Origin: an uncultured Candidatus Saccharibacteria bacterium
Lineage (GTDB): Bacteria; Patescibacteriota; Minisyncoccia; Phycocordibacterales; JAKFXT01
Length of the DNA: 64,000 bases
Direction: 5' to 3'
NCBI GenBank assembly: GCA_964385825.1
Contig: CAYLPX010000001.1
Span: 271,959 to 335,958, forward strand
In this document: in pieces, positions 1 through 64,000 of the stretch
Layout of the letters: every line of letters starts with the position of its first letter
How positions within the stretch are numbered: position 1 is the stretch's first letter
Translations under genes and position numbers: made by a program
Notes under the pieces: model-generated
The model's input: the letters and a program-made list of their open reading frames with translations, nothing else
What the model was told of the DNA's origin: nothing
Databases searched by the model: none

Positions 1-347
1 ACACGCTACCCCGTGTGCCTTTTTTGGAGCTGAAGGAGGCCGTGCTTGGAAAAGAGTATGAACTTTCAATAGCACTAGTTGGTTCTACCACTTCCCGCAA
101 GCTCAACAAAACCTACCGAAGCAAAGACGCCCCTACAAACGTCCTCAGTTTCCCACTTTCCAAAAATGAAGGTGAGATTGTTCTTGATCTGGCCAAAATA
201 AAAACAGAAACAAAGAAGTTTGACCGAAAGTTTGAAAATCTTGTTGCATTTCTTTTTATCCACGGACTTTTTCATTTGAAAGGAATGGACCATGGTGTTA
301 CCATGGAGAATAAAGAGGCGAGTATTCGTAAGCGGTTTTTTATTTAG
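1..347 (+). CDS. ybeY: Endoribonuclease YbeY (rRNA maturation factor), 5' end cut by window edge
   Basis: HGLFHLKGMDH metal-binding motif (H-x-x-x-H-x-x-x-x-x-H); the frame is open back to position 1. Confidence 0.7.
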   Translation, partial: TLPRVPFLELKEAVLGKEYELSIALVGSTTSRKLNKTYRSKDAPTNVLSFPLSKNEGEIVLDLAKIKTETKKFDRKFENLVAFLFIHGLFHLKGMDHGVTMENKEASIRKRFFI

Positions 348-400
348 TTCTCTATAAGTAAAGACGCGCACCCTAACACACAAGCCTCTCCACTTTTATA

Positions 401-1588
401 ATGGCTCGTAACATAAGCGTTGGCGTTGATATTGGCACACGACATATTAAGGTTGTGGTCTCAACTCGTGGGGGCGAAAAAGATAGAGATTTCCCCAAGA
501 TCATTGGTACTGGCCAATCCGAATCAAAAGGACTTCGGCATGGTTACATCATCAATAGTGCCGATGTAACCGATGGTGTGCGGTTTGCAATTGCTGAGGC
601 AGAGAAAGCTTCTAAGATTAAGATTAAAAATGTTTTTCTTTCAATTGGTGGCATTGGACTTGAAGCAGCCACAAGTTCAGGTAGTGCTGTGGTTTCCCGT
701 GGAGACGGTGAAATAACTGATCTTGATACCCAAAAAGTAGAAGAAGCTGCTTTTTCCAATATTCCTCAGGCAGCTATTGTGAACCGAAAAGTCCTTCATC
801 ACATACCCCTCTCCTACAAAATAGATAACAAAGATGTCCCCTCACGAAACCCCCTCGGCATGAAGGGGCTCAAGCTTGATGTGCGCATGATTTTTATTAC
901 CGCCCTCGAACAGCAGGTTAATGACCTTATAGAAGCCGTGGAGGAAGCTGGCGTTACTGTGGACGATATTATGGCCTCCCCGCTCGCCGCAAGTTTAGTA
1001 TCACTCACCAAAACGCAGAAAATTGCAGGCTGTGTGCTGGCTAACATTGGAGCTGAAACCGTGTCAGTGGTGGTATATGAAAATAATATCCCTGTTTCCC
1101 TTGAAGTCTTCCCCATTGGCTCAACTGATATCACTAATGATATTGCACTTGGTCTGCGCGTCTCACTTGAAGAAGCAGAGAGTATCAAACTTGGAGCGAT
1201 TACCCAAACAAGTTATCCCAAAAAAGATTTAGACAAAATCATAGTAGCGCGCCTCTCTGATATTTTTGATCTAATTGAAGCGCACCTTAAAAAAATAAAT
1301 CGCAACGGACTTCTTCCTGCCGGCATCATTATGACCGGTGGTGGATCAGGTATTAACACCATAGAAGATTTGGCAAGAGCCGCCCTTCGTCTCCCTTCAA
1401 AAATTGGAACCCTGCCGGTAACCTCTGAAGGAAAGGCTATTAAGGATGCTTCCTGGGCGGTTGCATACGGCCTTACGATTTGGGGCTTTACGGGAGATGG
1501 TACCATGGGACGACCAAACGGCTTTAGCACCCTTTTTAAGGGGCTAGGGCGCTCCCTCCAAAACATAGTAAAACCACTTTTGCCGTAG
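401..1588 (+). CDS. ftsA: Cell division protein FtsA (actin-like ATPase)
   Basis: N-terminal VGVDIGT phosphate-1 motif, C-terminal MTGGGS motif, and it sits directly upstream of ftsZ. Confidence 0.8.
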   Translation: MARNISVGVDIGTRHIKVVVSTRGGEKDRDFPKIIGTGQSESKGLRHGYIINSADVTDGVRFAIAEAEKASKIKIKNVFLSIGGIGLEAATSSGSAVVSRGDGEITDLDTQKVEEAAFSNIPQAAIVNRKVLHHIPLSYKIDNKDVPSRNPLGMKGLKLDVRMIFITALEQQVNDLIEAVEEAGVTVDDIMASPLAASLVSLTKTQKIAGCVLANIGAETVSVVVYENNIPVSLEVFPIGSTDITNDIALGLRVSLEEAESIKLGAITQTSYPKKDLDKIIVARLSDIFDLIEAHLKKINRNGLLPAGIIMTGGGSGINTIEDLARAALRLPSKIGTLPVTSEGKAIKDASWAVAYGLTIWGFTGDGTMGRPNGFSTLFKGLGRSLQNIVKPLLP

Positions 1589-1772
1589 TAAGAATACTGC
1601 GCTAGACCACACTTTTTTCACTATAGGTGGAAAATGCTCCCCTTTACAAAAACACAAAACCGCTTTAAAAAGCGGTTTTTCCCACTTCAACATTACAACC
1701 ATAAAGTATCAAGGTTACATAGCAAAAACCCTTTGCTATCATTAAACCTAACTAAGGAAGAACATTAACGCT

Positions 1773-2990
1773 ATGGCAAAAATAAACCCAGAAATAGAGA
1801 CATTCGCCCGTATCCGCGTTATTGGAGTTGGTGGCTCTGGAAAGAATGCAACTAATCACATGGTTAACTCACATGTGAAAGGTGTGGACTTTATTGCCAT
1901 TAATACTGATGCACAAGACCTTCAGAATTCACTCGCAAAACGGAAAATACATATCGGTAAGAACTTAACTCGTGGACTTGGAACGGGAATGAATCCAGAT
2001 CTTGGTCGTCGCGCTGCTGAAGAAACAAAAGAAGAAATTCAAGAAGCTATCAAAGGTGCTGATATGGTTTTCATTGCTGGTGGAATGGGTGGTGGGACAG
2101 GTACCGGCGCAGCACCTATTGTCGCACAAACAGCGAAAGAACTCGGGGCCCTCACTGTTGCCGTAGTCACTCGTCCTTTCACCTTTGAAGGTGCGCAGCG
2201 TAACCGTTTGGCTGATCAGGGGCTCGAGGAACTCCGCAAACAGGTTGATGCCATGATTGTGATTCCGAACGACCGTATCCTCGCAACCGTTGCGAAAGAC
2301 ACGCTCGCAAAAACCGGCTTTGCAATGTCAGATGACATTCTCCGCCAAGCGGTTGAGGGAATTTCTGACCTTATCACCACCCCTGGGACCATTAACGTAG
2401 ACTTCGCGGATATCCGTTCAGTTATGGAGAATGCGGGAAGTGCGCTTATGGGTATCGGAACTGCATCGGGCGACAATCGCGCGGTTGAAGCTGCAAAAGG
2501 CGCTATCAACTCTCCCCTCCTTGATATTTCAATCCACAACGCCAAGGGCGTACTCTTCGCAGTTGCCGGAGGAGATGACCTTACTATGCTAGAAATCCAA
2601 GAGGCAGCTAAAGTCATCACTGAATCTATTGACCCTAATGCCCGAGTTATCTTCGGTACTATTTTTGATGAGAAACTAAAGAAAAACGAAATTAAGGTAA
2701 CCGTTATCGCAACTGGCTTTCCTGATCCAAGCAACCTTACTCGTGATTCACTTTTCCCAGTACGAGGTGCCTCAAAGGCTCCCGAGGAAGAAAGGAGGCT
2801 CGGTGGTATTTTCGGTGGAACGAGTAACTCAACTCCAACTATAAAAGAAAAAGTTGAAGAGAAAAAAAATGAACCCGTAGTAACAGCAACTCCTCAACCA
2901 ACTGACGTTAAAGATACTAAGCCTTTGCCAGATGAAGATTCTGACGACTGGGGCGCTGTTCCAGCATTCCTCCGTCGTAACAAGAAATAA
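1773..2990 (+). CDS. ftsZ: Cell division GTPase FtsZ
   Basis: GGGTGTG tubulin signature and a GVGGSG N-terminal motif. Confidence 0.95.
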
Positions 2991-3071
2991 GCACGTAATA
3001 CTGCAAAAAGAAAATCTTGGTGAAAGCCAAGATTTTCTTTTCTATAAACTATAGACTATAATCTATCAACT

Positions 3072-3998
3072 ATGGTATACGATGTGGCTATTATTGGTGG
3101 AGGTCCTGCCGGCACTGCAGCTGGTGTGTACGCTTCCCGCAAAAGATTGAAAACTATTCTTTTCGCAGAGACATTCGGCGGACAAAGTACAGTATCAGAT
3201 GATATTCAAAACTGGATCGGTACTCCACACATAAGTGGTGCTGATCTTGCCAAGTCCTTTGAAGCGCACCTTAAAACATATGCAGACGATATTGTAGACA
3301 TCAAAGTCCCTACGCGCGTTTCAAAGATTGAAAAAACTGACGATCATTTTACCCTTACCATTGACGGGGGTGAAACCTGTGAAGCAAAAACGATTCTCAT
3401 TACTGTTGGGAGCACCAGACGCAAAATAACAGTGCCTGGCGCTGATATATACGAACACAAGGGTATTACCTACTGTGCTTCATGCGACGGGCCAGTCTAT
3501 AGCGGTGAGGATGTGGTAGTTATCGGCGGTGGAAATGCAGGTTTTGAAAGCGCTGCACAGCTTGCTGCGTACTGTAAAAGCGTTACCATACTCCACAAGC
3601 ACGACTCCTTTAAAGCAGATGAGGTAACTGTGGCAAAAGTACTCGCCAAAGAAAATGTTAAAAGTATTTTGAACGCTGAACTCCTCTCTATTGAAGGGGA
3701 TAAGTTTGTAACCGGACTTACCTACAAAGATAAAGTTAGTGGCGAGACAAAAACACTCCCTGTAACGGGCGTATTTGTAGAAATCGGACTTATTCCCTCG
3801 ACTGATCTAGTTAACGACTTAGTTGAAAAAACCCCTGCCGGACAAATTATTATTGACCCACGCACACAGCAGACAAAAACTTACGGAATCTGGGCAGCTG
3901 GAGATTGTACCGACGTGCTATACCATCAGAACAACATTGCTGCAGGAGATGCAGTCCGAGCACTAGAGGACATGTATTTGCATATACACGCGAAATAA
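3072..3998 (+). CDS. trxB: Thioredoxin-disulfide reductase
   Basis: FAD site GGGPAG, redox CxxC (CASCDG), second Rossmann motif GGGNAG. Confidence 0.9.
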   Translation: MVYDVAIIGGGPAGTAAGVYASRKRLKTILFAETFGGQSTVSDDIQNWIGTPHISGADLAKSFEAHLKTYADDIVDIKVPTRVSKIEKTDDHFTLTIDGGETCEAKTILITVGSTRRKITVPGADIYEHKGITYCASCDGPVYSGEDVVVIGGGNAGFESAAQLAAYCKSVTILHKHDSFKADEVTVAKVLAKENVKSILNAELLSIEGDKFVTGLTYKDKVSGETKTLPVTGVFVEIGLIPSTDLVNDLVEKTPAGQIIIDPRTQQTKTYGIWAAGDCTDVLYHQNNIAAGDAVRALEDMYLHIHAK

Positions 3999-4035
3999 AA
4001 ACTACTCCCCTAGATTTAAATACCCCAATAAATAT

Positions 4036-4410
4036 ATGGACGAAACTTCACCTCCCCCAAAATTTAACTTTAATAAAATTTTAGAAACTTTTGGTTTCCT
4101 AATTAGAAACGGATTTGTTTGGTTTATTTTCTCTATATTTGCTGGCCTAGGTGAAATGGATATTAAATTTATTAGTGAAAAGACTTACGAATTGATAGGT
4201 CTTCCTTTTTTTCTTATCTGGCCAATACATACTTTCTACTTCATAAGTGTCCTATTAATTTTATTTTTTAAAAATGAACAGAATAAGTTTTTCATATTTA
4301 TACAAAAAAATCTTAAAACTTCTAAACTTCTTTTATTTACCCCTCTTGTATTTGTTTTCTCGATGGAACTTATTAGACTTATACTTTATTTAATCTTTCA
4401 AAAATTTTAA
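4036..4410 (+). CDS. Hypothetical small membrane protein in a very AT-rich island
   Basis: 124-aa ORF with 3 hydrophobic segments; extreme AT content; no recognisable family. Confidence 0.3.
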   Translation: MDETSPPPKFNFNKILETFGFLIRNGFVWFIFSIFAGLGEMDIKFISEKTYELIGLPFFLIWPIHTFYFISVLLILFFKNEQNKFFIFIQKNLKTSKLLLFTPLVFVFSMELIRLILYLIFQKF

Positions 4411-4422
4411 AAACTCGCTCTA

Positions 4423-4662
4423 CTAATCTAAAATGGTATTTTTAAGTTTTTCGAACGACGGATAATTACTAATGTTTTGTTCCTGAATAAAAGCTGTGTA
4501 TACGGTTTCCAACTCCTCAAGTGCATTTTCAATATTAACAATCATTAGTTGATCCTCTGCAGAATCTTTAATCTCAGGTTTATCTGTTGGTTTTTTAAGA
4601 TCCTTGAGTTCCAATAGTAGTGCTTGTATTGCGTAAAATGTTGTTTTTAAAGTTATTTCCAT
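4423..4662 (-). CDS. Hypothetical small acidic protein (79 aa, from the internal Met)
   Basis: The upstream part of the 188-aa ORF overlaps tRNA-Val and repeats, so only the AT-rich C-terminal 79 codons are plausible. Confidence 0.25.
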   Translation of the reverse strand: MEITLKTTFYAIQALLLELKDLKKPTDKPEIKDSAEDQLMIVNIENALEELETVYTAFIQEQNISNYPSFEKLKNTILD

Positions 4663-4681
4663 AGTACGTTTAATTATAATG

Positions 4682-4711
4682 CAGGATTCGGTCACGCATA
4701 ATTTTTTGCTA
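4682..4711. repeat. 30-bp direct repeat, copy 1 (caggattcggtcacgcataattttttgcta)
   Basis: Identical copy at 4781-4810; the two flank a 69-bp imperfect hairpin segment. Confidence 0.8.
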
Positions 4712-4780
4712 ACTTGTCTTGTGGTCAGGGATATTTTGCGTGTCGTCACACACAAAATTCCACGACCCTGGCTCGCAAGA

Positions 4781-4866
4781 CAGGATTCGGTCACGCATAA
4801 TTTTTTGCTAAAAATTTGCGCTACCCCGCCTCGGCTCATCAGCCTCCGGCCTTCAACTCCTATACC
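4781..4866 (+). repeat. tRNA-associated GGTCAC element, copy E1 (includes 30-bp direct repeat copy 2)
   Basis: About 75% identical to 37527-37600 and 8318-8395 (ggtcacRNataattttttgctaaaaatttNNgcgaccccgNctcggc...cagcc). Confidence 0.7.
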
Positions 4867-4873
4867 GCGCACG
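4852..4873. repeat. Inverted copy of the tRNA-Val 3' end (T-loop plus acceptor 3' strand)
   Basis: ttcaactcctataccgcgcac is the exact reverse complement of 4898-4918; the 21-bp arms are separated by a 24-nt spacer holding a cccct/agggg mini-hairpin. Confidence 0.85.
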
Positions 4874-4898
4874 CGCCCCTCTAAGGGGACTGTCTTAG

Positions 4899-4971
4899 TG
4901 CGCGGTATAGGAGTTGAACCTATGACCCCAATCACGTCAAGATTGTGCTCTACCAACTGAGCTAACCGCGC
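4899..4971 (-). tRNA. tRNA-Val (anticodon GAC)
   Basis: Manual cloverleaf: acceptor GCGCGGT/ACCGCGC, D arm GCTC/GAGC, anticodon stem CAATC/GATTG with loop TTGACGT, T arm ATAGG-TTCAACT-CCTAT. Confidence 0.85.
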
Positions 4972-5040
4972 ATGTAGCGATACTATCAAATCCCCCCGCT
5001 CCTTTCCACTCCCCTCTAAACAAAATTAAAGGTTAACTTA

Positions 5041-5505
5041 TTAATGCCCTTCAAAATAAGCTGTATTCCCCTCAGTTATAGAATGGGCTTTTACGAACCC
5101 ACTATTCACCTCTATCACATACCGAGCTTCCTTTTTAGAAGTTACCGTATTGGGGTATGTCTCTGGTTTAAAATCCTGTGTCACATCTACCACCTTCCAA
5201 TCACTATCAAACCAAACCAGATCGAGCGCAAACTTCATATCTTTCATCCAAAAATCGTAAAACCCTGGTTTATTAAAAACAAAAAGCATGCCAGCATTCT
5301 GTTCCAATTTTTCTCGCCCACTTAACCCCGTAGTTCGCAGAAGCGAATCATTTGCTACTTCAACTACCAACGTTGAGCCGTTGATAGTAAGGTCCCCAGC
5401 TCTCACATTCTCCAGCGTATGCTTATAGTTGTAGTACCAATATCCCACTCCAATACCAAGGAGAAGCAATATGAGAAGTACAATAGCTAGTAAGCGTTTC
5501 TTCAT
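5041..5505 (-). CDS. DUF192 family protein (secreted or membrane-anchored)
   Basis: DUF192-like block GMLFVF...DFWMKDMKFALD; start taken at MKKRLLAIV, an N-terminal TM/signal. Confidence 0.55.
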   Translation of the reverse strand: MKKRLLAIVLLILLLLGIGVGYWYYNYKHTLENVRAGDLTINGSTLVVEVANDSLLRTTGLSGREKLEQNAGMLFVFNKPGFYDFWMKDMKFALDLVWFDSDWKVVDVTQDFKPETYPNTVTSKKEARYVIEVNSGFVKAHSITEGNTAYFEGH

Positions 5506-5506
5506 A

Positions 5507-5908
5507 TTAGACGACACTTTGCGTGCAGTGAGCACAGCGTCTAGCCTCAAGCGGTATTTCACTCATACATTCCTTACACTTTTTAGTTGTGGGGTCAGCG
5601 GGGGGCTCCTTACGTGAACGGGCTATGAGCAAATTCATGGGCTTCACGACAAAGAAGAAAACAGCACTGGCTACGAGAATGAATGAAATGAGAGCATTAA
5701 TAAAATGCCCGTATTTAAAAACGCTCCCATTAAGCGTAAAAGAAAGTCCACTGAAGTCTGGCACTTTAGCAATAGCAGCAATGAGTGGTGTTAAAATATC
5801 CGCCACCAGCGCCGAAACAATAGTTCCAAAAGCGGCACCAACCACTACACCAACCGCCAGATCTACTACATTCCCGCGAAGCAAAAATTGTTTAAATTCC
5901 TGAAGCAT
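5507..5908 (-). CDS. mscL: Large-conductance mechanosensitive channel MscL with a C-terminal CxxC...CxxC zinc ribbon
   Basis: MLQEFKQFLLRGNVVDLAVGVVVGAAFG is the canonical MscL N-terminus; start taken at the internal Met. Confidence 0.85.
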   Translation of the reverse strand: MLQEFKQFLLRGNVVDLAVGVVVGAAFGTIVSALVADILTPLIAAIAKVPDFSGLSFTLNGSVFKYGHFINALISFILVASAVFFFVVKPMNLLIARSRKEPPADPTTKKCKECMSEIPLEARRCAHCTQSVV

Positions 5909-5966
5909 AAATTGCAAGATACTAATAAGTACCCCTATTTTAGCAGAGTTTAAGACGTGGGGTAAG

Positions 5967-6743
5967 TTAGTGTAGCCTACTGCGTATAAAAGCGTCACCA
6001 TCCTCGGCGGCAAGTTGAAGGGCCTCAAAGGAGGTAAAGAGAGCTCGCCTATCAGCAGATGTTTTCTTCCCCTTTAAACACTCGAGGTGTAGGTGTATTC
6101 CGTAGGCAAGTCCTGTTTGTCCCACTATGCCACACTGCACTCCCGCCTTATACATACCCTTACTTGGGGCTGCATCACGCGCATGGAAATATACAAATGT
6201 ACGATCAACACCTGCTACGTAGTAGAAAAAATAGTTCCCAAACTGCGCATGAAGCCCGCTCTCTATCACTTCCCCATCCGCACAAAAGTACATAGGAACA
6301 TTGTCTTCTCCCTGAGTACCGTAGTCCACCCCTGGATGATGCCCTGTTTTGGGATAGTTCACACTATCAGGCACCAGAAAGGCCTGCGTCACATGAAACT
6401 TATCTGCCCGAATGGGCACCGCCCAAACACTACTAGTTGGCGAAGTAATGGTTAAATCCACATGAACGCTTCCCGCTAGAAGTGCGGTGAAAACTTCTTG
6501 TATTTTGGCGCGTGTTTTAGGACCGAGCATACCAGCCCCCATGTCGGTAGCGCTTGCTATCACTCCATACTTTAATTGGAAACGAATAACTGCCGAGACT
6601 GTTTTGTCACCAAAAAAGCCTGTAACAACACCTTCTGGGTAAATAGTTTTATCAAGTGAAAGTAGCTGCTGCAGACGAGTCACGTCAGGGCCCGTATTCC
6701 CTTTTTTTATTTTGGACGTAAAAATCGCAGAAAGTGGTGGCAT
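5967..6743 (-). CDS. M23 family metallopeptidase with N-terminal peptidoglycan-binding domain
   Basis: PG_binding_1-like segment (GNTGPDVTRLQQLL...FQLKYGV) and M23 motifs (HPGVDYG, GIHLHLE). Confidence 0.8.
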   Translation of the reverse strand: MPPLSAIFTSKIKKGNTGPDVTRLQQLLSLDKTIYPEGVVTGFFGDKTVSAVIRFQLKYGVIASATDMGAGMLGPKTRAKIQEVFTALLAGSVHVDLTITSPTSSVWAVPIRADKFHVTQAFLVPDSVNYPKTGHHPGVDYGTQGEDNVPMYFCADGEVIESGLHAQFGNYFFYYVAGVDRTFVYFHARDAAPSKGMYKAGVQCGIVGQTGLAYGIHLHLECLKGKKTSADRRALFTSFEALQLAAEDGDAFIRSRLH

Positions 6744-6780
6744 GCAACAGATAGAAAGTAAGGTTCAAAAAGCTTCAAAA

Positions 6781-7293
6781 TTAACAACCTGGATAAAGAG
6801 GCTCTTTGGGTATGGCGGGTAAGTTGGGCACAGTTCTTGAGCTACCATCGCTTTTAACCAAATAAAATGAATCCCGGATACAAAAATTACCACCTATATT
6901 TTCTCCATAGTTAGCATCAAATTGATAAGGAATACCCCAAGGATCAAGTCGTGGAAGTTTGCTATATATTCCATTCGTTGCGGTCTCCACCTTAGTAAGC
7001 ACAGTATCTACCCTTGTGAGACATCCTGGCTCTGTGGGAACATGACCATTAGCTGTACAGAATCCGGCCGTCCAATTTCCCTCGGGAGCAATCTGTAAAA
7101 AACGCTGATTTGTTTCTCCTTGAGCAATAGTTATAGCTTTAACTATTTCATTCATTTCATATCTAGCTCTAGCCACCTGCGCTTTATCTCGTGCAGACTG
7201 TAAGGCGGCAAAAATGATGGAAGAAAGAAATCCAATGATTGAAACAACCACAAGAAGTTCTATAAGCGTAAAGCCTGTATTTCTACTCTTCAT
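6781..7293 (-). CDS. Type IV pilin / pseudopilin-like protein (prepilin N-terminal methylation motif)
   Basis: N-terminus MKSRNTGFTLIELLVVVSIIG is a class III signal (G/FTLIE). Confidence 0.7.
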   Translation of the reverse strand: MKSRNTGFTLIELLVVVSIIGFLSSIIFAALQSARDKAQVARARYEMNEIVKAITIAQGETNQRFLQIAPEGNWTAGFCTANGHVPTEPGCLTRVDTVLTKVETATNGIYSKLPRLDPWGIPYQFDANYGENIGGNFCIRDSFYLVKSDGSSRTVPNLPAIPKEPLYPGC

Positions 7294-7649
7294 ATAGTTG
7301 AACCACCACGAGATGGTATTTTCTTTAATTCTTCAAGTGGTAGAGAGTTTCGTAATTCTGGACTTAAATCCTCAAAATACATAACTGGCAAAGGCTGACT
7401 CTTTTCACCAATGCCAAAGTAACTATATGCAATAGTCCCCACCATTAATACAAAAAAGATGCTAGCTATTACTATTAATACCTTAGAAGCTTGAGTCTCA
7501 TCCTTAACTGTACCCCGGGACAACTTCATGACAAACTGGACAAGTTTTGGAGGAGTGTCTTGTCTATAATACTTAATAGCCCCCCAACTATTTTCTCCAC
7601 TCTCAATAATTTCAACCTTACTACTTGAATCTTGATTATATTGGTCCAT
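7290..7649 (-). CDS. Hypothetical single-TM protein translationally coupled to the pilin gene
   Basis: 4-bp ATGA overlap with the downstream pilin gene; one TM helix. Confidence 0.35.
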   Translation of the reverse strand: MDQYNQDSSSKVEIIESGENSWGAIKYYRQDTPPKLVQFVMKLSRGTVKDETQASKVLIVIASIFFVLMVGTIAYSYFGIGEKSQPLPVMYFEDLSPELRNSLPLEELKKIPSRGGSTI

Positions 7650-7766
7650 TGGAGATATTATACTTCAAAAAAACAATATTCACTTATTTTTCAACAACCA
7701 AGAATCCTGGTTACCCATTAAGAAATAATGGTTATGGGTCTCAACAAATAAATGGCTCTCTAAAAA

Positions 7767-8279
7767 TTAAAACCTCCTACTGTCGTAAGCCCAATGAAGT
7801 ACTGCTTGTCTTTGTCGCGGTCGACAAGAAAAATCTCCTTGCCGACACCCGTGCGCAATTTGGGCAATATGTCTTCTAATCGCAATCCACCGCTTAATCT
7901 GCCTCTCATCATCTTCACTTCTTCGTCCCATATAGTACCGGCAATACCACTCAAACCACCCCCTTGGATCCTGTGGATTGATCCAGCCATTACTTCGCCA
8001 AACTGCAAGAGACTGACTAGCATTCACTCCATAAAAATTAAGCTTAGGATCTCGTTTATAGACACCTTCAACCTGAAACTTCGCATGAGTAAACCAATCT
8101 TTAGGAAATTCCTTAGTACAATCACGCATATACACCCCACCAAAAACCCCGAGCGCTAACATTTCCTTAGGAGAGAGGTCGGGTTTAAATCGGGGGTCAA
8201 AGTTTTTGCCCATTGGCTCTGCTAGTGTATAGGTATACCCCTTTTGCATCTTATTATGTACTACAACTATCTTTTTCAT
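7767..8279 (-). CDS. Conserved hypothetical cytosolic protein (W/Y/R-rich motif GWFEWYCRYYMGRRSEDDERQIKRW)
   Basis: 170-aa ORF with host-like composition; I cannot place the family with confidence. Confidence 0.45.
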   Translation of the reverse strand: MKKIVVVHNKMQKGYTYTLAEPMGKNFDPRFKPDLSPKEMLALGVFGGVYMRDCTKEFPKDWFTHAKFQVEGVYKRDPKLNFYGVNASQSLAVWRSNGWINPQDPRGWFEWYCRYYMGRRSEDDERQIKRWIAIRRHIAQIAHGCRQGDFSCRPRQRQAVLHWAYDSRRF

Positions 8280-8302
8280 TATTTTAATTTAAATACTAAC
8301 AT

Positions 8303-8321
8303 GCGGAGATGGGGAGATTTG
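8303..8321. repeat. Direct repeat of the tRNA-Ser(CGA) 3' end (gcggagatggggagatttg), joined to the GGTCAC element
   Basis: Identical to 8479-8497 inside the tRNA gene. Confidence 0.85.
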
Positions 8322-8395
8322 GTCACAGATAAATTCTTTCAAAATTTTCCGCGACCCCGACTCGGCGACAAGCCCAAGCAAAGCTTGTCTTGTAT
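8318..8395 (+). repeat. tRNA-associated GGTCAC element, copy E3
   Basis: ggtcacagataaattctttcaaaattttccgcgaccccgactcggcgacaagcc aligns with E1 and E2. Confidence 0.6.
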
Positions 8396-8479
8396 ACCGC
8401 CTCCGTCTTTCAAATCTCCCCGTAACTCACACAATGATGCTTCGCTCAAATAGCATAAAGCTATTTTCGCGAATCATTG

Positions 8480-8566
8480 CGGAGATGGGGAGATTTGAAC
8501 TCCCGATGGGGTTACCCCCATGCCTGATTTCGAGTCAGGTGCCTTCAACCACTCAGCCACATCTCC
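8480..8566 (-). tRNA. tRNA-Ser (anticodon CGA), long variable arm
   Basis: Acceptor GGAGATG/CATCTCC, anticodon stem CCTGA/TCAGG with loop CTCGAAA, variable arm CATGGGGGTAACCCCATC, T arm GGGAG-TTCAAAT-CTCCC. Confidence 0.85.
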
Positions 8567-8588
8567 AAGACATCCTATCCTAACATTT

Positions 8589-8617
8589 TTGGCAATTTTA
8601 TAGAAAAGTGTTATAAT
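8589..8617 (+). promoter_or_regulatory. Sigma70-type promoter for tRNA-Glu (TTGGCA, 17-nt spacer, extended -10 TGtTATAAT)
   Basis: Near-consensus hexamers with 17-nt spacing; an ~80-nt leader with a hairpin plus T-run precedes the tRNA. Confidence 0.5.
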
Positions 8618-8705
8618 CGGCAGCGAGTGAGAAATCAAAAAGCTCGCTTTTTTGTTTGTCGCGAGCGAACCGATTATATGTAATCATATAGTGTCGCGAT
8701 ATTTT

Positions 8706-8777
8706 GGCCCTATCGTCTATCGGTTAGGACACGGCCTTTTCAAGGCTGGAAGCGGAGTTCGACTCTCCGTAGGGTCA
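8706..8777 (+). tRNA. tRNA-Glu (anticodon TTC)
   Basis: Acceptor GGCCCTA/TAGGGTC, D stem GTCT/GGAC, anticodon stem CGGCC/GGCTG with loop TTTTCAA, T arm CGGAG-TTCGACT-CTCCG. Confidence 0.85.
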
Positions 8778-8807
8778 CACGTAGTAACTTGTGACACAAA
8801 GAATCGG

Positions 8808-8836
8808 AAAAAAGGCGGGTACCCCGCCTTTTTTCC
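8808..8836 (+). terminator. Intrinsic terminator after tRNA-Glu (ggcgggtaccccgcc stem, A- and T-tracts on either side)
   Basis: GC stem-loop followed by TTTTTT. Confidence 0.7.
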
Positions 8837-8858
8837 TGCATGACTGTATAATTAAAAC

Positions 8859-9506
8859 ATGCTCTCCCACCTCATAGCACAATTACAGATAATGATTAGC
8901 ACTTATGGGGCTATTGGGGTATTTATCGCAGCGCTTACAGAAGAGGTCATAGCCCCCATTCCTTCAACACTTGTTGCTATGATTGCAGGTTTTTTCCTTA
9001 TTCCTGCACAATCATCACTCCTTTCTGCTGCTCTAGTCGGTATCATTAAAGTCGCTATACCTATGGCACTAGGTATTAGTTTGGGTTCACTACTCTTCTA
9101 TGGAGTAGCCTACTACGGTGGTAAACCCCTACTTGAAAAATATGGCAGATGGTTCGGTCTTTCATGGAAGAACGTTGGGGCTGCTGAAAAAAAGTTTGCC
9201 AAAAACCGTCGAGGTGAAGTAGCACTATTTCTCATGCGAGCTACCCCCTTCTTTCCAAGCGTTGCTATTTCTACCTTCGCAGGACTGATCCGTTATCCTG
9301 TTAAAAGATTCTTCATAATTTCACTTCTGGGGAGTGCAACGCGTTCACTTATAGTGGCGCTCATTGGCTGGCAACTACGCGACGCCTATCTGAAAATTGC
9401 TGACACCCTCGACCACCTTGAAAGCTTTGTTATGGCCGCTATCATATTTGGAGTGGCGGCATACATCGTTTTCAAAATGACTCGTAAAAAAGGAGCTATT
9501 GACTAA
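8859..9506 (+). CDS. DedA / VTT-domain (SNARE-associated) membrane protein
   Basis: Multi-TM protein with DedA-like motifs (EEVIAPIP, FLMRATPFFP). Confidence 0.75.
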   Translation: MLSHLIAQLQIMISTYGAIGVFIAALTEEVIAPIPSTLVAMIAGFFLIPAQSSLLSAALVGIIKVAIPMALGISLGSLLFYGVAYYGGKPLLEKYGRWFGLSWKNVGAAEKKFAKNRRGEVALFLMRATPFFPSVAISTFAGLIRYPVKRFFIISLLGSATRSLIVALIGWQLRDAYLKIADTLDHLESFVMAAIIFGVAAYIVFKMTRKKGAID

Positions 9507-9597
9507 AAGTATAAAAATTAGTATAAAATAGTCTGATCTGCTCTTTCCAGACTTTGCGAGAGCGGTCTTTTTTATTTACCCACAACTGGAGGTAGCC

Positions 9598-10230
9598 ATG
9601 CAGGGAAAAACAACTGCCGGCCAATCGGCTGGCAAGAAGGACATGGGGGCGCTGTTTGCCTCGCTCAAAGCCGGGGACATGTTGATGATTCCCTGCAACG
9701 AGTGTGGCGAGGCCCATACCCACGATTTTGCCGTTCTCAAGACCGAGCAGCACGACGGCGGAATCAAGATCTGGATTTCAAACCCAAACCCCGGAAAGCA
9801 TCATCTGCTCATGCCAGGGGTCAACCCTCTGTCGTGGGAGGCGGACAAGAAGATCATCTTGGACCGGGATGGTGACGAGTTCCCACTCGAAACCGGTGAC
9901 TTCCAGATCGAACGCGAGGCGGCCATGGCGGCTTACCAGAAACACATGGCTCTGCCGAAAATCCGCTGGCCGAAAGCGAAGATCACGAAAGACGACATCA
10001 ATACCGCACTCGAGGAACTCAAGCCGGGAAACATCGTCGATCAGATCCTCAACATGGCGGAGAACGGTGAATTGAAGACCACCGGGGAAATCGCGGCGCT
10101 GACTCTTGCCAATCTCGGCACCGAACCGACGCCAACATTGGTGGCCGCCGTGCTCAGCGTCAGCTTCCTTCTCAAGGAAATCGGGGAAGCGGCTGAGCTT
10201 TCGGTCAGGGTCGTAAGGATCCGCATGTAA
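9598..10230 (+). CDS. Hypothetical protein in GC-rich mini-island A
   Basis: ~60% GC versus ~40% in flanks, GGAGG ribosome-binding site 6 nt upstream, own terminator; CNECGEAH cysteine pair; no family recognised. Confidence 0.55.
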   Translation: MQGKTTAGQSAGKKDMGALFASLKAGDMLMIPCNECGEAHTHDFAVLKTEQHDGGIKIWISNPNPGKHHLLMPGVNPLSWEADKKIILDRDGDEFPLETGDFQIEREAAMAAYQKHMALPKIRWPKAKITKDDINTALEELKPGNIVDQILNMAENGELKTTGEIAALTLANLGTEPTPTLVAAVLSVSFLLKEIGEAAELSVRVVRIRM

Positions 10231-10247
10231 TCTGCCTCACGACGATC

Positions 10248-10275
10248 AAAGCCCGGCGCCAGCCGGGCTTTTTTT
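10248..10275 (+). terminator. Intrinsic terminator (gcccggc-GCCA-gccgggc followed by T7)
   Basis: Perfect GC stem plus T-run. Confidence 0.8.
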
Positions 10276-10285
10276 ATTTCTTATT

Positions 10286-11065
10286 TTATCGTTCTAAATT
10301 CTTTCGCAACACCACAAATGGTTCTTGCCCGTATGGATCCTTCCAGAACTCTACCTGCCAAGGGTGACCGGAATCTTCCACCATTTTTAAAATACGATCA
10401 TGCTGGTAAAAGTCAGCTTCCATATACAGTGTTCCTACTTCAGTAAGTAAATCCCAACCTTTAGTAATAATATAATTATGAAAATATGCCCCACCATCTG
10501 CAGCAAAGAAGGCTAGATGAGGTTCATAGTCCCGCTGTTCCGGATCAAGGTCCTTAAGTGCCTCGGGCGGAATATATGGTGGGTTAGCAACTATGGCATC
10601 ATACTGTCCGGTTAATCCGTCAAAACCATCAGCTGTAAATACTTTCACTCGACTCTTCTCTATATTATTCAGCTCCACACTTTTTTCTATTTGCTCTTTA
10701 AGATCGGGTTGGAGTTCTGATATCTCAACGTAAGAAGTGGGCAAATTCACAAGTAGTGCGAGTCCGATGCAACCTGAGCCAGAAAAGGTGTCCGCGAGGC
10801 GCAGTCGCCTCGCGGACTTTCTTTCAACTTCTTTTAACTCTCCAATTGCCCGCTCCACCCAAAAGGCAGTCTCCTCACGCGGAATCATCGGGTGATGTGA
10901 AAGATCTACCTTAGCCCCCAAAAAATCAACCACACCGAGCACATAAGCAAGCGGTTCTCCACTCTCTAGGCGCGCCACATCCTTTTTAAATTCTGCCCTA
11001 TCCGCATTCCCCCCATACTTAATAAGCTTCACCTGCTCTTTAGCACCCTCTAGATCGTAATACAT
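10286..11065 (-). CDS. prmC: Release-factor glutamine N5-methyltransferase PrmC/HemK
   Basis: NPPY motif (VANPPYIP) and GEPLAYVLG...F motif; start at the internal Met because the upstream part of the ORF covers a terminator hairpin at 11096-11125. Confidence 0.8.
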   Translation of the reverse strand: MYYDLEGAKEQVKLIKYGGNADRAEFKKDVARLESGEPLAYVLGVVDFLGAKVDLSHHPMIPREETAFWVERAIGELKEVERKSARRLRLADTFSGSGCIGLALLVNLPTSYVEISELQPDLKEQIEKSVELNNIEKSRVKVFTADGFDGLTGQYDAIVANPPYIPPEALKDLDPEQRDYEPHLAFFAADGGAYFHNYIITKGWDLLTEVGTLYMEADFYQHDRILKMVEDSGHPWQVEFWKDPYGQEPFVVLRKNLER

Positions 11066-11169
11066 ATTAAAATAGCTTACCGTATTACGGAAACGAAAAA
11101 CAGCCCCAGAGGGGCTGTTTTTCGTGCACTCCATGTGCTTTAAAGAACAAAAAGAACTAAATCAAAAAA

Positions 11170-11946
11170 TTAATTATCAGTCTTGGCTCCGTTATTGCGG
11201 TGCATCTTGCTATGCCCGCGCCCCTCCATCATGCCTGGATTTTTAGTTATAACGATAACCTTAGTCGCTGTAACTGTGGTACCTGCAGCATCCTTTGTTC
11301 CTTCAACTATAACTCGTGCGCCAGACACTACTGCAGTGATAGAAGAAGTTACCCCATCTTTCATAAAGACGGTATTACTTCCGGTCACCACATTAACGAG
11401 CGTTGTTGGAATAGTAGCTACTGTTGTAGTGCTACCCTTCATATGTGGGAGAAACGCATGACTTGCAACTGTAAAGTTTGTCCCAGTTACAGTGCTTACC
11501 GTGCCCATCACTCCCTTTGGAGCCATGATTGATGGCTTACCACCCTCAACTCCACGCGGGCCACCCACACGAATACTAGTAGCTGTAATGGTGGTTCCAT
11601 TAAGTGTTCCTTCAACTACGATCATGTTATTTACCGCTAGATCACTTAGTGCAGCTGCTTTATTTTTACCCTTAAGTATCTTGGCATTAGCCGCATCCAC
11701 GGTGTACGTAGTATTGCTTTTACCAACAATAGTAATACTGGTTCCGTTAATGGCTGTAATTTTGCCAAAAGCCGTAGGAGCTGTGTGCCCTAAGGTGCCC
11801 TTCATGTGCTTCATGAAAGAACCGCCAGTATTTTGAGATGAAGACGAATCTTCTGCTGCAAAAGCAGAGCCAGTAAGCATGGCCGAAATCGCAAGTGTTC
11901 CTGCGAGAATGGCTGTTTTATTTCTAGATAATTTTTTTTGTTTCAT
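11170..11946 (-). CDS. Secreted Thr/Val/Gly-rich protein with tandem internal repeats
   Basis: Signal peptide MKQKKLSRNKTAILAGTLAISAMLTGSAFA; repeated VxVEGT...TTxTAT...V blocks. Confidence 0.55.
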   Translation of the reverse strand: MKQKKLSRNKTAILAGTLAISAMLTGSAFAAEDSSSSQNTGGSFMKHMKGTLGHTAPTAFGKITAINGTSITIVGKSNTTYTVDAANAKILKGKNKAAALSDLAVNNMIVVEGTLNGTTITATSIRVGGPRGVEGGKPSIMAPKGVMGTVSTVTGTNFTVASHAFLPHMKGSTTTVATIPTTLVNVVTGSNTVFMKDGVTSSITAVVSGARVIVEGTKDAAGTTVTATKVIVITKNPGMMEGRGHSKMHRNNGAKTDN

Positions 11947-12171
11947 AGATATTGTTATGTAAGTAAGGAATGTTTCAGTTACTGATAAACTAGTAAATCC
12001 ATTAAACACAAACGGGCGCCAACGACCCGATCCTTTGCACCTGCAAAGAGGCGGTTACTCGCTTGTACTCATACTACGCAGCAGAGCACAACATTGGTGC
12101 TATCCACACTCCATAATTTTGTTTTGTAATTAAAAGCACATACTTAAACTATTATTCATCAATTAATTTTT

Positions 12172-12633
12172 ATGTTTCAAATAATTAGTCCATCTGCAGT
12201 GTTCATAGCCTCAATTGCTGCCTACTTGTTCGGCTGGGCTTGGTATTCACCAGTACTTTTCGGTAATACGTGGATGAATCTACTTGGTAAAACTAAAGAG
12301 AAGATGGCAGAGGCCAAAAGTGACATGATGCGAGTTATGGCTTATGGCTTCCTCGTTACTGTAATTACCGCCTACGGTATTGCTGTATTCCTTGCACTTA
12401 CGGAGCCACAAACCCTAATGGGAGCACTCCAAATCGGTATCTTACTTTGCTTTAGCTTCGTGGTGACAACTAAGTTCACTGAGCTTATCTATGAATCAAA
12501 CGAGCCTCATTGGAGCCGCAAGCCTCAAGAATTATTCTTTATTAGTGCCGGGTACCAAGTTGGCAGCTTCATGATCATGACTGCTGTTATTTGGTATGTT
12601 TCTTATGCTGGGATTATTCCTGGATTAATGTAA
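12172..12633 (+). CDS. DUF1761-like membrane protein
   Basis: AAYLFGWAWYSPVLFGNTWM motif; 4 TM segments. Confidence 0.55.
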   Translation: MFQIISPSAVFIASIAAYLFGWAWYSPVLFGNTWMNLLGKTKEKMAEAKSDMMRVMAYGFLVTVITAYGIAVFLALTEPQTLMGALQIGILLCFSFVVTTKFTELIYESNEPHWSRKPQELFFISAGYQVGSFMIMTAVIWYVSYAGIIPGLM

Positions 12634-12638
12634 GGGGA

Positions 12639-12682
12639 TCAAAAACTCCCCCGCAAAGCTTTGCTTTGCGGGGGAGTTTTCT
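12639..12682 (+). terminator. Intrinsic terminator (aaaactcccccgcaaagc / gctttgcgggggagtttt)
   Basis: 18-bp perfect stem with flanking A/T tracts. Confidence 0.75.
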
Positions 12683-12696
12683 GTAGTATCAGTTTT

Positions 12697-13902
12697 ATGC
12701 GTATTTTAGCCATAGAAACATCTTGTGACGAGACGGCTATAGCCATTCTAGACATTAGCGGGGATACAACTAATCCTACTGTCAAAGTCCTAGGTAATGC
12801 CCTACTCTCACAGATTAATATCCATAAAGAATATGGTGGGGTTTTTCCTATGCTTGCTAAACGTGAACACACTCGCGTAATCACCTCCCTACTTAAAAGT
12901 TCCCTGAAGGAAGCCGAACTTCTAAAGGAATACGTTGCGGAAATTGAAGAGGGTACAAAAGCAGAAATAAAGAAACTTTTAGAAAAAGAGGAGGGGCTTA
13001 GTACAGAACTACTTACCTTACTTGAAAATACAGAGAAGCCCGCTATTGAAGCTATTGCGGTAACCCATGGCCCAGGACTTGAACCAGCACTTTGGGTGGG
13101 AGTGAATTTCGCAACTGCGCTTTCCTTAGCATGGGAACTCCCCCTTATTCCGATTAACCATATGGAAGGACATATTCTTTCTTCCCTTTTAGTTAAAGAC
13201 TCTGGGGAGTACAAACTACCCACACCTTCTTTCCCCCTTCTTGCGCTTCTTATTTCTGGCGGACACACAGAGCTAGTGCTGATGGAAACCTGGGGGACGT
13301 ACAAAGTCATTGGTGAAACAAAAGATGACGCGGTCGGCGAAGCCTATGACAAAGTGGCCCGCATGCTAGGACTCCCATACCCAGGAGGACCAGAAATAAG
13401 TAAGTTAGCTGAAATAGCTCGCACAGAAAAGAAGGCAGGTACCGAATTCAAATTACCAAGACCCATGCTTCACAGTGATGATCTTAATTTTTCTTTTGCC
13501 GGACTTAAAACAGCAGTACTTTATACCGTAAAGAAAATCCCTGAATTAACAGAGACTATTAAGAAAGCATTGGCTCTGGAGTTTGAAAATGCTGTAGCTG
13601 AAGTTTTTGCCAAAAAAGTAGAGAAAGCACTGGAGGAAACAGGGGCACAGACATTTATTGTTGGTGGCGGGGTATCGGCTAATAAAAATATCAGAAAAGT
13701 TCTAAGCGAAATGATGCAAGAAAAATTTCCTGAAGTATCTTTCTACATTCCTGAAGCCAAACTCACTACCGACAACGCCATTATGATAGGCCTTGCTGGC
13801 TACACCCGATTTAAGGGAACACTTACCCCGAAAGAATTGAGGGGTCAAAACAATTTACCGAGTGCTTCTGCTATCAAAGCAGTGGGTAATTTAAAATTAT
13901 AA
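12697..13902 (+). CDS. tsaD: tRNA N6-adenosine threonylcarbamoyltransferase TsaD (Kae1/YgjD family) with a ~60-aa charged insertion
   Basis: MRILAIETSCDETAIAI N-terminus, HMEGHI, GGGVSAN; Glu/Lys-rich insert between the conserved blocks. Confidence 0.85.
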   Translation: MRILAIETSCDETAIAILDISGDTTNPTVKVLGNALLSQINIHKEYGGVFPMLAKREHTRVITSLLKSSLKEAELLKEYVAEIEEGTKAEIKKLLEKEEGLSTELLTLLENTEKPAIEAIAVTHGPGLEPALWVGVNFATALSLAWELPLIPINHMEGHILSSLLVKDSGEYKLPTPSFPLLALLISGGHTELVLMETWGTYKVIGETKDDAVGEAYDKVARMLGLPYPGGPEISKLAEIARTEKKAGTEFKLPRPMLHSDDLNFSFAGLKTAVLYTVKKIPELTETIKKALALEFENAVAEVFAKKVEKALEETGAQTFIVGGGVSANKNIRKVLSEMMQEKFPEVSFYIPEAKLTTDNAIMIGLAGYTRFKGTLTPKELRGQNNLPSASAIKAVGNLKL

Positions 13903-14012
13903 AGGTTTCTTGTATTAAAAATACAAGCTAGTAAACCTGCATTAGCTCCTCGGCTCGGAAATAAAAGAGGTTACTTTTTTATTTCTCTCGCTCTACGTCG
14001 CGAATAAAAAAC

Positions 14013-14043
14013 AGCCCAAGCGCTCCCGCGCTTGGGCTGTTTG
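14013..14043 (-). terminator. Intrinsic terminator of the GC-rich lipoprotein gene (cagcccaagcgc-TCCC-gcgcttgggctg)
   Basis: 12-bp perfect stem; A6 on the plus strand gives a T-run on the minus transcript. Confidence 0.75.
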
Positions 14044-14057
14044 CATCCGGACCACCC

Positions 14058-14657
14058 CTACGTTCGCTTCGGCTGTCGGCTGGAGAGGTAAAGCCAAACG
14101 GCGAAGCCTCCGGCAGCAAAGCCGAAGACGAGAGTGGCCACGGCTAGGCCAAAACCACCGACCATCGCCTTGAATTCAGGAGTGAAAACATCCACCCTAT
14201 TTTCAACCGGCGGAGCCGAGGTGAGGGATGTTGTCATCCCTTGCGGCAGTCGCGCTTCGAGCTTGTACTCATTGCTGGTAGGAGCTCCCTCGCCATCCGC
14301 GCTGTCGCCCGCCTTCGCTCCCTTCGCCGAGGAGCCGCCGCCCACGGTCACGTGGTCAATGAAGAAGGTGTAGTGGGTTTCCCCCACCTTCCTGGCAGCA
14401 CTGGTTTCCCAGCCCGCCTTCGGGGCTTTCTGCACCACCTTTTTCCTCGGGTAGACGTCGACGACGTAAGGCGCCGACAAAACCGAGGCTGCGGGGGCTT
14501 TTGCCACCGGAGGTGGGACGGGCTCACTCGGCTGGAATTCGTACGCCGCCGAAGGTGCCGCACGCCGGGTATCCCCGACGGAACCCATCTTGCTGGGACC
14601 GGCACCGGAACAGGCCGCAAGTATCGCGGCCAAAAAGACCGCCAAAAGACTGCGCAT
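14058..14657 (-). CDS. Lipoprotein with C-terminal TM anchor, GC-rich mini-island B
   Basis: ~62% GC with high GC3; GGAGGA ribosome-binding site 7 nt upstream of MRSLLAVFLAAILAAC (lipobox LAAC); Ala/Pro-rich. Confidence 0.6.
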   Translation of the reverse strand: MRSLLAVFLAAILAACSGAGPSKMGSVGDTRRAAPSAAYEFQPSEPVPPPVAKAPAASVLSAPYVVDVYPRKKVVQKAPKAGWETSAARKVGETHYTFFIDHVTVGGGSSAKGAKAGDSADGEGAPTSNEYKLEARLPQGMTTSLTSAPPVENRVDVFTPEFKAMVGGFGLAVATLVFGFAAGGFAVWLYLSSRQPKRT

Positions 14658-14823
14658 GGTGAATCCTCCAAGCAACCCCTACAAGGATTGCTTACAAAAA
14701 AAGAAAAGGTGTTGTAGCACCGTCTAGAGAATAAATTACCACTAAAATACAGAAAGTCAATGGTCTCTCTCTAAGCTAAAAACCTCGCAGGTAAGCCATT
14801 TTTTTGATATTCTTTGGAGTACT

Positions 14824-16959
14824 ATGGATGAAAAATTCCTCAAACCGTATAACGGATCTGAAGTTGAACCCCGCATATATAAAGCGTGGGAGGAATCTGG
14901 CTACTTCAACCCAGACAAACTCCCTGGTGAGCGGAGTGAAGCATATACCATCATTATGCCCCCACCGAATGCTAATGGGTCACTCCACGCTGGGCATGCT
15001 GTATTCGTAACTATTGAAGACCTGCTTATACGCTATAACCGTATGAAGGGCCTTAGGACCCTATGGCTCCCAGGAGCTGACCATGCTGGCTTTGAAACAC
15101 AGGTAGTGTATGAGAAAAAACTAGAGAAAGAGGGTCGCTCACGTTTTGAAATGACGCCAGAGGAACTTCGTGCGGAAATACTAGAATTCACCCTTGCTAA
15201 TAAAACCTTCATGGAAGGACAACTTAAGGCACTCGGCGCATCATGCGACTGGTCGCGTGAGAAGTTTACCCTGGACAAAGACATAGAAAAGGTTGTGTAT
15301 GGAACTTTCAAACAACTTCATGACGACAACCTTCTTTATCGTGGTAAACGTATTGTGAACTGGTGCGCCAAACACCAAACATCGCTTTCCGAGCTTGAAA
15401 CCGAATACAAAGAAAAGTCAGATCCCTTCTACTATTTCAAATACGGACCCTTCACCATCGGTACCGCGCGACCTGAAACAAAGTTCGGTGACAAGTATGT
15501 GGTGATGCATCCAGAAGACAAGCGCTATATGGAATATGCAAACGGACAAATGATTGAGCTGGAATGGATCAATGGACCTATTACTGCCACCATTATCAAA
15601 GACGAAGCTATCGACATGGAATTCGGTACGGGTGTTATGACCATTACTCCATGGCATGATGAAGTGGATTTTGGTATTGCCGAGCGCCATGAGTTAGATA
15701 AAGAACAAGTCATAGACCTGCGTGGTAAACTTTTGCCTATTGCCGGAGAGTTCGCTGGCATGAAAATAGCAGAGGCTCGCGGCAAAATAGTTGAAAAATT
15801 AAAAGAAAAGGGGCTACTGGTAAAAGTAGACGAAGTCTACAAGCATAATGTAAAAGTTTGCTACAAATGTGAGCAAACTATTGAACCACAAATACTCCCT
15901 CAATGGTTCGTAAAGATGAAACCACTTGCAGACGCGGTACTGGAGCGTATTGAAAATGACGAAGTAGCTTTCTATTCCGACAATTACAAAAAGATTTTGG
16001 TTAACTGGCTCACCAACATTACCGACTGGAACATTAGCCGCCAGATAGCGTGGGGTATTCCTATCCCCATAAAGTTTTGTGATGCTTGTGATACGTCATA
16101 TGTTGATATAGAAGATACACTCACGACTTGCGAGCACTGCCAGGGCGAACTACGCAAAGAACAAGATACCTTTGATACTTGGTTTTCCTCTGGTCAGTGG
16201 CCATTTGCCACTCTTGGCTACCCCAATAGTGAGGACTACCGAACTTTTTATCCCACACAAGTGATGGAAACTGCAGGTGACATCATCTTCTTCTGGGTGG
16301 CGCGCATGCTCATGCTTGGACTTTACCGGACTGGACAACTCCCCTTCACTACCGTATACCTCCACGGCACCGTGACGGCACGTGATGGCAAAAAAATGTC
16401 TAAGTCTAAGGGCAATGCGACCAGCCCCCTTGAACTAACTGAAAAGTATGGCACTGATGCCCTACGTATGGCCCTCATTATCGGCAACACTCCCGGAACA
16501 CCCACCGCACTTTATGAAGAGAAAATAAAAGCCTACAAACTCTTTGCTAACAAAATCTGGAACATCACCCGCTTTATTCTTACTAGCAACAAGGGAGTTG
16601 ATCTGCATGAGAAGCCAACGCTTACTGGTGGATCTGTTGACATCATGGCTCAGCTAGCAGAACTTATTCGTGACGTAACACTTGATATTGAAAACTATCG
16701 TTTTTACTTAGCTGGTGAAAAACTCTACCATTATGTGTGGCACACCTTTGCTGATGTGATACTAGAATCATGTAAAGATGAACTCAAAAATGGGACACCA
16801 GAGAAAAAATATGAAGTACAGTGGCTTCTCAACCACATACTCACCGTAGTCCTAAAACTCCTACACCCCTTCATGCCCTTCATAACCGAAGAAATTTGGA
16901 GTAGCTTACCCACAGAAAACAAACAAATGCTCATCGTGGAGCCTTGGCCTACGGTATAA
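14824..16959 (+). CDS. valS: Valine--tRNA ligase, short form without C-terminal coiled-coil
   Basis: HIGH-type motif (LHAGH), KMSKS, ValRS-specific DTWFSSGQWPF. Confidence 0.9.
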   Translation: MDEKFLKPYNGSEVEPRIYKAWEESGYFNPDKLPGERSEAYTIIMPPPNANGSLHAGHAVFVTIEDLLIRYNRMKGLRTLWLPGADHAGFETQVVYEKKLEKEGRSRFEMTPEELRAEILEFTLANKTFMEGQLKALGASCDWSREKFTLDKDIEKVVYGTFKQLHDDNLLYRGKRIVNWCAKHQTSLSELETEYKEKSDPFYYFKYGPFTIGTARPETKFGDKYVVMHPEDKRYMEYANGQMIELEWINGPITATIIKDEAIDMEFGTGVMTITPWHDEVDFGIAERHELDKEQVIDLRGKLLPIAGEFAGMKIAEARGKIVEKLKEKGLLVKVDEVYKHNVKVCYKCEQTIEPQILPQWFVKMKPLADAVLERIENDEVAFYSDNYKKILVNWLTNITDWNISRQIAWGIPIPIKFCDACDTSYVDIEDTLTTCEHCQGELRKEQDTFDTWFSSGQWPFATLGYPNSEDYRTFYPTQVMETAGDIIFFWVARMLMLGLYRTGQLPFTTVYLHGTVTARDGKKMSKSKGNATSPLELTEKYGTDALRMALIIGNTPGTPTALYEEKIKAYKLFANKIWNITRFILTSNKGVDLHEKPTLTGGSVDIMAQLAELIRDVTLDIENYRFYLAGEKLYHYVWHTFADVILESCKDELKNGTPEKKYEVQWLLNHILTVVLKLLHPFMPFITEEIWSSLPTENKQMLIVEPWPTV

Positions 16960-16983
16960 TTAAGGGAGCGAAGTGAACACTTA

Positions 16984-17016
16984 CTCCGCAAGGATTGGCT
17001 TCCAATCCTTGCGGAG
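16984..17016 (+). other. Perfect 15-bp stem hairpin (ctccgcaaggattgg-cttc-ccaatccttgcggag) between valS and the prsW-like gene
   Basis: Perfect inverted repeat with no T-run; possible terminator, attenuator or processing site. Confidence 0.6.
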
Positions 17017-17034
17017 CGCTTCCACAAAAATAAA

Positions 17035-17754
17035 ATGCCCCATCTATCTCCACTCACCTTCTTACTTGCGTTCCTAGGAGGTATTCTTCCTGCATTTCTA
17101 TGGTTAGTATTTTGGCTTCGCGAAGATAGACTTGACCCCGAGCCTCGCGATCTCCTAATTGCCACCTTTGCTGCTGGCATGGTAGCAACTCTCGTTGCCC
17201 TTATTACTGAAGGGGTATTACGAACTAAGTTCCCCAGCTTTGCCACAGACCAAGAGTTAAGTCAGATAGGCCTTATCCTTTGGGCGGGAGTAGAAGAGTT
17301 AGCCAAGTTTGGGGCCGCTTTTTTCATTGTCCTCAAACGACGAGAAAATGATGAGCCAATCGATAACATGATTTATCTAATTACCGCGGCGCTCGGATTC
17401 GCAGCCCTTGAAAACGCACTTTTCCTCCTTGACCCACTTTCCAAAGGTTATTACTTCAAAACACTTATAACCTCAGATATGCGCTTCCTCGGTTCAACTC
17501 TCCTTCATGTCGTATCCTCAGCTACCGTGGGTATAGCTATGGCTTTTGCATTTTGCAAACTTCCTCATATTCGCACACGATACACCGCAATCGGCCTTGT
17601 CCTCGCAACTGTATTGCATACACTCTTTAACTTATTTATACTTAGAAGTAGCGACAATCTTATTTCTGTCTTTGTAGTTCTCTGGGTTGGCGTCATTATT
17701 TTGCTTTTGTTCTTTGAGCGCGTAAAGCGTATCAACAAAAGCTGTGTCTACTAA
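17035..17754 (+). CDS. PrsW-family intramembrane metalloprotease
   Basis: EExxK (VEELAK), FxxxE/N (FAALEN), conserved His; multi-TM. Confidence 0.6.
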   Translation: MPHLSPLTFLLAFLGGILPAFLWLVFWLREDRLDPEPRDLLIATFAAGMVATLVALITEGVLRTKFPSFATDQELSQIGLILWAGVEELAKFGAAFFIVLKRRENDEPIDNMIYLITAALGFAALENALFLLDPLSKGYYFKTLITSDMRFLGSTLLHVVSSATVGIAMAFAFCKLPHIRTRYTAIGLVLATVLHTLFNLFILRSSDNLISVFVVLWVGVIILLLFFERVKRINKSCVY

Positions 17755-17760
17755 TACTTT

Positions 17761-18228
17761 ATGATGGAAAAACCAAAAAGATCTTTTTTTGACCGCCTAA
17801 CTGGGGTTGTAAATATGGACCATGAGCACGATGAAGATACCGAGGAGACTGAGGCTACGACTGAATCCTCTACTGCCTGGATGGATGAGGATAATGCCGT
17901 GGGTCAGCTCAATGTCGACGTCTACCAAACCCCCGACGCCATCTATATCAAAGCTTTTGTGGCCGGTGTAAAGCCAGAAGATTTAGATATCTCTATTACC
18001 CGTGATTTGGTAACCATTAACGGGAAAAGACTTGAGGACACCACTATCAAAGAAAGCGATCACTTCTTAAGCGAGCTATATTGGGGTGAGTTTGCTCGCT
18101 CTATAGTCCTTCCGGCTGAAATAGAAGCTGACGAAGCCGAAGCTTCCGAGCGGCATGGGCTTCTTGTTATTAAACTCCCTAAGATAGATAAAGACAAACA
18201 AACCCGTCTTCGCGTCAAAGCAAACTAA
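17761..18228 (+). CDS. Hsp20 / alpha-crystallin family small heat-shock protein
   Basis: Alpha-crystallin domain (VDVYQTPDAIYIKAFVAGVKPEDLDISI...VTINGKR); acidic N-terminus. Confidence 0.85.
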   Translation: MMEKPKRSFFDRLTGVVNMDHEHDEDTEETEATTESSTAWMDEDNAVGQLNVDVYQTPDAIYIKAFVAGVKPEDLDISITRDLVTINGKRLEDTTIKESDHFLSELYWGEFARSIVLPAEIEADEAEASERHGLLVIKLPKIDKDKQTRLRVKAN

Positions 18229-18233
18229 CACCT

Positions 18234-18524
18234 ATGGAATACGACGGAATAACTTTTAAAGAAGATGCTCCGCCACCAAGCGAAGCAATACTTGAAGCAC
18301 AAGCAAAAAAAGATACTAGCCTTGCAAGCTGGCTAGTAAAACATGGGATCGCAAAAGATGAAGCTGTAGCTAAAAAAGTCTTATTTATTGGAACTATCGT
18401 CTTTTTCGTTTTGGCTTTTGTGCCCTTCTTATACACCGGAATTACATTACTTCACCCACGCCCTCTTTTTGATAAAGATACTGGCTCAGCCTTCACTAAC
18501 AAGCCTCCCTATGCAGCCTTCTAA
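18234..18524 (+). CDS. Hypothetical small membrane protein
   Basis: 96 aa with one TM helix. Confidence 0.4.
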   Translation: MEYDGITFKEDAPPPSEAILEAQAKKDTSLASWLVKHGIAKDEAVAKKVLFIGTIVFFVLAFVPFLYTGITLLHPRPLFDKDTGSAFTNKPPYAAF

Positions 18525-18531
18525 TACTAAA

Positions 18532-19155
18532 ATGTCTCCCGTTATTCGCCCACATAATCAAGGTTTTTCGCTTATTGAACTTTTAGTCGTATTGGCCATT
18601 TTAAGCCTACTTTTCACAACTGTCTTTTCGCTCCTTAACTCTTCACAAGAAAGAGCTCGTGATGCAAAGCGTATTGCTGACATGAAGCGTATTCAATTAG
18701 CCGTTGAGCGATACTATGATGACTATGGACACTACCCTGACACCAACGGGCAGATTGCTTGCTTTGATTGCGGTAGTTTTTACAATACCCCTATAGTCAA
18801 TCCCGCGGCAACTGATATTCGTGCGGCCCTCCTGCCATATCTTAAAACCCCTCCAACAGACCCCCTCCCCTGGTCATCGCGCGGCGAGGCTGGATATCTG
18901 TATTGGGGACGCAGAAGTAGTTTTCAAATTACCTCTTTTTGGAATCCTGAAAATATGTTCAACTACCCAACCAGCATGAGCTACAACTGGTGGTGGTGTA
19001 ATTCTATTTCAGCCTCTGGTCAATGTGTACAGCATCCTCTAAACACAAGTGTGGTTAATTTTGCCTTTCTTGGCGCTGGAATCTGCTCAGACGGCTTTTG
19101 TAACGAATGGGGCGATCAGTGTATTGGGGGCAGGCCCACTACCTATTGCCAATAA
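18532..19155 (+). CDS. Type IV pilin-like protein with Cys-rich C-terminal domain
   Basis: Prepilin signal HNQGFSLIELLVVLAILSLL; about 10 cysteines in the C-terminal half. Confidence 0.6.
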   Translation: MSPVIRPHNQGFSLIELLVVLAILSLLFTTVFSLLNSSQERARDAKRIADMKRIQLAVERYYDDYGHYPDTNGQIACFDCGSFYNTPIVNPAATDIRAALLPYLKTPPTDPLPWSSRGEAGYLYWGRRSSFQITSFWNPENMFNYPTSMSYNWWWCNSISASGQCVQHPLNTSVVNFAFLGAGICSDGFCNEWGDQCIGGRPTTYCQ

Positions 19156-19170
19156 CTTAAAATTTTTAAC

Positions 19171-19211
19171 CAAAAATACTCCACATTTTTGTGCCGAGGA
19201 CCGGGCTCGAA
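19171..19211. repeat. 41-bp direct repeat, copy 1 (tRNA-Phe 3'-terminal 22 nt plus 19 nt of 3' flank)
   Basis: Identical to 19324-19364. Confidence 0.9.
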
Positions 19212-19292
19212 TCTTACAGATTCAGTCCCCGTGTTTGGATTTTTTCTCGCACAAGAGTGCTTGAAAAATGCTCAAACAGGCTTCGAGCCCGG

Positions 19293-19336
19293 CACGTTTG
19301 TCTCCCAGACAAACTCCTCGCGTCAAAAATACTCCA
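19293..19336. repeat. T-arm fragment in opposite orientation (ggcttcgagcccggcac) followed by hairpin tttgtct-ccc-agacaaa
   Basis: Matches the tRNA-Phe T-loop/T-stem in the orientation opposite to the gene; the same fragment-plus-hairpin module is seen at the Arg, Gly and Ser(CGA) loci. Confidence 0.7.
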
Positions 19337-19364
19337 CATTTTTGTGCCGAGGACCGGGCTCGAA
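19324..19364. repeat. 41-bp direct repeat, copy 2 (overlaps the 3' end of the tRNA-Phe gene)
   Basis: Identical to 19171-19211. Confidence 0.9.
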
Positions 19365-19417
19365 CCGGTGACCCCTTCCTCTTCAGGGAAATGCTCTACC
19401 AACTGAGCTACCTCGGC
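19345..19417 (-). tRNA. tRNA-Phe (anticodon GAA)
   Basis: Acceptor GCCGAGG/CCTCGGC, D arm GCTC-AGTTGGTA-GAGC, anticodon loop CTGAAGA, T arm ACCGG-TTCGAGC-CCGGT. Confidence 0.85.
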
Positions 19418-19427
19418 ATATTTATTA

Positions 19428-19492
19428 TCTACCAACTGAGCCCTGCCCTGTCTGCCGACAGGCAGGCTGCAAAGGCAGGTACCTCGGCAAAT
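19428..19492 (-). pseudogene. Disrupted partial copy of the tRNA-Phe 5' half (acceptor plus D arm) split by a 39-nt GC-rich insert
   Basis: The reverse complement reads TGCCGAGGTA|CCTGCCTTTGCAGCCTGCCTGTCGGCAGACAGGGCAGGG|CTCAGTTGGTAGAT. Confidence 0.55.
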
Positions 19493-19539
19493 ACCGATTA
19501 TTTATAACAGAAAAAAAGGCTATTTGCCAGTAAAAAAAA

Positions 19540-19914
19540 CTACTGTTTAACTGGGGTTTCTGGAGCCTCTGAGGGAATTTTAACCTTATTAAGAATATTC
19601 TGAATCCCGGGGGTTGTAGGGAGTTTTAGGTTTTTTGCCCCCTGTTCAGTGGCATTAAGTGTAGAGGTAAAATTGAGCAAGGCACGCCCCGTTTCAATAA
19701 CACTATAGTAGCCAGATTGAATAATATTAAAATAGGGGCGTAATTGGTAATAACTAACTCCAAGTAGACTTACAATAATGATAACCTTAAACCAGGTATA
19801 AAAACGGGACCAGCGAACATAACTTTGGATACCTTTCAGCATCTTGTTATTTTCATCTGTCTCTTCAGCTATTTTCTCAAGCAATTGTCTTCCGTACGGA
19901 TCAGTTGGTGGCAT
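19540..19914 (-). CDS. Hypothetical membrane protein
   Basis: 124 aa with one TM helix. Confidence 0.4.
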   Translation of the reverse strand: MPPTDPYGRQLLEKIAEETDENNKMLKGIQSYVRWSRFYTWFKVIIIVSLLGVSYYQLRPYFNIIQSGYYSVIETGRALLNFTSTLNATEQGAKNLKLPTTPGIQNILNKVKIPSEAPETPVKQ

Positions 19915-19969
19915 GCTATATAGTATACCACCCTAAAAATATGGCAGAAGCAAGAATCTGTGAGTAAAA

Positions 19970-19988
19970 GGTGCTCTCGGCCGGAATC
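19970..19988. repeat. Direct repeat of the tRNA-Arg(CCT) 3' end (ggtgctctcggccggaatc)
   Basis: Identical to 20104-20122 in the tRNA gene. Confidence 0.85.
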
Positions 19989-20030
19989 TCGCCCAACGGT
20001 CGCGGGTGCTTTTCCATTTCGCTCCGCTCA

Positions 20031-20071
20031 ATAAGGAAAAGCCTTTCGATTCCGGCACATAAGCAAAGCAG
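20031..20071. repeat. T-arm fragment in opposite orientation (cctttcgattccggcac) followed by hairpin ataagcaaa-gcag-tttgcttat
   Basis: Same module as at the Gly and Phe loci. Confidence 0.7.
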
Positions 20072-20105
20072 TTTGCTTATTCAGAACACCCTCATTATAT
20101 TCGGG

Positions 20106-20177
20106 TGCTCTCGGCCGGAATCGAACCGACAATAACTCCTTAGGACGGAGCAGTTATATCCATTTAACTACGAGAGC
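20106..20177 (-). tRNA. tRNA-Arg (anticodon CCT)
   Basis: Acceptor GCTCTCG/CGAGAGC, D stem GTTA/TAAC, anticodon stem GCTCC/GGAGT with loop GTCCTAA, T arm GTCGG-TTCGATT-CCGGC. Confidence 0.75.
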
Positions 20178-20186
20178 TTGTCTGCC

Positions 20187-20236
20187 ACTATACCATCAAG
20201 TTCTCCGTAGAAAAAACACCCTCTTTAAGGGTGTTT
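20187..20236. terminator. Long hairpin (ccgtagaaaaaacaccc-tcttta-agggtgttttttctacgg), a bidirectional terminator candidate
   Basis: 17-bp stem with internal A/T tracts; lies between tRNA-Arg and the grx-like gene. Confidence 0.6.
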
Positions 20237-20267
20237 TTTCTACGGACTCAACCGATAAATTAACCAA

Positions 20268-20507
20268 TTATGCTGCTACCCCTAGAGCACTCGCAAAAGC
20301 TTGTTTATCAAAACCAACCATAATTTGCCCATCAATGTCTATTACTGGTACCCCCTTCTGTCCTGACTTGTCTACCATTTCAGTAAGCTTCTCGCGATCA
20401 GCTTGAACATTATACTCGGTATACGCAATACCATTCTCCTTCATAAAATCTTTAGCCATGTTACAAAAATGGCAAGTTGGAGTGCTGTAGATTTGGATAT
20501 TTTTCAT
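20268..20507 (-). CDS. Glutaredoxin-like / NrdH-redoxin family protein
   Basis: 79 aa, CHFC active site after beta1 (IQIYSTPTCHFC), thioredoxin-fold pattern. Confidence 0.75.
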   Translation of the reverse strand: MKNIQIYSTPTCHFCNMAKDFMKENGIAYTEYNVQADREKLTEMVDKSGQKGVPVIDIDGQIMVGFDKQAFASALGVAA

Positions 20508-20621
20508 ACGCTTTTTAAATTAGTTTTTTAAAGGAATAATATTATATCAAGAATTATAATTGAGTTCCAGTTCTCCTAGAGACACGAGTAGCATCTTCTA
20601 CCCACAAATAAGGTAAACACA

Positions 20622-20642
20622 GTAGTGCGGGTAGGGGTAATC
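20622..20642. repeat. Direct repeat of the tRNA-Gly 3' end (tagtgcgggtaggggtaatcg)
   Basis: Identical to 20766-20786. Confidence 0.85.
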
Positions 20643-20663
20643 GCCCCCCTACAGGAGCAGTAC

Positions 20664-20754
20664 AGCTTTTCCTTATGTTTGCTTGATAGGAATCAATCAA
20701 ACATAAGGAAAAGCTTTTTTGATTACCCCACACAGACAAAGCAGTTTGTCTGTT
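20664..20754. repeat. 18-bp perfect hairpin, T-arm fragment in opposite orientation (ttttgattaccccacac), and hairpin acagacaaa-gcag-tttgtctgt
   Basis: agcttttccttatgtttg / caaacataaggaaaagct is a perfect inverted repeat; the module order matches the Arg and Phe loci. Confidence 0.7.
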
Positions 20755-20767
20755 TACCACAGATTTA

Positions 20768-20838
20768 GTGCGGGTAGGGGTAATCGAAACCCCGCCTCAA
20801 CCTTGGGAAGGTCGCATTCTGCCACTAAACTATACCCG
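20768..20838 (-). tRNA. tRNA-Gly (anticodon CCC)
   Basis: Acceptor GCGGGTA/TACCCGC, anticodon stem CGACC/GGTTG with loop TTCCCAA, T arm GGGGT-TTCGATT-ACCCC. Confidence 0.8.
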
Positions 20839-20882
20839 CATTAATACGCGTATAGTTTAGCAAAATAAATACTGTCCTTAAA

Positions 20883-21443
20883 CTACCTGAAAATATCCAC
20901 AAACGAACTAAAGAAGTGGTCAAAAAAGCCTCGCACCGCCCCTTTTTGAGTAAGGCTCTCATCAGTATTGGCGAGTACCACCACAGCCACCTCCTCTCCT
21001 TGCTTCATAACATTAAACTTAGACCGGATTTCATTTTCCTGTCCCGAAATAGTTCGCAATCGTTTAAGCTCACTATTTAAAAAATCCTGACGCTTAGTAA
21101 GTTCACTGAGCTCATAAGCAACTCGCTTACTATCAACCGCCGCTTCCTCACTTTTGTGGTAGAGATTCCATGTCCCCTTGACCCCAATGAGTAAAAGAAA
21201 AAACATCAAAAAGAGTATTTTCTTAGAGTAGAGTGATTCCCTAAACTTTCTTTTTTCGTTAGGTAGGCGCATTAGAAATATTGTACCATTTGAGCTACTT
21301 TTTCCTTCTACTTGGCGTCGGTGGCCCCACAACCCCTCCGCTCCCCTTTTTTTGGTTTTTCTGCTATAGTTTCCCCATTGTCCATATACATAAACGCTTA
21401 CACGTATGCTACTCAATAAAAAACATAAGAAAGTACTGAACAC
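20883..21443 (-). CDS. Possible FtsB/DivIC-like septum-formation initiator (TM plus coiled coil); N-terminal part of the ORF is doubtful
   Basis: TM helix ILFLMFFLLLIG then a coiled-coil with Leu heptads; probable start at the internal Met (MRLPNEK). Confidence 0.35.
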   Translation of the reverse strand: MFSTFLCFLLSSIRVSVYVYGQWGNYSRKTKKRGAEGLWGHRRQVEGKSSSNGTIFLMRLPNEKRKFRESLYSKKILFLMFFLLLIGVKGTWNLYHKSEEAAVDSKRVAYELSELTKRQDFLNSELKRLRTISGQENEIRSKFNVMKQGEEVAVVVLANTDESLTQKGAVRGFFDHFFSSFVDIFR

Positions 21444-21533
21444 CTTCTGGGCTCTTTTTAGCGCCTTTATTGTTCTTAGTATGGTAGGGTTCCTCCTCCT
21501 ACCACTGTTTCAGAACTAAGTACTCCTAGAGTC

Positions 21534-23351
21534 TTAGCGTTTAAAATCTTTAGGGACATCCTCGCTCCCCGCACGCATCATTTTCAAAAATACTTCTTGT
21601 GGAATACTTACTTTGCCGTGAGCCTGCAATCGCTCTTTTCCGCGCTTCTGCTTTTCCCACAACTTTCGCTTACGAGTAATATCTCCACCATAGAGGTTTG
21701 CTGTCACGTTCTTCTTAAGCGCAGGGAGTGAACGAGATGCGATAATACGACCAAGTGCCTTACCTTGGATTTTAGTCACGAAGAGTTGCTTTGGTAATAC
21801 AGAGTAGAGTCTCACCACCGCATCCTCAGCTTCTTCTTGTGCGCGATTAGTCGGTACCACACGCGCGAACGCAGGCACTTCCTCTTCAGCTACTAACAAA
21901 TCAAGTTTGGTTACCGAAGCCTTGCGAAGTGGAAGCATTTCATAGGATAGCGAAGCATATCCCGAGGAAGCGCTTTTAACCTCATCAAAAAAGTTTCGCA
22001 TGAGTTCTCTTAGCGGCATTTCAATAACGAGTGTTGTTCGCTCCTCAAAGTCTGTCGTTTCTAAAACTGAAGCTTCATGCACATAGAGAAGTTGCATGAG
22101 ATTTCCGAGGTGCTCAGGTGGAGTGATGATAGAAACCTTAGCCCACGGCTCATATACCTCAGCTACATTTCCATGCTCAGGGAAAAGGGATGGGGTGTAG
22201 ACCATTTCTTTTTTCCCATTTTTCAGTGTCACTTCGTAAATAATAGAGGGGGTAGTAATAATAAGCTCCAAATCAAACTCACGACTAAGGCGCTCAGTAA
22301 TAATTTCGAGGTGGAGCATCCCAAGGAATCCACAACGGAAACCACGGCCAAGCGAACCTGATTGCTCTTCTTCAAAAGTGAGGGAGGAGTCAGTGAGTTT
22401 AAGACGGAGAAGCGCTTGCTTAAGCGTATTAAAATCATCTTGGCTCTCTGGATACACCGATGCCCAGACCACAGGAGCGGGTGCCATATATCCAGGGAGC
22501 GCCTCAAGCTTGCCGCGGAAAGAAAGTACCGTGTCTCCCACATTCGCCACTCCTGGCTCTTTAATACCAGTTACAATGTATCCAATTTGCCCCATACCAA
22601 TTGTTTCTTGTGGTAGTGGAGTAGGCGAAAACACCCCAACCTCAAGCGCTTGAAAACGTTTGTTTACCGCATTTAACACTAGTTCATCAAAGCGCTTAAC
22701 CTTTCCATCAAACACACGCACATACAGAATAATCCCCTTGTGATCCGAATACTGGAAATCAAACACCAGACTACGGAGCCCCTCTGTAACTCCGGCAGTT
22801 GGAGCTGGCACACGAGTGATGATAGCCTCCAGTAGTTCCGCAACTCCCTGCCCAGTTTTACCCGAGGTTTCCATAATACTTTCTTCAGTACACTGGAGAA
22901 GCTTAATGATTTCCTGCTTCACCTCCGCGATTCTAGCAAGTGGCGAATCTATTTTTGAAAGCACAGGAATGATGACAAGCCCCGCATCACGCGCCATGCG
23001 GAGTGTGGTGAGCGTTTGCGCCTGCACACCCTGAGTTGCATCAACTAAAAGGAGTGCTCCCTCAACAGCCTTCATGGCGCGCGATACTTCATATGAGAAG
23101 TCTATGTGCCCTGGAGTATCAATGAGATTGAGATTGTAATCAACACCACTCAGCTTGTGGTGCATGCAAACTGGTGTCATTTTGATAGTGATACCACGCT
23201 CACGCTCAAGATCCATAGAGTCAAGCACTTGCTCACGCATTTTGCGCTTCTCAATAGTAGCCGTAACTTCAAGCATGCGGTCAGCCAACGTAGACTTCCC
23301 ATGGTCAATGTGAGCTATGATAGAGAAATTTCGAATGAATTTCGGGTCCAT
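21534..23351 (-). CDS. lepA: Elongation factor 4 (LepA)
   Basis: GTPase motifs AHIDHGKST, DTPGH, NKID; LepA-specific C-terminal domain. Confidence 0.95.
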   Translation of the reverse strand: MDPKFIRNFSIIAHIDHGKSTLADRMLEVTATIEKRKMREQVLDSMDLERERGITIKMTPVCMHHKLSGVDYNLNLIDTPGHIDFSYEVSRAMKAVEGALLLVDATQGVQAQTLTTLRMARDAGLVIIPVLSKIDSPLARIAEVKQEIIKLLQCTEESIMETSGKTGQGVAELLEAIITRVPAPTAGVTEGLRSLVFDFQYSDHKGIILYVRVFDGKVKRFDELVLNAVNKRFQALEVGVFSPTPLPQETIGMGQIGYIVTGIKEPGVANVGDTVLSFRGKLEALPGYMAPAPVVWASVYPESQDDFNTLKQALLRLKLTDSSLTFEEEQSGSLGRGFRCGFLGMLHLEIITERLSREFDLELIITTPSIIYEVTLKNGKKEMVYTPSLFPEHGNVAEVYEPWAKVSIITPPEHLGNLMQLLYVHEASVLETTDFEERTTLVIEMPLRELMRNFFDEVKSASSGYASLSYEMLPLRKASVTKLDLLVAEEEVPAFARVVPTNRAQEEAEDAVVRLYSVLPKQLFVTKIQGKALGRIIASRSLPALKKNVTANLYGGDITRKRKLWEKQKRGKERLQAHGKVSIPQEVFLKMMRAGSEDVPKDFKR

Positions 23352-23493
23352 CTGGCCATACTACAGCAAAAAACGGCTAAAAACAAAGGTAATTTAAGAG
23401 AGGAATACTAGACAAATATGTAAATATATGCTATAATTAAAAAAGGTAAGTTTCGTCCCAACTCTATGGGACTCATTGAAAAAGGAGTTTGCC

Positions 23494-23640
23494 ATGGCCT
23501 TCCTTAACAACCTGCTCAACTCGCCCTGTTTTCTGGAAACTCTCCCCCCCTGGGCAATATTGCCCGTCGTAGGCCTCAGTACCGTAGCAATAATTCTCGC
23601 CTGCCTCAAAATCGAGAATTGCATGAAGCCACGGTGCTGA
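23494..23640 (+). CDS. Small membrane peptide (48 aa), GC-rich mini-island C
   Basis: AAAGGAG ribosome-binding site, GC-rich codons, hydrophobic core, followed by a cccccgcgc-GCCA-gcgcggggg terminator. Confidence 0.4.
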   Translation: MAFLNNLLNSPCFLETLPPWAILPVVGLSTVAIILACLKIENCMKPRC

Positions 23641-23664
23641 TTCACAAATGAAGGGTTAGACGAC

Positions 23665-23696
23665 CCCCCGCGCGCCAGCGCGGGGGTTTTGTTTTC
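23665..23696 (+). terminator. Intrinsic terminator (GC stem with GCCA loop plus T-tract)
   Basis: ccccccgcgcgccagcgcgggggttttgtttt. Confidence 0.75.
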
Positions 23697-23780
23697 TATT
23701 GTTTTTTAAACCATTTTGCTATAGGCTTCTGGTAGAACGGTCCACCTCCACCATAAGCGAGAGTTTACTGAGGGAGCAAA

Positions 23781-24041
23781 ATGAAAACACTTTCGGATGC
23801 ATGGAACACCACACTGGGGATTCTGTACCTCGTGGGATCAATCTTCGTGGGCTTTTGGATCTACGCCCAGTTTTCTTTCGGGCAGATGCCGCTTCCCATG
23901 GCACTACGGATTTTCCTGATCCTCGGGGTTTACGTCACGGCAATGATCAGCTCGATTGACTTTGTGCGTAACAAGCCGCACTTAGCGCTCATCTCTTTGG
24001 TCGTCACCCTCCAGATGCTCTGGCTGGCATGCAAGAGCTGA
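23781..24041 (+). CDS. Small two-TM membrane protein (86 aa), GC-rich mini-island D
   Basis: GAGGGAG ribosome-binding site, GC-rich, own terminator (cccgcgc-GCAA-gcgcggg). Confidence 0.5.
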   Translation: MKTLSDAWNTTLGILYLVGSIFVGFWIYAQFSFGQMPLPMALRIFLILGVYVTAMISSIDFVRNKPHLALISLVVTLQMLWLACKS

Positions 24042-24055
24042 CAGCCAACCACCAC

Positions 24056-24085
24056 CCCGCGCGCAAGCGCGGGACTTTTATTTTC
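24056..24085 (+). terminator. Intrinsic terminator with GNRA (GCAA) loop
   Basis: ccccgcgcgcaagcgcggg followed by a T-rich tract. Confidence 0.75.
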
Positions 24086-24114
24086 TAGTATCTACCCGCC
24101 TAACTTAACCCAAT

Positions 24115-24160
24115 GAACGTGACGTCTATTCACGCTATAGCGTAAATAGACGTCACGTTC
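24115..24160. repeat. 46-bp near-perfect palindrome (1 mismatch) containing two GACGTC sites and a central cgctatagcg
   Basis: gaacgtgacgtctattcacgctatagcgtaaatagacgtcacgttc. Confidence 0.8.
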
Positions 24161-24263
24161 ACTTTCCCTATTTCTCTATTTTTATATTCTGAAATCACTA
24201 ATCTTCTTCGCTTGCTCCTATTTACATTCGCAAATCTTAGAACACAAATCTTCCCTTAATCTC

Positions 24264-25940
24264 CTACACTTCTTGCGAGGCTACTATTTCTTCTTTTCTA
24301 AAACGTTTACTGAAGGCTAGTATTACTTCCTTAAACTCCTGGTTCTTTAATATGTGTAGTAGAAAAGCTCCTGCAATTATTCCAAGAACTCCCGCCAAAA
24401 ATCCCTGCAAGAAAACACCTTTAAACGTATTGAGATTTAATACAGAACCCAAGTAATCAAGTGCATAATACGCTACCAATCCCATGAAAATAGCAGAGGC
24501 GAAACTGTGGAAGGCTGTAGCCCCAATCTCTAACTTTGCTACCTTAAAATCTCTTTTGAATAATATGAAGAAAAGCATAGTATTAATAAGGGCTCCTACT
24601 GAAAAAGCGAGTGGCAAAATGAGAACTGCTGTACCATTAACACCCTCAACTCGAAGCAAGTGCTCCATAAAAATCTTAAACATCCCATTGGTAGCAAAAG
24701 AACGTAGTCCTACAAAAGCCACCAACATGGTACTTAGTCCCGAAACAAGCCCTACCCACAAAGCTTCCTTATTGCGACGAGTGGCATAGTAAGCTCTAAC
24801 CAATAACAACGAGAGACTTTGTGCCAACACTGAAACCACAAAGAGGGCGAGGCAGGCCGCAGTAAGTCTAGTGTCTTGCCAGGTGAAATTACCGCTACCT
24901 AAAATAACTCGTACGATTTGAGCGCGGAGTACTATGAACAGTACCGTAATTGGAAACACCCAAAACATAATGTGGCGCACTGCACTACGCACCTGCGATA
25001 TAAATGCCTCCATATCCCCCGCCCCGAAAAATCGTGCAAGCACTGGGAAAGTTGCCACGGAGTAAGAAGCGCCAACTAATGTAAGCGGTATGTTCTGCAT
25101 ATTCTGTGCGAAGTTCATAACTGCCACTGACCCAGCGCCAATCGTCGTAGCAATACCCGTTAAGAGCAGTAAAACTAGCTGGTTCATGCCGAGCGCTACC
25201 CCACGAAACAATGAGAGCTTTCCTGCTTGAGTAATATCATCCCAAAGCACGTGAAAAGTGAGGCGCGGAAGTAACCCCTCTTTGATGACAAATGGTAGTT
25301 GTATACCCATGTGCATAAAAGCTCCGAGTAGTACTCCAAAAGCTAGCCCCGTAACTCCAAAGGCGGGGTAGAAGAACAGAATACCTACAATAATCCCAAC
25401 ATTGTAAAGAATCGGTGAGAGACTTGTGATGTAGAAACGGTTATAGAGCTGTACCACCGTAGCCAGAAGTCCAGAGAAAGAAAAGAAAAAGGGCGACAAA
25501 AGTAATATACGCATGAGTGTAATGAGCGTATCGCCATATGCCCCAAAGGCAAGACCGGGGAATAGTATTTTTGCTAACTGTGGTGCGAACACAAAAGCAA
25601 GAAAAGCAGCGAGGGCAATAAGGACGAAGGAGACAGTGAAGAGACTATTGAGAAGTCCCTTAGCCCTCTCCTTCCCACCCTCTTCAAGAGCCCCATCAAT
25701 AAGCGGGATGAGTACAGCGAGCGAGAGAATAGCGGCGACGCAGTAAAAGATGAAGTCCTGCACCCTAAAGGCGGCATAGTAGATATCCAAAACTGGGCCA
25801 GCACCAAACGTACTAGCTAACAGGCGGTCGCGCACAAGACCTAAGAGCTGGGAGAGAAAAGCAGAAAGCGCGAGTAGGTATGCCGCATGATGAATGCTCC
25901 CCACATCGCGCCCAAGGAAACGGAAGAATTTCTCTACCAT
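24264..25940 (-). CDS. murJ: Lipid II flippase MurJ (MviN)
   Basis: 558 aa with 14 TM helices; MurJ N-terminal pattern (LSQLLGLVRDRLLASTFGAG). Confidence 0.85.
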   Translation of the reverse strand: MVEKFFRFLGRDVGSIHHAAYLLALSAFLSQLLGLVRDRLLASTFGAGPVLDIYYAAFRVQDFIFYCVAAILSLAVLIPLIDGALEEGGKERAKGLLNSLFTVSFVLIALAAFLAFVFAPQLAKILFPGLAFGAYGDTLITLMRILLLSPFFFSFSGLLATVVQLYNRFYITSLSPILYNVGIIVGILFFYPAFGVTGLAFGVLLGAFMHMGIQLPFVIKEGLLPRLTFHVLWDDITQAGKLSLFRGVALGMNQLVLLLLTGIATTIGAGSVAVMNFAQNMQNIPLTLVGASYSVATFPVLARFFGAGDMEAFISQVRSAVRHIMFWVFPITVLFIVLRAQIVRVILGSGNFTWQDTRLTAACLALFVVSVLAQSLSLLLVRAYYATRRNKEALWVGLVSGLSTMLVAFVGLRSFATNGMFKIFMEHLLRVEGVNGTAVLILPLAFSVGALINTMLFFILFKRDFKVAKLEIGATAFHSFASAIFMGLVAYYALDYLGSVLNLNTFKGVFLQGFLAGVLGIIAGAFLLHILKNQEFKEVILAFSKRFRKEEIVASQEV

Positions 25941-25957
25941 ATCCCTACTACTGTTTG

Positions 25958-28357
25958 TTAATTCGCCTCAACGTTAGCTGAAGTCGGCTTTTTCTTCTCT
26001 GAAACTGGGGGTGTCTTACGCTTCTCTGGCTTACTATCAAGTGGTGGTGTTACATCAGCAAATGGAGACTTACCTATCTTGAGGTTCCCAAGGATGAAAT
26101 CCACTTCCTTGTTATCAGGGTTGCTGTTCTTTAGATCCTGGAACAGAGCAGTGGCATCTGACAATTTACCTAAACGGTAGTATGTAAGTCCCAAGAAGTA
26201 TTTGGCATTCGCATACGTTGGCTCAAGTTGGATAGCTCGCTCAAGTCCCTTAGCGGCATTACTATAATCAGCCTGATTGTAGTAAAGGAGTCCAAGCTGG
26301 AAGAAGAGTACTGGGTTTGTTGGAGAAATAAGGGCTCCTGCAGTAACAGCCTCTATCGCCTTCCTAGTATTACCCTCACCCACTTCTATTTGTGTAAGAA
26401 GAAAGATAGCATCGGTGTAATTATTCTTAAGGTTAATAGCTTCACCAATGTACTCACGCGCTTTCTCATTATTACCAGCAGCTACTTCAAGCTGTGCTTC
26501 CTGCAAACGAAGTGCTGGGGATGTTGGGTTAAGTTCTACCGCCTTCTTGTAAGTTTCGCGAGCCTGATCAGCAACTCCCTGAATCTTAAGTGGCACCACT
26601 GCTGCAAATGTCTGAGCCAATGTCTGGTAGTTAAGATAATTCTCAGGGTTCAGTTTTACTGCAGCCTGTCCGCTCGCAACTGCTCCAGTAAGGTAACTCT
26701 GGAAAGCATTACGCGCCTCCTCTTCTTTCCCAGTTTCTGGTTGCGTGTTAGCAATCATATTAAGCCGAGCAAGGAAAATGTTGGAAAGTGTACGATAGAA
26801 AGCATCGTTCTCCTCTATGGTAAGTGCACGCTTTACTCCATTCTCTACACCAAGTAGATCGTTATTCTTCTGGTATGTAATTAGTGCATTATTGAAGGTG
26901 TAGAAGGCTACGAAACGCTCTACTGATATGTACACGCAAGTTGCAAAAGCAATGATAAGCACAATCGTTACCAAGCTTCCTACGAAACTTTTACCAGGAT
27001 GATTAGAGAAAGTGAAAGTTTTCTGTGGAATAGTATGCTCAAGCGCCAAAGTAGAGATGAAGATCCCCGTAAAGAGGTACGCCAGAGCATACATGGCATG
27101 GGACGGCGTGTAGAAAATAGCTGTTAACCAGAAATAGATTGATCCCACAAAAGATGAGAAAGCGAGATAGTGAGCAAATGCATCACCATGAAGCTTTAAT
27201 ACACCTTTAAGACCCTCGTACGCGAAGAGAGCAAAGAATAGAAGCCACGCAAAGAGTCCAAGTCCACCGAGTGTGACTAGAACACTTGGAATAGTTCCAA
27301 CACCTGAAGTGAAATCAAGTGACCAGAATACTGACTCATTAACCTCTGCTGGCTTTTGCTTAAGCCACTCGGTAACAAACATATTAGGACCAACACCGAC
27401 AAATGGGTGTGCCTTCATGGTACGAACACCGAGAGAAAGTGTTGTTGCCCAGGATGGACGAGCTTCTAGCTGCGAAACCCCCAATTTGTTAGAAATACTA
27501 TTACCAAGTGAATTTCCCCAGAAAATGAAAAGTATAGAGATAAACAGTACTACAATCGGCGCCCAAGAAACCTGACTTGCCCTTGTTGCGAGTTTTTCAT
27601 GCCCACCATGGTGCCGTGCGTAGGAAAGTGAATAAAGGAAGAAAGCTAATGAGAAGAAACCAATGATGTACCAGAGTGTGGTGAAATTAACTATTGCAAG
27701 GAATACAACACCAAGCACAAGCCCTATCCGAAGTACAAGACGCCAGAAGCCCTTAGACTCAAGCACACCGAGAGAAATCATCGAAAGTATCGTGACAAAG
27801 CCAGCAAAGAATCCAAGATCAGTCCAAGATCCAACAAGGTTAGCGGTTGAACCACTAAATATACCGAAGGAAAGAGCGCTCGGAGCAAGAAAGCGCACTA
27901 TATTGTAGAGCACTGCCACGAAGAATGAGAAGAGTAGTGCAATATAGATGTTGAAGAGTGAGGTTTTAGAGCGGAAGGCTACTGGAACCAAAAGAGTGAG
28001 AAGAAAAGCTACCAACATGAAAAAAGCTGTATCGAGCTCAAATCCTTGACCGAGAAGCGAAACAACCTGATGCATACTTGAAAAACCACTCACTATATAG
28101 ACCACTAACACTACAAAGAGACCAAGAAGTGTGTAGCTCTTAGGAATGGTTATACTTCCCTCTTTAAGTACTCCAAAAAGATACAGAATGGTTAGAGCAA
28201 ATACAGCAACAAAAAGGAAGAAGCCCTTGCCGAAAGCAAACGGGAGCGCCGCAACCGGTACGAAAAATATTGGTAATAGAAACGCTAACGCTATAAATAA
28301 TTTATTCCCCCATCGCAAAAACAAGTTCTGCTTCTTTTCTTCCATTGCTCCTTCCAT
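25958..28357 (-). CDS. Polytopic membrane protein (O-antigen ligase/Wzy-like) fused to C-terminal TPR repeats
   Basis: >12 TM helices at the N-terminus, then a C-terminal ~300 aa with several TPR-like repeats (YYNQADYSNAAKGLERAIQLEP...). Confidence 0.55.
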   Translation of the reverse strand: MEGAMEEKKQNLFLRWGNKLFIALAFLLPIFFVPVAALPFAFGKGFFLFVAVFALTILYLFGVLKEGSITIPKSYTLLGLFVVLVVYIVSGFSSMHQVVSLLGQGFELDTAFFMLVAFLLTLLVPVAFRSKTSLFNIYIALLFSFFVAVLYNIVRFLAPSALSFGIFSGSTANLVGSWTDLGFFAGFVTILSMISLGVLESKGFWRLVLRIGLVLGVVFLAIVNFTTLWYIIGFFSLAFFLYSLSYARHHGGHEKLATRASQVSWAPIVVLFISILFIFWGNSLGNSISNKLGVSQLEARPSWATTLSLGVRTMKAHPFVGVGPNMFVTEWLKQKPAEVNESVFWSLDFTSGVGTIPSVLVTLGGLGLFAWLLFFALFAYEGLKGVLKLHGDAFAHYLAFSSFVGSIYFWLTAIFYTPSHAMYALAYLFTGIFISTLALEHTIPQKTFTFSNHPGKSFVGSLVTIVLIIAFATCVYISVERFVAFYTFNNALITYQKNNDLLGVENGVKRALTIEENDAFYRTLSNIFLARLNMIANTQPETGKEEEARNAFQSYLTGAVASGQAAVKLNPENYLNYQTLAQTFAAVVPLKIQGVADQARETYKKAVELNPTSPALRLQEAQLEVAAGNNEKAREYIGEAINLKNNYTDAIFLLTQIEVGEGNTRKAIEAVTAGALISPTNPVLFFQLGLLYYNQADYSNAAKGLERAIQLEPTYANAKYFLGLTYYRLGKLSDATALFQDLKNSNPDNKEVDFILGNLKIGKSPFADVTPPLDSKPEKRKTPPVSEKKKPTSANVEAN

Positions 28358-28453
28358 AGGTTTTTGGTATTGCTACTTTGTAATTAGCCATAAGTATAGC
28401 AAGAGAGTGCTTAATGCAAAGAGGAAAAGTGGGCTTCTACAGAGCCACTTTAT

Positions 28454-28463
28454 GTGCTATAAT
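28454..28463 (+). promoter_or_regulatory. Extended -10 (TGcTATAAT) for rnpB
   Basis: tgctataat 7 nt upstream of the predicted P1 5' end. Confidence 0.5.
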
Positions 28464-28468
28464 ATAAA

Positions 28469-28822
28469 GGTTCTTGTTGGATAACCGCGCTTAGCCCTTT
28501 TGGGGCTTAGTGAGGAAAGTCCGGGCATAGCTAGGCTTTAGCCTAGAGCACGGTAGCGGGTAACCCCCGTCTGTGGCAACACAAGAGGTGCGAACAGTGA
28601 CGCTGATGTCGAAAGGCTAGGTTCCCTCTTATTTAGTTAAGGGAAAATCTTGTTGAAAAACAAGGGTGCAACGGCAAAATCCTTACCACTATGCAAGGCC
28701 GTGCTCTGGGGCAACCCAGAGAGTGCCGCTTGAGCCCATCAGCAATGGTGGGCCTAGATAAATGGTTATCGTTTTGTTTCGCAAGAAATGAAATACAGAA
28801 CCCGGCTTATAGGCAGGAACAC
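28469..28822 (+). ncRNA. rnpB: RNase P RNA (bacterial type A)
   Basis: P4 halves GAGGAAAGTCCGGGC and ACAGAACCCGGCTTA; GCTTGAGCC...GGGCCTAGATAAATGG matches the E. coli P15-P18 region; P1 pairs ggttcttg with caggaac. Confidence 0.85.
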
Positions 28823-28830
28823 AACAATGG

Positions 28831-28860
28831 AAAGGCCGCGCGCAAGCGCGGCCTTTTCTT
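28831..28860 (+). terminator. Intrinsic terminator after rnpB (ggccgcgc-GCAA-gcgcggcc plus T-tract)
   Basis: Perfect stem with a GNRA loop. Confidence 0.8.
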
Positions 28861-28892
28861 ATTCCAGTGTTTTGGAACAAGTAAAAGAACAA

Positions 28893-29183
28893 TTACACCC
28901 CCTCCTTAGGGCGATTGTGATTCATCAAATCTTCAAGGCTGAATACACCAGCCATAAGAAGGAACATTTGCACTGACGCCAAGTGGCGATTGGCTTTTCC
29001 CCATTTCCCTTCCTGCAGAGCGAGTTCCTTAATACCTGGAAGCAAGTATTTGGCGTGTGCGATCAGTTCCTTGATAGCAAACGGTCCAGGTTTATTGGTA
29101 TCAAGACGAGCGGGGGGAGTGGGAAAAATAGTGAGTATAGCCTCGTAGCTCTTAACAACTTCGAGTACTGATGCGGGGGTCAT
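28893..29183 (-). CDS. Hypothetical protein
   Basis: 96-aa ORF with host-like composition. Confidence 0.35.
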   Translation of the reverse strand: MTPASVLEVVKSYEAILTIFPTPPARLDTNKPGPFAIKELIAHAKYLLPGIKELALQEGKWGKANRHLASVQMFLLMAGVFSLEDLMNHNRPKEGV

Positions 29184-29310
29184 AGCGACACCTCCATGGA
29201 GTTGAAATAACCATATCAGTATAACAAAAAATCTTTTTCAAAAAAACACTTGCGCAAATCCCCAGTAGTGCTATGGTTTCTCTATATCAACCCTCCCTAG
29301 GGAGTTCTTC

Positions 29311-29670
29311 ATGTACAAAGCTATCATTCGCCGGCGCGGGAGTAATGAACTTGCCACTGTCCCTGCTGATTCGCCCAGCCTCCGCTGCGCCTTCATCATG
29401 CACGAGGATAAGACCTGGTCCCCCGCGACCAACCTTCGACTCCGAATCCCCGTCAACCAGCACAAGGAAGTTGATCTTGGCAACGAATCGGGAGAAGCGG
29501 TTGAGGTCCTCCTGATCTACAACAGTGCGACAAACGAAGGTGAGCAGTCCATGATTTGCTTCGCCCAAAACTTCGGCCGGAGAGAGATTGAGGTCCGGGA
29601 GACTCTCAAGGGACTCGCGGCCAGAAACAGGACTCCCCCACTCGTCACTGCTCACGGCTGGCCCCAGTAG
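29311..29670 (+). CDS. Hypothetical protein, GC-rich mini-island E
   Basis: GC3 about 70% in this frame; AGGGAG ribosome-binding site; terminator at 29685-29715; the antisense ORF is rejected. Confidence 0.5.
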   Translation: MYKAIIRRRGSNELATVPADSPSLRCAFIMHEDKTWSPATNLRLRIPVNQHKEVDLGNESGEAVEVLLIYNSATNEGEQSMICFAQNFGRREIEVRETLKGLAARNRTPPLVTAHGWPQ

Positions 29671-29684
29671 GGCTTCTGTGAGCA

Positions 29685-29715
29685 CAAAAAACCGCCGGTC
29701 CCCCGGCGGTTTTTC
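29685..29715 (+). terminator. Intrinsic terminator (accgccgg-TCCC-ccggcggt plus T-tract)
   Basis: aaaaaaccgccggtcccccggcggtttttc. Confidence 0.8.
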
Positions 29716-29889
29716 AATTTCTTATAGCTAAAATGTAGACAAATTTTATTTTAGTATCCTAACATTGTGGGTAGTTGTGGATAAAAGGGTGTATTAATGC
29801 TTATATGGCTTATAATGAACCAAGTAAGCATAAGCGCATGCAATGCTTGCGGATAAAAAGCCACAGTTGATATTTGAGAGACAAAATCG

Positions 29890-29972
29890 TACCGGTGACG
29901 GGATTTGAACCCGCAATCCAGCCAGGAGCTAGTTCCGTAAACTAGTGCGTATACCAATTTCGCCACACCGGC
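29890..29972 (-). tRNA. Class II (long variable arm) tRNA, Leu-like body; anticodon reads ACG in my manual fold; identity uncertain
   Basis: Acceptor GCCGGTG/CACCGGT (G1-U72), D arm GCG-AAATTGGTATA-CGC, anticodon stem CTAGT/ACTAG with loop TTACGGA, 14-nt variable arm, T arm GCGGG-TTCAAAT-CCCGT, discriminator A. Confidence 0.6.
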
Positions 29973-30075
29973 ATGATTTTGCCTCCCAATTGTTCGTTGT
30001 GGCTTTTTATATTCTTTATTCTTTTGTCAAAACCCCAAACTGCTGCAGTTTGGGGTTTACTCTTTATTCTATGTC

Positions 30076-32409
30076 CTACTGCACTTCACACGTTCCTCCA
30101 ACACAGGCGAGCTCTTTGGCTCCTTCAGTCTGATCTACCATTTCGTAGAGCACAATTTTGGAGAAATCAATGTCAGGAATCTTTTGAGTTAATTCGTCAT
30201 AGCGCTTCTTATCTATATCTTCATACGGCGCCAATTTGTATACATGGTCACTGCGTGGCAAGAACGAAAGTCCCCCTACAATATCCCAGTTCTTGTATAC
30301 CCAGTGTCCCACTTCAATCCATTCATCATTACCGACTGAAATAGTTACCGATGGGTTATGATCAGTGAAATTCACTTTCACTTTCTTCCAGTACTCAAGT
30401 TGCTCTATGGCAGTAAGGTCGTTACGGAATGTTTTAGCAGAAGTTGGTGCCTTCATGGGAAACTCAAGTACGAATGTATTAGCAGTATCCATGGTCTGCC
30501 CTACTTCTGGGTGGAATGGAACACCCTGATCCTTCATAAGCTGGAAGAGTGGATCGTTAGCTGAAATACGCACGCGACGTATGTAGTACTCAGAGTGTCG
30601 AGGGTGCATACCGGACGAGGCATCCACAAGCTGTGAGACTGTGCCAGAAGGCTTAACACAAGTTACAGAGGTTGATTGGTTAATCTTCAACTTCTTAGCA
30701 TATTCCTTGTTTGTCTCAATAGCTTCCTCGCGAAGTTTAGCAAGCACCTTATCCTGACGAACTACCTCACTATCCCACTGACCAGTGAGTGACACTCCAA
30801 GTAGGCGCTCTTCATCACAGTTTTCCTTCCACTCCTTAGAAAGGTAGTTAAAGTTAGTGAGTGTAGACTGGTACGTTCCAAGCATTGAAGCCAAGCGGAC
30901 CTTACGCATAAGTGTCTTTTCGGTATCATCCGCACGACACACCACCTCAGTTAAGTTACAGAACTGTTTGGAGCGCAGAACAATTTCTCCACAGGGGTTA
31001 GTACCCACCTTGCGACGATCTTCTTCGCTCATTTTCTTATAGCGACGCTCTGGTATCTGGGATGGAAGTGATCCACGATTAAATATGCCACGCTCACCGG
31101 ATCCACTCTTGGCAAGTGAGAGCCATTCTTCCATAAAATCAGTCGCCGTTGGCTTCTCAAGGTAGGCTGCCGAGTTATTAGAGAGGGAGCGCTGTGGCTC
31201 TAGTACATAAAACTGTCCATCCTTAGCATGACGGATTTCGTTATCATCCAAATCAGAAAGTGAAATGAGAGCTGTACGACGTACTCCTCCTGCTACCACG
31301 ATCTCACCGATCTTGCAGATAATGTCATGGATATCAATGTTGCGTAGACGCTTACCCTGCTTACTTAGGATTTTACTCTTGGCGAAATCCATAAGCTGCA
31401 TAAGCGGCTCAGGACCTGAAGCGCGACCCCCCATAGTATTAAGACGTGCTCCATTAGGACGAACTTTTGAGTAATCAAAGTCTATATCTTTACCATCAAA
31501 CCATGTTTCAAGACCAACGGTGAGTGCCTCACACCAACCATCTTTTGAATCGCCCACAACATGCGTTTTCAGCATTTTGCCACTCTGACGTTTTACAATC
31601 GGGAACTGCTGGGCTGTTTCTGACTCAACAGAGAAACCTACCCCGCAACCACTCATAGAGAGGTACATAATTTCTGAAATGTCGCGAGGAGTACTTGGTG
31701 CAATATATGAACAGTTGTATCCTGTAGCGTTATTACTTCGTGCAGCCTTTCCTGCTGACCACATAAGGCGCATAGAAGGCATAACTTCCATTTTAAGCAC
31801 CGCTTCCTTCATTTCCGCGTAATCTTTTTCAGAATACTTATCACCAATATTTTCGCGCATGAAGGTAAAGTAACGGTCTACCGCCTCAACCCATGTCTCA
31901 CGACGTCCCTCTGCGTCATTAAAACGAGAGTATGAACGGAAGAAAATAAATTCTGAATACTGACTTTGAAAATACTGACGACTCTCATCGGTGAGGGTCT
32001 TTACCTTTTCTGGAACCTTGAATCCCATCTTGCGTTGCTCAGAACGCTTCTCACGATAGAGAATATACCCCTTCGCAGTTTGTACGTACTCACTCAAAAT
32101 AAGTTCCTTTTCAACAGAATCCTGTACACCCTCAACAGTCGGTAGGAAATTCTTATACTTTTTAGTGATACGCACCAAATCTGCCAAAACCTTATTCCCT
32201 ACCATTTCTGCTTCCTCAAGTGAACCCTCATTGTTGGCCGCCATCGCCTTGTGGATAGCGTTCACAATCTTTTCCATATCAAAGGGCACGAGTGTGCCAT
32301 CACGCTTTTGAATCTGCTTCACAAAGGGATTGGTTTTCACCTGCTTTTCAGGAACAACTACTGCTACTTTTGAGATTTTCTCTCCCTTTGTTGTTTTGGC
32401 GGAACTCAT
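30076..32409 (-). CDS. nrdJ: Adenosylcobalamin-dependent (class II) ribonucleotide reductase with N-terminal ATP-cone
   Basis: ATP-cone (KRDGTLVPFDMEKIVNAIHKA); class II core with an NPCGEI active-site region; 777 aa. Confidence 0.85.
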   Translation of the reverse strand: MSSAKTTKGEKISKVAVVVPEKQVKTNPFVKQIQKRDGTLVPFDMEKIVNAIHKAMAANNEGSLEEAEMVGNKVLADLVRITKKYKNFLPTVEGVQDSVEKELILSEYVQTAKGYILYREKRSEQRKMGFKVPEKVKTLTDESRQYFQSQYSEFIFFRSYSRFNDAEGRRETWVEAVDRYFTFMRENIGDKYSEKDYAEMKEAVLKMEVMPSMRLMWSAGKAARSNNATGYNCSYIAPSTPRDISEIMYLSMSGCGVGFSVESETAQQFPIVKRQSGKMLKTHVVGDSKDGWCEALTVGLETWFDGKDIDFDYSKVRPNGARLNTMGGRASGPEPLMQLMDFAKSKILSKQGKRLRNIDIHDIICKIGEIVVAGGVRRTALISLSDLDDNEIRHAKDGQFYVLEPQRSLSNNSAAYLEKPTATDFMEEWLSLAKSGSGERGIFNRGSLPSQIPERRYKKMSEEDRRKVGTNPCGEIVLRSKQFCNLTEVVCRADDTEKTLMRKVRLASMLGTYQSTLTNFNYLSKEWKENCDEERLLGVSLTGQWDSEVVRQDKVLAKLREEAIETNKEYAKKLKINQSTSVTCVKPSGTVSQLVDASSGMHPRHSEYYIRRVRISANDPLFQLMKDQGVPFHPEVGQTMDTANTFVLEFPMKAPTSAKTFRNDLTAIEQLEYWKKVKVNFTDHNPSVTISVGNDEWIEVGHWVYKNWDIVGGLSFLPRSDHVYKLAPYEDIDKKRYDELTQKIPDIDFSKIVLYEMVDQTEGAKELACVGGTCEVQ

Positions 32410-32538
32410 AATGAACTATGTGATATAGACTACGTTAATAAAGACTACCGACTAAAATATCATTGAAAATTAAGGCTTTCTCGTCTCCCAATTTCGTAAT
32501 TGGACTCTTATTGTACCTCTCGTTTGGCGGCAAAAAGA

Positions 32539-32689
32539 GTGGATAACTTGGTCTTTTGTAATTAGAAAATGGTAGATGATTAGTGTAAAGACCGGTGGGA
32601 AATGAGCCACTAAAATCAAGCTAAAATTGACCTAAAAAATAACTTTTTGCTAATAAAAAGAAAAAAAATAATGCAAGTGGATAACTTCT
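32539..32689 (-). promoter_or_regulatory. Two DnaA-box-like 9-mers (TTATCCACT) 138 bp apart in the ~370-nt nrdJ leader
   Basis: The minus-strand leader contains aagTTATCCACTtgc and aagTTATCCACTctt, an 8/9 match to TTATCCACA. Confidence 0.35.
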
Positions 32690-32780
32690 AAACCTAGAAT
32701 ACCTAACTTATAACGTAATAATGCAAAAGCCGGCCAAAGAGTCCTCTCACATCTGTATTTAATATACAAAAAATGATTTT

Positions 32781-33500
32781 CTATCCCACTAGTGGTACTT
32801 CTAGCACTAAAATATCGCTCCCCTCCTCCACTTCTAGTTTTACCTCGCTTGTATCACTTACCCCTGCTGCGTCTCTTTTTGAAAGTGTGTATGTTTCATC
32901 TATTTTTGCTGCGCCCTCTATCACTATGATGTACACCCCTGTATTTTTTCCTTGAATTTTGTATGTTATGTTTTGCTTTTGACTAAACTTACCCCGCGAG
33001 AGATATGCATCTTGAAATATCTGAATGCCACTATCACTTTTCTCCCTGCTTACAAACGTAAATAAATTATTTTCAAACAATTTCTCATCAATATGCTTTT
33101 CTTCATAACGTGGGGGGAGTCCCCACTCCCTTGGTGTAATCCAAATTTGAAAAAGTTCTACAGGTTCCTCGTGGTCATTCCATTCTGCATGAGTAATACC
33201 CGTCCCTGCAGACATTATCTGCACCATAGAGCTGTCTATTGAAGATGTATTACCAATATTATCTTTATGTGTCAGTTTTCCACTGAAAGGAATAGTGATA
33301 ATCTCCATATCCCTGTGTGAATGTGCGCCAAAACCAGACTTTGGGGCGATAGTATCGTCGTTAAGCACTCGAAGCGCGCCGAAACCAAGCCGCTTTGGGT
33401 CATAATGCTCCGCGAAAGAGAATGAATGGTAACTTTCGAGCCAATCAATCTTTGTCTTAAACCTTTGATCAGCTCTCTCTAGTAGGTACTTCCCCGCCAT
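32781..33500 (-). CDS. Pirin-family cupin protein
   Basis: Bicupin length; HSHRDMEI metal-site motif; C-terminal second cupin. Confidence 0.75.
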   Translation of the reverse strand: MAGKYLLERADQRFKTKIDWLESYHSFSFAEHYDPKRLGFGALRVLNDDTIAPKSGFGAHSHRDMEIITIPFSGKLTHKDNIGNTSSIDSSMVQIMSAGTGITHAEWNDHEEPVELFQIWITPREWGLPPRYEEKHIDEKLFENNLFTFVSREKSDSGIQIFQDAYLSRGKFSQKQNITYKIQGKNTGVYIIVIEGAAKIDETYTLSKRDAAGVSDTSEVKLEVEEGSDILVLEVPLVG

Positions 33501-33913
33501 TATGCAAAAAACTTAACAAGAGACATAGTAATAACACTGGTTGTACCACAAAGAAATCCACCCCAAAGTATATCTACTGTTGCTAATTTCCATGGCCAAG
33601 AAGTCAAAGTTGCCATATTAGTGAAATCATAAATACCATAACTAAGTATCCCAAAAAGTCCCCCTATGAGAAATGTATAAAGAAGTGACATACCCTCCAC
33701 CTTTGGAAAGACAAAAACCATAAGCCCCACAAGGAGAAGTACATACACGAGTCCCGCTGGTAGAAGTTTAATATCAAAAGCACCAGAGGCAGTCAGCCTC
33801 GCGAGACTCCCCATCTGCGTTTTATAAAAATTAGTAGCCACGAACGAAAGCCAGACGAAATCCAAGAGAAGCATACTTCCCGCTGCGAAAACAATTGTTT
33901 TGATGTATTCCAT
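33500..33913 (-). CDS. Small 4-TM membrane protein (DUF2177-like)
   Basis: 137 aa; hydrophobic profile and the MLLLDFVWL segment resemble DUF2177. Confidence 0.4.
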   Translation of the reverse strand: MEYIKTIVFAAGSMLLLDFVWLSFVATNFYKTQMGSLARLTASGAFDIKLLPAGLVYVLLLVGLMVFVFPKVEGMSLLYTFLIGGLFGILSYGIYDFTNMATLTSWPWKLATVDILWGGFLCGTTSVITMSLVKFFA

Positions 33914-33929
33914 ATAAAGTAAGTATATC

Positions 33930-34202
33930 TTATTTTTTATCCATCCAATTCCACCATTTCAATTTCTTGGGATCATGCTTTTTATGTTCTGCGAAGTAGA
34001 CGGCACAGCGGAATACATAAAGAAGGCATCTATCCTGCACTTTCCCCTCAAACTTATTTGACTTAGCGTATAATTTTTCCGGATTTTCTCCCTTAAGGCA
34101 GGAAACTCGTTTAATACCAATATTCCGTAAATCTGCAGCTATACTCTTCCCCACCCCGGGAATACTTTCAAGTGATCCTTCTTTAGGATTACCTTTTTTC
34201 AT
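33930..34202 (-). CDS. Helix-hairpin-helix domain protein (Cdd1-like)
   Basis: LESIPGVGKSIAADLRNIGI is an HhH motif. Confidence 0.5.
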   Translation of the reverse strand: MKKGNPKEGSLESIPGVGKSIAADLRNIGIKRVSCLKGENPEKLYAKSNKFEGKVQDRCLLYVFRCAVYFAEHKKHDPKKLKWWNWMDKK

Positions 34203-34205
34203 AAA

Positions 34206-34979
34206 TTATGGCCGAAGGCCCCTTCCGGTTTTAAAGAGCCACCATGCCACACCAGCAAGCAACAAATTAAATACACAAAGTATCGCAAAAGAAAGTGAGA
34301 CTGAAGTATCGCTCGTACCCAAGAATCCATACCGAAAACCGTTGATCATGTACAGTATGGGGTTGAAAAGCGAAACTACTTGCCAGAAATGTGGGAGCAC
34401 ACTGACCGAGTAGAACACACCGCCTAGGTAAGTAAGTGGGGTTAAAACGAATGTGGGGAAAATAGAAACGCTGTCAAAAGAGGTGCCGAATACTCCATTA
34501 ATAAGCCCAGCGAGCGAAAAGAGGGTTGAGGTTAAGAAAAAGAAAGCGAGAATAATGGGGAACGAGAAAATAGGAATATGGGTGAAGAACATAGCAAGGC
34601 CAATAATCACCGCACCAGTTATAAAAGCCCGCACTATTCCCCCACTAATAATACCAAGAATCAAAATAAGGTACGGAGTGGGCGACACCAAAATCTCCTC
34701 AATATGTTTCATAAACTTTGCTGAAAAGAAGGTAAATGCTGTATTCATGAAGGCATTGACGATAATTGACATCATGACAAGCCCCGGCACAATAAACTGC
34801 ATATAGGAGTGTCCATTGATAGGCGCTATCTGGCTACCAATAAACTTACCAAAAATGAGGAAGTAGAGGCCGGTGGTGATTGCGGGTGGCAAAAGTGTCT
34901 GAGTCCAAATACGAAAAAGGCGCACTACATCTTTGCGTACAATCGTATAGAAACTAGTCCACATTTGTGCAGCGTTCAT
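34206..34979 (-). CDS. ABC-2 type transporter permease
   Basis: 6 TM helices; ABC-2 family pattern; adjacent to an ABC ATPase. Confidence 0.8.
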   Translation of the reverse strand: MNAAQMWTSFYTIVRKDVVRLFRIWTQTLLPPAITTGLYFLIFGKFIGSQIAPINGHSYMQFIVPGLVMMSIIVNAFMNTAFTFFSAKFMKHIEEILVSPTPYLILILGIISGGIVRAFITGAVIIGLAMFFTHIPIFSFPIILAFFFLTSTLFSLAGLINGVFGTSFDSVSIFPTFVLTPLTYLGGVFYSVSVLPHFWQVVSLFNPILYMINGFRYGFLGTSDTSVSLSFAILCVFNLLLAGVAWWLFKTGRGLRP

Positions 34980-34980
34980 A

Positions 34981-35961
34981 TTATTTAGTGTGATGGATAA
35001 AGAATTCTTCTAGTCGATTGCTCTTGTTGCGCAAACTTAGAACTTTATAACCCTTTTTGTTTAAATCAGCGATAGCTTCATTCAGTGTATAGGTTTTAGT
35101 AAGTGTCATCTCAAGTGTTTTACTTTCGGGAATAACTGCACAAGGTACGGGAAAAGCGTTTTTATCACTTTCAGTCATTTCCTTATTGAGGTCGAAGACA
35201 AACGTCTCTTCTTCCATATTGGCTAAAAGCTTTTTAATTTCCCCCTCTGCTACTATTTCACCCTTGTTGATAATAGCGACATTACGACAAAGCTGCTCAG
35301 CCTCTTCAAGGTAATGAGTAGTGAGAATAATAGTGACTCCACTTTTGTTAAGCTCCGTGAGAAAAGTCCACATGCCACGCCGAAGCTCTATATCCACTCC
35401 CGCGGTCGGCTCATCCAGTATGAGGAGCTGTGGCTGGTGTACCAGCGCTCTCACTATCATGAGACGGCGCTTCATACCACCAGAGAGTTTCATTGATTGC
35501 TCATTGCGTTTCTCCCAAAGTCCCAAATCTTTAAGGTACTTTTCTGTAAGTGGCATAGCATCTTCGCGTGATATGCCATAGTACCCCGCTTGGTTGAGAA
35601 TAATGTCTATCACTTTCTCAAAAATGCCAGCATTAAACTCCTGCGGAACAACACCCACATGCATTTTTGCTTTCTGCGCATCATCGTCTATGGAAAGTCC
35701 TGCTATCTTTACTTCCCCTCCACTTTTATTCACCAGTCCACATACAACATTAATAGCAGTTGTCTTCCCTGCACCATTAGGGCCAAGCAGAGCGAAAAAG
35801 TCTCCTTTTGGTACCGTGAGGTTAATACCCCTTAGCGCCACGGTTCCCGAATCGTAGACTTTCTTTAGATTTTTTATTTCAAGGGCATTCACGAACGTGT
35901 GGGAGTTAATCCTTAATGAAAGGAATATTGCCAGCAATATCAGCCTTGCCGATTTGAACAC
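34981..35961 (-). CDS. ABC transporter ATP-binding protein (true start probably a downstream GTG)
   Basis: Walker A GPNGAGKTT, signature LSGGMKRRL, Walker B LILDEPTAGVD; the annotated N-terminus overlaps the upstream gene by 56 bp. Confidence 0.85.
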   Translation of the reverse strand: MFKSARLILLAIFLSLRINSHTFVNALEIKNLKKVYDSGTVALRGINLTVPKGDFFALLGPNGAGKTTAINVVCGLVNKSGGEVKIAGLSIDDDAQKAKMHVGVVPQEFNAGIFEKVIDIILNQAGYYGISREDAMPLTEKYLKDLGLWEKRNEQSMKLSGGMKRRLMIVRALVHQPQLLILDEPTAGVDIELRRGMWTFLTELNKSGVTIILTTHYLEEAEQLCRNVAIINKGEIVAEGEIKKLLANMEEETFVFDLNKEMTESDKNAFPVPCAVIPESKTLEMTLTKTYTLNEAIADLNKKGYKVLSLRNKSNRLEEFFIHHTK

Positions 35962-36418
35962 CCTTATTTCGAAGGAGGTCGTACGCCGTTGTTACATGAA
36001 AGAAGAAATTCGGATGCACATAAAAGCGTAAGTAGGTGTCACCCACAAGATGCATACCTGGGAAATACGGAATGGTTACTGTAATTGTCGCAGCATCCTT
36101 AAAATCTTCCGGTGAAAATGTCTTCAAATACTCAACTGTCTTATCAATACGTGCATAGAGCTCAGCAAAATTACTTTCGGTATCTTCGAACTTTGGTGCT
36201 TCCTTACCAGTGAGTCTTGCAGCGGCCCCTTTGGCATTGTCAGTTGCAACTTGCACCTGTTTTACGAGAGGAAACATATCTGGCGCAAAGCGAAGGGCAA
36301 GCATGTCAGTTTCAGGAATACCCTGCTCTTTGGCAAACGCTTCACCTTTTGCGAGAACCCCCTTTAGAGCAGTGAGTGTGTTGATAAATACAGGAACAGA
36401 AAAGTCATAGTAATTCAT
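35906..36418 (-). CDS. DUF1993 family protein
   Basis: 170 aa all-helical; DUF1993-like blocks (FINTLTALKGVL, TAYDLLR). Confidence 0.5.
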   Translation of the reverse strand: MNYYDFSVPVFINTLTALKGVLAKGEAFAKEQGIPETDMLALRFAPDMFPLVKQVQVATDNAKGAAARLTGKEAPKFEDTESNFAELYARIDKTVEYLKTFSPEDFKDAATITVTIPYFPGMHLVGDTYLRFYVHPNFFFHVTTAYDLLRNKGVQIGKADIAGNIPFIKD

Positions 36419-36532
36419 AAAATTATTATATTAAAGAATGGTTAAAGTAATCCATTTTCGCACACACCCTCCAGAATAACAAATCACTCAGAAGTTGCGA
36501 AAATCACACCATTAGTTAGTATAAAGCAATAT

Positions 36533-36913
36533 ATGTTTGAAAATTTAGGAACCAGTGATTTTGGAGACAACCCTGAAAAACAAGGGGTTCTTATTCATTC
36601 TGAGGAAAACGAAGGGGGTATAAACCCCGAGGTAATTATGGAGTTAAGTGGTGCTTGGAAAGAATTGCATGCAAAACTTGAGACAATGACTCCTGTCCAA
36701 AAAATGGAAAATCTGAATGAAACACTTGATGAATTAATCAGAATAGCAAGAACTTACATCACTCATGTTAACGGTGGCACTTTTCCAACCGGAGTCTACA
36801 CAACAACGAGAGACATGCTCGCGCACCTTGAAGGAGACGATGAGTCCACACTATTTAATGGACTTACAAAAACCTACGACGAAATACTAAGCCTGCTTGG
36901 CAAGAAAAAATAA
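36533..36913 (+). CDS. Hypothetical acidic protein
   Basis: 126-aa ORF. Confidence 0.4.
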   Translation: MFENLGTSDFGDNPEKQGVLIHSEENEGGINPEVIMELSGAWKELHAKLETMTPVQKMENLNETLDELIRIARTYITHVNGGTFPTGVYTTTRDMLAHLEGDDESTLFNGLTKTYDEILSLLGKKK

Positions 36914-36940
36914 AAAAGACCGCGCACTTCGTGCGCGGTC
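36913..36940 (-). terminator. Intrinsic terminator (gaccgcgcac-TTC-gtgcgcggtc) for the GC-rich gene 36957-37220
   Basis: 10-bp perfect stem; A6 on the plus side gives a T-run on the minus transcript. Confidence 0.75.
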
Positions 36941-36956
36941 ACTCGAGGATGGAAGC

Positions 36957-37220
36957 TCAGCGAATGAGCCTTGGCCTCCTCTTGCTGTCCCCGAACCCCT
37001 TGGCGGGGTCAAACTTGTGCTTGGGGTGGTCGTAGTACGGCTGGTGACTGCCAGCCTGCGCTACGTCACTAACCACCCCATCCTGTGCATGCTGGCGCGC
37101 CATTTTGGCGGCCACATCAACATGCCCCGCATCCTCCGGGTCAAAGGCCACGTAGGCCTGTCCCGGAAAATGGAACGCCTTAGGAGACGCATTCGCCCCC
37201 AACTTCTTTGATTCCCCCAT
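36957..37220 (-). CDS. Hypothetical small protein, GC-rich mini-island F
   Basis: AAGGAGG ribosome-binding site 6 nt upstream of ATG; GC-rich; own terminator. Confidence 0.5.
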   Translation of the reverse strand: MGESKKLGANASPKAFHFPGQAYVAFDPEDAGHVDVAAKMARQHAQDGVVSDVAQAGSHQPYYDHPKHKFDPAKGFGDSKRRPRLIR

Positions 37221-37359
37221 GGATCCCTCCTTGGAAAAGGGGTTAGAAAAAACGAAATGAGCCCTAAGCTCCGAAATATATTATATCATATATATACAAA
37301 AAAGCAAGTCATCACGACCTGCTCGGGAATTCAGAAAATCTCATTTCGCTAAGGTATTT

Positions 37360-37379
37360 GCGGAGACGGAGAGATTTGG
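37360..37379. repeat. Imperfect copy of a tRNA-Ser 3' end (gcggagacggagagatttgg) joined to a GGTCAGGAATATTTT motif
   Basis: 17/19 match to 37412-37430 (tRNA-Ser GGA) and to the Ser(CGA) 3' end; ggtcaggaatatttt also occurs at 4723-4737 as ggtcagggatatttt. Confidence 0.7.
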
Positions 37380-37413
37380 TCAGGAATATTTTAGGATCCC
37401 TCCCATACAGAGC

Positions 37414-37498
37414 GGAGGCGGCGAGATTTGAACTCGCGAAACCTTTCGGTTTACACGCTTTCCAAGCGTGCGCACTAGACCACTATGCGACGCCTCCG
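37414..37498 (-). tRNA. tRNA-Ser (anticodon GGA), long variable arm
   Basis: Acceptor GGAGGCG/CGCCTCC, D stem GCAT/GTGC, anticodon stem CACGC/GCGTG with loop TTGGAAA, variable arm TAAACCGAAAGGTTTC, T arm GCGAG-TTCAAAT-CTCGC. Confidence 0.8.
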
Positions 37499-37526
37499 CT
37501 CTGTAAAGGATTTGAAGAATCGTACT

Positions 37527-37600
37527 ATGCGCACTAGGTCACAGATAATTTTTTGCTAAAAATTTCTGCGACCCCGTCTCGGCTCGTCAGCCTCCGACTC
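37527..37600 (+). repeat. tRNA-associated GGTCAC element, copy E2
   Basis: ggtcacagataattttttgctaaaaatttctgcgaccccgtctcggctcgtcagcctccg is about 85% identical to E1; preceded by a scrambled copy of the tRNA-Ser D-arm region (actatgcgcactag). Confidence 0.7.
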
Positions 37601-37664
37601 TTCGGGTTTTACATTCAACCCGAAGCACTATACGACGTCTCCAGTCTGGCAAAGATAACAGAAA

Positions 37665-37692
37665 ATTAGAAATAAAAGAAGCCGCGCTTACG
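37665..37692 (-). terminator. Intrinsic terminator (gccgcgc-TTAC-gcgcggc) for the GC-rich gene 37716-38141
   Basis: GC stem with A-tract on the plus side. Confidence 0.75.
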
Positions 37693-37715
37693 CGCGGCCT
37701 TACCCTACCCGACTT

Positions 37716-38141
37716 TCAGCCGACAAACTTGCGAAGGTCGACCGTAGTTGCACGAATCGACGGCCTTCGGGAACCAAGCTGCCTCTTCGGCTTCACCTTG
37801 ATGGGAGGTGCCGGAACAGCTTTCCCGTCGAGTAAACTTGCAGAAAGCAGTGACATCGACCCACGCGGGAGCTGATCAAGGAACCGAGCAAACCATGGCT
37901 GCTTCATGTTCCACCGCCGCTCTTCCGCATCGATGATCTCGAGCACGGGATCGCGTGTCCCCAAAGCATCGCTCGTCACTGGGAGTTCGAGCCCCATGCT
38001 GTCCATCGCAACCAGAGGTTCCTCTGGCTCGTCCGCATCAGGAAGAACCACCGACACGTATCCATCCGGGAATCGGCTCGATACCCTGTTCCAGCGCCCG
38101 GTACTGCTGTTCCACACTTGATGCATGGGAATTCCCCCCAA
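37716..38141 (-). CDS. Hypothetical protein, GC-rich mini-island G
   Basis: GC-rich ORF with terminator; start MGGIP or MHQVW. Confidence 0.45.
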   Translation of the reverse strand: MGGIPMHQVWNSSTGRWNRVSSRFPDGYVSVVLPDADEPEEPLVAMDSMGLELPVTSDALGTRDPVLEIIDAEERRWNMKQPWFARFLDQLPRGSMSLLSASLLDGKAVPAPPIKVKPKRQLGSRRPSIRATTVDLRKFVG

Positions 38142-38230
38142 GACAAAGTACGGTTTAATTACGAAAAGATCGGCCTAAGCCTGCCTGATATTTAACCACT
38201 ATCGTGTAAGAAGTCAAAGCTTTTTGTTCA

Positions 38231-39145
38231 CTAACGACTGTCTACAAGGGCTGCGATACGCTCTTTGATAGGTGGGTGGGTACTAAAAAGTTTAGCGAAC
38301 CAAGATACTTCAGCCTTATCATCTTCATCCTCGCCAGTCCTGCCAAGTGGGTTCGAAATGAAAAGGTGCGCAGTCGCAGAGCTATGTTTTTGCATTGGTT
38401 GGCCATACTTCCCTATTTTTTGGAGTGCCGTTGCAAGTCCGTCAGGATAACGTGTCAAAAGTACACCGGACGCATCCGCCAAAAACTCTCGCTTACGGGA
38501 AATAGCTAGTTGAATCATGGTTGCGGCAAGCGGCGCCAAAATAGAAGCAATAATACCGAGAATGAAAAGTGCTGTTCCTGCTTTATTGTCCCTATCACTA
38601 TTCCCACCATAAAAAGATGCTCGACGGAATATGTCACAAATGATTGAAACAAAACCAACGAGCACCACCGCAACCGTACCGAGGAGCATGTCTCTGTTTC
38701 CAATATGTGAAAGCTCATGTGCTATAACCCCCTCAAGCTCCACTTTAGTCAAAAGCGGAAGAAGGCCAGTCGTTACACACACCACCGAGTGTTCTGGATC
38801 GCGGCCCGTAGCAAAAGCATTCGGTGCCGGATCTTCTACCACAAACACACGAGGCTTCGGAAGTCCTGCAGTGATAGCTAAGTTCTCAACAATATTATGT
38901 AAATCACGATACTCATTTGGATCTGCTTCATGTGCACCAGTCATCGCTAACACCAATGAGTCAGAGTACCAGTAAGAAGCAATGTTCATGACAATACTAA
39001 TAATGACTGCAATATAGAGAATAGAAGGATTACCATAAATAGCACTAAAGAGCCAGCCTAAAAGTATGACAATGATGAAAAACCCGCTCATCAGAAACCA
39101 GGTCTTCCGAATATTACTATCTTTATAGGTGTAAGCGGTAGCCAT
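38231..39145 (-). CDS. htpX: Zinc metalloprotease HtpX (M48)
   Basis: HELSHIGNRDM (HExxH); 4 TM helices. Confidence 0.9.
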   Translation of the reverse strand: MATAYTYKDSNIRKTWFLMSGFFIIVILLGWLFSAIYGNPSILYIAVIISIVMNIASYWYSDSLVLAMTGAHEADPNEYRDLHNIVENLAITAGLPKPRVFVVEDPAPNAFATGRDPEHSVVCVTTGLLPLLTKVELEGVIAHELSHIGNRDMLLGTVAVVLVGFVSIICDIFRRASFYGGNSDRDNKAGTALFILGIIASILAPLAATMIQLAISRKREFLADASGVLLTRYPDGLATALQKIGKYGQPMQKHSSATAHLFISNPLGRTGEDEDDKAEVSWFAKLFSTHPPIKERIAALVDSR

Positions 39146-39204
39146 ACATCAATCACATTTCTCAATACTGTTTGAGAAATTCAGTGTAGGGAGATTAAAA
39201 CTTC

Positions 39205-39756
39205 TTAGAACTTTACTTCAACAGGATTTTTGGCTGCCTGTTCATCAGCTCCAAGCTGGAAGAGTTCTGCCTTTTCAAAATGAAATGTAGAAGCAATAAG
39301 GTTACCGGGGAATTTCTCCATCGCAGTATTCTGCTCAAGAACGTTACCGTTGTAGAAACGACGAGCGGCTTGGATCTTGTTCTCAGTATCGGAAAGCTCT
39401 GTTTGAAGTCCGAGAAAATTCTGATTGGCCTTAAGTTCTGGATACGCTTCTGCGATAGCAAACACACTCTTTAAGGCACCAGCAAGCATGTTCTCTGCCT
39501 GACCCTTATCAGCTGCGCCTGTTGCGCTCATAGCACGACTGCGAGCTTCAGTTACTTTTTCAAATGCAGTGCTCTCATGAGTTGCATATCCCTTTACGGT
39601 ATTCACCAAGTTAGGAATAAGATCATAGCGACGCTTCAGTTGCACATCAATATCACTCCATGCCTCTTTGGTTCGATTAACAAGCGTTACGAAACGATTG
39701 TACATAGCAATAAGTACAAAGAGAAAAACAACAAGAATAATTCCAAAAAACATCAT
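39205..39756 (-). CDS. lemA: LemA family protein
   Basis: N-terminal TM; LemA blocks (RRYDLIPNLV, FYNG). Confidence 0.85.
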   Translation of the reverse strand: MMFFGIILVVFLFVLIAMYNRFVTLVNRTKEAWSDIDVQLKRRYDLIPNLVNTVKGYATHESTAFEKVTEARSRAMSATGAADKGQAENMLAGALKSVFAIAEAYPELKANQNFLGLQTELSDTENKIQAARRFYNGNVLEQNTAMEKFPGNLIASTFHFEKAELFQLGADEQAAKNPVEVKF

Positions 39757-39893
39757 AAATAAATTAGTTAGTATTTCTTAATATCTATATTATACAAGCT
39801 TTTTTATGTGTAGACAATAATACGAAAAACTTTACTTAGAAGCTCTATTGCTTATAGTTAAGGAGGCGTTATTTACTAACCCGGAGAATCATC

Positions 39894-40436
39894 ATGGAAA
39901 CGACACAAGCACTGAAAGTAGCAACTGTCGTTTTCCCTCTTCGGAAAACGGCAGATGGCACCGAGGAGGTTCTGCTCGGGGAAAAAACTAAGAAAATTGG
40001 TATTGGTTGCCCCACGGGACCAGGTGGCATGGTTAACGAAAACGAAACAATACGACAAGCGGCCGCCCGCGAGACCTTTGAAGAAACCGGCCTCATTGTG
40101 GCTCCAAACAGCCTACGGTATGTTGGGGTGATTACGTTCAATAATTACAAAACCACGGACACCGAGCCATTCCGTATTCGTGTTCACTTTTTCCTCGCCC
40201 CAGAATGGTCCGGTACTGTCATCGAAAGGGACGATGGCTTCAAAAACCTGATCTGGTACGAAGTGAATGATTTGCCTCTCAGTCGCATGATGGCGGCTGA
40301 CCCACACTTCGTACCACGAATGCTTGCTGGTGAGAAAGTAATTGGCTCTGCTCACTATCTCGGCGACCAACGTACGCTCTACCCAAACACCAACGTCTTT
40401 GCTCGCAGTGTCATTGGCGAGTTTGATGTGGAGTAA
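39894..40436 (+). CDS. NUDIX hydrolase
   Basis: Nudix box GGMVNENETIRQAAARETFEETGL. Confidence 0.8.
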   Translation: METTQALKVATVVFPLRKTADGTEEVLLGEKTKKIGIGCPTGPGGMVNENETIRQAAARETFEETGLIVAPNSLRYVGVITFNNYKTTDTEPFRIRVHFFLAPEWSGTVIERDDGFKNLIWYEVNDLPLSRMMAADPHFVPRMLAGEKVIGSAHYLGDQRTLYPNTNVFARSVIGEFDVE

Positions 40437-40451
40437 GGGTCCCACGGGAGC

Positions 40452-40483
40452 AAAAAGCCGACGCATCGCGCCGGCTTTTTTTA
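40452..40483 (+). terminator. Intrinsic terminator after the NUDIX gene
   Basis: aaagccgacgcatcgcgccggcttttttt. Confidence 0.7.
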
Positions 40484-40557
40484 TAATATACGGGGTATTG
40501 CTTTTTAATGGAAATATGTTATAAATTACCCCAGGACCACATGGCCAAGGAGGCCAA

Positions 40558-40741
40558 GATGAAAACTGTTCTGATTTTGGCACTGGTGGGGGTCATCTCC
40601 GCCTGTGCCGAACCGACCATGCGAAGCACGGTCACCCCCGTCACCGGGGAAAAGACCCCGGAGGGAGGAGTGCGGTTCAACCCTGCACAATCAAGCCCTC
40701 CACCCATCGTCGTCATCGGGGAGAAGGAGGCAAGGCGCTAG
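40558..40741 (+). CDS. Small lipoprotein (61 aa), GC-rich mini-island H
   Basis: AAGGAGG ribosome-binding site; MKTVLILALVGVISAC lipobox; Pro-rich tail; perfect terminator 40763-40795. Confidence 0.5.
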
Positions 40742-40762
40742 GGGAAGTAAAACCCTTCTCGC

Positions 40763-40795
40763 AAAAGGCCGATGCGCGTGCGCATCGGCCTTTTT
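40763..40795 (+). terminator. Intrinsic terminator (aggccgatgcgc-GT-gcgcatcggcct plus T5)
   Basis: 12-bp perfect stem. Confidence 0.8.
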
Positions 40796-40823
40796 ACTTT
40801 TTATATTTTCCCTCCCCCTACAT

Positions 40824-42473
40824 TTAATATCCCATTCCTCCCATTCCAGGATTTCCACCCTCTGCTTTCTCCTCCTTTGGTTCATCAGTAATAGCTACTT
40901 CCGTAGTGAGCATAATAGCGGCTGCAGAACAAGCGTTCTCAACCCCAGAGCGAGTTACTTTGACCGGATCTATAATCCCGGACGCAATCATATCGGGAAC
41001 CATTTCATCCATAGCCGCATCATATCCAGCATTCCCCTTAGCTTCCTTTACCTTCTCAACAATAACCGCGCCATCATCCTTACCCGCATTAATAGCAATC
41101 TGACGAAGTGGCATTTCAAGTGCTCGCAGTACTATCCCCACACCCACTTCAAACTCCTTAGCAAAACTTGTTCCCTCACTTTTTGGCATCTTACTTGCTA
41201 CTTTTTCAGCTGCCTTGATAAGAGCAACTCCACCACCAACTACAATCCCCTCTTCTATCGCGGCCTTAGTCGCATTAACAGCGTCCTCAATCTTAAGCTT
41301 AAGATACTTCATCTCGGTTTCAGTCGCCGCTCCAACTTTAATAACAGCCACACCCCCTGAGAGCTTTGCAATACGCTCATCTATCTTTTCAATATCATAT
41401 TTAGAAGTTGTCCCTTTCTTCTGGGTCTTAAGCGATGCAATACGGGCGTCAATATCTGAACGCTTACCCTTACCACCCACCACAATAGTATTGTCTTTAG
41501 TTGCAATCACTTTATTCGCACGACCGAGCATACTGATTTCTGCTTTCTCAAGAGTGATACCCGTCTCATCAGTTATCACTGTAGCCCCGATAGTTGTTGC
41601 GAGGTCCTGAAGTAATTCCTTTTTGCGATCACCATACCCTGGTGCCTTCACGGCCAAAATATTAAACGTACCGCGAATCTTATTTAGTACAAACGCGGTG
41701 AGAGCTTCACCTTCCACTTCTTCGGCAACAATCACAAGCTCCTTCTTGCCGGAGTTCGCGATTTGTTCAAGCAAAGGAAGTATTTCTTTAAGGGTAGAAA
41801 TCTTTTTGTCAGTAAGGAGTACATAGGCATCTTTGTAGACTGCTTCCATACGCTCCCCGTCAGTAACCATGTAGGCTGAAACGTATCCACGATCGAACTG
41901 TAACCCTTCGACAAACTCAGCCTCAACACCGAAAGAGTGTGATTCCTCAACTGTTACTACTCCATCCTTACCCACCTTCTCAATAGTGTCAGCAATAATA
42001 GTACCAATCTCGCGACTCTCAGCTGAGATGGTTGCTACCTGCATAATATCTTCCTTACCTTTAACTGGCTTAGCCATAGCTTTAAGAGCCTGAACTACTG
42101 CTTCGCTAGCCTTCTCAATACCCATACGGATACCCATAGCATTCACCCCCATGGCAGTTTGCTTCACACCCTCTTTTACAATCGCTTGCATGAGTACTGT
42201 TGCGGTAGTAGTACCATCTCCAGCTGCATCATTAGTTTTGTTGGCTACTTCTTTCGCAATTTCAGCACCCATATTCTCAAACTTATCTTTGAGCACAATT
42301 TCGCGAGCAATAGACACCCCGTCATTTGTGATAGTGGGAGCTCCGTATCCTTTATCAAACACCACATTACGCCCTCGAGGACCAATGGTTATTTTAACGG
42401 CATCAGCCACAGCATCCACTCCTTTCATAAGAGCTTCACGCGCCTTTTCGTGATAGAGAATTTGTTTTGCCAT
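40824..42473 (-). CDS. groEL: Chaperonin GroEL
   Basis: Full-length Hsp60 with a C-terminal GGM-type repeat tail. Confidence 0.97.
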   Translation of the reverse strand: MAKQILYHEKAREALMKGVDAVADAVKITIGPRGRNVVFDKGYGAPTITNDGVSIAREIVLKDKFENMGAEIAKEVANKTNDAAGDGTTTATVLMQAIVKEGVKQTAMGVNAMGIRMGIEKASEAVVQALKAMAKPVKGKEDIMQVATISAESREIGTIIADTIEKVGKDGVVTVEESHSFGVEAEFVEGLQFDRGYVSAYMVTDGERMEAVYKDAYVLLTDKKISTLKEILPLLEQIANSGKKELVIVAEEVEGEALTAFVLNKIRGTFNILAVKAPGYGDRKKELLQDLATTIGATVITDETGITLEKAEISMLGRANKVIATKDNTIVVGGKGKRSDIDARIASLKTQKKGTTSKYDIEKIDERIAKLSGGVAVIKVGAATETEMKYLKLKIEDAVNATKAAIEEGIVVGGGVALIKAAEKVASKMPKSEGTSFAKEFEVGVGIVLRALEMPLRQIAINAGKDDGAVIVEKVKEAKGNAGYDAAMDEMVPDMIASGIIDPVKVTRSGVENACSAAAIMLTTEVAITDEPKEEKAEGGNPGMGGMGY

Positions 42474-42492
42474 AAGTTTTTAAATTAAAAAA

Positions 42493-42879
42493 TTAAGAAT
42501 TGAGAATAGCGATGATTTCACTCTCACGGACAATAATATACTCCTCACCGCTCAGCGAAATTTTATCGCCCCACTGATAAAGCACGGTATCTCCCACAGA
42601 AACTGCAACTGCTATATGTGAACCGTGCTCATAGCGACCATTTCCAACAGCAACAACTTTGCCACGTTTGCCACCCATATCCTTATCAGCTGACTCAGGA
42701 AGTATGAACCCTGAAGCTGTAGTACGTACGGTTTCGATATCTGTGAGCTCTTTGAGAAGTACTCGATCATTAAGCGGGATAATGGGAGATACCGCATGTT
42801 TAGCAGTGACATTTTTTTTGTGAGAAACTACTTTCTTGCCACTCTTTTTTGCAACTGATTTCTTTGTTTTCTTGGCCAT
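42493..42879 (-). CDS. groES: Co-chaperonin GroES with a ~30-aa lysine-rich N-terminal extension
   Basis: Core IIPLNDRVLLKEL...GDTVLYQWGDKI; N-terminal MAKKTKKSVAKKSGKKVVSHKKNVTAKHA. Confidence 0.9.
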   Translation of the reverse strand: MAKKTKKSVAKKSGKKVVSHKKNVTAKHAVSPIIPLNDRVLLKELTDIETVRTTASGFILPESADKDMGGKRGKVVAVGNGRYEHGSHIAVAVSVGDTVLYQWGDKISLSGEEYIIVRESEIIAILNS

Positions 42880-43014
42880 ATATAAAAATGACAGCTAGTA
42901 ATTAAACTAACCTTCTATAGATATAGAGAGGTTCTAGTGCTGTGATTATAGAGTAAAAATACGCAAAATCCAGATATTGACATTTTTTAAAAAAATTATA
43001 TAAATCAAGAAGAA

Positions 43015-43281
43015 TTGTCCATCCCGAGGGAAAACATGATCCAACCATTTTGGCTTTACCTCCTTACCTTTGCGATTGGGATATGTGTTGCCCATATCGC
43101 AAGCCATTGCGAAAAAATGGCGATGAGTCCCGCCAGAAGAATGTTGGCGGAGGCTCGGGAGAAGAAGTACCCAACTCCCTCGATTTTCTGGCAAATCATG
43201 GCGGCCATTCTGGCTGCATGGGTAATGGACTATGCGGGGGAAATAACCGACTTTTACACACTCGGACCGCCGCCGTACTAA
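43015..43281 (+). CDS. Small membrane protein, GC-rich mini-island I
   Basis: GAGGGA ribosome-binding site; GC-rich; 38-bp terminator module downstream. Confidence 0.45.
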   Translation: MSIPRENMIQPFWLYLLTFAIGICVAHIASHCEKMAMSPARRMLAEAREKKYPTPSIFWQIMAAILAAWVMDYAGEITDFYTLGPPPY

Positions 43282-43287
43282 CCCCGT

Positions 43288-43325
43288 CCCCGCGAAGGCC
43301 GCCTTCGCGGGGCCTTTGTTTGTAT
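43288..43325 (+). terminator. 38-bp terminator module, copy 1 (ccccgcgaagg-CCGC-cttcgcgggg, then cctttgtttgtat)
   Basis: Identical to 43633-43670. Confidence 0.8.
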
Positions 43326-43382
43326 AAATAAAGGTTTTATTTTATTCTTCTAGCTAGAAGTTACCCACACAGGAGACACCTG

Positions 43383-43631
43383 ATGGACACCATTTTCAAT
43401 GTACTCACGGTTACGTGGCATTACACATGCCTCATACTGCCGTGGTGGATGATCGGCCTCGTGCCCATCATTCTCCCTATCCCAAACCCAACCCCAGGAA
43501 GGATCATTCTCGGGGAAAAGTGGTGGCATATCCCGAATGGAAAAGAGCTCCTCCTGGGACTCGTCCGCGGAGTCGCCCTTTTCGCCGGCCTCTGGCTGCT
43601 CATTTGGGTGCTCGCTCAGATCGCCAACTGA
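43383..43631 (+). CDS. Small Trp-rich membrane protein, GC-rich mini-island J
   Basis: AGGAGA ribosome-binding site; GC-rich; identical terminator module downstream. Confidence 0.45.
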   Translation: MDTIFNVLTVTWHYTCLILPWWMIGLVPIILPIPNPTPGRIILGEKWWHIPNGKELLLGLVRGVALFAGLWLLIWVLAQIAN

Positions 43632-43632
43632 C

Positions 43633-43670
43633 CCCCGCGAAGGCCGCCTTCGCGGGGCCTTTGTTTGTAT
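43633..43670 (+). terminator. 38-bp terminator module, copy 2
   Basis: Identical to 43288-43325. Confidence 0.8.
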
Positions 43671-43691
43671 TTTTGACTCTTTTTTGGTCTT

Positions 43692-43940
43692 TTGTTATAC
43701 TGTTTTCCAATGCAATTACTATCTACGGTTATGTCGTATGTACAAGTCGTACTAGCGGTACTCCTTATTGGAGGCATACTACTTCAACAACGAGGCGCAG
43801 GTCTCGGTGGTGCTTTTGGCGCTGACAGTACATTTGGCTATAACACAAGACGGGGTGCAGAAAAAATTATCTTTGAAGCTACCATTATTCTTTCGGTCCT
43901 TTTTGTCGCAAGCGCCGTTATTACGCTTATTATCAAATAG
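43692..43940 (+). CDS. secG: Preprotein translocase subunit SecG
   Basis: VLAVLLIGGILLQQRGAGLGGAFG is the SecG signature (LLQ..G.GLG..FG); two TM helices. Confidence 0.7.
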   Translation: MLYCFPMQLLSTVMSYVQVVLAVLLIGGILLQQRGAGLGGAFGADSTFGYNTRRGAEKIIFEATIILSVLFVASAVITLIIK

Positions 43941-44076
43941 TCTTCCCTTCCTAGTCTTTTAGACTACTGTTTCTATACTACCGGTCTCCCGCAAGCTCTC
44001 TTTAATACAACTAAGAGTCCTGATGCTTGCCCCTCTTTAACAGGAAGACTTCTCGTTATTAAACGCTCTCCATACT

Positions 44077-45849
44077 GTGAACCCATTTGACCCTTCTTTA
44101 AAAAAACATAGTCCGCTTAAACCACTCCGCGTAACTGGTATTGTAAAACGAGCTCTCGGACACTTTTCTCTCTTTGAGCGCAGTGTATTTTACATACTAG
44201 CCCTTATTATGGGTATCACTGCACTTACCCTACTTTTACGAGTAAACAACCTCTTCACTACTCCTATCCCTATGCTAGGAGGCGAACTACGAGAGGGTGT
44301 TATTGGTTCTGCGCGATTCATTAACCCTGTGCTTGCAGTGTCTGATTCCGATCGTGACCTCACAACACTTATTTATTCAGGCCTCACACGCTCACTCCCT
44401 GACGGTTCCATCGTTCCAGATTTGGCAAGTAGCTATTCTATAGAAGATAACGGTAAGACCTATGATTTCAAATTAAAAGATGCAGTCACCTTCCACGACG
44501 GCAAGCCCGTTACTGCAAGTGATGTTGAATATACTATTCAAAAGATCCAAGATCCTGCAATCAAAAGTCCGAAACGTCCTAATTGGGATGGGGTTACTGT
44601 TGAGAAAGTAAATGAAAAGGAAATTAAGTTTCACTTAAAGCAAGCCTACGCACCTTTTCTCCTCAACACCAATATTGGAATCCTGCCAAAACATATTTGG
44701 AAAGATGCTACTGCTGATGAATTCCCACTATCACTCTACAACTTTGAGCCTATAGGCTCAGGTCCCTATAGCGTAACTTCAATTGACCACAACAGTGCCG
44801 GCCTACCACTTGCTTACACGCTTTCACCATTTAAAAACTACGCGCTCGGCAGCCCTCACATTAAAACCATTACTTTTTCCTTCTTTCCGAACGAGCAAAG
44901 TCTCTTTGATGCCTATACTAAAAAGACTATAGATAGCATTCATAGTGTTAGTCCCGATAAGTTAGATGCGCTAAAGCGTACTGATACTCATATAGAAACA
45001 GCGACCCTTCCTCGTGTCTTTGCTATTTTCTTCAACCAGAATGAAAACCCGGTATTCACCGATATCAATGTTCGCAAGGCGCTAGATATGGTTACCCCTA
45101 AACAAGAAATCGTGAACAAGGTTTTCAATGGATATGGCACAGTTAACAATGGTCCATTACCACCTGAACTTGCTACATCTTCTACTCCAACCATTTCCCT
45201 AACCCCAGACTTAACACTTAACAATGCACGAGCGCTGCTTGCAAAATCTGGCTGGGTCTACAACGAGCAAACTCATGTAGTAGAAAAAACAATTAAAACC
45301 AAAAAGAAAACCGAAACCCAAACACTTTCTTTCTCACTCTCAACTGCTGATACCCCTGAACTTAAAGAAACTGCCCAGCTACTCAAAGCAGCCTGGGAAA
45401 AACTAGGGGCTACGGTTGATGTAAAAGTTTTTGAAGGAGGAGATCTCAACCAAAACATTATTCGCCCGCGCAAATACGACACACTTCTTTTTGGTGAAGT
45501 AGTTGGGCGAGACTTAGACCTCTATGCTTTCTGGCACTCAAGCCAGCGCAACGACCCCGGACTTAATGTTGCCATGTACACCAATGCCAAAACCGATAAA
45601 ATGCTTGAACTTGCTAGAACCCTAGAAACAGATAGCGATCGCATTGCGCAGTATCAAGCCTTTGCTATAGAACTAACGAAAGAAACTCCTGCCATATTCC
45701 TCTACTCTCCACAGTTCATCTACCTTTTACCTAACACTATTAATGATGTAACTCTCAAAAACATAACCATACCTTCAGAGCGGTTTGCGAATGTATATGA
45801 GTGGTATATAGACACAGAACGTGTATGGAAAGTATTTGCTAAGCATTAA
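44077..45849 (+). CDS. ABC transporter substrate-binding protein, family 5 (peptide/nickel type)
   Basis: 590 aa with an N-terminal TM anchor; SBP_bac_5-like blocks. Confidence 0.75.
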   Translation: MNPFDPSLKKHSPLKPLRVTGIVKRALGHFSLFERSVFYILALIMGITALTLLLRVNNLFTTPIPMLGGELREGVIGSARFINPVLAVSDSDRDLTTLIYSGLTRSLPDGSIVPDLASSYSIEDNGKTYDFKLKDAVTFHDGKPVTASDVEYTIQKIQDPAIKSPKRPNWDGVTVEKVNEKEIKFHLKQAYAPFLLNTNIGILPKHIWKDATADEFPLSLYNFEPIGSGPYSVTSIDHNSAGLPLAYTLSPFKNYALGSPHIKTITFSFFPNEQSLFDAYTKKTIDSIHSVSPDKLDALKRTDTHIETATLPRVFAIFFNQNENPVFTDINVRKALDMVTPKQEIVNKVFNGYGTVNNGPLPPELATSSTPTISLTPDLTLNNARALLAKSGWVYNEQTHVVEKTIKTKKKTETQTLSFSLSTADTPELKETAQLLKAAWEKLGATVDVKVFEGGDLNQNIIRPRKYDTLLFGEVVGRDLDLYAFWHSSQRNDPGLNVAMYTNAKTDKMLELARTLETDSDRIAQYQAFAIELTKETPAIFLYSPQFIYLLPNTINDVTLKNITIPSERFANVYEWYIDTERVWKVFAKH

Positions 45850-45896
45850 AAAGATTACAAAAATTATTATTAAACACGATAGATAACTATTACTTT

Positions 45897-47864
45897 ATGA
45901 ATGATCAACAAAACAATTCTGGAACTCCGCACAGTCCAAGGTCTCCTCGTACACCACGAAGCGCCTCACATGGAAGAACACCACACACACGAAGTGCTGC
46001 GGATCACGCTGGCGCTTCACACACTGCGCGTCCACCACGAACAGGAAGCCGTGGAGGGGCCCGCCAAGGTGGGGCCGGTGGACGAGGCCGATCTCGTTCT
46101 CGCTTCCCAGAGCGAGCACCATTTTCTCCACGCGAGGATGCTTCCAAAATCACCACCCCAACCGCCCTCAAGGATATGCTACCAGCACCAGACGCTGATA
46201 CGTTCCGCATTATTCCACTTGGTGGAGTAGAGGAAGTAGGTCGCAACATGACCGTTGTTGAACTTCATAACGATATCTTTGTGCTTGATTGCGGTTTCCA
46301 ATTCACCCCAGAGAGTGATGCTCCTGGTATTGATTACATTCTGCCCAACACCAAATACCTTGAGGATCGCAAAGAACGCATAAAAGGAGTAATCATTACC
46401 CACGGACACTTGGATCACATTGGAGGCATTCCTTACATCATGGACCGTATTGGTAACCCACCTATTTATACCCGCTACCTCACCAGTCTTATGATTTTGA
46501 AGCGTAATGCTGAATTCCCTCACCTCTCACCAAGCAACATTATTGTGGTAGAACCAGGTCAAAAAGTAACTGCGGGAGATACGCCTATTTCCTTCTTCCC
46601 AGTTACTCACTCCATACCGGACGCTATGGGCGTAGTTATTGAAACCAAGCATGGCAACATCGTCTTCACGGGAGACTTAAAACTAGATCACGAGAATGGT
46701 ATACCAACTGAAGAAGAAGCTAAGCGTTGGGACAATCTCAATAAGCAAAAAAATGTGTTCTTCGCTGCAGACTCTACCAACACCGAGCGCCCTGGGTTCT
46801 CTATTACTGAGCGTCAGGTATATGACACCCTAGAAGATATCATTAAAAATACTAAGGGTCGCCTCATCATTGGAACATTCGCTTCGCAGTTCGAACGCAT
46901 GATCAAAATCATCGAAGTTGCAGCTAAGTATAACCGCAAGATTGTAACTGAGGGACGAAGTATTCGCACCAACATTGAAATCGCCAAAGAAGGTGGAATC
47001 CTAAATGTTGATGAAAGTATCTTTATTACTTCAGATCAAATACCGAACTACCCACCAGATCGTATACTCATTCTAGCGACTGGTGCGCAGGGAGAGGAGT
47101 TCGCGGCACTCAATCGTATTGCCAGCAAGAAAGACAAGAATATTTTCTTTACTGAGCAGGACACTGTTGTGCTTTCCTCCTCAGTTATCCCAGGAAACGA
47201 AATTTCTGTGCAGAAACTCAAAGACAATCTCTACCGTCACAATCTAAAAATCATTCACTACCGTGTGTCGGATGTGCACTCTACAGGACATGGAAATGCT
47301 GGGGAACTTGTCTGGATCAACCAAAAGGTTAACGCTAAGTTCTTCATGCCTTCCTATGGTTTCCGCTCTATGACCACTTGCCACGCTCGAGCAGTGATTG
47401 ATGCTGGTTTTCCTAAAGAAAACGTGGTGCTCGCTGACAACGGTACTATTATTGAAATTAAAAACGGCACGGAAATGCAAGTCCTCAAAGAAAAAGCTCC
47501 TTCAACTCCACTTATGGTTGATGGCTTCTCTATTGGAGACATGCAGGAAGTTGTCATCCGAGACCGCCAAACCCTCTCCAAAGATGGTATGTTCGTCATT
47601 ATTGGTTCAGTGAACCCTCGTACAGGAAAACTACGTAAGTCACCTGACATTATTTCCCGCGGCTTCGTATATCTACGAGAATCACAAGAACTTTTGAACC
47701 AAACGAGACTAATCGTTAAGAAAACTATTGAAGATACTACTGTTGGCATGAATCCAATTAATCTTGAGTACACCAAAAATGCGCTCGTTGATAATGTATC
47801 TCGTTTTCTATTCCAAAAAACTAACAAACGTCCGATTGTTATTCCCGTTTTAATCGGCCTATAA
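45897..47864 (+). CDS. rnj: Ribonuclease J (metallo-beta-lactamase / beta-CASP); an alternative start at 46176 gives the canonical N-terminus
   Basis: IIPLGGVEEVGRNMTVVE, HGHLDHIG, beta-CASP motifs; the 93-codon Arg/Ser/Gly-rich 5' extension lies in a 250-bp GC-rich block. Confidence 0.85.
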   Translation: MNDQQNNSGTPHSPRSPRTPRSASHGRTPHTRSAADHAGASHTARPPRTGSRGGARQGGAGGRGRSRSRFPERAPFSPREDASKITTPTALKDMLPAPDADTFRIIPLGGVEEVGRNMTVVELHNDIFVLDCGFQFTPESDAPGIDYILPNTKYLEDRKERIKGVIITHGHLDHIGGIPYIMDRIGNPPIYTRYLTSLMILKRNAEFPHLSPSNIIVVEPGQKVTAGDTPISFFPVTHSIPDAMGVVIETKHGNIVFTGDLKLDHENGIPTEEEAKRWDNLNKQKNVFFAADSTNTERPGFSITERQVYDTLEDIIKNTKGRLIIGTFASQFERMIKIIEVAAKYNRKIVTEGRSIRTNIEIAKEGGILNVDESIFITSDQIPNYPPDRILILATGAQGEEFAALNRIASKKDKNIFFTEQDTVVLSSSVIPGNEISVQKLKDNLYRHNLKIIHYRVSDVHSTGHGNAGELVWINQKVNAKFFMPSYGFRSMTTCHARAVIDAGFPKENVVLADNGTIIEIKNGTEMQVLKEKAPSTPLMVDGFSIGDMQEVVIRDRQTLSKDGMFVIIGSVNPRTGKLRKSPDIISRGFVYLRESQELLNQTRLIVKKTIEDTTVGMNPINLEYTKNALVDNVSRFLFQKTNKRPIVIPVLIGL

Positions 47865-47876
47865 GTGGCTTATACA

Positions 47877-47907
47877 AAAAACTGCATCAACCTGATGCAG
47901 TTTTTTG
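47877..47907 (+). terminator. Intrinsic terminator after rnj (aaaaaactgcatca-ACC-tgatgcagtttttt)
   Basis: 8-bp stem with flanking A6/T6. Confidence 0.75.
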
Positions 47908-47927
47908 TTATACTTACTCTATACTCT

Positions 47928-49118
47928 ATGAAGCACCTCGTCACACTGACCCAAGAACATATCATGGTTATCCTCCTTTGCCTTGCCAACCTTTTTCTCT
48001 CTTTTCACTACTTTCTCACCATCTATATCAATTCTTCCTTTCTAAGTAAACTCCTGTTTAGTAACCAAAATTTTGTTGTTACATTCCTCTACAGTGTCGC
48101 TTCGCTCGTCACCTGCCTTTTCTTTCTCTTTGCAACACATTTTTTGACACGCCTTGGAGCCTATCGTCTCTCGCTCATTATTACCACTATTGATTTACTA
48201 GCGGTAAATATTTTAAGTCTCACCCACAACCTCGCTCTAGTGCTGCCATTTCTTTTCCTCCACCTCACCAGTATTCCACTTATCTTTTTCCTTTTTGATA
48301 TTTTCCTTGAGCACTTTTCACCCCGCCTACACACCACTGGTTCAACCCGTGGAGTATTCCTCACTGTAGGAAATATCGCCCTAGTGCTTTCTCCTTTTTT
48401 CATCTCACTCCTTGGCATAGCCCAGAATGACTTCTCGTACATTTACAAACTTTCTGGTTTGTTCCTATTCCCACTTCTTTTTATTTTCCTTTTCTCTTTT
48501 AGGAACTTTAAAGATCCCGTGTACCCACACAGCTCCGTACACGGAGAACTTTACCGAATGCTGCGCAATAAGAATATTCGTGGAGCTGTGTTTGCTAATT
48601 TTATTTTGCAGATTTTCTTTTCAGTCATGGTTATCTACTTACCGCTCTATCTCATAGACACCATCGGCTTTTCATGGAGTGAGTTTGGACTGATACTATC
48701 GATCGCACTCTTACCTTTTGCATTATTTGAACTTCCTATCGGTCTTTTAGCGGATAGAAAATATGGGGAACAAGAAATGATGAGTTTGGGGTTCGTCGTA
48801 CTTGCGGTCGCTGTTACTCTTCTTTCTTTTATTAGTGTTAAGAGTTTGGCGATTTTTGCAACAGTGCTCTTTGCAACCCGTGTTGGAGCAGCCCTTATCG
48901 AAACAACTTCTGAAAGCTACTTTTTTAAAAAAACGGAAGATGCCGACGCTGATTTAACTGGTATATTCCGCATGACCCGTCCAGTTTCTTACCTTATAGG
49001 GCCACTTCTGGGACTACCAATTGTTCTATTTTTTTCCTATCATTATCTCTTTATAGCAGTTGGGCTAATCATGCTAACAGGTCTTTATTTCTCTTTTTCT
49101 ATAGAAGATACTCGCTAA
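47928..49118 (+). CDS. MFS-type transporter
   Basis: About 12 TM helices; start moved to the Met downstream of the terminator hairpin. Confidence 0.55.
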   Translation: MKHLVTLTQEHIMVILLCLANLFLSFHYFLTIYINSSFLSKLLFSNQNFVVTFLYSVASLVTCLFFLFATHFLTRLGAYRLSLIITTIDLLAVNILSLTHNLALVLPFLFLHLTSIPLIFFLFDIFLEHFSPRLHTTGSTRGVFLTVGNIALVLSPFFISLLGIAQNDFSYIYKLSGLFLFPLLFIFLFSFRNFKDPVYPHSSVHGELYRMLRNKNIRGAVFANFILQIFFSVMVIYLPLYLIDTIGFSWSEFGLILSIALLPFALFELPIGLLADRKYGEQEMMSLGFVVLAVAVTLLSFISVKSLAIFATVLFATRVGAALIETTSESYFFKKTEDADADLTGIFRMTRPVSYLIGPLLGLPIVLFFSYHYLFIAVGLIMLTGLYFSFSIEDTR

Positions 49119-49948
49119 AGCATAAACTTGCTTTCCTTCTTTTGTATGAGCCCCTCTTGAAGAAGTTCTTTGCATATAGTTTCAGTATCAAACTTAGCAA
49201 CTCCTATTTTTTCTTTAACCTGCTTATATAAAGTTCGTGGCGCTAAAGCACCCCCCAAAAGAAGTTTGGGTACAAGTCCCCTCACTTCCCGCCTTGACCC
49301 CTTAAAGCTTCCTTGCTTTTGATATACCCTACTTTGCTTATTCTTATTTCCAACCGCCTTCTTAAGGTGAGCTCCGAAATCCATCAATAATCCATACCAC
49401 TCCTTAAAACCACTTTTAGGTAAAAGTTTGGTGAGCACCTTCTCAAGCTCCCCTTCAGGTACATTGTGTTTGGATGAAAAAAAGTAATGAATTAAAACCG
49501 TACGAATATTGGTCTCAAGTACCACCATCTTTTCATTGTAGGCAAAAGTGAGTACTGCTGCAGCAGTGTAGTGACCAACCCCCGGCAACGTTCGCAAAGC
49601 TTCATACGTTGAAGGTGTATCACCTTTATATACTTCAACAATCCTCTTTGCTGCTTCATGCAAAAATCGAGCTCTGCGATTATAGCCAAGACCACTCCAA
49701 AGCGTAAGTACATCCTTAAGCGGTGCCCGTGCTAATGCATGTACTGTTTTAAAACGCTTTAAGAAATTTTTATAAAATGGAACTACCCGATCTGCTTGTG
49801 TTTGCTGAAGCATGATTTCAGAAACCAAAATATGATACGGATCATGAGTATCCCTCCATGGAAATGAGCGGTAACCTGTTTTTTTAAATCGTAGCAGCTC
49901 CTTCTTAAAAATCGCTTTCTGTTTTTCTATTTGCATACCTGCAAACAT
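49115..49948 (-). CDS. HhH-GPD base-excision DNA glycosylase (MutY / endonuclease III family)
   Basis: HILVSEIMLQQTQ...GLGYNRRA and an HhH-GPD loop (LPGVGHYTAAAVL). Confidence 0.75.
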   Translation of the reverse strand: MFAGMQIEKQKAIFKKELLRFKKTGYRSFPWRDTHDPYHILVSEIMLQQTQADRVVPFYKNFLKRFKTVHALARAPLKDVLTLWSGLGYNRRARFLHEAAKRIVEVYKGDTPSTYEALRTLPGVGHYTAAAVLTFAYNEKMVVLETNIRTVLIHYFFSSKHNVPEGELEKVLTKLLPKSGFKEWYGLLMDFGAHLKKAVGNKNKQSRVYQKQGSFKGSRREVRGLVPKLLLGGALAPRTLYKQVKEKIGVAKFDTETICKELLQEGLIQKKESKFML

Positions 49949-49950
49949 AA

Positions 49951-49985
49951 AACCCCTCCCTACACTGAGGGAGGGGTTTTATGTT
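49951..49985 (-). terminator. Intrinsic terminator (aaaacccctccc-tacact-gggaggggtttt)
   Basis: 12-bp stem; abuts the annotated start of the glycosylase gene. Confidence 0.7.
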
Positions 49986-50627
49986 TTAGTTTGTAGTAAA
50001 AGTTGCCTCTATGAGACCCTTATCATTTTTTATAGGAGCATCCTCTGAAGTATCAAATCCACGACTTCCAGTATCCTCATAGAGTACAGCATGATACTTT
50101 GCGCCAGCGACAGTTCCGCGTAATAGTTCAACTTCTCCAAGATGAATCCCTGGCTCAAAACGAGCAGCACCAAGCACATTACCGAGTTCTCCATTTTTAT
50201 CCTCATGAATTGCCACCCAACCAGGTACAGAAAGTGTTACCATAGTGACTTCTGCTGTAGTGCCAGCCTTTTGATCGTTAGCAGCAATAGCATTAGTGCC
50301 TGAAACACTTACAGGCTCTTTGCGGACCTTCGGAGTAGGAGCGGTGACTACTTCTTTGGTAACTTCTTCTGTCTTTGCTGTATCTACTCCCATAGTAGCT
50401 GGTGTAGAAGTTGCACTCTCTAGCATTTCTGCACTGTCCATATCTTCTGTAACTACAACCTTTTGATTGTCTCCTTTTGATAACCACATACCAAACGCCC
50501 CAACAACTGCACCAATAAGAAAGGCTGTAACTAGTTTACCCATACCAGTACTAGTTGAAGCCATATTCTTTTTTGCTTCAAGTAATTTTTTCTGATCAGC
50601 GTTGAGGAGATTTTTCGGCGTTTCCAT
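49986..50627 (-). CDS. Hypothetical membrane-anchored protein
   Basis: TM helix then a Thr/Ala-rich linker and a C-terminal domain; start at the internal Met. Confidence 0.4.
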   Translation of the reverse strand: METPKNLLNADQKKLLEAKKNMASTSTGMGKLVTAFLIGAVVGAFGMWLSKGDNQKVVVTEDMDSAEMLESATSTPATMGVDTAKTEEVTKEVVTAPTPKVRKEPVSVSGTNAIAANDQKAGTTAEVTMVTLSVPGWVAIHEDKNGELGNVLGAARFEPGIHLGEVELLRGTVAGAKYHAVLYEDTGSRGFDTSEDAPIKNDKGLIEATFTTN

Positions 50628-50745
50628 GAAATATAGGTTACGTAAGTAATGCCATAAGTGTAACAAGTGTACTTTTCTCGTCAAAATAGCCAAAATAGAG
50701 CAAATATTACGTAATATTCACTCAAAATCCCTATTTTTATAGATT

Positions 50746-50952
50746 TTAAATACCAGTTACTCCTCCCGTTAAACCACTTAGTGCTTTCGGTAGAAAAACC
50801 ATAGTACCAAGTAGAGGTAATAGTGTGAGAAGGGCAGTAATGATAAGCACCCAGAAAAAATACTTTCGCGTTTTTTCAGCTGATTCTTTAACTTCGTCCA
50901 GCTTACTATCAAGCTGTGCTAACTTCACCAAAATTTCTTGTTCCTTGTCCAT
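50746..50952 (-). CDS. Hypothetical small membrane protein
   Basis: 68 aa; coiled-coil then a TM helix. Confidence 0.35.
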   Translation of the reverse strand: MDKEQEILVKLAQLDSKLDEVKESAEKTRKYFFWVLIITALLTLLPLLGTMVFLPKALSGLTGGVTGI

Positions 50953-50965
50953 ACGCTTAAGTATA

Positions 50966-51676
50966 CTACAGGTAATACACTACATCTTTACGTTCTACCA
51001 CCACCTCCCATTTTTTCTTCTTCGCTTGCTTAAAAAGTTTTTGATTGGGGTTAAAACAAATGGGGTGCTCAACCAACTGAAGAAATGCAGCATCACTTTC
51101 GGTATCTCCCACCCCGACTGAATCAACTAAGGTAAGCCCCTCTTTAACTAAAGCTCTTTTTGTCACCATAGCCTTATTTTGAATAATATGCTCATCAATC
51201 ACCTTACCCGTAAAACAATCATTGGGACCAAGTTCATAAATACGACCGTACACTTTGTCAAAACCAAGCTTTATACAAAATGAATCAAGAATAGCTTTAG
51301 GAGACTGAGAGATTGCGAGGAGATAGTATCCGTCTTTCTTTAATTTCTTTACTAAATCGCGAGTATACTTGTAAGTGCGGTGTTGGTAGCGTTCAATCGT
51401 TGCATCAGCCACTTCTTTAAAATCTTTGTATGGTACCCCCTTGAGGTGTCCCATGAAAGCTTTTACCACCGCATCTATATAGCTCTGGTAATCACCCTCA
51501 CGATCTAACCATTTTTCTTTATGCTTCAAATACACACTGCGGGCAGAAAGTGGGAACACCCCTTTATCTATCAGCATGTCAGTAAGTTCAATAAGAAGAC
51601 TGGAGCGAAATATAGTCCCATCTACATCAAAAATCGCCACCTTCTTACCCTCATGTAATATATCTTCCTTTATCAT
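50966..51676 (-). CDS. HAD-superfamily hydrolase (subfamily IB, phosphoserine-phosphatase-like)
   Basis: Motif I FDVDGT; motif IV GVGDTESD. Confidence 0.8.
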   Translation of the reverse strand: MIKEDILHEGKKVAIFDVDGTIFRSSLLIELTDMLIDKGVFPLSARSVYLKHKEKWLDREGDYQSYIDAVVKAFMGHLKGVPYKDFKEVADATIERYQHRTYKYTRDLVKKLKKDGYYLLAISQSPKAILDSFCIKLGFDKVYGRIYELGPNDCFTGKVIDEHIIQNKAMVTKRALVKEGLTLVDSVGVGDTESDAAFLQLVEHPICFNPNQKLFKQAKKKKWEVVVERKDVVYYL

Positions 51677-51771
51677 TTCTCTAAGTATACGCCTTTAAGA
51701 AAACTAATTGAAACTTTGACTTTTCTAAAAAATGCTGCATAATCCACATTAGACAAACCACGGAGAGAATC

Positions 51772-52146
51772 ATGCAAGTTTACAAGGCCTTTGTAGTTGA
51801 AGGTGGGGTGCTGAAGAGCCTTTCGGCGACTGGCCCCCTAGAGCACATCTACAAATTCAGGGAATGGAGTCAATTGCTCCCCTGGCAGGAACAACATGGG
51901 CTTGGCTTCTTTGCCTTCGAAGATCTGGAGGCCGCTCACCATGCGCTCGGAAAGGGGGGTTACATTGCAGTATGCGAAACTACCGAGCTCCTGTCGCGCC
52001 CCAGAGCACTCCTTTCGCAGGAACAACATCCGCCAAAGGATCTATCTGTGGGGCGAATCCTCACATACCTTGACCCTTGCATCGTGGAGATGGTTGAGCC
52101 CGGCACTATTTGGTGCAGGGATATCCGCCCACTCAACTGGGCTTAA
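51772..52146 (+). CDS. Hypothetical protein, GC-rich mini-island K
   Basis: GGAGAG ribosome-binding site; GC-rich; terminator 52147-52205. Confidence 0.45.
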   Translation: MQVYKAFVVEGGVLKSLSATGPLEHIYKFREWSQLLPWQEQHGLGFFAFEDLEAAHHALGKGGYIAVCETTELLSRPRALLSQEQHPPKDLSVGRILTYLDPCIVEMVEPGTIWCRDIRPLNWA

Positions 52147-53231
52147 CGCCCCAGTTTTTCCAACCGAAGCCCCAAGAGCCTGATCGCCAGGCGCTTGGGG
52201 TTTTCCTTTTTTTCAAAGAAAGGTAAGAGAAGTTTTAGTGCTGTCAAAGAAAGTTGGCGAGAAGAGGTAATCGGGGTACTAAGAGTAATCCCTCTGGTTT
52301 TCGTTTCAAAATCAGAAAAACGAGCAATAAGTGTTACCTTCCTAGCTTCTTTAAAACCTGCTTTTTGTAATTTGCCAAAAAGGGTTTCTGCCGTCCTTTC
52401 CATATACTTAGTTGCCTCTTTAAGCGTTGCAATATCGTCATGAAACGTTTCTTCTTCTCCTATTGATTTCGCCACAGCTGCTTCTGTTTGTATTTCCCGA
52501 TCATCCTCTCCAAGCGCGTATTGCTCTAACTTCTTGCTATATACCCCTAGAGTCTTTTTTAGCGTTTCTCCGTTAGCTTTTCGTATATCGTGCACTGTAA
52601 AAATTTTCATTCGTTTTAAAACCTCATCCGTTTTTTCACCAACACCAGGAAGCACCGCAGCCTTAAGAGGAGCAAGAAAATTCAAAGTCTCATGAGATGG
52701 GACTACTACCAGCCCAAGTGGCTTTTTCATATCCGAGGCAATTTTTGCTACCAGCTTATTTTTCCCAATACCAATTGAACAGGTAAGCTTTTCTGTTTCT
52801 AATATTTCTGCCTGTATCTGTTTAGCTAGTACTGCTGCTTCCTTAAAAGTTTTGCAAAATGAAAGATCTGCATACCCCTCATCAATACTCGTTTCCTCAA
52901 ACACCGGTGCATACTTCTTAATTATTTTAAACACTTTTTGCGAGACTGCTCCATACTTACGAAAAGCAGGAGTGATGAAAATAACCTCAGGGTTTCCAGA
53001 CTTTTTTGCAGCTTGGCTTAGCTTCCACGCGCGAGTAATAGGCAGCCCTGCATGTAGGCCATAAGCACGTGCCAGATAATTCGCGGTAGCAATAACTCCG
53101 CGCCCCCTCCCACCCTCAGGATCTGCTCCTACAGCAATAGGCATTCCGGCCAAATACGGTTTATCCCGCTCCTCCACCGAAGCAAAGAAAGCATTCATAT
53201 CTATATGTGCAATAATTTTCTCTATTTTCAC
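52143..53231 (-). CDS. dinB: DNA polymerase IV (DinB)
   Basis: IAHIDMNAFFASVE N-terminus; Y-family palm blocks. Confidence 0.9.
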   Translation of the reverse strand: MKIEKIIAHIDMNAFFASVEERDKPYLAGMPIAVGADPEGGRGRGVIATANYLARAYGLHAGLPITRAWKLSQAAKKSGNPEVIFITPAFRKYGAVSQKVFKIIKKYAPVFEETSIDEGYADLSFCKTFKEAAVLAKQIQAEILETEKLTCSIGIGKNKLVAKIASDMKKPLGLVVVPSHETLNFLAPLKAAVLPGVGEKTDEVLKRMKIFTVHDIRKANGETLKKTLGVYSKKLEQYALGEDDREIQTEAAVAKSIGEEETFHDDIATLKEATKYMERTAETLFGKLQKAGFKEARKVTLIARFSDFETKTRGITLSTPITSSRQLSLTALKLLLPFFEKKENPKRLAIRLLGLRLEKLGR

Positions 53232-53267
53232 CTACTCAGTATAGTTAAAAACTAATTTTAAAATAAC

Positions 53268-53297
53268 GTTGACCCATCACTACTTCTAAGCTACAGT
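53268..53297 (+). promoter_or_regulatory. Candidate sigma70 promoter (TTGACC, 18-nt spacer, TACAGT) for the GC-rich gene
   Basis: Hexamers upstream of the GAGGAGG ribosome-binding site. Confidence 0.35.
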
Positions 53298-53327
53298 TGG
53301 GGTCGCTTGTTCACTGAGGAGGCCACC

Positions 53328-53765
53328 ATGTGGCAACGCATCAAAAAGGCTTGGCGCGTACTACGTGCGCCCCATGAGCAGACTGCGAAATGGGTGTATG
53401 TCGCCCACCCCATCCGTGGAGACATTGCGGGGAACCTGCAAAAGCTGATAGAGATCCGAAGGGAGATCATTTAGCAAGGGCACATCCCCGTCATCCCCTA
53501 CTTGGCCCCGCTTGAAATCCTCCGCGATTACATCGAGGCGGAGCGGACCCAAGGGATGATGATCAACTTCGCCTACCTTCGCTCCGGTATGGTGGATGAA
53601 CTCTGGCTCTATGGGGATACAATATCTAACGGCATGTGGGCCGAAATCAAAACGGCCATCACGATGGGAATCCGGGTTGTTCCAAAGACCCCAGGCACTC
53701 TGCACTGTTGCCAAGAAGCGCAAGATCGAGGGATCATTGCGCAATTCATGCGAAGTGTCCAGTAA
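53328..53765 (+). pseudogene. GC-rich gene (mini-island L) interrupted by a single in-frame TAG at 53472-53474
   Basis: A 48-codon ORF and a 87-codon ORF share one frame with uniformly high GC3, a GAGGAGG ribosome-binding site, and a terminator at 53775-53808; the conceptual product is 145 aa (VYVAHPIRGD...). Confidence 0.4.
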
Positions 53766-53774
53766 ACCCTTCTT

Positions 53775-53808
53775 CACGAAGCCCCGCTCATGCGGGGCCC
53801 TTTTTTTA
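53775..53808 (+). terminator. Intrinsic terminator (gccccgc-TCAT-gcggggc plus T7)
   Basis: GC stem plus T-run. Confidence 0.8.
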
Positions 53809-54561
53809 CTTTAAAGTAAACGCAGCTTTCACGGTCACCATCACCTCCTTCTTAATATCCCCTGTTGCATATGCCCCGTAATCAGACACTTCAACAGAAT
53901 TAAGTGGGAGTACTTGCACCACACCACTTGAAGCGTTCTTTAATTGACCAACCATCTTACCCGACGCTCCAGCAATCTTTTCAGCCCTGGCTCTAGCATC
54001 CTTAATGGCATCAGAAAGTAATGAAACTCGCAAATCACTTAACTTTGAATAGTAGTATTCGAGTCCCGCCGTGGTGAATACAACTCCATCATCAACTAAA
54101 GTTCTTGTCTGTTTGGCAAGCCCCGTTATCTTATCCACCTCACTTGAATCAACAGTAACCTCTTGGCTCAGCGTATACCTTTTTTCAACATTTGGGTTTG
54201 TATTGTTGCTGTAAGAGTAATCTTCATTCATAGAAATGGCCGCAATGGTTAGTTCCTCATCCTTAACCCCATTCTTGTCCATAAATACTTTAACCAGAGC
54301 CTCATCTTTTGCCATTGCCGCATACCCAGACTTGAGGTTACTAAGAGGTACGGTCCGACTAAAACTTGCCCGCCACTTCACCGTATCCGAAGTTACCTCT
54401 TGTTTAGCAGAACCAGTAACTGAAAGAGAATCATCTAAGAGACGTACTTTATAAAAGGCATATGCGCCAACCGCAGTACTTAGTACAAGTGCAAGCCCAA
54501 TAACTATAGGGGCAAATAGTAATGAGGGAGAAGCACCGAGTTTTATATGTGAATCTTGCAT
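53806..54561 (-). CDS. SIMPL domain protein (DUF541)
   Basis: N-terminal TM; SIMPL-like blocks (YTLSQEVTVDSSEVDK). Confidence 0.7.
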   Translation of the reverse strand: MQDSHIKLGASPSLLFAPIVIGLALVLSTAVGAYAFYKVRLLDDSLSVTGSAKQEVTSDTVKWRASFSRTVPLSNLKSGYAAMAKDEALVKVFMDKNGVKDEELTIAAISMNEDYSYSNNTNPNVEKRYTLSQEVTVDSSEVDKITGLAKQTRTLVDDGVVFTTAGLEYYYSKLSDLRVSLLSDAIKDARARAEKIAGASGKMVGQLKNASSGVVQVLPLNSVEVSDYGAYATGDIKKEVMVTVKAAFTLK

Positions 54562-54587
54562 AAAGCGATTTTATCCTAATTATTATA

Positions 54588-55409
54588 CTAAAGAAACACT
54601 CGTGTTTTAAGGTAGGCAAGTCCGCCGTAAAGTCCCCCAAGGTCTCCTAATTCTGCCTTTTTAATTATCGGGGCTTCAGGAAAAATCGTCAGTAATTGTC
54701 CCACATATTCCTCTACCTTACTTACTTTTATGCCAACCTCTTTGAACATAGAACCCCCGAGGACCACTGCATTCGGTGACCAATAGACAATAGTGTTATA
54801 CACACCGACGGCACAAAGATGGGCATATTCATCCCAGATCTTTGGATCGGTTATATCCTTTGGGTGCTTACCGTACCGATCAAACATAGCTGAACCTGAA
54901 ATTAGACTTTCTAACTCCTGCGGAACACCGTTGGCAACAAGTAGTTGGTGCCCTGGTTCAAAGCCATATGCTGATTCACTAATTAGTCCATTCACAATGC
55001 GCACCCCCCCAACTCCAGTTGAAACCGTGAGGTACGCCATAATGTCCTGATCTTGTCCCGCTCCATAGTGTGCCTCACCGAGCCCCACGAGTGCTGTATC
55101 GTTTTCGATATATACCTTAGTGCGAAGAGCTTCTTCTATATAGATACCAACCTCCCTCCCATCCCAACTAGGTAAGTGGGGTGCTTTAAGTAAGGTAGTT
55201 CTCTCTTTGTTCAAAACGCCAGGCAAACCTATAACCACACCATCTGGCTTTTGGTTATGTGTAATTTGCTCCACCGTTTGCGCGAAGGTGCGTATAGCCA
55301 CCTCAAAGTTCTGCGGAGTATCCAAAATAGTGGGAATAGAAAAACGCTTGAGGTCCTCACTCCCCGCAACACGCATTTTTGTTCCACCAATGTCAGCAAC
55401 AATATACAT
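54588..55409 (-). CDS. ROK-family glucokinase
   Basis: ADIGGTKMRVA ATP-binding N-terminus; ROK signature region; start moved to MYIVADIGG. Confidence 0.8.
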   Translation of the reverse strand: MYIVADIGGTKMRVAGSEDLKRFSIPTILDTPQNFEVAIRTFAQTVEQITHNQKPDGVVIGLPGVLNKERTTLLKAPHLPSWDGREVGIYIEEALRTKVYIENDTALVGLGEAHYGAGQDQDIMAYLTVSTGVGGVRIVNGLISESAYGFEPGHQLLVANGVPQELESLISGSAMFDRYGKHPKDITDPKIWDEYAHLCAVGVYNTIVYWSPNAVVLGGSMFKEVGIKVSKVEEYVGQLLTIFPEAPIIKKAELGDLGGLYGGLAYLKTRVFL

Positions 55410-55458
55410 AAAAATTAAAATTGAGTTGTCGTCCCAAAGATACGTATAGTATACAGGC

Positions 55459-56406
55459 TTATTCTCTAATCTTCTCTTTGAATTCTTTGATAAGTGGTGT
55501 TGCCGCCCCATCAATCCCCTTCTTATTCGCAATAGTTAACGCCATAAAATCAGCCACCAGGAGCGAGCCGAAAATCCGCTCAAACGCTGTTTCGCCGCGC
55601 ATAATGGTAGTTAACACAGTATAGCCACGCTCCAAAAGTATAGCCTTCAAAACTTCCATTCGTTTAACTACTCGAGGATGATCATTAGCATCTTCTATAA
55701 AAATAAAAGTATATGGTCCAATATCATTGTACGCAGACATTTCATTATGATTGAGCTCAGGAAACACATTAAAGAAAGCTGGGAGTTTAGCTGTTTCGTT
55801 AAGTTTAATTTTCCAGTTATATACAACCGCATAATTTTCGGCAGAACTATACACAACCGGGATAGAACCATCCAAACTTTGCGCCAAAGCCTCTCCTTCG
55901 CTTCTATAGCTTTCTGGATTTATCACCGTAACAAGACTCTGCAAGAGCTCCAGTGCATCAGTGTGACCAGAGAGTGCTGCAAGAGCAATGGTTGAGTACC
56001 CAATAGCGCTGCGCGGTTCAATTCCAGGATTAGGCAAGTCTATATACGGTAACCCCTCCTGCTTGGCCAACTCAAGCAGCTCCCCGCCGTCTGCCATTAT
56101 CGCGACATCATATCCTTTCACTGTTGCTTCTTGATATGCATCCAGTACTTCTTCAGTTTCGCCCGAATAAGAAGAGAGGATAATAAGAGCATCCTTTAGG
56201 AAATAATCAGGCACTTTCGGTAGTCCGTAGTTGCGATGGATGAGGAAATCAAAGGCAGGGTATGCACAACGCAAAATATCAGCACAAAGATGAGACCCCC
56301 CCATCCCAACAAGCACAAACTTATCATGATTCTTCAGTTTGTCCTTATTTTCTATCACTGGAACATAGGTGAACTGCTCCGCAAACTCTAAAATAGCTTT
56401 TTCCAT
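55459..56406 (-). CDS. Bifunctional phosphoglucose/phosphomannose isomerase (SIS domain, archaeal-type PGI/PMI)
   Basis: Two SIS domains; VLVGMGGSHL motif. Confidence 0.8.
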   Translation of the reverse strand: MEKAILEFAEQFTYVPVIENKDKLKNHDKFVLVGMGGSHLCADILRCAYPAFDFLIHRNYGLPKVPDYFLKDALIILSSYSGETEEVLDAYQEATVKGYDVAIMADGGELLELAKQEGLPYIDLPNPGIEPRSAIGYSTIALAALSGHTDALELLQSLVTVINPESYRSEGEALAQSLDGSIPVVYSSAENYAVVYNWKIKLNETAKLPAFFNVFPELNHNEMSAYNDIGPYTFIFIEDANDHPRVVKRMEVLKAILLERGYTVLTTIMRGETAFERIFGSLLVADFMALTIANKKGIDGAATPLIKEFKEKIRE

Positions 56407-56437
56407 AGATAGAATAAGTATAGCAAGATATATTCCT

Positions 56438-58423
56438 TTATGAAGCGGGGTTACAGGCCTTGCAATACCCGAGTTCTTCTAGTCTATTGAGGTAGCAAAT
56501 AACTGTATTAATATATTCTGAATGACTCCAAGTAAGAGGGGTCGCGCCAATTTGCTCCCCATTTTCGGGGTGAAGTTGTTCAGAGAGTACTCCGGATGGC
56601 TGAGCGTACTTTGCTACCCAGGTCAAAATAGTTCTAACTTTACTAAACTCTTTTTCAGTCTGAGCTTGCGAAATATAGTACTGTGCAAGCCAAAGCGTCG
56701 TGATAATCCACGGATTCCCCGGAGTGTTTGCTGATACTCTATAGTAATTATCCCCCTCATACCGTGCTAAGCCTTTAACTGTGATATTTTTAGAAAGCCC
56801 TTCTTCAGTTAGTGCTACTACTTTTACCAAACGCGGATCATTAACAGGAAGCAATTTAAATAAAAATACTCCAAACATACTAGAAGTATCAAGTGTTGTG
56901 TCACGCACTATTTCCTTACCTTTAAAAGAAATCTGCTTTATAAAGTATTGCAACTTTTCATCGTACAAATGTTTAAGTACAGCTACTTTCACTTCTTCAG
57001 CCCCCTTGCGGTACTTTGCTTCGTTGTTTTCCTTACCCAAGAGTTTTGAGAACTCGGCGGCTGCAATAAGCGCACCGTAGACTGCGCAGGCGGTAAATGT
57101 ACTGACTCCATACTTCTCTTCCCATAAATCATAACTAGATTTCGGTAAATTTGTTTTCGTATCACGATACGAAAGCATGAAGTCAGCTGCCTTTTCAATA
57201 ACCTCGTTATACATACTTTCTATGAACTCGACATCTCGTGTCCGTTTGTAGTGTTCATAGAGCGCCCAAATAACAAGCGCTGTTTCATCCTCCTGTATGG
57301 GAAGTTGAAACTGACCATCACGAATATAAGGGTGCCAGGAGGAGCCGAGTGATTGATCGGGCAGATACTTATGCATAAAATACCCTTCAGTACTAATTAC
57401 CCCCTTACAGAACTCAAAAAAACGACGTGCTACATGACTATCTCCTGCTCGATCAAGTGCTACAGCAGAAAAAGCTCCATCCCGCGGCCACATATAGGCA
57501 TACGTGTCTTTACCTTGATGAAGCATATCAGAATCCCCCGAAGCAATAATCGCCCCACCATCATCAGTATGTGCGCGCACAATCATGAGGGAACGCTTAA
57601 AAAGCTTCACAATGTCCGGCGTTAAACTATAAAAACTAAAGTTATATTTATTCACCCACGCATGCCAAAAATCAGTAGTACTTTCCAATATGTGCTCTGG
57701 TGTTTTTTTCATCACCTCCGCATTGAGTGTTAATGCTTCGGGGATAGAAGTTGCTCCCACCATCCAATAGTGCACAGTCTTTGACTCCCCACCATTATAA
57801 AAACCATAAAAGCCGAGCACCGAATCAACGGGCCCATGTTCAATAGGGTTTTTGGACAGGACACCATCTTCAGCGTCTTTATGCGACCCTTCTTTATCCT
57901 GATAGTTGGAGAGCCCGATCGTATAATCTGAAAATGGGACTCCATCTATTTCTCCATTAAGGAGAAAAACTCGACGGCCCTTATAGTGAATGATAGCGTG
58001 GCGCACTGGATCAAAGTATCCCGTATCGGCACTATGGGACTTATACAATTCAAACTGATGTCCTAAGTAAAGCTTGAGCTCTCTACTCTTTTTTAAAATA
58101 TTAGTGACTAGTATCTTTCGTACAAAAATACTTTTTTCGTTATACACCACATCATGAAACTCTAGTTTTACCTGTAGTCGTGGGTGTTCAGCTACAATCA
58201 CACTTCCGAGTGACTCTTCCTCACTACCAACCACGATCTGCCACTCTGGATCTTCCCCAAACCAATGCATAGCATTGTCTACAAAAAGCCCGATCTTGTG
58301 TACATAATGACCCCGCACCTGATCCTCAAGGCCCACATAAGGGAAATACAAATCGCGAACTTGTGCAAAGCGATCAAGTCCAACTAACGTCTTGCCGTTT
58401 CCAAGAACTAATGAGCGAGGCAT
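56438..58423 (-). CDS. Glycoside hydrolase family 15 (glucoamylase / glucodextranase-like)
   Basis: 661 aa with an (alpha/alpha)6 catalytic region carrying GH15-like Trp/Glu blocks. Confidence 0.8.
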   Translation of the reverse strand: MPRSLVLGNGKTLVGLDRFAQVRDLYFPYVGLEDQVRGHYVHKIGLFVDNAMHWFGEDPEWQIVVGSEEESLGSVIVAEHPRLQVKLEFHDVVYNEKSIFVRKILVTNILKKSRELKLYLGHQFELYKSHSADTGYFDPVRHAIIHYKGRRVFLLNGEIDGVPFSDYTIGLSNYQDKEGSHKDAEDGVLSKNPIEHGPVDSVLGFYGFYNGGESKTVHYWMVGATSIPEALTLNAEVMKKTPEHILESTTDFWHAWVNKYNFSFYSLTPDIVKLFKRSLMIVRAHTDDGGAIIASGDSDMLHQGKDTYAYMWPRDGAFSAVALDRAGDSHVARRFFEFCKGVISTEGYFMHKYLPDQSLGSSWHPYIRDGQFQLPIQEDETALVIWALYEHYKRTRDVEFIESMYNEVIEKAADFMLSYRDTKTNLPKSSYDLWEEKYGVSTFTACAVYGALIAAAEFSKLLGKENNEAKYRKGAEEVKVAVLKHLYDEKLQYFIKQISFKGKEIVRDTTLDTSSMFGVFLFKLLPVNDPRLVKVVALTEEGLSKNITVKGLARYEGDNYYRVSANTPGNPWIITTLWLAQYYISQAQTEKEFSKVRTILTWVAKYAQPSGVLSEQLHPENGEQIGATPLTWSHSEYINTVICYLNRLEELGYCKACNPAS

Positions 58424-58450
58424 AAAAAATTGCCAAAATAAAATTACACT

Positions 58451-58810
58451 TTACACGTATGCCTTAATAGCCTCTTCAACAACTACAAGAGCTTCTTCCT
58501 TATTCTTCACTTTGTGAAGCTGCTTACTGCAACGCTCATCACACAGAACTCCCCCAACCCATACTGCAAAATCATTTTTATCTTTTGCTACATGATGGCG
58601 GAATTGTTCCTCAGACATTTCTTTAAGTGCGCGCCGTAAGTCCATGAGACTACTTAAAATGGGGCCATTATTAACCCAAAAACAGAGCTCACCTGAGACC
58701 TCACGCATTTTTTTACCCTGTGTTTTGCCAGTTCCTTTTTTGGCCGTAACTTTCTTTACCGCTGCAGGTTTCTTGCTCACACTTTTAGTACTAACTTTTT
58801 TTACTACCAT
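58451..58810 (-). CDS. Hypothetical protein with lysine-rich N-terminal tail
   Basis: KKVSTKSVSKKPAAVKKVTAKKGTGKTQGKK tail and an 80-aa globular domain; embedded in the glycogen cluster. Confidence 0.45.
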   Translation of the reverse strand: MVVKKVSTKSVSKKPAAVKKVTAKKGTGKTQGKKMREVSGELCFWVNNGPILSSLMDLRRALKEMSEEQFRHHVAKDKNDFAVWVGGVLCDERCSKQLHKVKNKEEALVVVEEAIKAYV

Positions 58811-58883
58811 ATAAATATTGTGGACGAAAATTCCCTACTGTGTCGACGTTCACAGTGTTATACAAAAAGTATAGCATGAGAAA

Positions 58884-60074
58884 CTATTCAACACGGAGTC
58901 TTAAGTCGTTGATAACATTCATATAATTCATAAATGCATCATAGGGCGACTCGTATGGAGAAAAGTAAGCGTGCACGTCACCGTCGTTAAACCATTTAGT
59001 ACACATATAGTAGAAATGGTCGGAGGTTGTTAGCTTCCGCCAGGCTTCAATGAGCGCCTGATCATTACTCTTAAGCACTTTCTCTTCTAGTTTATACACG
59101 GCATCTATTGCTTGATGTTGCATAGGATTTCCCACCCACGCGGTTAAGTCCCGATCAGTGTCTGCCCAGGTCAGAATATGAGGGACATCAAGTTCACCAC
59201 GCACTGGGAAACTTCGCACTACTTCGCTCGGTGTCTTAAAATTATTATCAGGATGCTTTAGGATCTCCGCTGGCAAAGCTTCCAAAAAATGGAAAATACC
59301 CGTGTCTTCCCACTGATGTTCACCAAAGGTTTCATAGTCCATAAAAAGATTCACGGTGTCTCCATTGCCATTCGTACTGTTAAACCATTGTGTAAACTTA
59401 GGAGCAGTGAGGGGCCACTCAGCCCAATCACGCGATGAGAAACGAAAGGCGATATCATCGGAGAGTTTATAGTTCTTAAGCAGAAGCTTAATACGTTTGG
59501 TCCCGACTGGTTTGTAAAGAAAGTTGGGACTGCGCCACCCTAATACCTTGTCCCACCCCTCAGCAATGATTCCTTTATACCCCTTATCATCAGCCCAATA
59601 TGCCAGATCATTTCTATAAGAAAGTTCGGTATTTCTGAATACTTCTGGACGCACACCAAAAAGTTTCCAGATCAAGTCTCGGTGCATTTGTACTTGTTTT
59701 TCAAACTCCTCCTCAGAATAAAAGAAAGCGAGGGAGTGATAATAGGTTTCTCCCAATATCTCAACGCGCCCCGTGTCAACCATTTGTTTAAAAAGATCTA
59801 TAAGGTCGGGCGCTACTTCTTGCATCTGCTCAAGAGCAATACCAGAGAAAGAATATGAGGCTTTGAAGTCTTTGTGGCGCTTTAGTAACTCAAGAATAAG
59901 TTTGGTCGTCGGGTAGTAGGATTTCTCGGCCACTTTAGCCAATATTTTTTTGTTATTCGTTTTCCCCTCTCCTTCGTCATTAAAGTAGTGTGGGTCATTC
60001 CCAATATCAAAAACCCGATATTTTTTTACCCGATAGGGCTGGTGAACTTGGAAATAGAAACAGAGCGAAGTCAT
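58884..60074 (-). CDS. Glycoside hydrolase family 57 (alpha-amylase / alpha-glucanotransferase type)
   Basis: FQVHQPYR N-terminal GH57 signature. Confidence 0.8.
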   Translation of the reverse strand: MTSLCFYFQVHQPYRVKKYRVFDIGNDPHYFNDEGEGKTNNKKILAKVAEKSYYPTTKLILELLKRHKDFKASYSFSGIALEQMQEVAPDLIDLFKQMVDTGRVEILGETYYHSLAFFYSEEEFEKQVQMHRDLIWKLFGVRPEVFRNTELSYRNDLAYWADDKGYKGIIAEGWDKVLGWRSPNFLYKPVGTKRIKLLLKNYKLSDDIAFRFSSRDWAEWPLTAPKFTQWFNSTNGNGDTVNLFMDYETFGEHQWEDTGIFHFLEALPAEILKHPDNNFKTPSEVVRSFPVRGELDVPHILTWADTDRDLTAWVGNPMQHQAIDAVYKLEEKVLKSNDQALIEAWRKLTTSDHFYYMCTKWFNDGDVHAYFSPYESPYDAFMNYMNVINDLRLRVE

Positions 60075-60192
60075 GGGGTGGTTGATAGTTTATAGCAAGA
60101 AAGTTTATAGAAAATGCGGGGAATAGGGATAGAACACTTATAAGTATAGCGCAAAAATAAAAGCCCCGCGCTAGCCGCTGCGCGTGTGCTTT

Positions 60193-61431
60193 CTATTTGT
60201 TTCCAAAAAAGCCCTTTAGTCTTTCTATAATAGCCCTTAGCTTTTTAGCTGCTCTCTCCCAGCTGATATGAACCACTTCCTCAAGTCCATTCCCGCGCAA
60301 CGTAGCAGAAAGTCCACTATACCCAAGTACTCCCAAAATCTTATTGGCCATTTCGTCTGTATCCCAGAAATCTACCTTAAGTGCATTCTTTACCACTTCT
60401 GACACACCCGATTGCTTCGATATAAGTACAGGAGTCCCCAACTTCATGGCTTCAAGTGGCACAATACCGAACGGTTCTGATACTGACGGCATCACTACTA
60501 AGTCGCTAGAAGCAATAGTATCCGCCAGTGCTTGCCCTCGCATAAAATCATGAAAGAGTACCTTGTCCCCTATCTTATAGTACGAGGCTTCCTGCATCAG
60601 CTGTCGTTGCATATCTCCTGATCCCACAATAAGAAAAATAACTTTGGGATTCTTCTCGAGCACCTTGCATGCTGCTTTTATTAAATAATCCACTCCCTTC
60701 TGTATAGTAATGCGCCCATAGTATAGAACTACTTTATAGCCAGCGCTCTTGAGTCCCCGCAATTGATCATTCCTTCCTCCTTCGTAGGGAAAAGTAACAT
60801 CATCAATTCCATTATGGACTACAACCACTTTCTCCTCTGGTATACCATAATGCCTCACCACCATGTCTTTCGTATACTGTGATACTGCTATAATGCAATC
60901 TGCCTCATGAAAACCATCATACTCAACCTGATACACTTCTTCATTTACTCCACTCCCCCCGGTTCTATCAAACTCAGTTGCATGGATGTGTACAATGAGC
61001 GGTTTACCCGAAATCCTTCTTGCCTCAAGTCCTGCACCAAAAGAGAGCCAATCATGCGCATAGATAACATCGTAATTATCTTCTTTTACCAACTTGCCAC
61101 CTAGAAGTGCATACCGCCTAACTTCAGCCATAAGTGAGTCGCCGTATATACTACCCCTCAACCCACTTTTTTTTCCATATTTCTTTTCATATTCACCCGC
61201 ACTCATGTAAGGAGTAACAGGGGAATTAACGCCCTTATATTTTATATCGTCTGTTCCTGCCAACTTCATTTTAACTCCCTCATCACCCCCTATTTTTCCT
61301 TTAGGCAATACGAAAGTGATATCAAAACCTTCTTGTGTGAGTGCGCGAGAGAGACCCATGCAGGCAACCCCCAACCCTCCACTATTGTGAGGGGGAAATT
61401 CCCAACCATACATAAGAACTTTTGTAGCCAT
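60193..61431 (-). CDS. Glycogen-synthase-like glycosyltransferase (GT-B, GT4/GT5)
   Basis: KVLMYGWEFPPHNSGGLGVA N-terminus typical of archaeal/bacterial glycogen synthases; C-terminal E-x7-E region. Confidence 0.75.
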   Translation of the reverse strand: MATKVLMYGWEFPPHNSGGLGVACMGLSRALTQEGFDITFVLPKGKIGGDEGVKMKLAGTDDIKYKGVNSPVTPYMSAGEYEKKYGKKSGLRGSIYGDSLMAEVRRYALLGGKLVKEDNYDVIYAHDWLSFGAGLEARRISGKPLIVHIHATEFDRTGGSGVNEEVYQVEYDGFHEADCIIAVSQYTKDMVVRHYGIPEEKVVVVHNGIDDVTFPYEGGRNDQLRGLKSAGYKVVLYYGRITIQKGVDYLIKAACKVLEKNPKVIFLIVGSGDMQRQLMQEASYYKIGDKVLFHDFMRGQALADTIASSDLVVMPSVSEPFGIVPLEAMKLGTPVLISKQSGVSEVVKNALKVDFWDTDEMANKILGVLGYSGLSATLRGNGLEEVVHISWERAAKKLRAIIERLKGFFGNK

Positions 61432-61505
61432 TGGCAAATAACGCTCCAGACGGAACTTACTAGAATCGTACCACGCCTCCACCCCAAAGCGGTGTGTATT
61501 ACTTA

Positions 61506-63533
61506 CTATTTTCCAACTCCAATTGATCGAAGAAAGGCCTTATTGTTCGGTTTGCGTCCCAAGAATCCTTTAACGAGTTCCATTTCATCCATCGATGATC
61601 CTTTTTCAAGTATCCACTCACGATATTTTTTACCAATAGCTTTATTAAGCAATCCTTTTTTCTCAAATTCAGTAAACATATCCTGCGCAAAAACTTCTGA
61701 CCAAAGATAGCCGTAATAGCCCGCATCATACCCACCGGCTAAATGCCCAAAACCTGCTGGGTGAAGACTTTTAGGGGAAGGAGAAATGTGAGTTAGTCTT
61801 TCAGTAATCTTTGCTGCATGAGTATTAAGAGCTCCCTTAACTTTTCCCGTATGCATATCCATATCAAGAAGACCGAACGTTAGCTGACGGAGCACAGCAT
61901 ACCCCCCAACAAAGTTCTTCGCCTTTTTCATTTTCTCTATAAGTGCATCTGGCAAAGACTTTCCCGTTTGGAAGTGAGCTGAAATTTTCTTCAGCATTTT
62001 TTTATCCCAAACCCAGTTTTCCAAAATCTGCGACGGCATTTCTACATAATCACGCACAACATTAGTTCCCGCTTGAGAAGCAAAGCGAGTCTTAGTTAGA
62101 ATTCCATGCATTACGTGTCCAAACTCATGAAAAAGAGTTTCAACTTCACCGTGTGTCAAAAGCGAGGGAATATTCTTTTGTGGCCTAGCAAAATTAGCAA
62201 TAATAACTGAAGCAGGTGCTTTATATAATTCCCTGCCCCCTTCCTTAATAATCTCTCCATTAAAAAAATTATAAGCGCATGCATGGCTAAATTTACCTTC
62301 CCGTGGAAAAAGATCCATGAAGAAATAGGCGATTATTTTCCCCCCATCTTTAACTGCATAACTTTCCACATCATACTGCCAAACAGGCAAATCCGTTTTT
62401 TGGAAAGTTACACCAAGAAGAGTCTGGTATACCTCAAAGAGCCCCTTCTTTACTTTCTCAAAGGGAAAATACTCACGAATTTTCTGACTATCCACATTAT
62501 AAAGTTTTTTCTTTAACTCATTTGAATAGTAACCATCGTAATACGTATAGGGGGCCTTAGGGTCACCAATTAATTTACGTTTAAAATCTTGTAGTTGTTT
62601 AAATTCTTTTTTCCAAAGTGGCGCAACTCTTTTCTCAAGATCTTGAAGAAATGCATAAACAGCTTTCGGAGTCTTTGCCATCTGTTCTTCTAGTACATAG
62701 TCTGCATGAGTTTTATACCCGAGCAACTTCGCATGCACCTCGCGGAGCTTCATCATTTTTGTCAGAATCTCAAGATTTTTCTTACCACCCTTAAGCCCCA
62801 ACTTATCTGCCAATTCCTTTCTTTTTTTGTCATTTCTGGCATTAGTCAGGAATGGGCCACTATCTGGATACTCCAAAGTTACCTTGTATCTACCCTTACC
62901 ATCCCGCTGTAATCCCTTTAGATAAATCTCTGAAAGTCCTTCTGTTTCCTCCTCACTTACCCAAATATGATCTTTGTATTCGTTGAGATTTTTATCAAAC
63001 TGAATGGAAAGTTTAGAGCGCTCCTTAATATTCTTTTTCACTAATTCTCTTTTTGCTTTTGGCAAGCCAAAACCCATACGCAAGTAACCCCTCCAAGTAT
63101 CACCAAGCAACTTTTTTGCATCAAATTCTAGTTTCTCTTTTTTTGCATTCCCTTCCACATATTCTTTAATAGCCAGATACAAGTTTTCGTCATATGCGAT
63201 ATCAACTATTTCTTTACTGTATAATTCTTCAGCCATGTGTGCTGCATCCCGCACCTCTTTAGATATCGCAACATAACCAAGTACTCCGACACAAGACAGC
63301 TCTTCCCCATACGGATCCCCCGCTTTTTCAAGAGCTAAAATAGTATTCTCAAATGTTCTCTCACTCTTTGGTATCTTTTTTATTACCTCATGGTCCGCCT
63401 TAACTTTATCTAGAACCTTCTCCGGAATAGCCAAAATATCTTTAGGAGTCCACTTAACCCAAGCAAAATCGGCCGCAGTATAAGTCTTAACTGGCAACTT
63501 TTTCGTGTTTAACATCCGCGGATTATAGCACAA
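61506..63533 (-). CDS. M3 family metallopeptidase (oligopeptidase A / Dcp-like)
   Basis: HEFGHVMHG zinc motif; length and blocks fit M3. Confidence 0.85.
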   Translation of the reverse strand: MCYNPRMLNTKKLPVKTYTAADFAWVKWTPKDILAIPEKVLDKVKADHEVIKKIPKSERTFENTILALEKAGDPYGEELSCVGVLGYVAISKEVRDAAHMAEELYSKEIVDIAYDENLYLAIKEYVEGNAKKEKLEFDAKKLLGDTWRGYLRMGFGLPKAKRELVKKNIKERSKLSIQFDKNLNEYKDHIWVSEEETEGLSEIYLKGLQRDGKGRYKVTLEYPDSGPFLTNARNDKKRKELADKLGLKGGKKNLEILTKMMKLREVHAKLLGYKTHADYVLEEQMAKTPKAVYAFLQDLEKRVAPLWKKEFKQLQDFKRKLIGDPKAPYTYYDGYYSNELKKKLYNVDSQKIREYFPFEKVKKGLFEVYQTLLGVTFQKTDLPVWQYDVESYAVKDGGKIIAYFFMDLFPREGKFSHACAYNFFNGEIIKEGGRELYKAPASVIIANFARPQKNIPSLLTHGEVETLFHEFGHVMHGILTKTRFASQAGTNVVRDYVEMPSQILENWVWDKKMLKKISAHFQTGKSLPDALIEKMKKAKNFVGGYAVLRQLTFGLLDMDMHTGKVKGALNTHAAKITERLTHISPSPKSLHPAGFGHLAGGYDAGYYGYLWSEVFAQDMFTEFEKKGLLNKAIGKKYREWILEKGSSMDEMELVKGFLGRKPNNKAFLRSIGVGK

Positions 63534-63563
63534 AATGTGGGGGTAAAAATCGCCCCACAGAAA

Positions 63564-64000
63564 CTATTCCTCAGCGAAAAAGGCTTTGTGGATCTTACGT
63601 ACCTCAAGTCCAAAAGTAGCCCCGTCTTCACGCCTAGGGTGCTCCATAGTGATGGGGTAATCTCCAACAATACGAAACTCCTTCATGATAATAACCCGAT
63701 TGGCAAGCGCCACGGCTTCTTCTATTAAGTGCGTCACCATAATAATAGTAGCCCCTGTTTCTTGCCAAAGCGTACTAATATCTCCATGTAATTCTTCAGT
63801 AGTCTTAGGATCAAGAGCCGAAAAGGGTTCGTCCAGAAGTAACACTTCTGGATTGGAAGATAGTGCCCGCGCAATACCAATACGTTGTCGTTGGCCACCC
63901 GAAAGTTCGCGGGGAAGCCTTTCCTTAAAATCCCCAAGCCCCAATTTCTCAATTGCGCTTTGGGCTCTTTGATTAATGTCTGCTTCAGTGCCACCAATTG
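63564..64000 (-). CDS. ABC transporter ATP-binding protein, 5' end beyond window edge
   Basis: LSGGQRQRIGIARAL signature, Walker B LLLDEPFSALD, H-loop; the frame stays open upstream to the window end. Confidence 0.75.
   Translation of the reverse strand, partial: IGGTEADINQRAQSAIEKLGLGDFKERLPRELSGGQRQRIGIARALSSNPEVLLLDEPFSALDPKTTEELHGDISTLWQETGATIIMVTHLIEEAVALANRVIIMKEFRIVGDYPITMEHPRREDGATFGLEVRKIHKAFFAEE

Follow-up and report, generated by a model that had tools for sequence, protein, structure and literature searches.

We somewhat favor the view that the GC-rich islands described here are long-standing, lineage-specific, autonomous single-gene cassettes that turn over in the chromosome of a small, AT-rich bacterium of the Paceibacteria (Parcubacteria, CPR). 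The stretch analyzed (the window) covers 64,000 nt and has an overall GC content of 43.9%. It contains 12 islands in 44 kb, where they make up 9% of the sequence. An earlier reading of the letters without database searches (the sequence-only reading) had listed these segments as GC-rich, with high GC at third codon positions (GC3) in the called frame, and so they are: GC is 0.51–0.62 in all 12, and the in-frame GC3 of their short ORFs (48–210 aa) is 0.59–0.73, versus 0.392 ± 0.045 (range 0.28–0.51, n = 43) for native ORFs of ≥150 aa. Compared with length-matched native codon windows, the islands have z scores of 2.8–7.4 for GC3, and ≤0.14% of null windows are as high. GC is raised most at third positions of a single reading frame, and the rise stops at the ORF boundaries; the adjacent leaders are not GC-rich. 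G-ending rare codons are enriched alongside C-ending ones, indicating that a GC mutational background, not translational selection, lies behind island codon usage.

Organization of the islands

All 12 island ORFs have a 5-nt Shine–Dalgarno (SD)-like motif 5–8 nt upstream of their starts. Among native ORFs of ≥100 aa, 46 of 53 lack an SD of ≥4 nt. The proposed restriction of SDs to islands largely holds (12/12 versus 7/53). A TATAAT-like box at leaderless distance was found for 10 of 52 native ORFs, at 4.3% of random positions and for none of the 12 islands. Across ~115 Paceibacteria loci of 31–63% GC, groEL has no SD. Strong hairpins with T-runs lie 3' of 11 islands; a terminator had been claimed for each, but at the exception, I11, the hairpin is imperfect and part of the coding region of polIV. 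GNRA loops, also taken as typical, occur in about 4–5 hairpins and not in the rest. Nor is there a single terminator style particular to islands, since native genes also end in GC-rich terminators (tRNA-Glu, 8806–8836; RNR, 30030–30058; also 49943–49986). Some terminators are related, contrary to the idea that the islands share no similarity: those of I9 and I10 are the same 38 nt, and those of I3, I4 and RNase P RNA are 79–85% alike. Island terminators look like those of native genes, and the AT-rich promoters and leaders are likewise native in character and conserved, which speaks against complete imported units.

I1 (9585–10271, + strand) has an SD (GGAGG), an ORF at 9598–10230 (210 aa, GC3 0.73) and a terminator at 10248–10271, and is contiguous in 10 assemblies. 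I2 (14009–14675, – strand) has an SD, an ORF at 14058–14657 for a 199-aa lipoprotein (GC3 0.69) with a transmembrane (TM) segment at its C-terminus, and a terminator at 14009–14042. I3 (23409–23700, + strand) comprises a promoter (23409–23437), a leader hairpin, an SD, an ORF (23494–23640) for a 48-aa TM peptide and a terminator (23665–23686). I4 (23701–24089, + strand) has a leader and an SD before an ORF (23781–24041; 86 aa, three TM segments, GC3 0.71) with its terminator at 24056–24073. I5 (29290–29714, + strand) has an SD, an ORF at 29311–29670 (119 aa, GC3 0.68) and a terminator hairpin at 29687–29714 with A/T runs on either side. I6 (36918–37312, – strand) includes a promoter-like site (37285–37312), an SD (AAGGAGGG), an ORF (36957–37220; 87 aa, GC3 0.70) and a terminator (36918–36940) just beyond the stop codon of a native gene (36533–36913) that runs convergently; nine contigs carry the exact I6 protein. 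I7 (37679–38200, – strand) has a conserved leader (38127–38200), an SD (GGGGGG), an ORF at 37716–38126 (136 aa, GC3 0.64) and a terminator at 37679–37700; 38126 is the better start position for I7, as is 43036 for I9. Location beside tRNAs, noted earlier, was confirmed for I5, near tRNA-Arg, and for I6 and I7, on either side of tRNA-Ser. Partial tRNA duplicates resembling attachment sites were seen at tRNA-Phe, tRNA-Ser(CGA) and tRNA-Ser(GGA).

I8 (40540–40794, + strand) has an SD (AAGGAGG), an ORF at 40559–40741 for a 60-aa lipoprotein (GC3 0.70) and a terminator (40763–40794) between the convergent stops of I8 and groEL. I9 (43015–43325, + strand) has a promoter-like TTGACA-17-TATAAA, an SD, an ORF at 43036–43281 (81 aa, one TM segment, GC3 0.59) and a terminator, T (43288–43325). 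A second, identical copy of T (43633–43670) ends I10 (43360–43670, + strand), in which an SD precedes an ORF at 43383–43631 (82 aa, 2–3 TM segments, GC3 0.70). I11 (51716–52146, + strand) consists of a promoter-like site (51716–51743), an SD (GGAGA) and an ORF (51772–52146; 124 aa, GC3 0.59) whose stop overlaps that of polIV; I11 lacks its own terminator. I12 (53269–53798, + strand) has a promoter-like site (53269–53297), an SD (GAGGAGG) and a terminator (53781–53798). Its coding region, 53328–53765, was read as one small gene but is a DUF7768 pseudogene interrupted by an in-frame TAG at 53472–53474; a second match is to phrog_355 (nucleoside 2-deoxyribosyltransferase), a family of phage proteins. 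I12 is decaying.

In the favored view, each cassette runs from an AT-rich promoter of the sigma-70 type through a leader, in some cases with a 5' hairpin, and an SD to a short GC-rich ORF and an intrinsic terminator. The cargo had been described as mostly TM, lipoprotein or secreted; a small membrane protein or lipoprotein is predicted for only about half of the cassettes (I2, I3, I4, I8, I9 and I10), the others being of unassigned function.

One further unit of the island kind, missing from the earlier list, is a Nudix gene (39894–40436, + strand; GC3 0.51) with the SD GGAG and its own terminator; it is also present in a close relative, GCA_964541455.1, at the same site (GC3 0.62). Two other GC-rich features proved to be different in kind. 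The block at 45915–46165 (+ strand) had been grouped with the islands, and we rejected it: its GC-rich codons encode the basic, Arg/Pro/Gly/His-rich tail at the N-terminus of RNase J (ORF 45897–47864), in-frame GC3 is low (0.34), and a comparable basic tail is conserved in GCA_964541455.1. The hairpin GGCCGCGC-GCAA-GCGCGGCC (28831–28856), cited as an island terminator, terminates RNase P RNA (28469–28825; whole feature 28469–28856, + strand; Rfam RF00010, 128.9 bits).

Age and turnover of the islands

Gene order is conserved among Paceibacteria, with variable junctions, and the islands occupy gaps in that order. The MurJ–LepA gap, for example, is –2 to 50 bp in distant relatives versus 913 bp in the window. 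Likewise, the GroEL–LemA gap is <160 bp, too short for the Nudix gene, in 24 of 82 Paceibacteria loci versus 1068 bp in the window. Most other Paceibacteria lack island genes at the corresponding junctions. Because the cassettes sit at junctions of a class-wide gene order, they were probably added to the backbone. This supports the sequence-only reading in regarding the islands as additions with expression signals foreign to the backbone.

We compared the window with one close relative, GCA_964541455.1, in which 10 of the 12 islands, all but I1 and I6, could be assessed. Synonymous sites of native genes are saturated between the two (pS 0.63–0.83). Yet seven of the 10 islands (I2, I4, I5, I7, I8, I10 and I12) are at the same sites, with SDs, promoters (–10 boxes) and hairpins conserved and GC3 still high, at 0.65–0.72; residence at identical positions is thus seen without adaptation of codon usage. 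The I2 orthologue, between ValRS and TsaD, has retained its lipobox, TM anchor, leader and hairpin despite an identity of only 27–30% (GC3 0.68). Identity is 56% for I4 (GC3 0.66, same site), 66% for I5 (GC3 0.67, same SD), 50% for I8 (GC3 0.72, lipobox kept) and 54% for I10 (GC3 0.71). The I12 orthologue is intact (135 aa, 57% identical, GC3 0.65, same site). Compensatory changes were found in the I3 leader hairpin and the I5 hairpin. Shared cassettes evolve faster than core genes, with dN/dS <1, a ratio poorly estimated because dS is saturated. Fixed sites in a relative at synonymous saturation mean that most cassettes are old, not recent un-ameliorated imports. Shared positions could in principle stem from parallel recombinational import instead of vertical descent.

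I7 departs from this pattern. Its product is 89% identical between the genomes, its pS is 0.42 (versus 0.63–0.83 for native genes), its leader has one mismatch in ~94 nt, and the ~670-bp segment as a whole shows 85–100% nucleotide identity, far less diverged than its surroundings. This suggests a recent exchange of the cassette between lineages.

Three of the 10 testable islands are missing or replaced in the relative. At the I3 slot, the same promoter, leader, SD and terminator surround an unrelated 181-aa TM gene; I9 has no homologue in GCA_964541455.1; and the HAD–polIV gap, which holds I11 in the window, is 20 bp. The relative has cassettes of its own, with genes of 181, 100 and 168 aa, SDs, GC3 of 0.59–0.69 and GC hairpins; the 100- and 168-aa genes are found in the relative and not in the window. 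There, the 168-aa gene is bracketed by a matching pair of terminators, both of them the relative's form of T. The GroES–SecG slot has two identical local terminator copies in each lineage, the sequence differing between lineages. The slots thus stay the same while cassettes are acquired, lost or exchanged for others. We saw no recombinase, circular intermediate or consensus attachment site for the islands, and the mechanism of turnover is one that we infer. GC3 is 0.59–0.65 for lineage-specific islands versus 0.64–0.71 for shared ones; decay after import should instead leave the lineage-specific islands richer in GC.

Given the age of the cassettes, their SDs are probably functional, and their translation would start by an SD-dependent route while the core genes of the same genome would be leaderless or SD-independent. 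The anti-SD motif has been reported missing in about half of Parcubacteria (PMC9297842); if this genome lacked it, SD conservation would need a different explanation. Age likewise suggests that GC-richness is actively maintained rather than a fading signature of import. GC3 might be kept high by repeated exchange of alleles or cargo at the slots, accompanied by GC-biased conversion, or by selection on cassette mRNAs.

Origin of the cassettes

Horizontal transfer from an SD-using gene pool with a GC-richer background is the most plausible route by which the cassettes would have joined the backbone. Patescibacteria receive horizontal transfers mostly from other Patescibacteria (PMC12455944). The sequence-only reading instead took every island for a whole expression unit, imported recently and independently from a high-GC source (for example, an actinobacterial host) and not yet ameliorated, which we consider unlikely. 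Recent import would account for GC3 and SDs foreign to the backbone, for insertion relative to distant relatives and for the lack of I3, I9 and I11 in the close relative, but not for seven of 10 islands shared at saturated dS with unchanged GC3 and at least as GC-rich as the lineage-specific ones, nor for native-like, conserved promoters, leaders and terminators. Our search found no donor of high GC, actinobacterial or otherwise. Among 5.8 billion protein clusters, none is homologous to I11, a strict ORFan. I1 belongs to the only cargo family found, of ~210-aa proteins (16 representatives, 24–33% identity). Its members on other contigs carry an SD-like motif, and one is 67% GC within a 40% GC contig, which favors import; on contigs long enough to judge, however, the neighboring genes mostly lack SDs. 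At another Paceibacteria locus, a unit resembling the cassettes has a terminal motif that, by eye and without an HMM, we take to be PEP-CTERM-like, and this too could be read as import. The PEP-CTERM motif is one of Gram-negative bacteria. It is also doubtful that the islands, as envelope or accessory genes that evolve fast, belong to the native gene set and became GC-rich in place, for example through GC-biased conversion at recombination hotspots or selection for stable mRNAs. Stably high GC3 in both lineages, fast protein evolution, the exchange signal at I7, the conserved I3 leader hairpin and the strong terminators all fit such an origin, and GC-biased conversion has been proposed for bacteria (PMC4450053). 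Yet most other Paceibacteria lack these genes at the junctions, enrichment ends at ORF boundaries, and the restriction of SDs to cassettes is left unexplained. Moreover, reported effects of GC-biased conversion in bacteria are much smaller than the shift seen here (0.39 versus 0.70).

That the islands are leftovers of phages or integrative elements, each deleted down to one moron-like gene, seems very improbable. The phrog_355 and Pfam DUF7768 matches of I12, the attachment-site-like tRNA duplicates and the moron-like promoter–ORF–terminator layout point that way, but most islands lie between core genes rather than at tRNAs, and the single-gene state is itself conserved in the relative. No further phage or integrase remnants were noticed, and the islands had no match among 50,697 phage records, among the viral contigs of IMG/VR or to plasmids. 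An artefact, either chimeric assembly or spurious ORFs over structured non-coding RNAs, is effectively refuted. RNA genes are a frequent source of GC-rich patches in AT-rich genomes, and one such patch in the window is indeed RNase P RNA; Rfam, however, has no match inside the islands, and GC enrichment favors the third positions of a single reading frame. Proteins are conserved with dN/dS <1, lipoboxes and TM segments are kept, and I1 and I12 are members of protein families. At least 10 assemblies, made independently, join the islands to their native flanks; nine out of 10 are identical over 1.9–14.6 kb and the tenth is 99.9% identical over 2.3 kb, so a chimera is excluded. The loci are also present in the relative, a genome itself assembled several times.

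Resemblance to known systems

In Bacteroidia, the anti-SD is sequestered and rpsU retains a strong SD (PMC7797042, PMC9976891). The window genome is alike in ignoring the SD genome-wide apart from a small gene set with strong, conserved SDs, and a few SD-led genes in such a genome point to a separate initiation regime. Here, though, the SD-led set consists of accessory GC-rich cassette genes rather than ribosomal autoregulatory genes.

Horizontally acquired genomic islets and ORFans of atypical GC, among them the islands and singly transferred genes of Patescibacteria (PMC12455944), have likewise been added in particular lineages at the junctions of a backbone that is itself conserved, with atypical composition, small hypothetical proteins, turnover and, in some cases, location beside tRNAs. 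The islands differ in being single-gene, very dense (12 in 44 kb), without integrase and GC-rich in an AT-rich genome; chiefly, they are un-ameliorated across synonymous saturation and carry SDs that host genes do not use.

Integron cassettes, like the islands, each carry a single short ORF, in many cases an ORFan or a gene for a small secreted or membrane protein, together with a ribosome-binding site and a 3' hairpin of its own; tandem units have related hairpins (here I3/I4 and I9/I10), and cargo is swapped between conserved flanks. Unlike them, the islands are dispersed, each with its own promoter and without intI, attI or an array, and their hairpins, with perfectly paired GC stems and T-tracts as in intrinsic terminators, lack attC architecture and a shared GTTRRRY core. 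Phage morons are similarly autonomous promoter–ORF–terminator units with composition unlike their surroundings. In contrast, the islands are not part of a prophage but lie between core genes (ftsZ, valS, lepA, groEL), at fixed chromosomal sites that are conserved in the relative.

Composition, expression signals and cargo of the cassettes

The window has 43.9% GC and encodes FtsA/FtsZ, ValRS, LepA, MurJ, a class II RNR, GroES/EL, RNase J and pilin-like proteins, along with eight tRNAs and RNase P RNA. GroEL-anchored scans placed it in the Paceibacteria (Parcubacteria, CPR), with best matches of 73% identity among GTDB genomes and 77% among JGI metagenomes. We analyzed 12 islands, each with one short ORF led by a Shine–Dalgarno (SD) motif: I1 (9598–10230), I2 (14058–14657), I3 (23494–23640), I4 (23781–24041), I5 (29311–29670), I6 (36957–37220), I7 (37716–38126), I8 (40559–40741), I9 (43036–43281), I10 (43383–43631), I11 (51772–52146) and I12 (53328–53765). 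All 12 segments are GC-rich, and the composition noticed in the sequence-only reading is statistically strong. GC at third codon positions (GC3) in the called frames was 0.59–0.73, versus 0.392 ± 0.045 in 43 native (backbone) ORFs, giving z values of 2.8–7.4 against length-matched native codon windows; such deviant composition is a mark of genomic islands. The shift takes in the G-ending rare codons TCG, CCG, GCG, CGG, AGG and GGG, and so looks like GC background rather than translational selection. The Nudix gene at 39894–40436 adds one more such unit. A further GC block that had been put forward, 45915–46165, was rejected as an island, since it codes for the N-terminal part of RNase J, which is basic and of low complexity, and its in-frame GC3 is 0.34. 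This N-terminal extension (45897–46165) comprises ~90 aa rich in Arg, Pro, Gly, Ser and His, and a comparable RNase J tail, diverged in sequence, occurs in a related genome, GCA_964541455.1 (hereafter, the relative).

A 5-nt SD-like motif lies 5–8 nt before the start codon in 12 of 12 islands, within the 5–10 nt upstream where an SD is expected, whereas such a motif is missing from 46 of 53 native ORFs, largely as the sequence-only reading had it. Native ORFs show a TATAAT-like box 4–14 nt before the ATG in 10 of 52 cases, versus 4.3% of random positions (for example, upstream of the starts at 3072, 7649, 8859, 19914, 36418 and 36533). TATAAT at this short distance, together with the lack of an SD, suggests that first genes may widely be transcribed as leaderless mRNAs. 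The groEL gene has no SD in ~115 Paceibacteria loci ranging from 31 to 63% GC, and two non-CPR controls in the same table have AAGGAGG or an equivalent SD. The 16S rRNA 3′ end (anti-SD CCUCC) was sought as well; no rRNA lies within the window or any fetched locus. The anti-SD motif has been detected in just 48% of Parcubacteria (PMC9297842), and a precedent exists in Bacteroidia, where a few genes keep a functional SD although the genome is otherwise SD-blind (PMC7797042, PMC9976891).

A strong hairpin plus T-tract, predicted to act as an intrinsic terminator, follows 11 of 12 islands; the hairpin 3′ of I11 lies within polIV, so the earlier statement that every island is followed by one holds for all but this case. 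The idea that hairpin style marks a donor had to be dropped. One of the hairpins ascribed to islands, GGCCGCGC-GCAA-GCGCGGCC, is the terminator of RNase P RNA (79–85% like the I3 and I4 terminators), and other native genes also end in GC hairpins; terminator style therefore belongs to the genome and is not imported. Promoter-like –35/–10 pairs were found upstream of I3, I6, I9, I11 and I12. The + strand carries nine of the 12 islands, versus about 32% of native ORFs (binomial P about 0.003). GC skew of this strand is steadily negative, and it presumably serves as the lagging strand. A native neighbor converges on eight or nine of the islands, and a terminator lies between the two stop codons.

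About half of the island products are membrane proteins or lipoproteins, fewer than the first description of the cargo implied. Searches of Pfam, PHROGs and PADLOC gave matches for I12 and the Nudix protein only, and none for the remaining cassette proteins. I12 is a DUF7768/phrog_355 (nucleoside 2-deoxyribosyltransferase) gene interrupted by an in-frame TAG, with homologues elsewhere at 34–49% identity or less. The predicted structure of I1 had no informative structural match.

Cassette positions in the conserved backbone and in a relative

In 10 assemblies, which derive from different samples, both I1 and I2 are joined to native DNA; nine match the window at 100% identity across the entire overlap. 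This excludes chimerism, the artifact that the sequence-only reading had asked to be checked. In one JGI assembly (locus L006, 1–2736), the I1 region is joined to unrelated upstream genes (Thg1, AAA_33 and a fragment of DNA polymerase A), the breakpoint falling inside dedA; this junction reflects rearrangement in a strain or else misassembly at this point.

Loci from the GroEL-anchored scans (at most 77% identity) are distant relatives and served for synteny, not dating. Gene order near groEL is strikingly constant across ~120 Paceibacteria loci (HAD, EndoIII, MFS, RNase J, SBP, GroES, GroEL, LemA, HtpX), and O-antigen ligase, MurJ and LepA follow further along the conserved order. The MurJ–LepA gap is –2 to 50 bp in three distant relatives versus 913 bp in the window, where it holds I3 and I4. 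Similarly, the GroEL–LemA gap is <160 bp in 24 of 82 loci versus 1068 bp in the window (Nudix and I8), and the SBP–GroES gap is typically 250–500 bp elsewhere versus 1198 bp (I9 and I10). Many of these distant junctions are too tight for the cassette genes to be there. Judged from gene order, the cassette units are insertions into a conserved backbone.

The junctions that hold islands are also variable in many other lineages, which identifies them as insertion hotspots, and insertions there in other Paceibacteria usually show no GC enrichment. Across 1.7 Mb of Paceibacteria loci, SD-led GC-rich ORFs showed no enrichment relative to control motifs; strictly filtered units of this kind occur about once per 94 kb in those loci, some of them false positives inside groEL, versus once per 11 kb in the window. 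The same backbone junctions turn over ordinary genes too, as native-type-GC genes missing from the window are also inserted in the relative: queA between SIMPL and ROK (L187, 18243–19307), and genes of 127 and 648 aa between LemA and HtpX (L183, 10555–12925). PEP-CTERM and RTX-type GGxGxD motifs are typical of Gram-negative bacteria. By eye, cargo at the GroEL–LemA hotspot of two other Paceibacteria (L014, 11729–12337; L057, 11832–12356) includes a Pro-rich protein with a PEP-CTERM-like C-terminus and a protein with RTX-type GGxGxD-like repeats.

The relative, closer to the window than these loci, was found through members of the 90%-identity clusters of LemA, RNase J and LepA, and several independent ENA assemblies contain its loci as well. 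Native genes of the two genomes share 58–95% amino-acid identity, and their synonymous divergence (pS 0.63–0.83) is at saturation. Seven of 10 testable islands nevertheless occupy the same site in the relative; three are absent or replaced. With site and orientation both unchanged, the relative carries I2 (27–30% identity), I4 (56%), I5 (66%), I7 (89%), I8 (50%), I10 (54%) and I12 (57%, intact), as well as Nudix (55%). Shared cassettes in the relative have a GC3 of 0.62–0.72, versus 0.31–0.45 for native genes in both genomes. Thus, of the two things that would have marked the islands as old residents, identical positions in a relative were seen and codon adaptation was not.

Expression signals are retained along with the genes. 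The SD motif is kept in eight orthologous pairs, although it is weaker in the relative's I8 and Nudix copies, and the –10 boxes of I3, I5, I8 and I12 are conserved. Terminator hairpins are kept as well. Both arms have changed in the I5 stem and in T, the ~38-nt terminator duplicated at I9/I10; in the I5 stem, as in the I3 leader hairpin, these changes preserve pairing. Cassette dN/dS was 0.11–0.41, values that are rough because dS is saturated, and lipoboxes and TM segments are clearly kept.

Other slots differ in content. The relative lacks I9 and I11, its HAD–polIV gap being 20 bp, and at its I3 slot the leader and terminator are homologous but flank an unrelated TM gene of 181 aa. We considered whether I3 is a deletion remnant of that gene; this is not obvious, as the two have no similarity at the DNA or protein level. 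The relative also has cassettes of its own, of 100 and 168 aa, with SD motifs, GC3 of 0.59–0.63 and GC hairpins. Cassettes specific to one lineage are no GC-richer than shared ones.

Origin, exchange and maintenance

Searches for a donor were largely empty. The only match to I11 among 5.8 billion clusters was I11 itself, and exact island proteins fall in clusters of one to three members. A tblastn search with the concatenated islands was negative against 50 697 phage records and 72 556 plasmids, and IMG/VR scans with I12, I1 and I2 returned no relatives. The I1 family is small, with 16 representatives at 24–33% identity among 1.84 billion. All copies examined carry an SD-like motif; among contigs of sufficient length to judge, most neighboring genes lacked one in L171, L172 and L175/L176, and L174 was mixed. 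In L172 (Logan SRR17233806), the family member at 3016–3657 has 67% GC, a GC3 of 0.87 and an SD inside a 40% GC contig whose other genes have 35–43% GC and no SD. Here an unrelated sample shows the same kind of island. For another copy, GC agrees with that of the 54% GC genome around it; that genome and the window's organism belong to a single JGI sample series (33000453xx). Documented cases of horizontal transfer into Patescibacteria have other Patescibacteria as their main source (PMC12455944). None of our searches pointed to Actinobacteria, a source suggested in the sequence-only reading, and no donor lineage of the kind that defines a genomic island was identified.

As stated earlier, no integrase or transposase was noticed in window ORFs of at least 100 aa, or in the Pfam families listed for genes of loci L001–L010. 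Direct repeats are limited to the duplicated I9/I10 terminators and to tRNA fragments that do not bound islands, so the pairing of such an enzyme with flanking repeats seen in mobile genomic islands was not found. Integron cassettes need intI, attI and an array, none of which was seen in the window, where the units lie scattered among core genes across 44 kb. An attC site is an imperfect hairpin with R/L boxes, a GTTRRRY core and extrahelical bases; island hairpins have perfect GC stems of 7–12 bp, loops of 3–6 nt and T-tracts, and by eye only I3 has a GTTRRRY-like motif in its flanks. Integron cassette ORFs are also promoterless, unlike islands with promoter-like boxes. Phage morons lie in a prophage or phage genome, whereas the islands neighbor dedA, prmC, tsaD, valS, lepA, murJ, groEL, polIV and other core genes of this sort.

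The segment 37530–38200 (a conserved non-coding block, terminator, I7 and leader) is 85–100% identical between the window and the relative, and pS for I7 is 0.42, whereas flanking htpX and tRNA show ordinary divergence; this lower divergence is evidence for exchange. In the GroES–SecG slot, both lineages have two identical copies of T, with I10 lying between them in the window and the 168-aa gene in the relative; paired stem changes distinguish T of one lineage from T of the other. This arrangement points to a local terminator that was probably duplicated or converted upon cassette addition.

Foreign DNA should drift in base composition toward its host, and genes should rely on host translation signals. 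Against both expectations, this reduced, AT-rich, SD-less CPR genome keeps a dense set of GC-rich, SD-bearing genes. Repeated recent import from a high-GC host, as originally proposed, fits poorly with shared sites at synonymous saturation and unchanged GC3, as well as with the failure to find a donor. Once synonymous sites have each been substituted more than once on average, foreign DNA evolving neutrally should have come the greater part of the distance to the native GC3 of ~0.39, yet in neither lineage has it done so. We infer that GC-richness and SD are maintained and are not relics. Possible causes are recurrent exchange of alleles or cargo at the slots, perhaps with GC-biased conversion (a process proposed for bacteria; PMC4450053), selection on cassette mRNAs, or a reservoir in a GC-richer replicon. 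The description that fits best is of SD-led, GC-rich single-gene cassettes that form a long-lived class, with turnover, in a CPR genome that is SD-independent; they constitute a new form of accessory-gene islets. The set outlasts synonymous saturation at fixed sites while single cassettes swap in and out.

A bolder reading, which we regard as improbable though worth stating, is that two expression regimes run within a single small genome in this Paceibacteria clade: an AT-rich, leaderless or SD-independent core, and a selection-kept regulon of GC-rich, SD-dependent monocistronic cassettes exchanged between lineages. The regulon would be kept distinct, for example, by a ribosome sub-population, by conditional anti-SD exposure as in Bacteroidia, or by a need for very stable mRNAs. 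Recombination would swap cassettes between lineages, with leader and terminator-hairpin flanks serving as slots; in the extreme form, the signals would be kept because they match a partner organism. Should the main description, that of long-lived cassettes, prove right, atypical GC is an unreliable clock for horizontal transfer in these organisms, and there may be a second, SD-dependent regime of translation in a group half of which reportedly has no anti-SD motif. Fast-evolving small lipoproteins and membrane peptides would then be candidate surface determinants for partner-cell interaction. The paired genomes and defined slots are a concrete test bed for what maintains bacterial GC content.

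tRNA-associated repeats and isolated hairpins

At 37530–37680, upstream of tRNA-Ser(GGA), the non-coding block of ~150 nt matches the relative at ~93% identity, a level well beyond that of coding DNA. Within it lies a truncated copy of a tRNA-Ser 5′ end, broken by an insert. Related copies lie at 4682–4712, 4781–4811, 4789–4848 and 8313–8343, with paralogues near tRNA-Val, where a tandem 99-bp repeat occurs. Rfam gave no match to the block, and at a permissive threshold reported the tRNA alone across 36900–38200. The block could be a new small RNA or the end of a mobile element.

The 3′ end of tRNA-Phe recurs as an exact 41-nt copy located 153 bp from the gene (19171–19211 and 19324–19364). 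Fragments like the 3′ end of tRNA-Ser(CGA) occur near both tRNA-Ser genes (8302–8325, 8478–8501 and 37359–37382), the last being closer to the relative's tRNA-Ser than to the adjacent tRNA of the window. From their sequences, these partial duplicates look like attachment-site scars of integrative elements since almost wholly deleted.

Two hairpins stand apart from the islands. A perfect 12-bp GC-rich palindrome, GTCCGCGAGGCG-CAGT-CGCCTCGCGGAC (10790–10817), scores as a terminator on both strands and sits inside a prmC-like methyltransferase ORF (10286–11134, minus strand). A 19-bp hairpin at 49943–49986, between two minus-strand genes, includes the SD-like motif GGGAGGGG and also covers the start codon of an EndoIII-like gene (49115–49948); it may combine a terminator with a translational control element.

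Follow-up and report, generated by a model that had tools for sequence, protein, structure and literature searches.

A 41-bp repeat at tRNA-Phe as the likely borders of a small folded element from a family behind Patescibacteria tRNA genes

The exact 41-bp repeat at a tRNA-Phe gene of an uncultured Candidatus Saccharibacteria bacterium is best explained as the two borders of a single insertion unit, from a family confined to Patescibacteria tRNA genes. Members of the family are tightly folded elements of 110-170 bases that lie just behind tRNA genes. They are apparently undescribed: literature searches returned no description of such tRNA-tail elements, the nearest subject being the group I introns in anticodon loops of Patescibacteria tRNAs. 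The window, i.e., the whole stretch of DNA that was analyzed (64,000 nucleotides), contains five tRNAs with this build. The parts found at tRNA-Phe are given below, where S1 denotes the Phe-type core and R1 the covariance model of that core.

19345..19417 (-), intact tRNA-Phe(GAA), with T54 at 19364 and A73 at 19345, without encoded CCA
19324..19364 (-), proximal copy of the 41-nt repeat: tRNA T54-A73, C74, and trailer CAAAAATGTGGAGTATTTTTG
19315..19323 (-), anti-acceptor, ACGCGAGGA, imperfectly reverse-complementary to the 3' strand of the acceptor
19296..19314 (-), hairpin Hp, GTTTGTCT-GGG-AGACAAAC, where the acceptor complement and the T-arm complement meet
19282..19295 (-), anti-T segment GTGCCGGGCTCGAA, reverse complement of the T-loop and the 3' strand of the T-stem
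19229..19280 (-), P2, a long and irregular hairpin within the S1 core, CCUGUUUG-AGC-AUUUUU...AAAAAAU-C-CAAACACGG
19224..19228 (-), conserved junction, rUACUG in the family consensus and GGACU followed by G in the Phe element
19209..19223 (-), P3, a 5-bp hairpin GAAUC-UGUAA-GAUUC that covaries family-wide
19171..19211 (-), distal repeat copy (41 nt), whose first bases form the 3' strands of P3 and P1
19196..19296 (-), match to R1 (87.7 bits, E=1.2e-22), the window not being in the model
19428..19492 (-), upstream partial copy of tRNA-Phe (nt 1-9 and 10-23), lying upstream of the -10-like TAATAAATAT

The tRNA gene, placed on the minus strand by the earlier note, is called by ARAGORN and scores 69.3 bits with the Rfam tRNA model. 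The repeat reported there is indeed exact (19171-19211 and 19324-19364); two matches with no more than 3 mismatches are found, where 100 shuffles predict 0. Its division into 22 nt of tRNA and 19 nt of flank is off by 1-2 nt, because the repeat consists, in the tRNA sense, of T54-A73 (20 nt), C74, and a 20-nt A5-loop-T5 trailer. The segment between the copies, previously put at about 110 bp, measures 112 nt, which makes a unit of 153 nt from repeat start to repeat start, and the core begins 59 nt past tRNA-Phe. Both features noticed earlier within the segment are real: the T-arm fragment in the opposite orientation, exact over 11 nt (19282-19292), and the hairpin (19296-19314). The anti-T segment provides the 5' strand of helix P1, and its last bases are the junction GAA. 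Terminator prediction in the window found none between tRNA-Phe and the element. On the 5' side, the partial tRNA copy is present in two pieces, GCCGAGGTA at 19480-19488 and GCTCAGTTGGTAGA at 19428-19441, split as claimed by a GC-rich insert; this is a hairpin of 38 nt (19442-19479), not 39 nt. An artifact of assembly, which had been raised as a possibility, is ruled out, since two independent JGI assemblies (L001 and L002) match the window at 100% identity throughout 18900-21600.

The same build recurs in the window at tRNA-Arg, tRNA-Gly, tRNA-Ser(cga), and tRNA-Val:

19970..20103 (-), element behind tRNA-Arg(cct), scaffold type S2: R1 match of 21.4 bits (E=1e-3); direct repeat 19970-19988 = 20104-20122; anti-acceptor 20083-20091; Hp 20061-20078; anti-T 20045-20058; P2 20008-20043; P3 19989-20004
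20623..20765 (-), element behind tRNA-Gly(ccc): R1 match of 39.1 bits (E=9e-9); direct repeat 20623-20643 = 20766-20786; Hp 20733-20752; anti-T 20721-20732; P2 20664-20715; GUACUG and P3 20644-20663
8303..8478 (-), element behind tRNA-Ser(cga): scaffold S4 8321-8408; anti-T 8409-8421; direct repeat 8303-8320 = 8479-8496
4769..4897 (-), element behind tRNA-Val: scaffold S4 4789-4851; perfect 21-nt inverted copy of the tRNA 3' end 4852-4872; distal tRNA-like end 4769-4788, CCA-bearing and derived from another tRNA

The Phe element thus bears both marks of the S1 family, a match to R1 (shared with Gly and Arg, at the scores listed) and a position downstream of a same-strand tRNA to which its arms are complementary. 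In the family, the unit runs in the order tRNA, short trailer, reverse-complemented tRNA 3' end, core, and direct tRNA copy. Its first part takes in tRNA nt 54/57 to about 74 together with a short trailer hairpin. The reverse-complemented part comprises anti-acceptor, variable hairpin, and an anti-T-arm ending in ...TCGAA, and the direct copy spans the T-loop to about nt 74. The core is a three-way junction made of P2, rUACUG, and P3 with its UGUAA loop; junction and loop are conserved across the family, and the branch point falls exactly at C56|R57 of the T-loop. Other scaffold classes, unrelated to the S1 core and found in the same position, may stand in for it.

The model R1 (P1/P2/rUACUG/P3), built exclusively from other genomes, gives 76 matches in 52 loci, uniform in element size and borders. 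The Phe-type core occurs in 55 copies at 48 loci, only in Patescibacteria and at no fewer than 15 tRNA isoacceptor types, and 47 of the copies lie 25-250 nt downstream of a tRNA on the same strand. So consistent a small build, behind at least 15 tRNA types in 48 loci, disposes of the idea of a one-off scar. Inverted and/or direct copies of a tRNA's own end accompany 71 of the 107 tRNAs in the fetched loci, and the anti-T segment agrees with its own tRNA at 8.84 of 9 positions, as opposed to 6.70 with other tRNAs. The direct repeats hold 18-41 nt of tRNA sequence, with ends that differ from tRNA to tRNA: they start at T54-G57 and mostly end 1-3 nt past the discriminator (outliers at +6, +10, and +21). 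Proximal and distal trailers are usually different, and 7 of 35 distal-copy matches extend only through the T-stem. In several loci, the stretch that spans acceptor and trailer is a perfect palindrome. A GCGAAGC-like motif appears in the trailers of 15 of 64 element-bearing tRNAs vs 2 of 44 others; considered as the mini-hairpin hallmark of single-stranded DNA, it was set aside, the enrichment being weak.

The stems of the fold covary. Within S1 stems, 92% of cells are paired, and the covariation score is 0.347 vs 0.125 after shuffling (a level reached by 0 of 500 shuffles), while sliding the partner strand as a control gives at most 0.10. G-T cells outnumber A-C cells (52 vs 27), with G-U pairs tolerated on the tRNA-sense strand, a strand signal that is modest and cannot separate RNA from single-stranded DNA.

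The elements are distributed patchily among relatives. In the syntenic L008 and L009, tRNA-Gly, tRNA-Arg, and tRNA-Phe are all bare, and R1 has 0 matches; the syntenic L010 carries elements at Arg (two), Glu (two), and Phe, and L060 has a Phe element. The sites are therefore empty in some related genomes and filled or tandem in others, which supports the earlier note's proposal of a miniature tRNA-targeting element with the duplicated tRNA 3' end as its borders. That note had treated covariation as a sign of conserved structure rather than insertion. Conserved structure is what was found, yet alongside presence/absence variation, so "structured" and "inserted" both hold. The Phe element has been kept in three diverged genomes (the window, L010, and L060), and its anti-T segment follows a T-loop change, GAGC to GAAU, which suggests selection and hence function. 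Tandem arrays with mixed scaffold types are also seen. L060 has a cargo version as well, in which about 770 nt with small ORFs lie between the tRNA and the inverted copy/core/direct copy. A search of metagenomes for relatives through a 124-aa neighbor protein gave one locus only, L060, and the empty Phe site had 0 matches in metagenomes.

The reading that we tentatively favor, while giving it somewhat less than an even chance, is that of a protein-less insertion element, centered on TTC|GA of the T-loop and acting as a folded single strand. We infer that such a unit would be mobile, that its active form would be DNA rather than RNA, and that the insertion point and the enzyme would be as follows. 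With the unit centered on TTC|GA, the copy nearer the tRNA would complete the functional gene, and the tRNA 3' end would be found once more past the core, hence the direct repeat. In one fold open to the tRNA-sense strand, every base of the tRNA-derived strand is paired, which mimics the double-stranded target, the branch points being C56|R57 and 65|66. A trans-acting enzyme, encoded outside the window, would recognize the folded single strand and insert, excise, or copy the unit. The logic may be likened to that of CTXphi/IMEX attP hairpins, integron attC sites, and the miniature derivatives of IS200/IS605.

Decay of the distal copy is what is expected of a by-product of insertion rather than of a selected RNA end. 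Also, by a reading of predicted folds, roughly 15 of 38 elements have a strong hairpin and T-run between the tRNA and the inverted copy, which suits an element providing its neighbor gene with a terminator and agrees poorly with co-transcription as an obligatory step. Identity at the variable P2 tip is higher within one genome (0.61 among different tRNAs) than across genomes (0.40 for the same isotype and 0.35 otherwise), which speaks for insertion. The recurrence of the build behind many tRNAs, the R1 matches, the lack of an integrase, transposase, or reverse transcriptase among the window ORFs, empty and filled sites in syntenic relatives, the mixed-scaffold tandem arrays, and the mirror-image arrangements that occur on the 5' side of tRNAs, upstream of the -10 box, likewise argue for it. 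In the cargo version in L060, the order is site - body - inverted site - spacer - site, the order left by CTXphi-type single-strand integration.

Against insertion, no enzyme was found among the ORFs of the window, nor any within-species polymorphism between filled and empty sites. Simple transposition does not readily account for arms that are matched to more than 15 different tRNAs; either each lineage is bound to its tRNA or the arms are re-templated by a further step. The similarity of P2 within a genome could be gene conversion and not spread, and the conserved junction nucleotides, along with a GNRA-like loop present in the elements, are typical of functional RNAs.

A bolder proposal, possible but on balance doubtful, is that these are a new class of protein-less, "programmable" tRNA-homing elements. 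Their interchangeable small cores would be catalytic or protein-recruiting, and their arms would base-pair with one specific tRNA or tRNA gene, on both halves of its T-arm and on the 3' strand of its acceptor, so that the C56|R57 bond of the T-loop came to lie at the three-way junction. Such pairing would guide insertion, excision, or exchange of the tRNA 3' half, and the cores would be new ribozyme classes or guide scaffolds for a further enzyme.

The main rival to the insertion element, which we regard as a real though unlikely possibility, is a cellular structured RNA, co-transcribed with the tRNA as a trailer RNA or freed by RNase P or RNase Z-like processing. It would possess a tRNA-like acceptor/T helix with an opened T-loop bearing the three-way-junction core, and it could act in tRNA 3' maturation or stability, as a decoy, or as a new ribozyme or aptamer; the patchy distribution would then reflect loss via recombination between the repeats. 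The strong covariation of the stems argues for this, as do the conserved rUACUG junction and UGUAA loop, the tolerated G-U pairs, the arms complementary to the element's own tRNA, and the orthologous Phe elements of the window, L010, and L060 with their compensating change. At tRNA-Phe no predicted terminator separates gene from element, and the branch point at C56|R57 gives a hammerhead-like topology. On the other hand, many elements have terminator-like hairpins at their 5' side (again from a reading of folds), and the distal copy is identical to the tRNA, not just complementary to the arms, and decays in older copies. Nor does a structured RNA sit easily with unrelated scaffolds interchanged at the same position, with 5'-side analogs upstream of the promoter's -10, or with close relatives that manage without the elements. 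A known RNA family was sought with Rfam 15; at the gathering score, only tRNAs and RNase P pass in the window, and three permissive scans (18800-21100, 4600-4900, and 8290-8480) gave only matches at the level of chance, so nothing relevant emerged and 0 Rfam families match the elements.

Perhaps RNA was instead the intermediate of movement, in an element of SINE, retrozyme, or viroid type whose copying would fall to a reverse transcriptase from another locus; we think this improbable. The unit-length RNA would have a tRNA-like 3' end or a complement resembling a primer-binding site, and re-entry beside the tRNA gene would be by target priming or homologous recombination. Either route would give repeats of variable length that start in the T-loop and end near nt 74, and the observed variability of the repeat ends suits this. 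With its complementarity to about 20 nt at the tRNA 3' end, the inverted arm resembles a retroviral primer-binding site; the unit could also form a rod-like circle. Nevertheless, the arm is interrupted by a hairpin, poly-A and other retro-element hallmarks are lacking, and a Pfam scan of the window's ORFs (about 46) disclosed no reverse transcriptase, nor any integrase or transposase. Viral contigs gave 0 matches to the S1 and S4 patterns. Also, group II introns have been reported to be absent from Patescibacteria (PMC13011429).

That the arrangement is a mutational by-product is quite unlikely. By this account, fold-back (quasipalindrome) template switching at the trailer hairpin would have copied the tRNA end backwards, and a return switch at the palindromic T-loop TTCGAA would have yielded copy, inverted copy, and copy, a long palindrome later stabilized by a spacer landing at its center. 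It suits the Phe repeat, which takes in the whole trailer hairpin and is followed directly by the inverted copy; the center of symmetry is the T-loop TCGA, and perfect palindromes exist at several loci. It leaves unexplained the covarying cores, the junction nucleotides, hairpin Hp, the usual difference between proximal and distal trailers, and the enrichment of the GCGAAGC-like motif.

A direct repeat of a tRNA 3' end is the classic attL/attR footprint. The earlier suggestion of a decayed tyrosine-integrase island or prophage, deleted to about 110 bp, draws on that footprint (a repeat from T-loop to tRNA 3' end, exact over 41 nt) and on the larger, ORF-bearing insert in L060, but it is very improbable, since the 112-nt insert is a conserved, covarying structure and not random remains, size and borders are uniform over the 76 R1 matches, neither an integrase nor kb-scale mobile DNA lies at the repeats in the window, blastn against phage and plasmid records gave 0 matches, and none of the 48 loci has a kb-scale relative with the same core. 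The small ORFs adjoining elements gave no informative match to Pfam or PHROGs.

Patescibacteria have tiny, streamlined genomes, and in some lineages most tRNA genes carry a structured 110-170-nt appendage derived from the gene's own 3' end. Should the elements be mobile, they would target tRNA genes without an element-encoded protein while preserving the gene, and arms that look re-targetable would bear on target switching and on possible tools for guided insertion. If they are RNAs, they would make up several conserved RNA classes, all new and connected with tRNA biology, in a hard-to-culture phylum. On either reading, the elements break assemblies at tRNA genes, and leftover tRNA fragments may be mistaken in annotation for integrase att sites or pseudogenes.

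Among known systems, the elements resemble tRNA-like RNAs (the tmRNA domain, viral 3' structures, mascRNA, and YrlA) in having an acceptor-like stem stacked on a T-stem, with a 3' strand identical to a real tRNA. They differ in an opened T-loop whose bases are all paired and in a 5' strand that extends its pairing to N73 and C74; the elements also come one per tRNA type, and the Rfam tRNA model has no match to them. A disrupted duplicate tRNA gene with an insertion in its T-loop was rejected, because the 5' arm is the reverse complement of T-loop nt 57-60 and N73-C74 and contains no sequence of a tRNA 5' half. With the hammerhead, including permuted forms, they share a three-way junction that branches at UUC|G of the substrate-like strand and two target-binding arms around a hairpin. 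The conserved hammerhead core, as defined in PMC10085705, which also covers permuted forms, is CUGAnGA and GAAA around its junction. In the elements, the junctions are GAA and rUACUG, Rfam gives no match, and the string CUGAUGA occurs only in the variable loop of two S4 copies; the hammerhead was rejected because its core is not conserved. No support was obtained for a TnpB/IscB omega-RNA-like "scaffold plus flanking guide" in the case of S4. The IS110 bridge RNA was likewise rejected, its geometry being a misfit (both arms are antisense to the same strand) and a recombinase being absent.

Tyrosine-integrase islands and prophages are similar in the repeat that starts in the T-loop, in leaving the gene intact, and in tandem occupancy of one tRNA; the elements differ in being 110-170 nt long without an integrase, in folding with an inverted copy of the target, and in that one scaffold family uses at least 15 tRNA types. 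Like PATEs of IS200/IS605 and MITEs, they are small, protein-less, and multi-copy, with subterminal hairpins and the need for a helper in trans, and by analogy their insertion would take place on the lagging-strand template, behind a short motif (..TTC in this case). PATEs insert 3' of a fixed 4-5-nt motif, free of duplication, and have a TnpA or TnpB partner in the genome. In the elements, hairpins lie near both ends and the junction is at ..TTC|; TnpA and TnpB are absent among the window ORFs. Unlike MITEs, the elements do not share terminal inverted repeats or a short fixed duplication, and their arms are tRNA-specific. The attP sites of CTXphi/IMEX and the attC sites of integrons differ in target (dif or attI, not the tRNA T-arm/acceptor), and the elements carry no XerCD-site or R/L-box consensus; their arms are tRNA sequence in which the attC consensus GTTRRRY is absent, and their spacer is a conserved three-way junction. 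CTXphi/IMEX integration relies on a hairpin mimic of the host recombination site, on which the host XerCD acts. In both cases, however, the inverted and direct target copies imitate the duplex site when folded, structure is kept more than sequence, and one strand has extra-helical features; with CTXphi/IMEX attP, the integrated order of site, body, inverted site, spacer, and site is the same as well, a comparison of topology alone.

The intact tRNA-Phe(GAA) gene, recognized by ARAGORN and Rfam, occupies positions 19345-19417 on the minus strand, and a repeat finder recovers the exact 41-nt direct repeat described in an earlier note, at 19171-19211 and 19324-19364, with a gap of 112 nt between the copies. 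With up to three mismatches allowed, the repeat has two matches in the window and none in 100 shuffled sequences. In the sense of the tRNA, it consists of T54-A73, C74, and a 20-nt A5-loop-T5 trailer. The inverted T-arm fragment said to lie in the insert is there (11 nt, exact), as is the hairpin (19296-19314). The partial upstream copy of the tRNA also exists, as nt 1-9 and 10-23 with a GC-rich hairpin between, though the hairpin is of 38 nt, not 39. The arrangement is genuine and no artefact of assembly: two independent JGI assemblies from other samples (L001 and L002) match the window base for base over 18900-21600. Four more contigs of the same species (L003-L006) end within these tRNA loci, at the equivalents of window positions 19401, 19443, 20634, and 20796 (tRNA-Phe, the upstream hairpin, the Gly repeat, and tRNA-Gly). 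Such repeat-rich elements fragment short-read assemblies, or perhaps the contig breaks conceal heterogeneity in the population.

The Phe arrangement is not a one-off event. The same build stands behind tRNA-Arg(cct), tRNA-Gly(ccc), tRNA-Ser(cga), and tRNA-Val of the window, in the following order (tRNA sense):

1. the tRNA, then a short trailer
2. anti-acceptor, the complement of the acceptor 3' strand plus N73/C74
3. Hp, a hairpin of variable sequence
4. anti-T, which is reverse-complementary to the T-stem 3' strand and T-loop and finishes in ...TCGAA
5. a structured core
6. a direct copy of the tRNA 3' part, which begins around T54-G57 and stops 1-3 nt beyond the discriminator

In all cases in the window, minimum-free-energy folds pair the inverted copy with the direct copy. 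The fold comprises two three-way junctions. The first is where the acceptor-like stem, Hp, and the T-stem meet; the second lies in the opened T-loop, branches at C56|R57, and joins the core helices P1 (whose 5' strand is anti-T), P2 (a long irregular hairpin), and P3 (a 5-bp hairpin with a UGUAA loop). The arms are specific to the element's own tRNA:

Complementarity of element arms to tRNAs (of 9)
anti-T: own tRNA 8.84, other tRNAs 6.70
anti-acceptor: own tRNA 7.63, other tRNAs 6.48

Perfect (9/9) anti-acceptors occur in 11 of 38 elements, as against 10 of 1317 mismatched pairings. The 5' arm is a true reverse complement, covering T-loop nt 57-60 and N73-C74 as well, which rules out its derivation from the 5' half of a tRNA. 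Identity between the repeats sets in at T54-G57 (mode C56) and ends mostly 1-3 nt beyond the discriminator, with outliers to +21, the Phe locus being the longest; the distal copy keeps only its T-stem portion in 7 of 35 matches. Our reading of the folds finds a strong hairpin and T-run between tRNA and anti-acceptor in roughly 15 of 38 elements, often extending into the acceptor strand as a perfect palindrome. The variable tip of P2 has an identity of 0.61 across different tRNAs within one genome (several at 0.85-1.0), 0.40 for the same isotype across genomes, and 0.35 otherwise, a within-genome similarity that the arms do not share. Paired columns hold 52 G-T cells as against 27 A-C, a modest hint that folding takes place in the tRNA-sense strand. 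Also, a GCGAAGC-like motif is frequent in the A-tract/T-tract loop straight after the tRNA (GAGCGAAGC, ACGAAGTGA; L012-L060 and window 8440-8460). It accompanies 15 of 64 element-bearing tRNAs and 2 of 44 bare ones, and some cores have it at the tip of P2 as well.

A 21-nt signature of the Phe-type core (S1, P1/P2/rUACUG/P3) was scanned over one genome per GTDB species and found in 48 loci, all in Patescibacteria MAGs, with none in viral contigs. Most S1 copies (47/55) lie 25-250 nt downstream of a tRNA on the same strand, the tRNAs being those for Arg, Glu, Phe, Pro, Ser, Gly, Ile, Leu, Trp, Tyr, Lys, Val, Ala, Met, and Gln. In the fetched loci, a sample skewed to element-rich regions, own-end copies (inverted and/or direct) follow 71 of 107 tRNAs. 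An alignment of 50 cores shows conservation of the rUACUG junction and the UGUAA loop, both outside the search pattern, and 92% paired cells across the core stems. The covariation score is 0.347, compared with 0.125 in shuffles (none of 500 reaches 0.347) and at most 0.10 with slid partners; compensatory changes are seen in 4/5 pairs of P3, 6/8 of P1, and 2/8 of P2. A covariance model trained without the window sequence gives the Phe element 87.7 bits (E=1e-22), Gly 39.1 bits, and Arg 21.4 bits, with no further significant match in the window; overall it has 76 matches over 52 loci and none in the empty relatives L008 and L009. Scaffolds of other classes (S2, S4, S5), dissimilar-looking to S1, fill the identical slot between anti-T and direct copy, S4 being that of the Ser(cga) and Val elements of the window.

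The window has several other features at elements or tRNA genes:

4682-4897, minus strand: region behind tRNA-Val, whose element repeats the tRNA end in inverted form over 21 nt without a mismatch
4769-4788: distal tRNA-like end of the Val element, GAATCCTGTCTTGCGAGCCA, from another tRNA and bearing CCA
4781-4811 and 4682-4712: a duplicated 31-nt stretch of scaffold plus distal end at the Val locus
29889-29972, minus strand: tRNA-Arg(acg) by ARAGORN, 84 nt, with long variable arm, A73, and tRNA-Leu-like D-arm/acceptor (GCCGGTGTGGCGAAATTGGTATACGCAC...)
37412-37497 (region 37350-37645, minus strand): tRNA-Ser(gga), flanked by halves of a second, degenerate tRNA-Ser
37626-37642, minus strand: 5' piece of the degenerate tRNA-Ser, GGAGACGTCGTATAGTG
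37537-37599: S4-type scaffold inserted at the D-loop of that upstream piece
37360-37377, minus strand: 3' piece of the degenerate tRNA-Ser, AAATCTCTCCGTCTCCGC

The distal end and duplication at the Val locus suggest recombination between elements of different tRNAs. The acceptor strands of the degenerate tRNA-Ser pair with each other, not with the live tRNA-Ser(gga). It is unusual for a tRNA of class II shape to have an Arg anticodon, and this might be relevant to how CGN codons are decoded in the lineage.

On the 5' side, small GC-rich hairpins ending ..GGGGCAGG or ..GGGCAGG split upstream partial copies of tRNA 5' ends, in the D-loop or at nt 9|10 (window 19442-19479; L009 ~705; L012 ~4585; L029 ~1210; L049 ~23). 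Several arrangements there mirror the 3' elements, running distal direct copy, scaffold, inverted copy, -10-like box, tRNA (for example L037 Ser(cga), L029 Lys, and L010 Ser(cga)).

The window is chromosomal DNA of Patescibacteria (Paceibacterota/Parcubacteria), as judged from the LepA neighbours, class A RNase P RNA, and genes for FtsZ, FtsA, TsaD, and GroEL. Relatives were compared at syntenic loci anchored on LepA. In L008 and L009 (LepA 74% identical), tRNA-Gly, Arg, and Phe stand at matching places and are bare downstream; L010 (LepA 71%) carries one Phe element, two Arg elements in tandem, and two Glu elements. In another relative, L060, tRNA-Phe is followed by an element of the Phe core type, the tRNA T-loop reading GAAU in place of GAGC and the inverted arm AUUC in place of GCUC. 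Also in L060 (1535-2440), about 770 nt with small ORFs separate tRNA-Arg(cct) from an inverted copy, S2 core, and direct copy. The ORFs, including one of 100 aa at 1803-2105, match no family in Pfam or PHROGs, and the insert may represent a cargo-carrying form of the element. The earlier note had proposed searching related genomes for an empty site or a larger element between the repeats: empty (L008, L009) and filled (L010, L060) sites both occur, and none of the 48 S1 loci has a kb-scale relative with this core.

The data show a conserved unit that folds as a single strand and is tied to the T-loop and 3' end of tRNA genes. Related genomes differ by its gain or loss, and it stacks in tandem and can carry cargo, with no protein of its own. 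The reading we rank first, tentatively, is an insertion element working through a folded single strand, which would act as the substrate of a putative enzyme supplied in trans. Integration of single strands of the CTXphi type leaves a copy followed by body, inverted copy, spacer, and a further copy. An insertion element is favored because the order of parts matches that product, the distal copy acts like a by-product, many units supply a terminator, the scaffolds are interchangeable, and mirror images of the build are found 5' of tRNAs, upstream of the promoter. Its weakest points are the enzyme it would need, the lack of polymorphism within species, the question of how arms came to match more than 15 tRNAs, and the keeping of the Phe element in diverged genomes. 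No integrase, transposase, or reverse transcriptase was found among about 46 window ORFs scanned, and a metagenome scan for an empty Phe site gave no hits.

The main rival, possible but ranked lower, is a co-transcribed functional RNA, perhaps of a new ribozyme or aptamer class; it is compatible with an insertion element, and both may hold. An RNA-mediated cycle, SINE-like or viroid-like, seems improbable. Slightly less probable still is that template switching by fold-back made the frame of copy, inverted copy, and copy, which fits the Phe locus well but the conserved cores poorly. The scar of a decayed tyrosine-integrase island at tRNA-Phe, suggested by the earlier note among other readings, is very improbable, the repeat being present but integrase and kb-scale DNA absent.

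No matching family exists in Rfam 15, and nothing similar was found among GenBank phage and PLSDB plasmid records. Full-text literature searches yielded no description, the nearest topic being group I introns in the anticodon loops of Patescibacteria tRNAs. The hammerhead core is absent, permuted forms included, and the element falls outside the definitions of a MITE and an integron attC. With integrase att scars it has the repeat in common, but the integrase and kb-scale DNA are missing here, and to IS200/IS605 miniatures and IMEX-type integration it might be likened in logic alone. There is some chance, though we lean against it, that the element is categorically new, either as one guided by pairing or as new classes of ribozyme; we class it among the insertion elements that target tRNA genes, as a new and strongly divergent variant.

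Follow-up and report, generated by a model that had tools for sequence, protein, structure and literature searches.

A class II tRNA gene with the arginine anticodon ACG lies at 29890–29972, on the minus strand, in the 64-kb window (i.e. the whole stretch of DNA that was analysed), between the genes for ribonucleotide reductase (RNR) and for RNase P RNA. The tRNA is a genuine cloverleaf, sequence comparison strongly supports a leucine-type body, and the codons that it would read (CGU, CGC and CGA) still mean arginine in this genome. From these observations we hypothesize, with modest confidence, that it is an anticodon-shifted tRNA-Leu, recently acquired, which behaves as a tolerated, weak or near-silent tRNA of the missense-suppressor type.

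The gene was identified with ARAGORN (29889–29972 on the minus strand, anticodon acg), the Rfam model RF00005, a leucine covariance model and a comparison with 23 leucine tRNAs. The RF00005 match to 29890–29972 is full-length (model positions 1–71) and scores 54.3 bits (gathering score 29, E=6.6e-9), with a posterior probability of about 1 across the anticodon arm, where UUACGGA is placed as the loop; ARAGORN and RF00005 both put the anticodon at 29936–29938 (minus strand), with U33 before it and G37 after it. The sequence thus belongs to RF00005, with a conserved cloverleaf and a score above the gathering threshold. The RNA is 83 nt long up to the discriminator, encodes no 3′ CCA and parses as GCCGGUG UG GCG AAAUUGGUAUA CGC A CUAGU UUACGGA ACUAG CUCCUGGCUGGAUU GCGGG UUCAAAU CCCGU CACCGGU A. 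The 7-bp acceptor stem, with a G1·U72 wobble, is followed by U8 and G9, the D stem has 3 bp (GCG/CGC) and the D loop 11 nt (AAAUUGGUAUA), the anticodon stem has 5 bp, the 14-nt variable region (CUCCUGGCUGGAUU) ends in U, and the canonical T arm leads into the acceptor stem and discriminator A73. All helices are paired, the only wobbles being the G·U pairs at 1:72 and 49:65, and U8, A14, G18G19, U33, the T-loop and A73 are all intact. Folded in isolation, the sequence does not take a cloverleaf as its thermodynamic minimum-free-energy structure, which is commonplace among tRNAs and has no bearing on the call. We also observed that the 3′ CCA is missing from all eight tRNA genes of the window but is encoded by several of the tRNAs from other metagenome contigs.

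An earlier note on this DNA had described a class II tRNA with anticodon ACG, a 3-bp GCG/CGC D stem, a 14-nt variable arm and a discriminator A, and had proposed ARAGORN and covariance-model folding as checks. Both tools return this class and anticodon, the structural elements are all present in the parse, and the strand, which the note had left unstated, is minus. The possibility of a mis-fold, also raised there, is refuted, as two independent tools give the same anticodon and neither assigns a standard Leu, Ser or Tyr anticodon; a pseudogene, raised as well, appears improbable from a sequence with no structural degradation and a normal score. Two structural candidates were rejected: a structural pseudogene, with broken helices, lost conserved nucleotides or a low score, does not describe the ACG tRNA, and an allo-tRNA (8/4 or 9/3, i.e. 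an acceptor stem of 8–9 bp with a T stem of 4–3 bp) is ruled out by the canonical 7/5 stems. The tRNA is identical across six independently assembled contigs (four from JGI and two from Logan) from six samples, which rules out an assembly error; at 99.99% identity or more these contigs represent one strain.

Searching the metagenome collection and IMG/VR with a pattern made of the D-arm and T-loop of the ACG tRNA, with the anticodon left free, we retrieved 23 metagenome tRNAs and one IMG/VR viral tRNA. All 24 are tRNA-Leu, with the anticodons GAG, CAG, CAA, UAG or UAA, and share with the ACG tRNA an identical D-arm, GCG-AAAUUGGUAUA-CGC. A73 is found in 23 of the 23 reference Leu tRNAs, as it is in the ACG tRNA; positions 26, 32, 33, 37 and 38 lie inside the range of these references, the variable region of 14 nt compares with 11–16 nt, and the two wobble pairs recur among them (G1·U72 in 2 and G49·U65 in 9 of the 23). 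The sole deviation among the positions checked is in the anticodon, where the A35 that is invariant in the 23 Leu tRNAs is replaced by C, so that the leucine anticodon pattern (NAG or YAA, with A35) is absent. The remaining leucine features, i.e. A73 and the class II form (3-bp D stem, A14 A15, the placement of G18G19, A20a, a long variable arm and U48), are all present. A covariance model (R1) built from the 23 Leu tRNAs gives the ACG tRNA 84.6 bits, a score somewhat inflated because the training set was selected for its D-arm and T-loop; Leu tRNAs, two held-out genes included, score 58.6–96.4 bits, class II Ser tRNAs at most 45.4 and Arg tRNAs at most 36.7. In annotated phage genomes the only matches to the ACG tRNA are annotated tRNA-Leu. 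Pattern retrieval, position comparison, covariance model and phage matches, together with the differences from Arg tRNAs described below, strongly support the Leu-like body that had been described earlier.

The six Arg tRNAs that we checked (two of this lineage, one from the window and one from the relative L020, plus four on unrelated metagenome contigs) are all class I with G18G19-A20, whereas the ACG tRNA has G18G19-U20-A20a. It has the arginine anticodon determinants C35 and G36 plus A73, but it lacks A20, a class I body and a short variable loop. In the compilation of Giege and Eriani, bacterial leucine identity lies in A73, tertiary elements of the D- and T-loops and A20a and does not involve the anticodon, and bacterial arginine identity lies in A20, C35, G/U36 and A/G73, with A20 the main determinant in E. 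coli (PMC9976931). The ACG tRNA holds the full leucine set and three of the four arginine elements, A20 being the one that is missing. An unusual class II tRNA-Arg, which had been put forward as an option, is disfavoured by the lack of A20 and by the class I, A20-bearing form of all six Arg tRNAs. Another long-variable-arm tRNA with an anticodon outside Leu, Ser and Tyr was seen on three tRNA-array contigs, L031 (3385–3472, minus strand), L034 (5201–5291) and L049 (1664–1754); it is 88–91 nt long, has the anticodon UAU and A73, combines a 4-bp D stem of class I type with a variable arm that is about 20 nt long, and has an Rfam score of 57.2 bits.

The codons CGU, CGC and CGA are arginine codons in this genome. 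The FtsZ motif GRRAAEE at window position 2004 does use CGT CGC for conserved arginines, as had been pointed out before. Among the roughly 16,300 codons of the window ORFs we counted CGT 221, CGC 176, CGA 99, CGG 55, AGA 76 and AGG 59 times, so that CGT, CGC and CGA make up 3% of all codons. In a Codetta-style test of RNR against 119 homologues, restricted to columns conserved to at least 80%, 30 of the 31 CGT/CGC/CGA codons fall on Arg, one on Lys and none on Leu. In four orthologous genes, the lower-GC relatives have AGA or AGG at 27/79, 23/112 and 8/112 of the sites where the window has CGT, CGC or CGA, and Leu codons at these sites in 2, 0 and 0 cases. The share of CGT+CGC+CGA among the Arg codons of the four genes is highest in the window (0.89, versus 0.83, 0.59 and 0.49 in the relatives), and these codon shares show no host avoidance of CGU, CGC and CGA; nor did we find any CGN codon at a conserved Leu position in the four genes. 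Reassignment of CGN to Leu was considered and rejected, since the codons are abundant, stand at conserved Arg positions and have AGR counterparts in relatives.

Judged from homologues of the adjacent class II RNR, the window belongs to Patescibacteria/Paceibacterota, within the candidate phyla radiation (CPR). Four related lineages have the genes in the same order (RNR, RNase P RNA, TPR membrane protein, MurJ); their RNR proteins are 92% (L022), 88.5% (L050), 76% (L018/L019) and 74% (L020/L021) identical to that of the window. None of the four has a tRNA between the RNR and RNase P RNA genes, and the Leu model, run with filters off, finds no degraded tRNA remnant downstream of RNR in any of them. 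Junction alignment, blastn and GC values delimit a segment, at 29716–30073 with approximate edges, that is missing from the closest relative, L022. It spans about 350 bp and comprises a 14-bp hairpin, the tRNA plus the leader–trailer helix around it and an AT-rich stretch of about 137 bp, with a GC content of 34% in the flanks and 54% in the tRNA. At the L022 junction, a stretch of about 65 bp, with one bidirectional terminator that the window has too, leads from the RNR stop to a convergent ORF rich in GC; in the window the junction alignment places this common terminator at 29687–29714, at the right-hand edge of the extra segment. L022 alone would be compatible with a gain in the window lineage or with a loss in L022, and cannot decide between the two. 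Since L050, L018 and L020 also have no tRNA there, the ACG tRNA is at most as old as the group of the window and L022, and the comparison points firmly to a lineage-specific gene of recent origin. We saw no clade-wide conservation of the ACG tRNA at the syntenic site of the four relatives or in the GTDB species genomes, IMG/VR and the metagenome collection, and no transposase, integrase or synthetase gene lies near it. Among the options listed in the earlier note, a foreign or suppressor-like tRNA is the best supported, as the segment of about 350 bp is absent from all four related lineages.

Several further features of the segment and of the syntenic region were recorded. A direct repeat, TTGTGGATAAAA / TTGCGGATAAAA, lies inside the inserted segment at 29775–29786 and 29847–29858, and the only perfect DnaA-box consensus of the window (TTATCCACA, minus strand) sits in the copy at 29775–29786. 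DnaA near-matches are not enriched window-wide (22 versus 15.6 expected), and the GC skew does not switch at the inserted segment. In L018, an ORF of 511 aa that encodes a Hint (intein/homing-endonuclease) domain is inserted after MurJ (17262–18797, plus strand), and a gene for a ParE-type toxin comes after it; the syntenic region of the window has neither.

The GC-rich island at 29311–29670 (plus strand), to which a link with the ACG tRNA had been suggested, codes for an orphan protein of 119 aa and has 57% GC and a GC3 of 68%. Its copy in L022 has 66% protein identity and differs mostly at third positions (32/21/59), and the ORF on the opposite strand is broken by stops in L022. The orphan has no Pfam match and, among 5.8 billion proteins, no homologue beyond the L022 copy; it is absent from L050, L018 and L020. 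Because the island is common to the window and to L022, which has no tRNA, we rejected it as the source of the tRNA, and the suggested link is unsupported. Other 1-kb bins that are rich in GC (0.50–0.56, versus a background of about 0.43) are found at 14001–15000, 37001–38000, 40001–41000 and 53001–54000, and may contain other genes of foreign or orphan type. A gene for bacterial RNase P RNA of class A (28469–28825, plus strand; 128.9 bits) lies about 1 kb away from the ACG tRNA, with a well-matching promoter-like site just upstream of the RNase P RNA gene (28436–28463). The counterparts of this RNA in L018, L020 and L022 stay below the Rfam gathering score, so the RNase P RNA is divergent in this lineage.

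A 45-nt inverted repeat brackets the ACG tRNA, with the acceptor stem as its inner ends, and the precursor would carry an unusually strong 28-bp leader–trailer helix in two parts. In the predicted structure, the inner 15-bp helix joins a 5′ leader arm (UUGGGAGGCAAAAUC, 29975–29989) to a 3′ trailer arm (GAUUUUGUCUCUCAA, 29874–29888), both placed on the minus strand from the inverted repeat (I1), the fold and the duplex energy; it includes two G·U pairs, which only the tRNA-sense RNA can form. The outer helix, placed from the inverted repeat and the fold, is a perfect 13-bp duplex between a 5′ arm (AUAAAAAGCCACA, 29998–30010) and a 3′ arm (UGUGGCUUUUUAU, 29853–29865), again on the minus strand. 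It is flanked by an A-run and a U-run in the manner of a bidirectional terminator, and the U-run of the 3′ arm gives the whole hairpin the look of a terminator. From the outside in, the precursor is thus predicted to run from the 13-bp helix through an 8×8 internal loop, the 15-bp helix, an A·C mismatch and a U-1:A73 pair into the acceptor stem. The 174-nt unit has a folding energy of -70.7 kcal/mol (z -7.3). The leader–trailer duplex has -37.6 kcal/mol (z -9.9), versus -9.5 to -19.2 kcal/mol for the other seven tRNAs of the window, and is the strongest among the 90 tRNAs of all the loci compared (median -10.2, sd 5.3). Second among these 90 is an ordinary tRNA-Leu(UAG) on an unrelated metagenome contig (L033:8769–8855, minus strand), with a 10-bp leader–trailer helix just outside its encoded CCA; such leader–trailer pairing therefore recurs sporadically among these tRNAs. 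The flanks of the ACG tRNA have no further copies in the 64-kb window or in phage or plasmid records.

Between RNR and the tRNA, right after the RNR stop, a perfect 14-bp hairpin at 30030–30058 is predicted to be the RNR terminator. The copies of a 13-nt direct repeat (TATTCTTTATTCT / TACTCTTTATTCT, at 30010–30022 and 30058–30070) lie on either side of it, from which we suspect that the hairpin module may have been inserted or duplicated. There is no promoter-like site upstream of the ACG tRNA on its own strand; the promoter scan works at chance level in this genome, with 32 matches versus 30–32 expected and a match near about three of the seven ordinary tRNAs.

The anticodon-free pattern brought up no parent tRNA-Leu in the metagenomes and IMG/VR, but ordinary Leu tRNAs only, with a best identity of 66/83; the metagenome collection appears not to include the window's own samples. 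Scanning 185,579 species-representative GTDB genomes for a common Leu D-arm followed by UUACG at the right spacing, we obtained 11 matches, none of them a tRNA, and the same pattern gave three chance matches and no tRNA in IMG/VR; as the pattern demands U32 and a common Leu D-arm, these scans are not exhaustive. A further 16 kb of contig flank contains no tRNAs, hence neither a canonical tRNA-Arg(ACG) nor a leucine parent. We infer that a canonical tRNA-Arg(ACG) is present elsewhere in the genome.

The loop context UACG-G fits the usual deamination of A34 and methylation to m1G37, and an ACG tRNA modified in this way, with I34, would read CGU, CGC and CGA. According to the published bacterial identity rules, leucine would be the main amino acid attached to the matured ACG tRNA, possibly alongside a degree of dual Leu/Arg charging, though CPR synthetases may deviate from the rules of E. 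coli; charging by ArgRS is possible in that C35, G36 and A73 are genuine arginine determinants. Insertion of leucine at CGU, CGC and CGA would make it an Arg-to-Leu missense suppressor, or mistranslating tRNA. As a strong leucine decoder at these codons would be toxic and the host does not avoid them, its output is presumably low, for which the upstream terminator and the locked precursor may account: the 28-bp helix would have to be opened, e.g. by RNase III, to give RNase P access. The ACG tRNA would, on this account, be an add-on and not the housekeeping tRNA-Arg(ACG).

Much of the same evidence could be read as the mark of a silent relic, i.e. a duplicated or imported tRNA-Leu with anticodon mutations that is untranscribed or never matured, leaves translation unaffected and will decay. 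The gene arrived recently and is confined to one strain, a perfect 14-bp terminator hairpin stands directly before it with no promoter-like site upstream on the tRNA strand, the 28-bp helix sequesters leader and trailer and should hinder RNase P, and the host has not shifted away from CGU, CGC and CGA; the authors of tRNAscan-SE, moreover, put some anticodon/isotype conflicts down to silenced or pseudogene copies (PMC8450103). We nevertheless think this unlikely, if the most serious of the alternatives, because stems and conserved tertiary nucleotides are intact, the scores equal those of working tRNAs and the two G·U pairs of the helix fit an RNA-level structure of the sense strand, and the promoter scan is uninformative here (32 matches, 30–32 expected). 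It is more doubtful still that the tRNA is an arginine acceptor of class II, whose C35, G36 and A73, and perhaps A20a in place of A20, would be read by ArgRS, and which would supplement the decoding of CGU, CGC and CGA; as a differently shaped spare it could even escape nucleases aimed at normal tRNA-Arg. C35, G36 and A73 are three documented bacterial arginine determinants, the lineage leans more on CGT, CGC and CGA than any of its relatives (0.89 of Arg codons), and charging with arginine would explain why the gene is tolerated. Yet A20 is lacking in a comparison in which all six Arg tRNAs are class I and have it, the body has not moved from leucine (24 ordinary Leu tRNAs have exactly this D-arm), leucine charging would persist because the known bacterial LeuRS ignores the anticodon, and four related lineages do without the gene.

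We give very little credence to the idea that the unit is above all a hairpin element and not a tRNA for translation, i.e. a module, either like a terminator or palindromic and mobile, that is built around a tRNA-shaped core and has its role at the level of the DNA or in the processing of RNA. A 45-nt inverted repeat around the gene, an outer helix set between an A-run and a U-run like a bidirectional terminator, an adjoining second hairpin between 13-nt direct repeats and the status of the whole block as an indel relative to L022 would suit such an element, but its flanks are unique in the 64-kb window and unmatched in phage and plasmid records, no transposase or integrase is nearby, and the core is a complete, high-scoring tRNA and not a fragment. 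A more speculative form of a functional tRNA, which we consider improbable, is that it is gated: either an Arg-to-Leu mistranslator released conditionally (e.g. by RNase III or under stress), or an ArgRS-charged spare that goes unseen by anticodon-nuclease toxins.

If the ACG tRNA is, as we prefer to think, a weak anticodon-shifted tRNA-Leu, its closest analogue would be the nev-tRNAs of nematodes. These are Leu-derived class II tRNAs with the anticodons CCC (Gly) or UAU (Ile) that have kept their leucine determinants; leucine is the only amino acid with which they are charged, their expression is weak, and in vitro they decode the foreign codon as leucine (Hamashima et al. 2012; PMC3333845). 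The ACG tRNA likewise combines what appears to be a Leu-derived class II body with an anticodon outside Leu, Ser and Tyr, but it is bacterial (CPR), is found in one strain and would target the most used Arg codons. In bacteria, the tRNA-ProX of Streptomyces and Kitasatospora (tRNAProA/N/T) are natural dual-identity mistranslating tRNAs (PMC11415595). The ACG tRNA resembles them in joining the body of one isotype to the anticodon of another. The tRNA-ProX are reportedly a family spread over many species, of class I and described with a dedicated ProRS paralogue; the ACG tRNA, by contrast, has no synthetase gene nearby and no relatives in the collections searched.

Disagreements between anticodon and isotype are flagged by tRNAscan-SE 2.0 ('IPD'), whose authors explain them by gene silencing, lateral transfer or a changed code (PMC8450103), and published readings of such body/anticodon conflicts, including human anticodon variants of tRNA-Leu, tRNA-Ser and tRNA-Ala, extend to mistranslation (PMC11415595). 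The ACG tRNA falls into the same category, in that anticodon and body disagree. Most IPD-type cases, however, are class I or low-scoring, whereas the ACG tRNA couples a high-scoring class II body to the anticodon of a class I family and differs further in its clear insertion history and locked precursor. In laboratory missense-suppressor tRNAs the anticodon of a spare copy changes and its own amino acid is inserted at another codon. Those, however, arise by selection to rescue a mutation, and the four genes compared here show no CGN at conserved Leu positions. The Codetta survey is said to have found reassignments of Arg sense codons in bacteria, with altered tRNAs and in small or low-GC genomes; unlike there, CGT, CGC and CGA are abundant here and stand at conserved Arg positions. 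What is unusual in the present case is a class II scaffold aimed at the commonest Arg codons of the host, together with an exceptionally strong leader–trailer helix.

A mismatch between tRNA body and anticodon is a route of genetic-code drift and of mistranslation, purposeful or accidental, of which there are few natural bacterial examples, and the arrival of this one can be dated from four related lineages without the gene. Should either form of the gated tRNA prove true, it would be a new bacterial use of a class II scaffold with the anticodon of a class I family. If it is charged with arginine, ArgRS would have to accept a class II scaffold, and if it is silent, the gene would offer a clean snapshot of the first step in tRNA anticodon shifting. 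If the ACG tRNA is active, it would be a natural Arg-to-Leu mistranslator in a CPR bacterium with a reduced genome.
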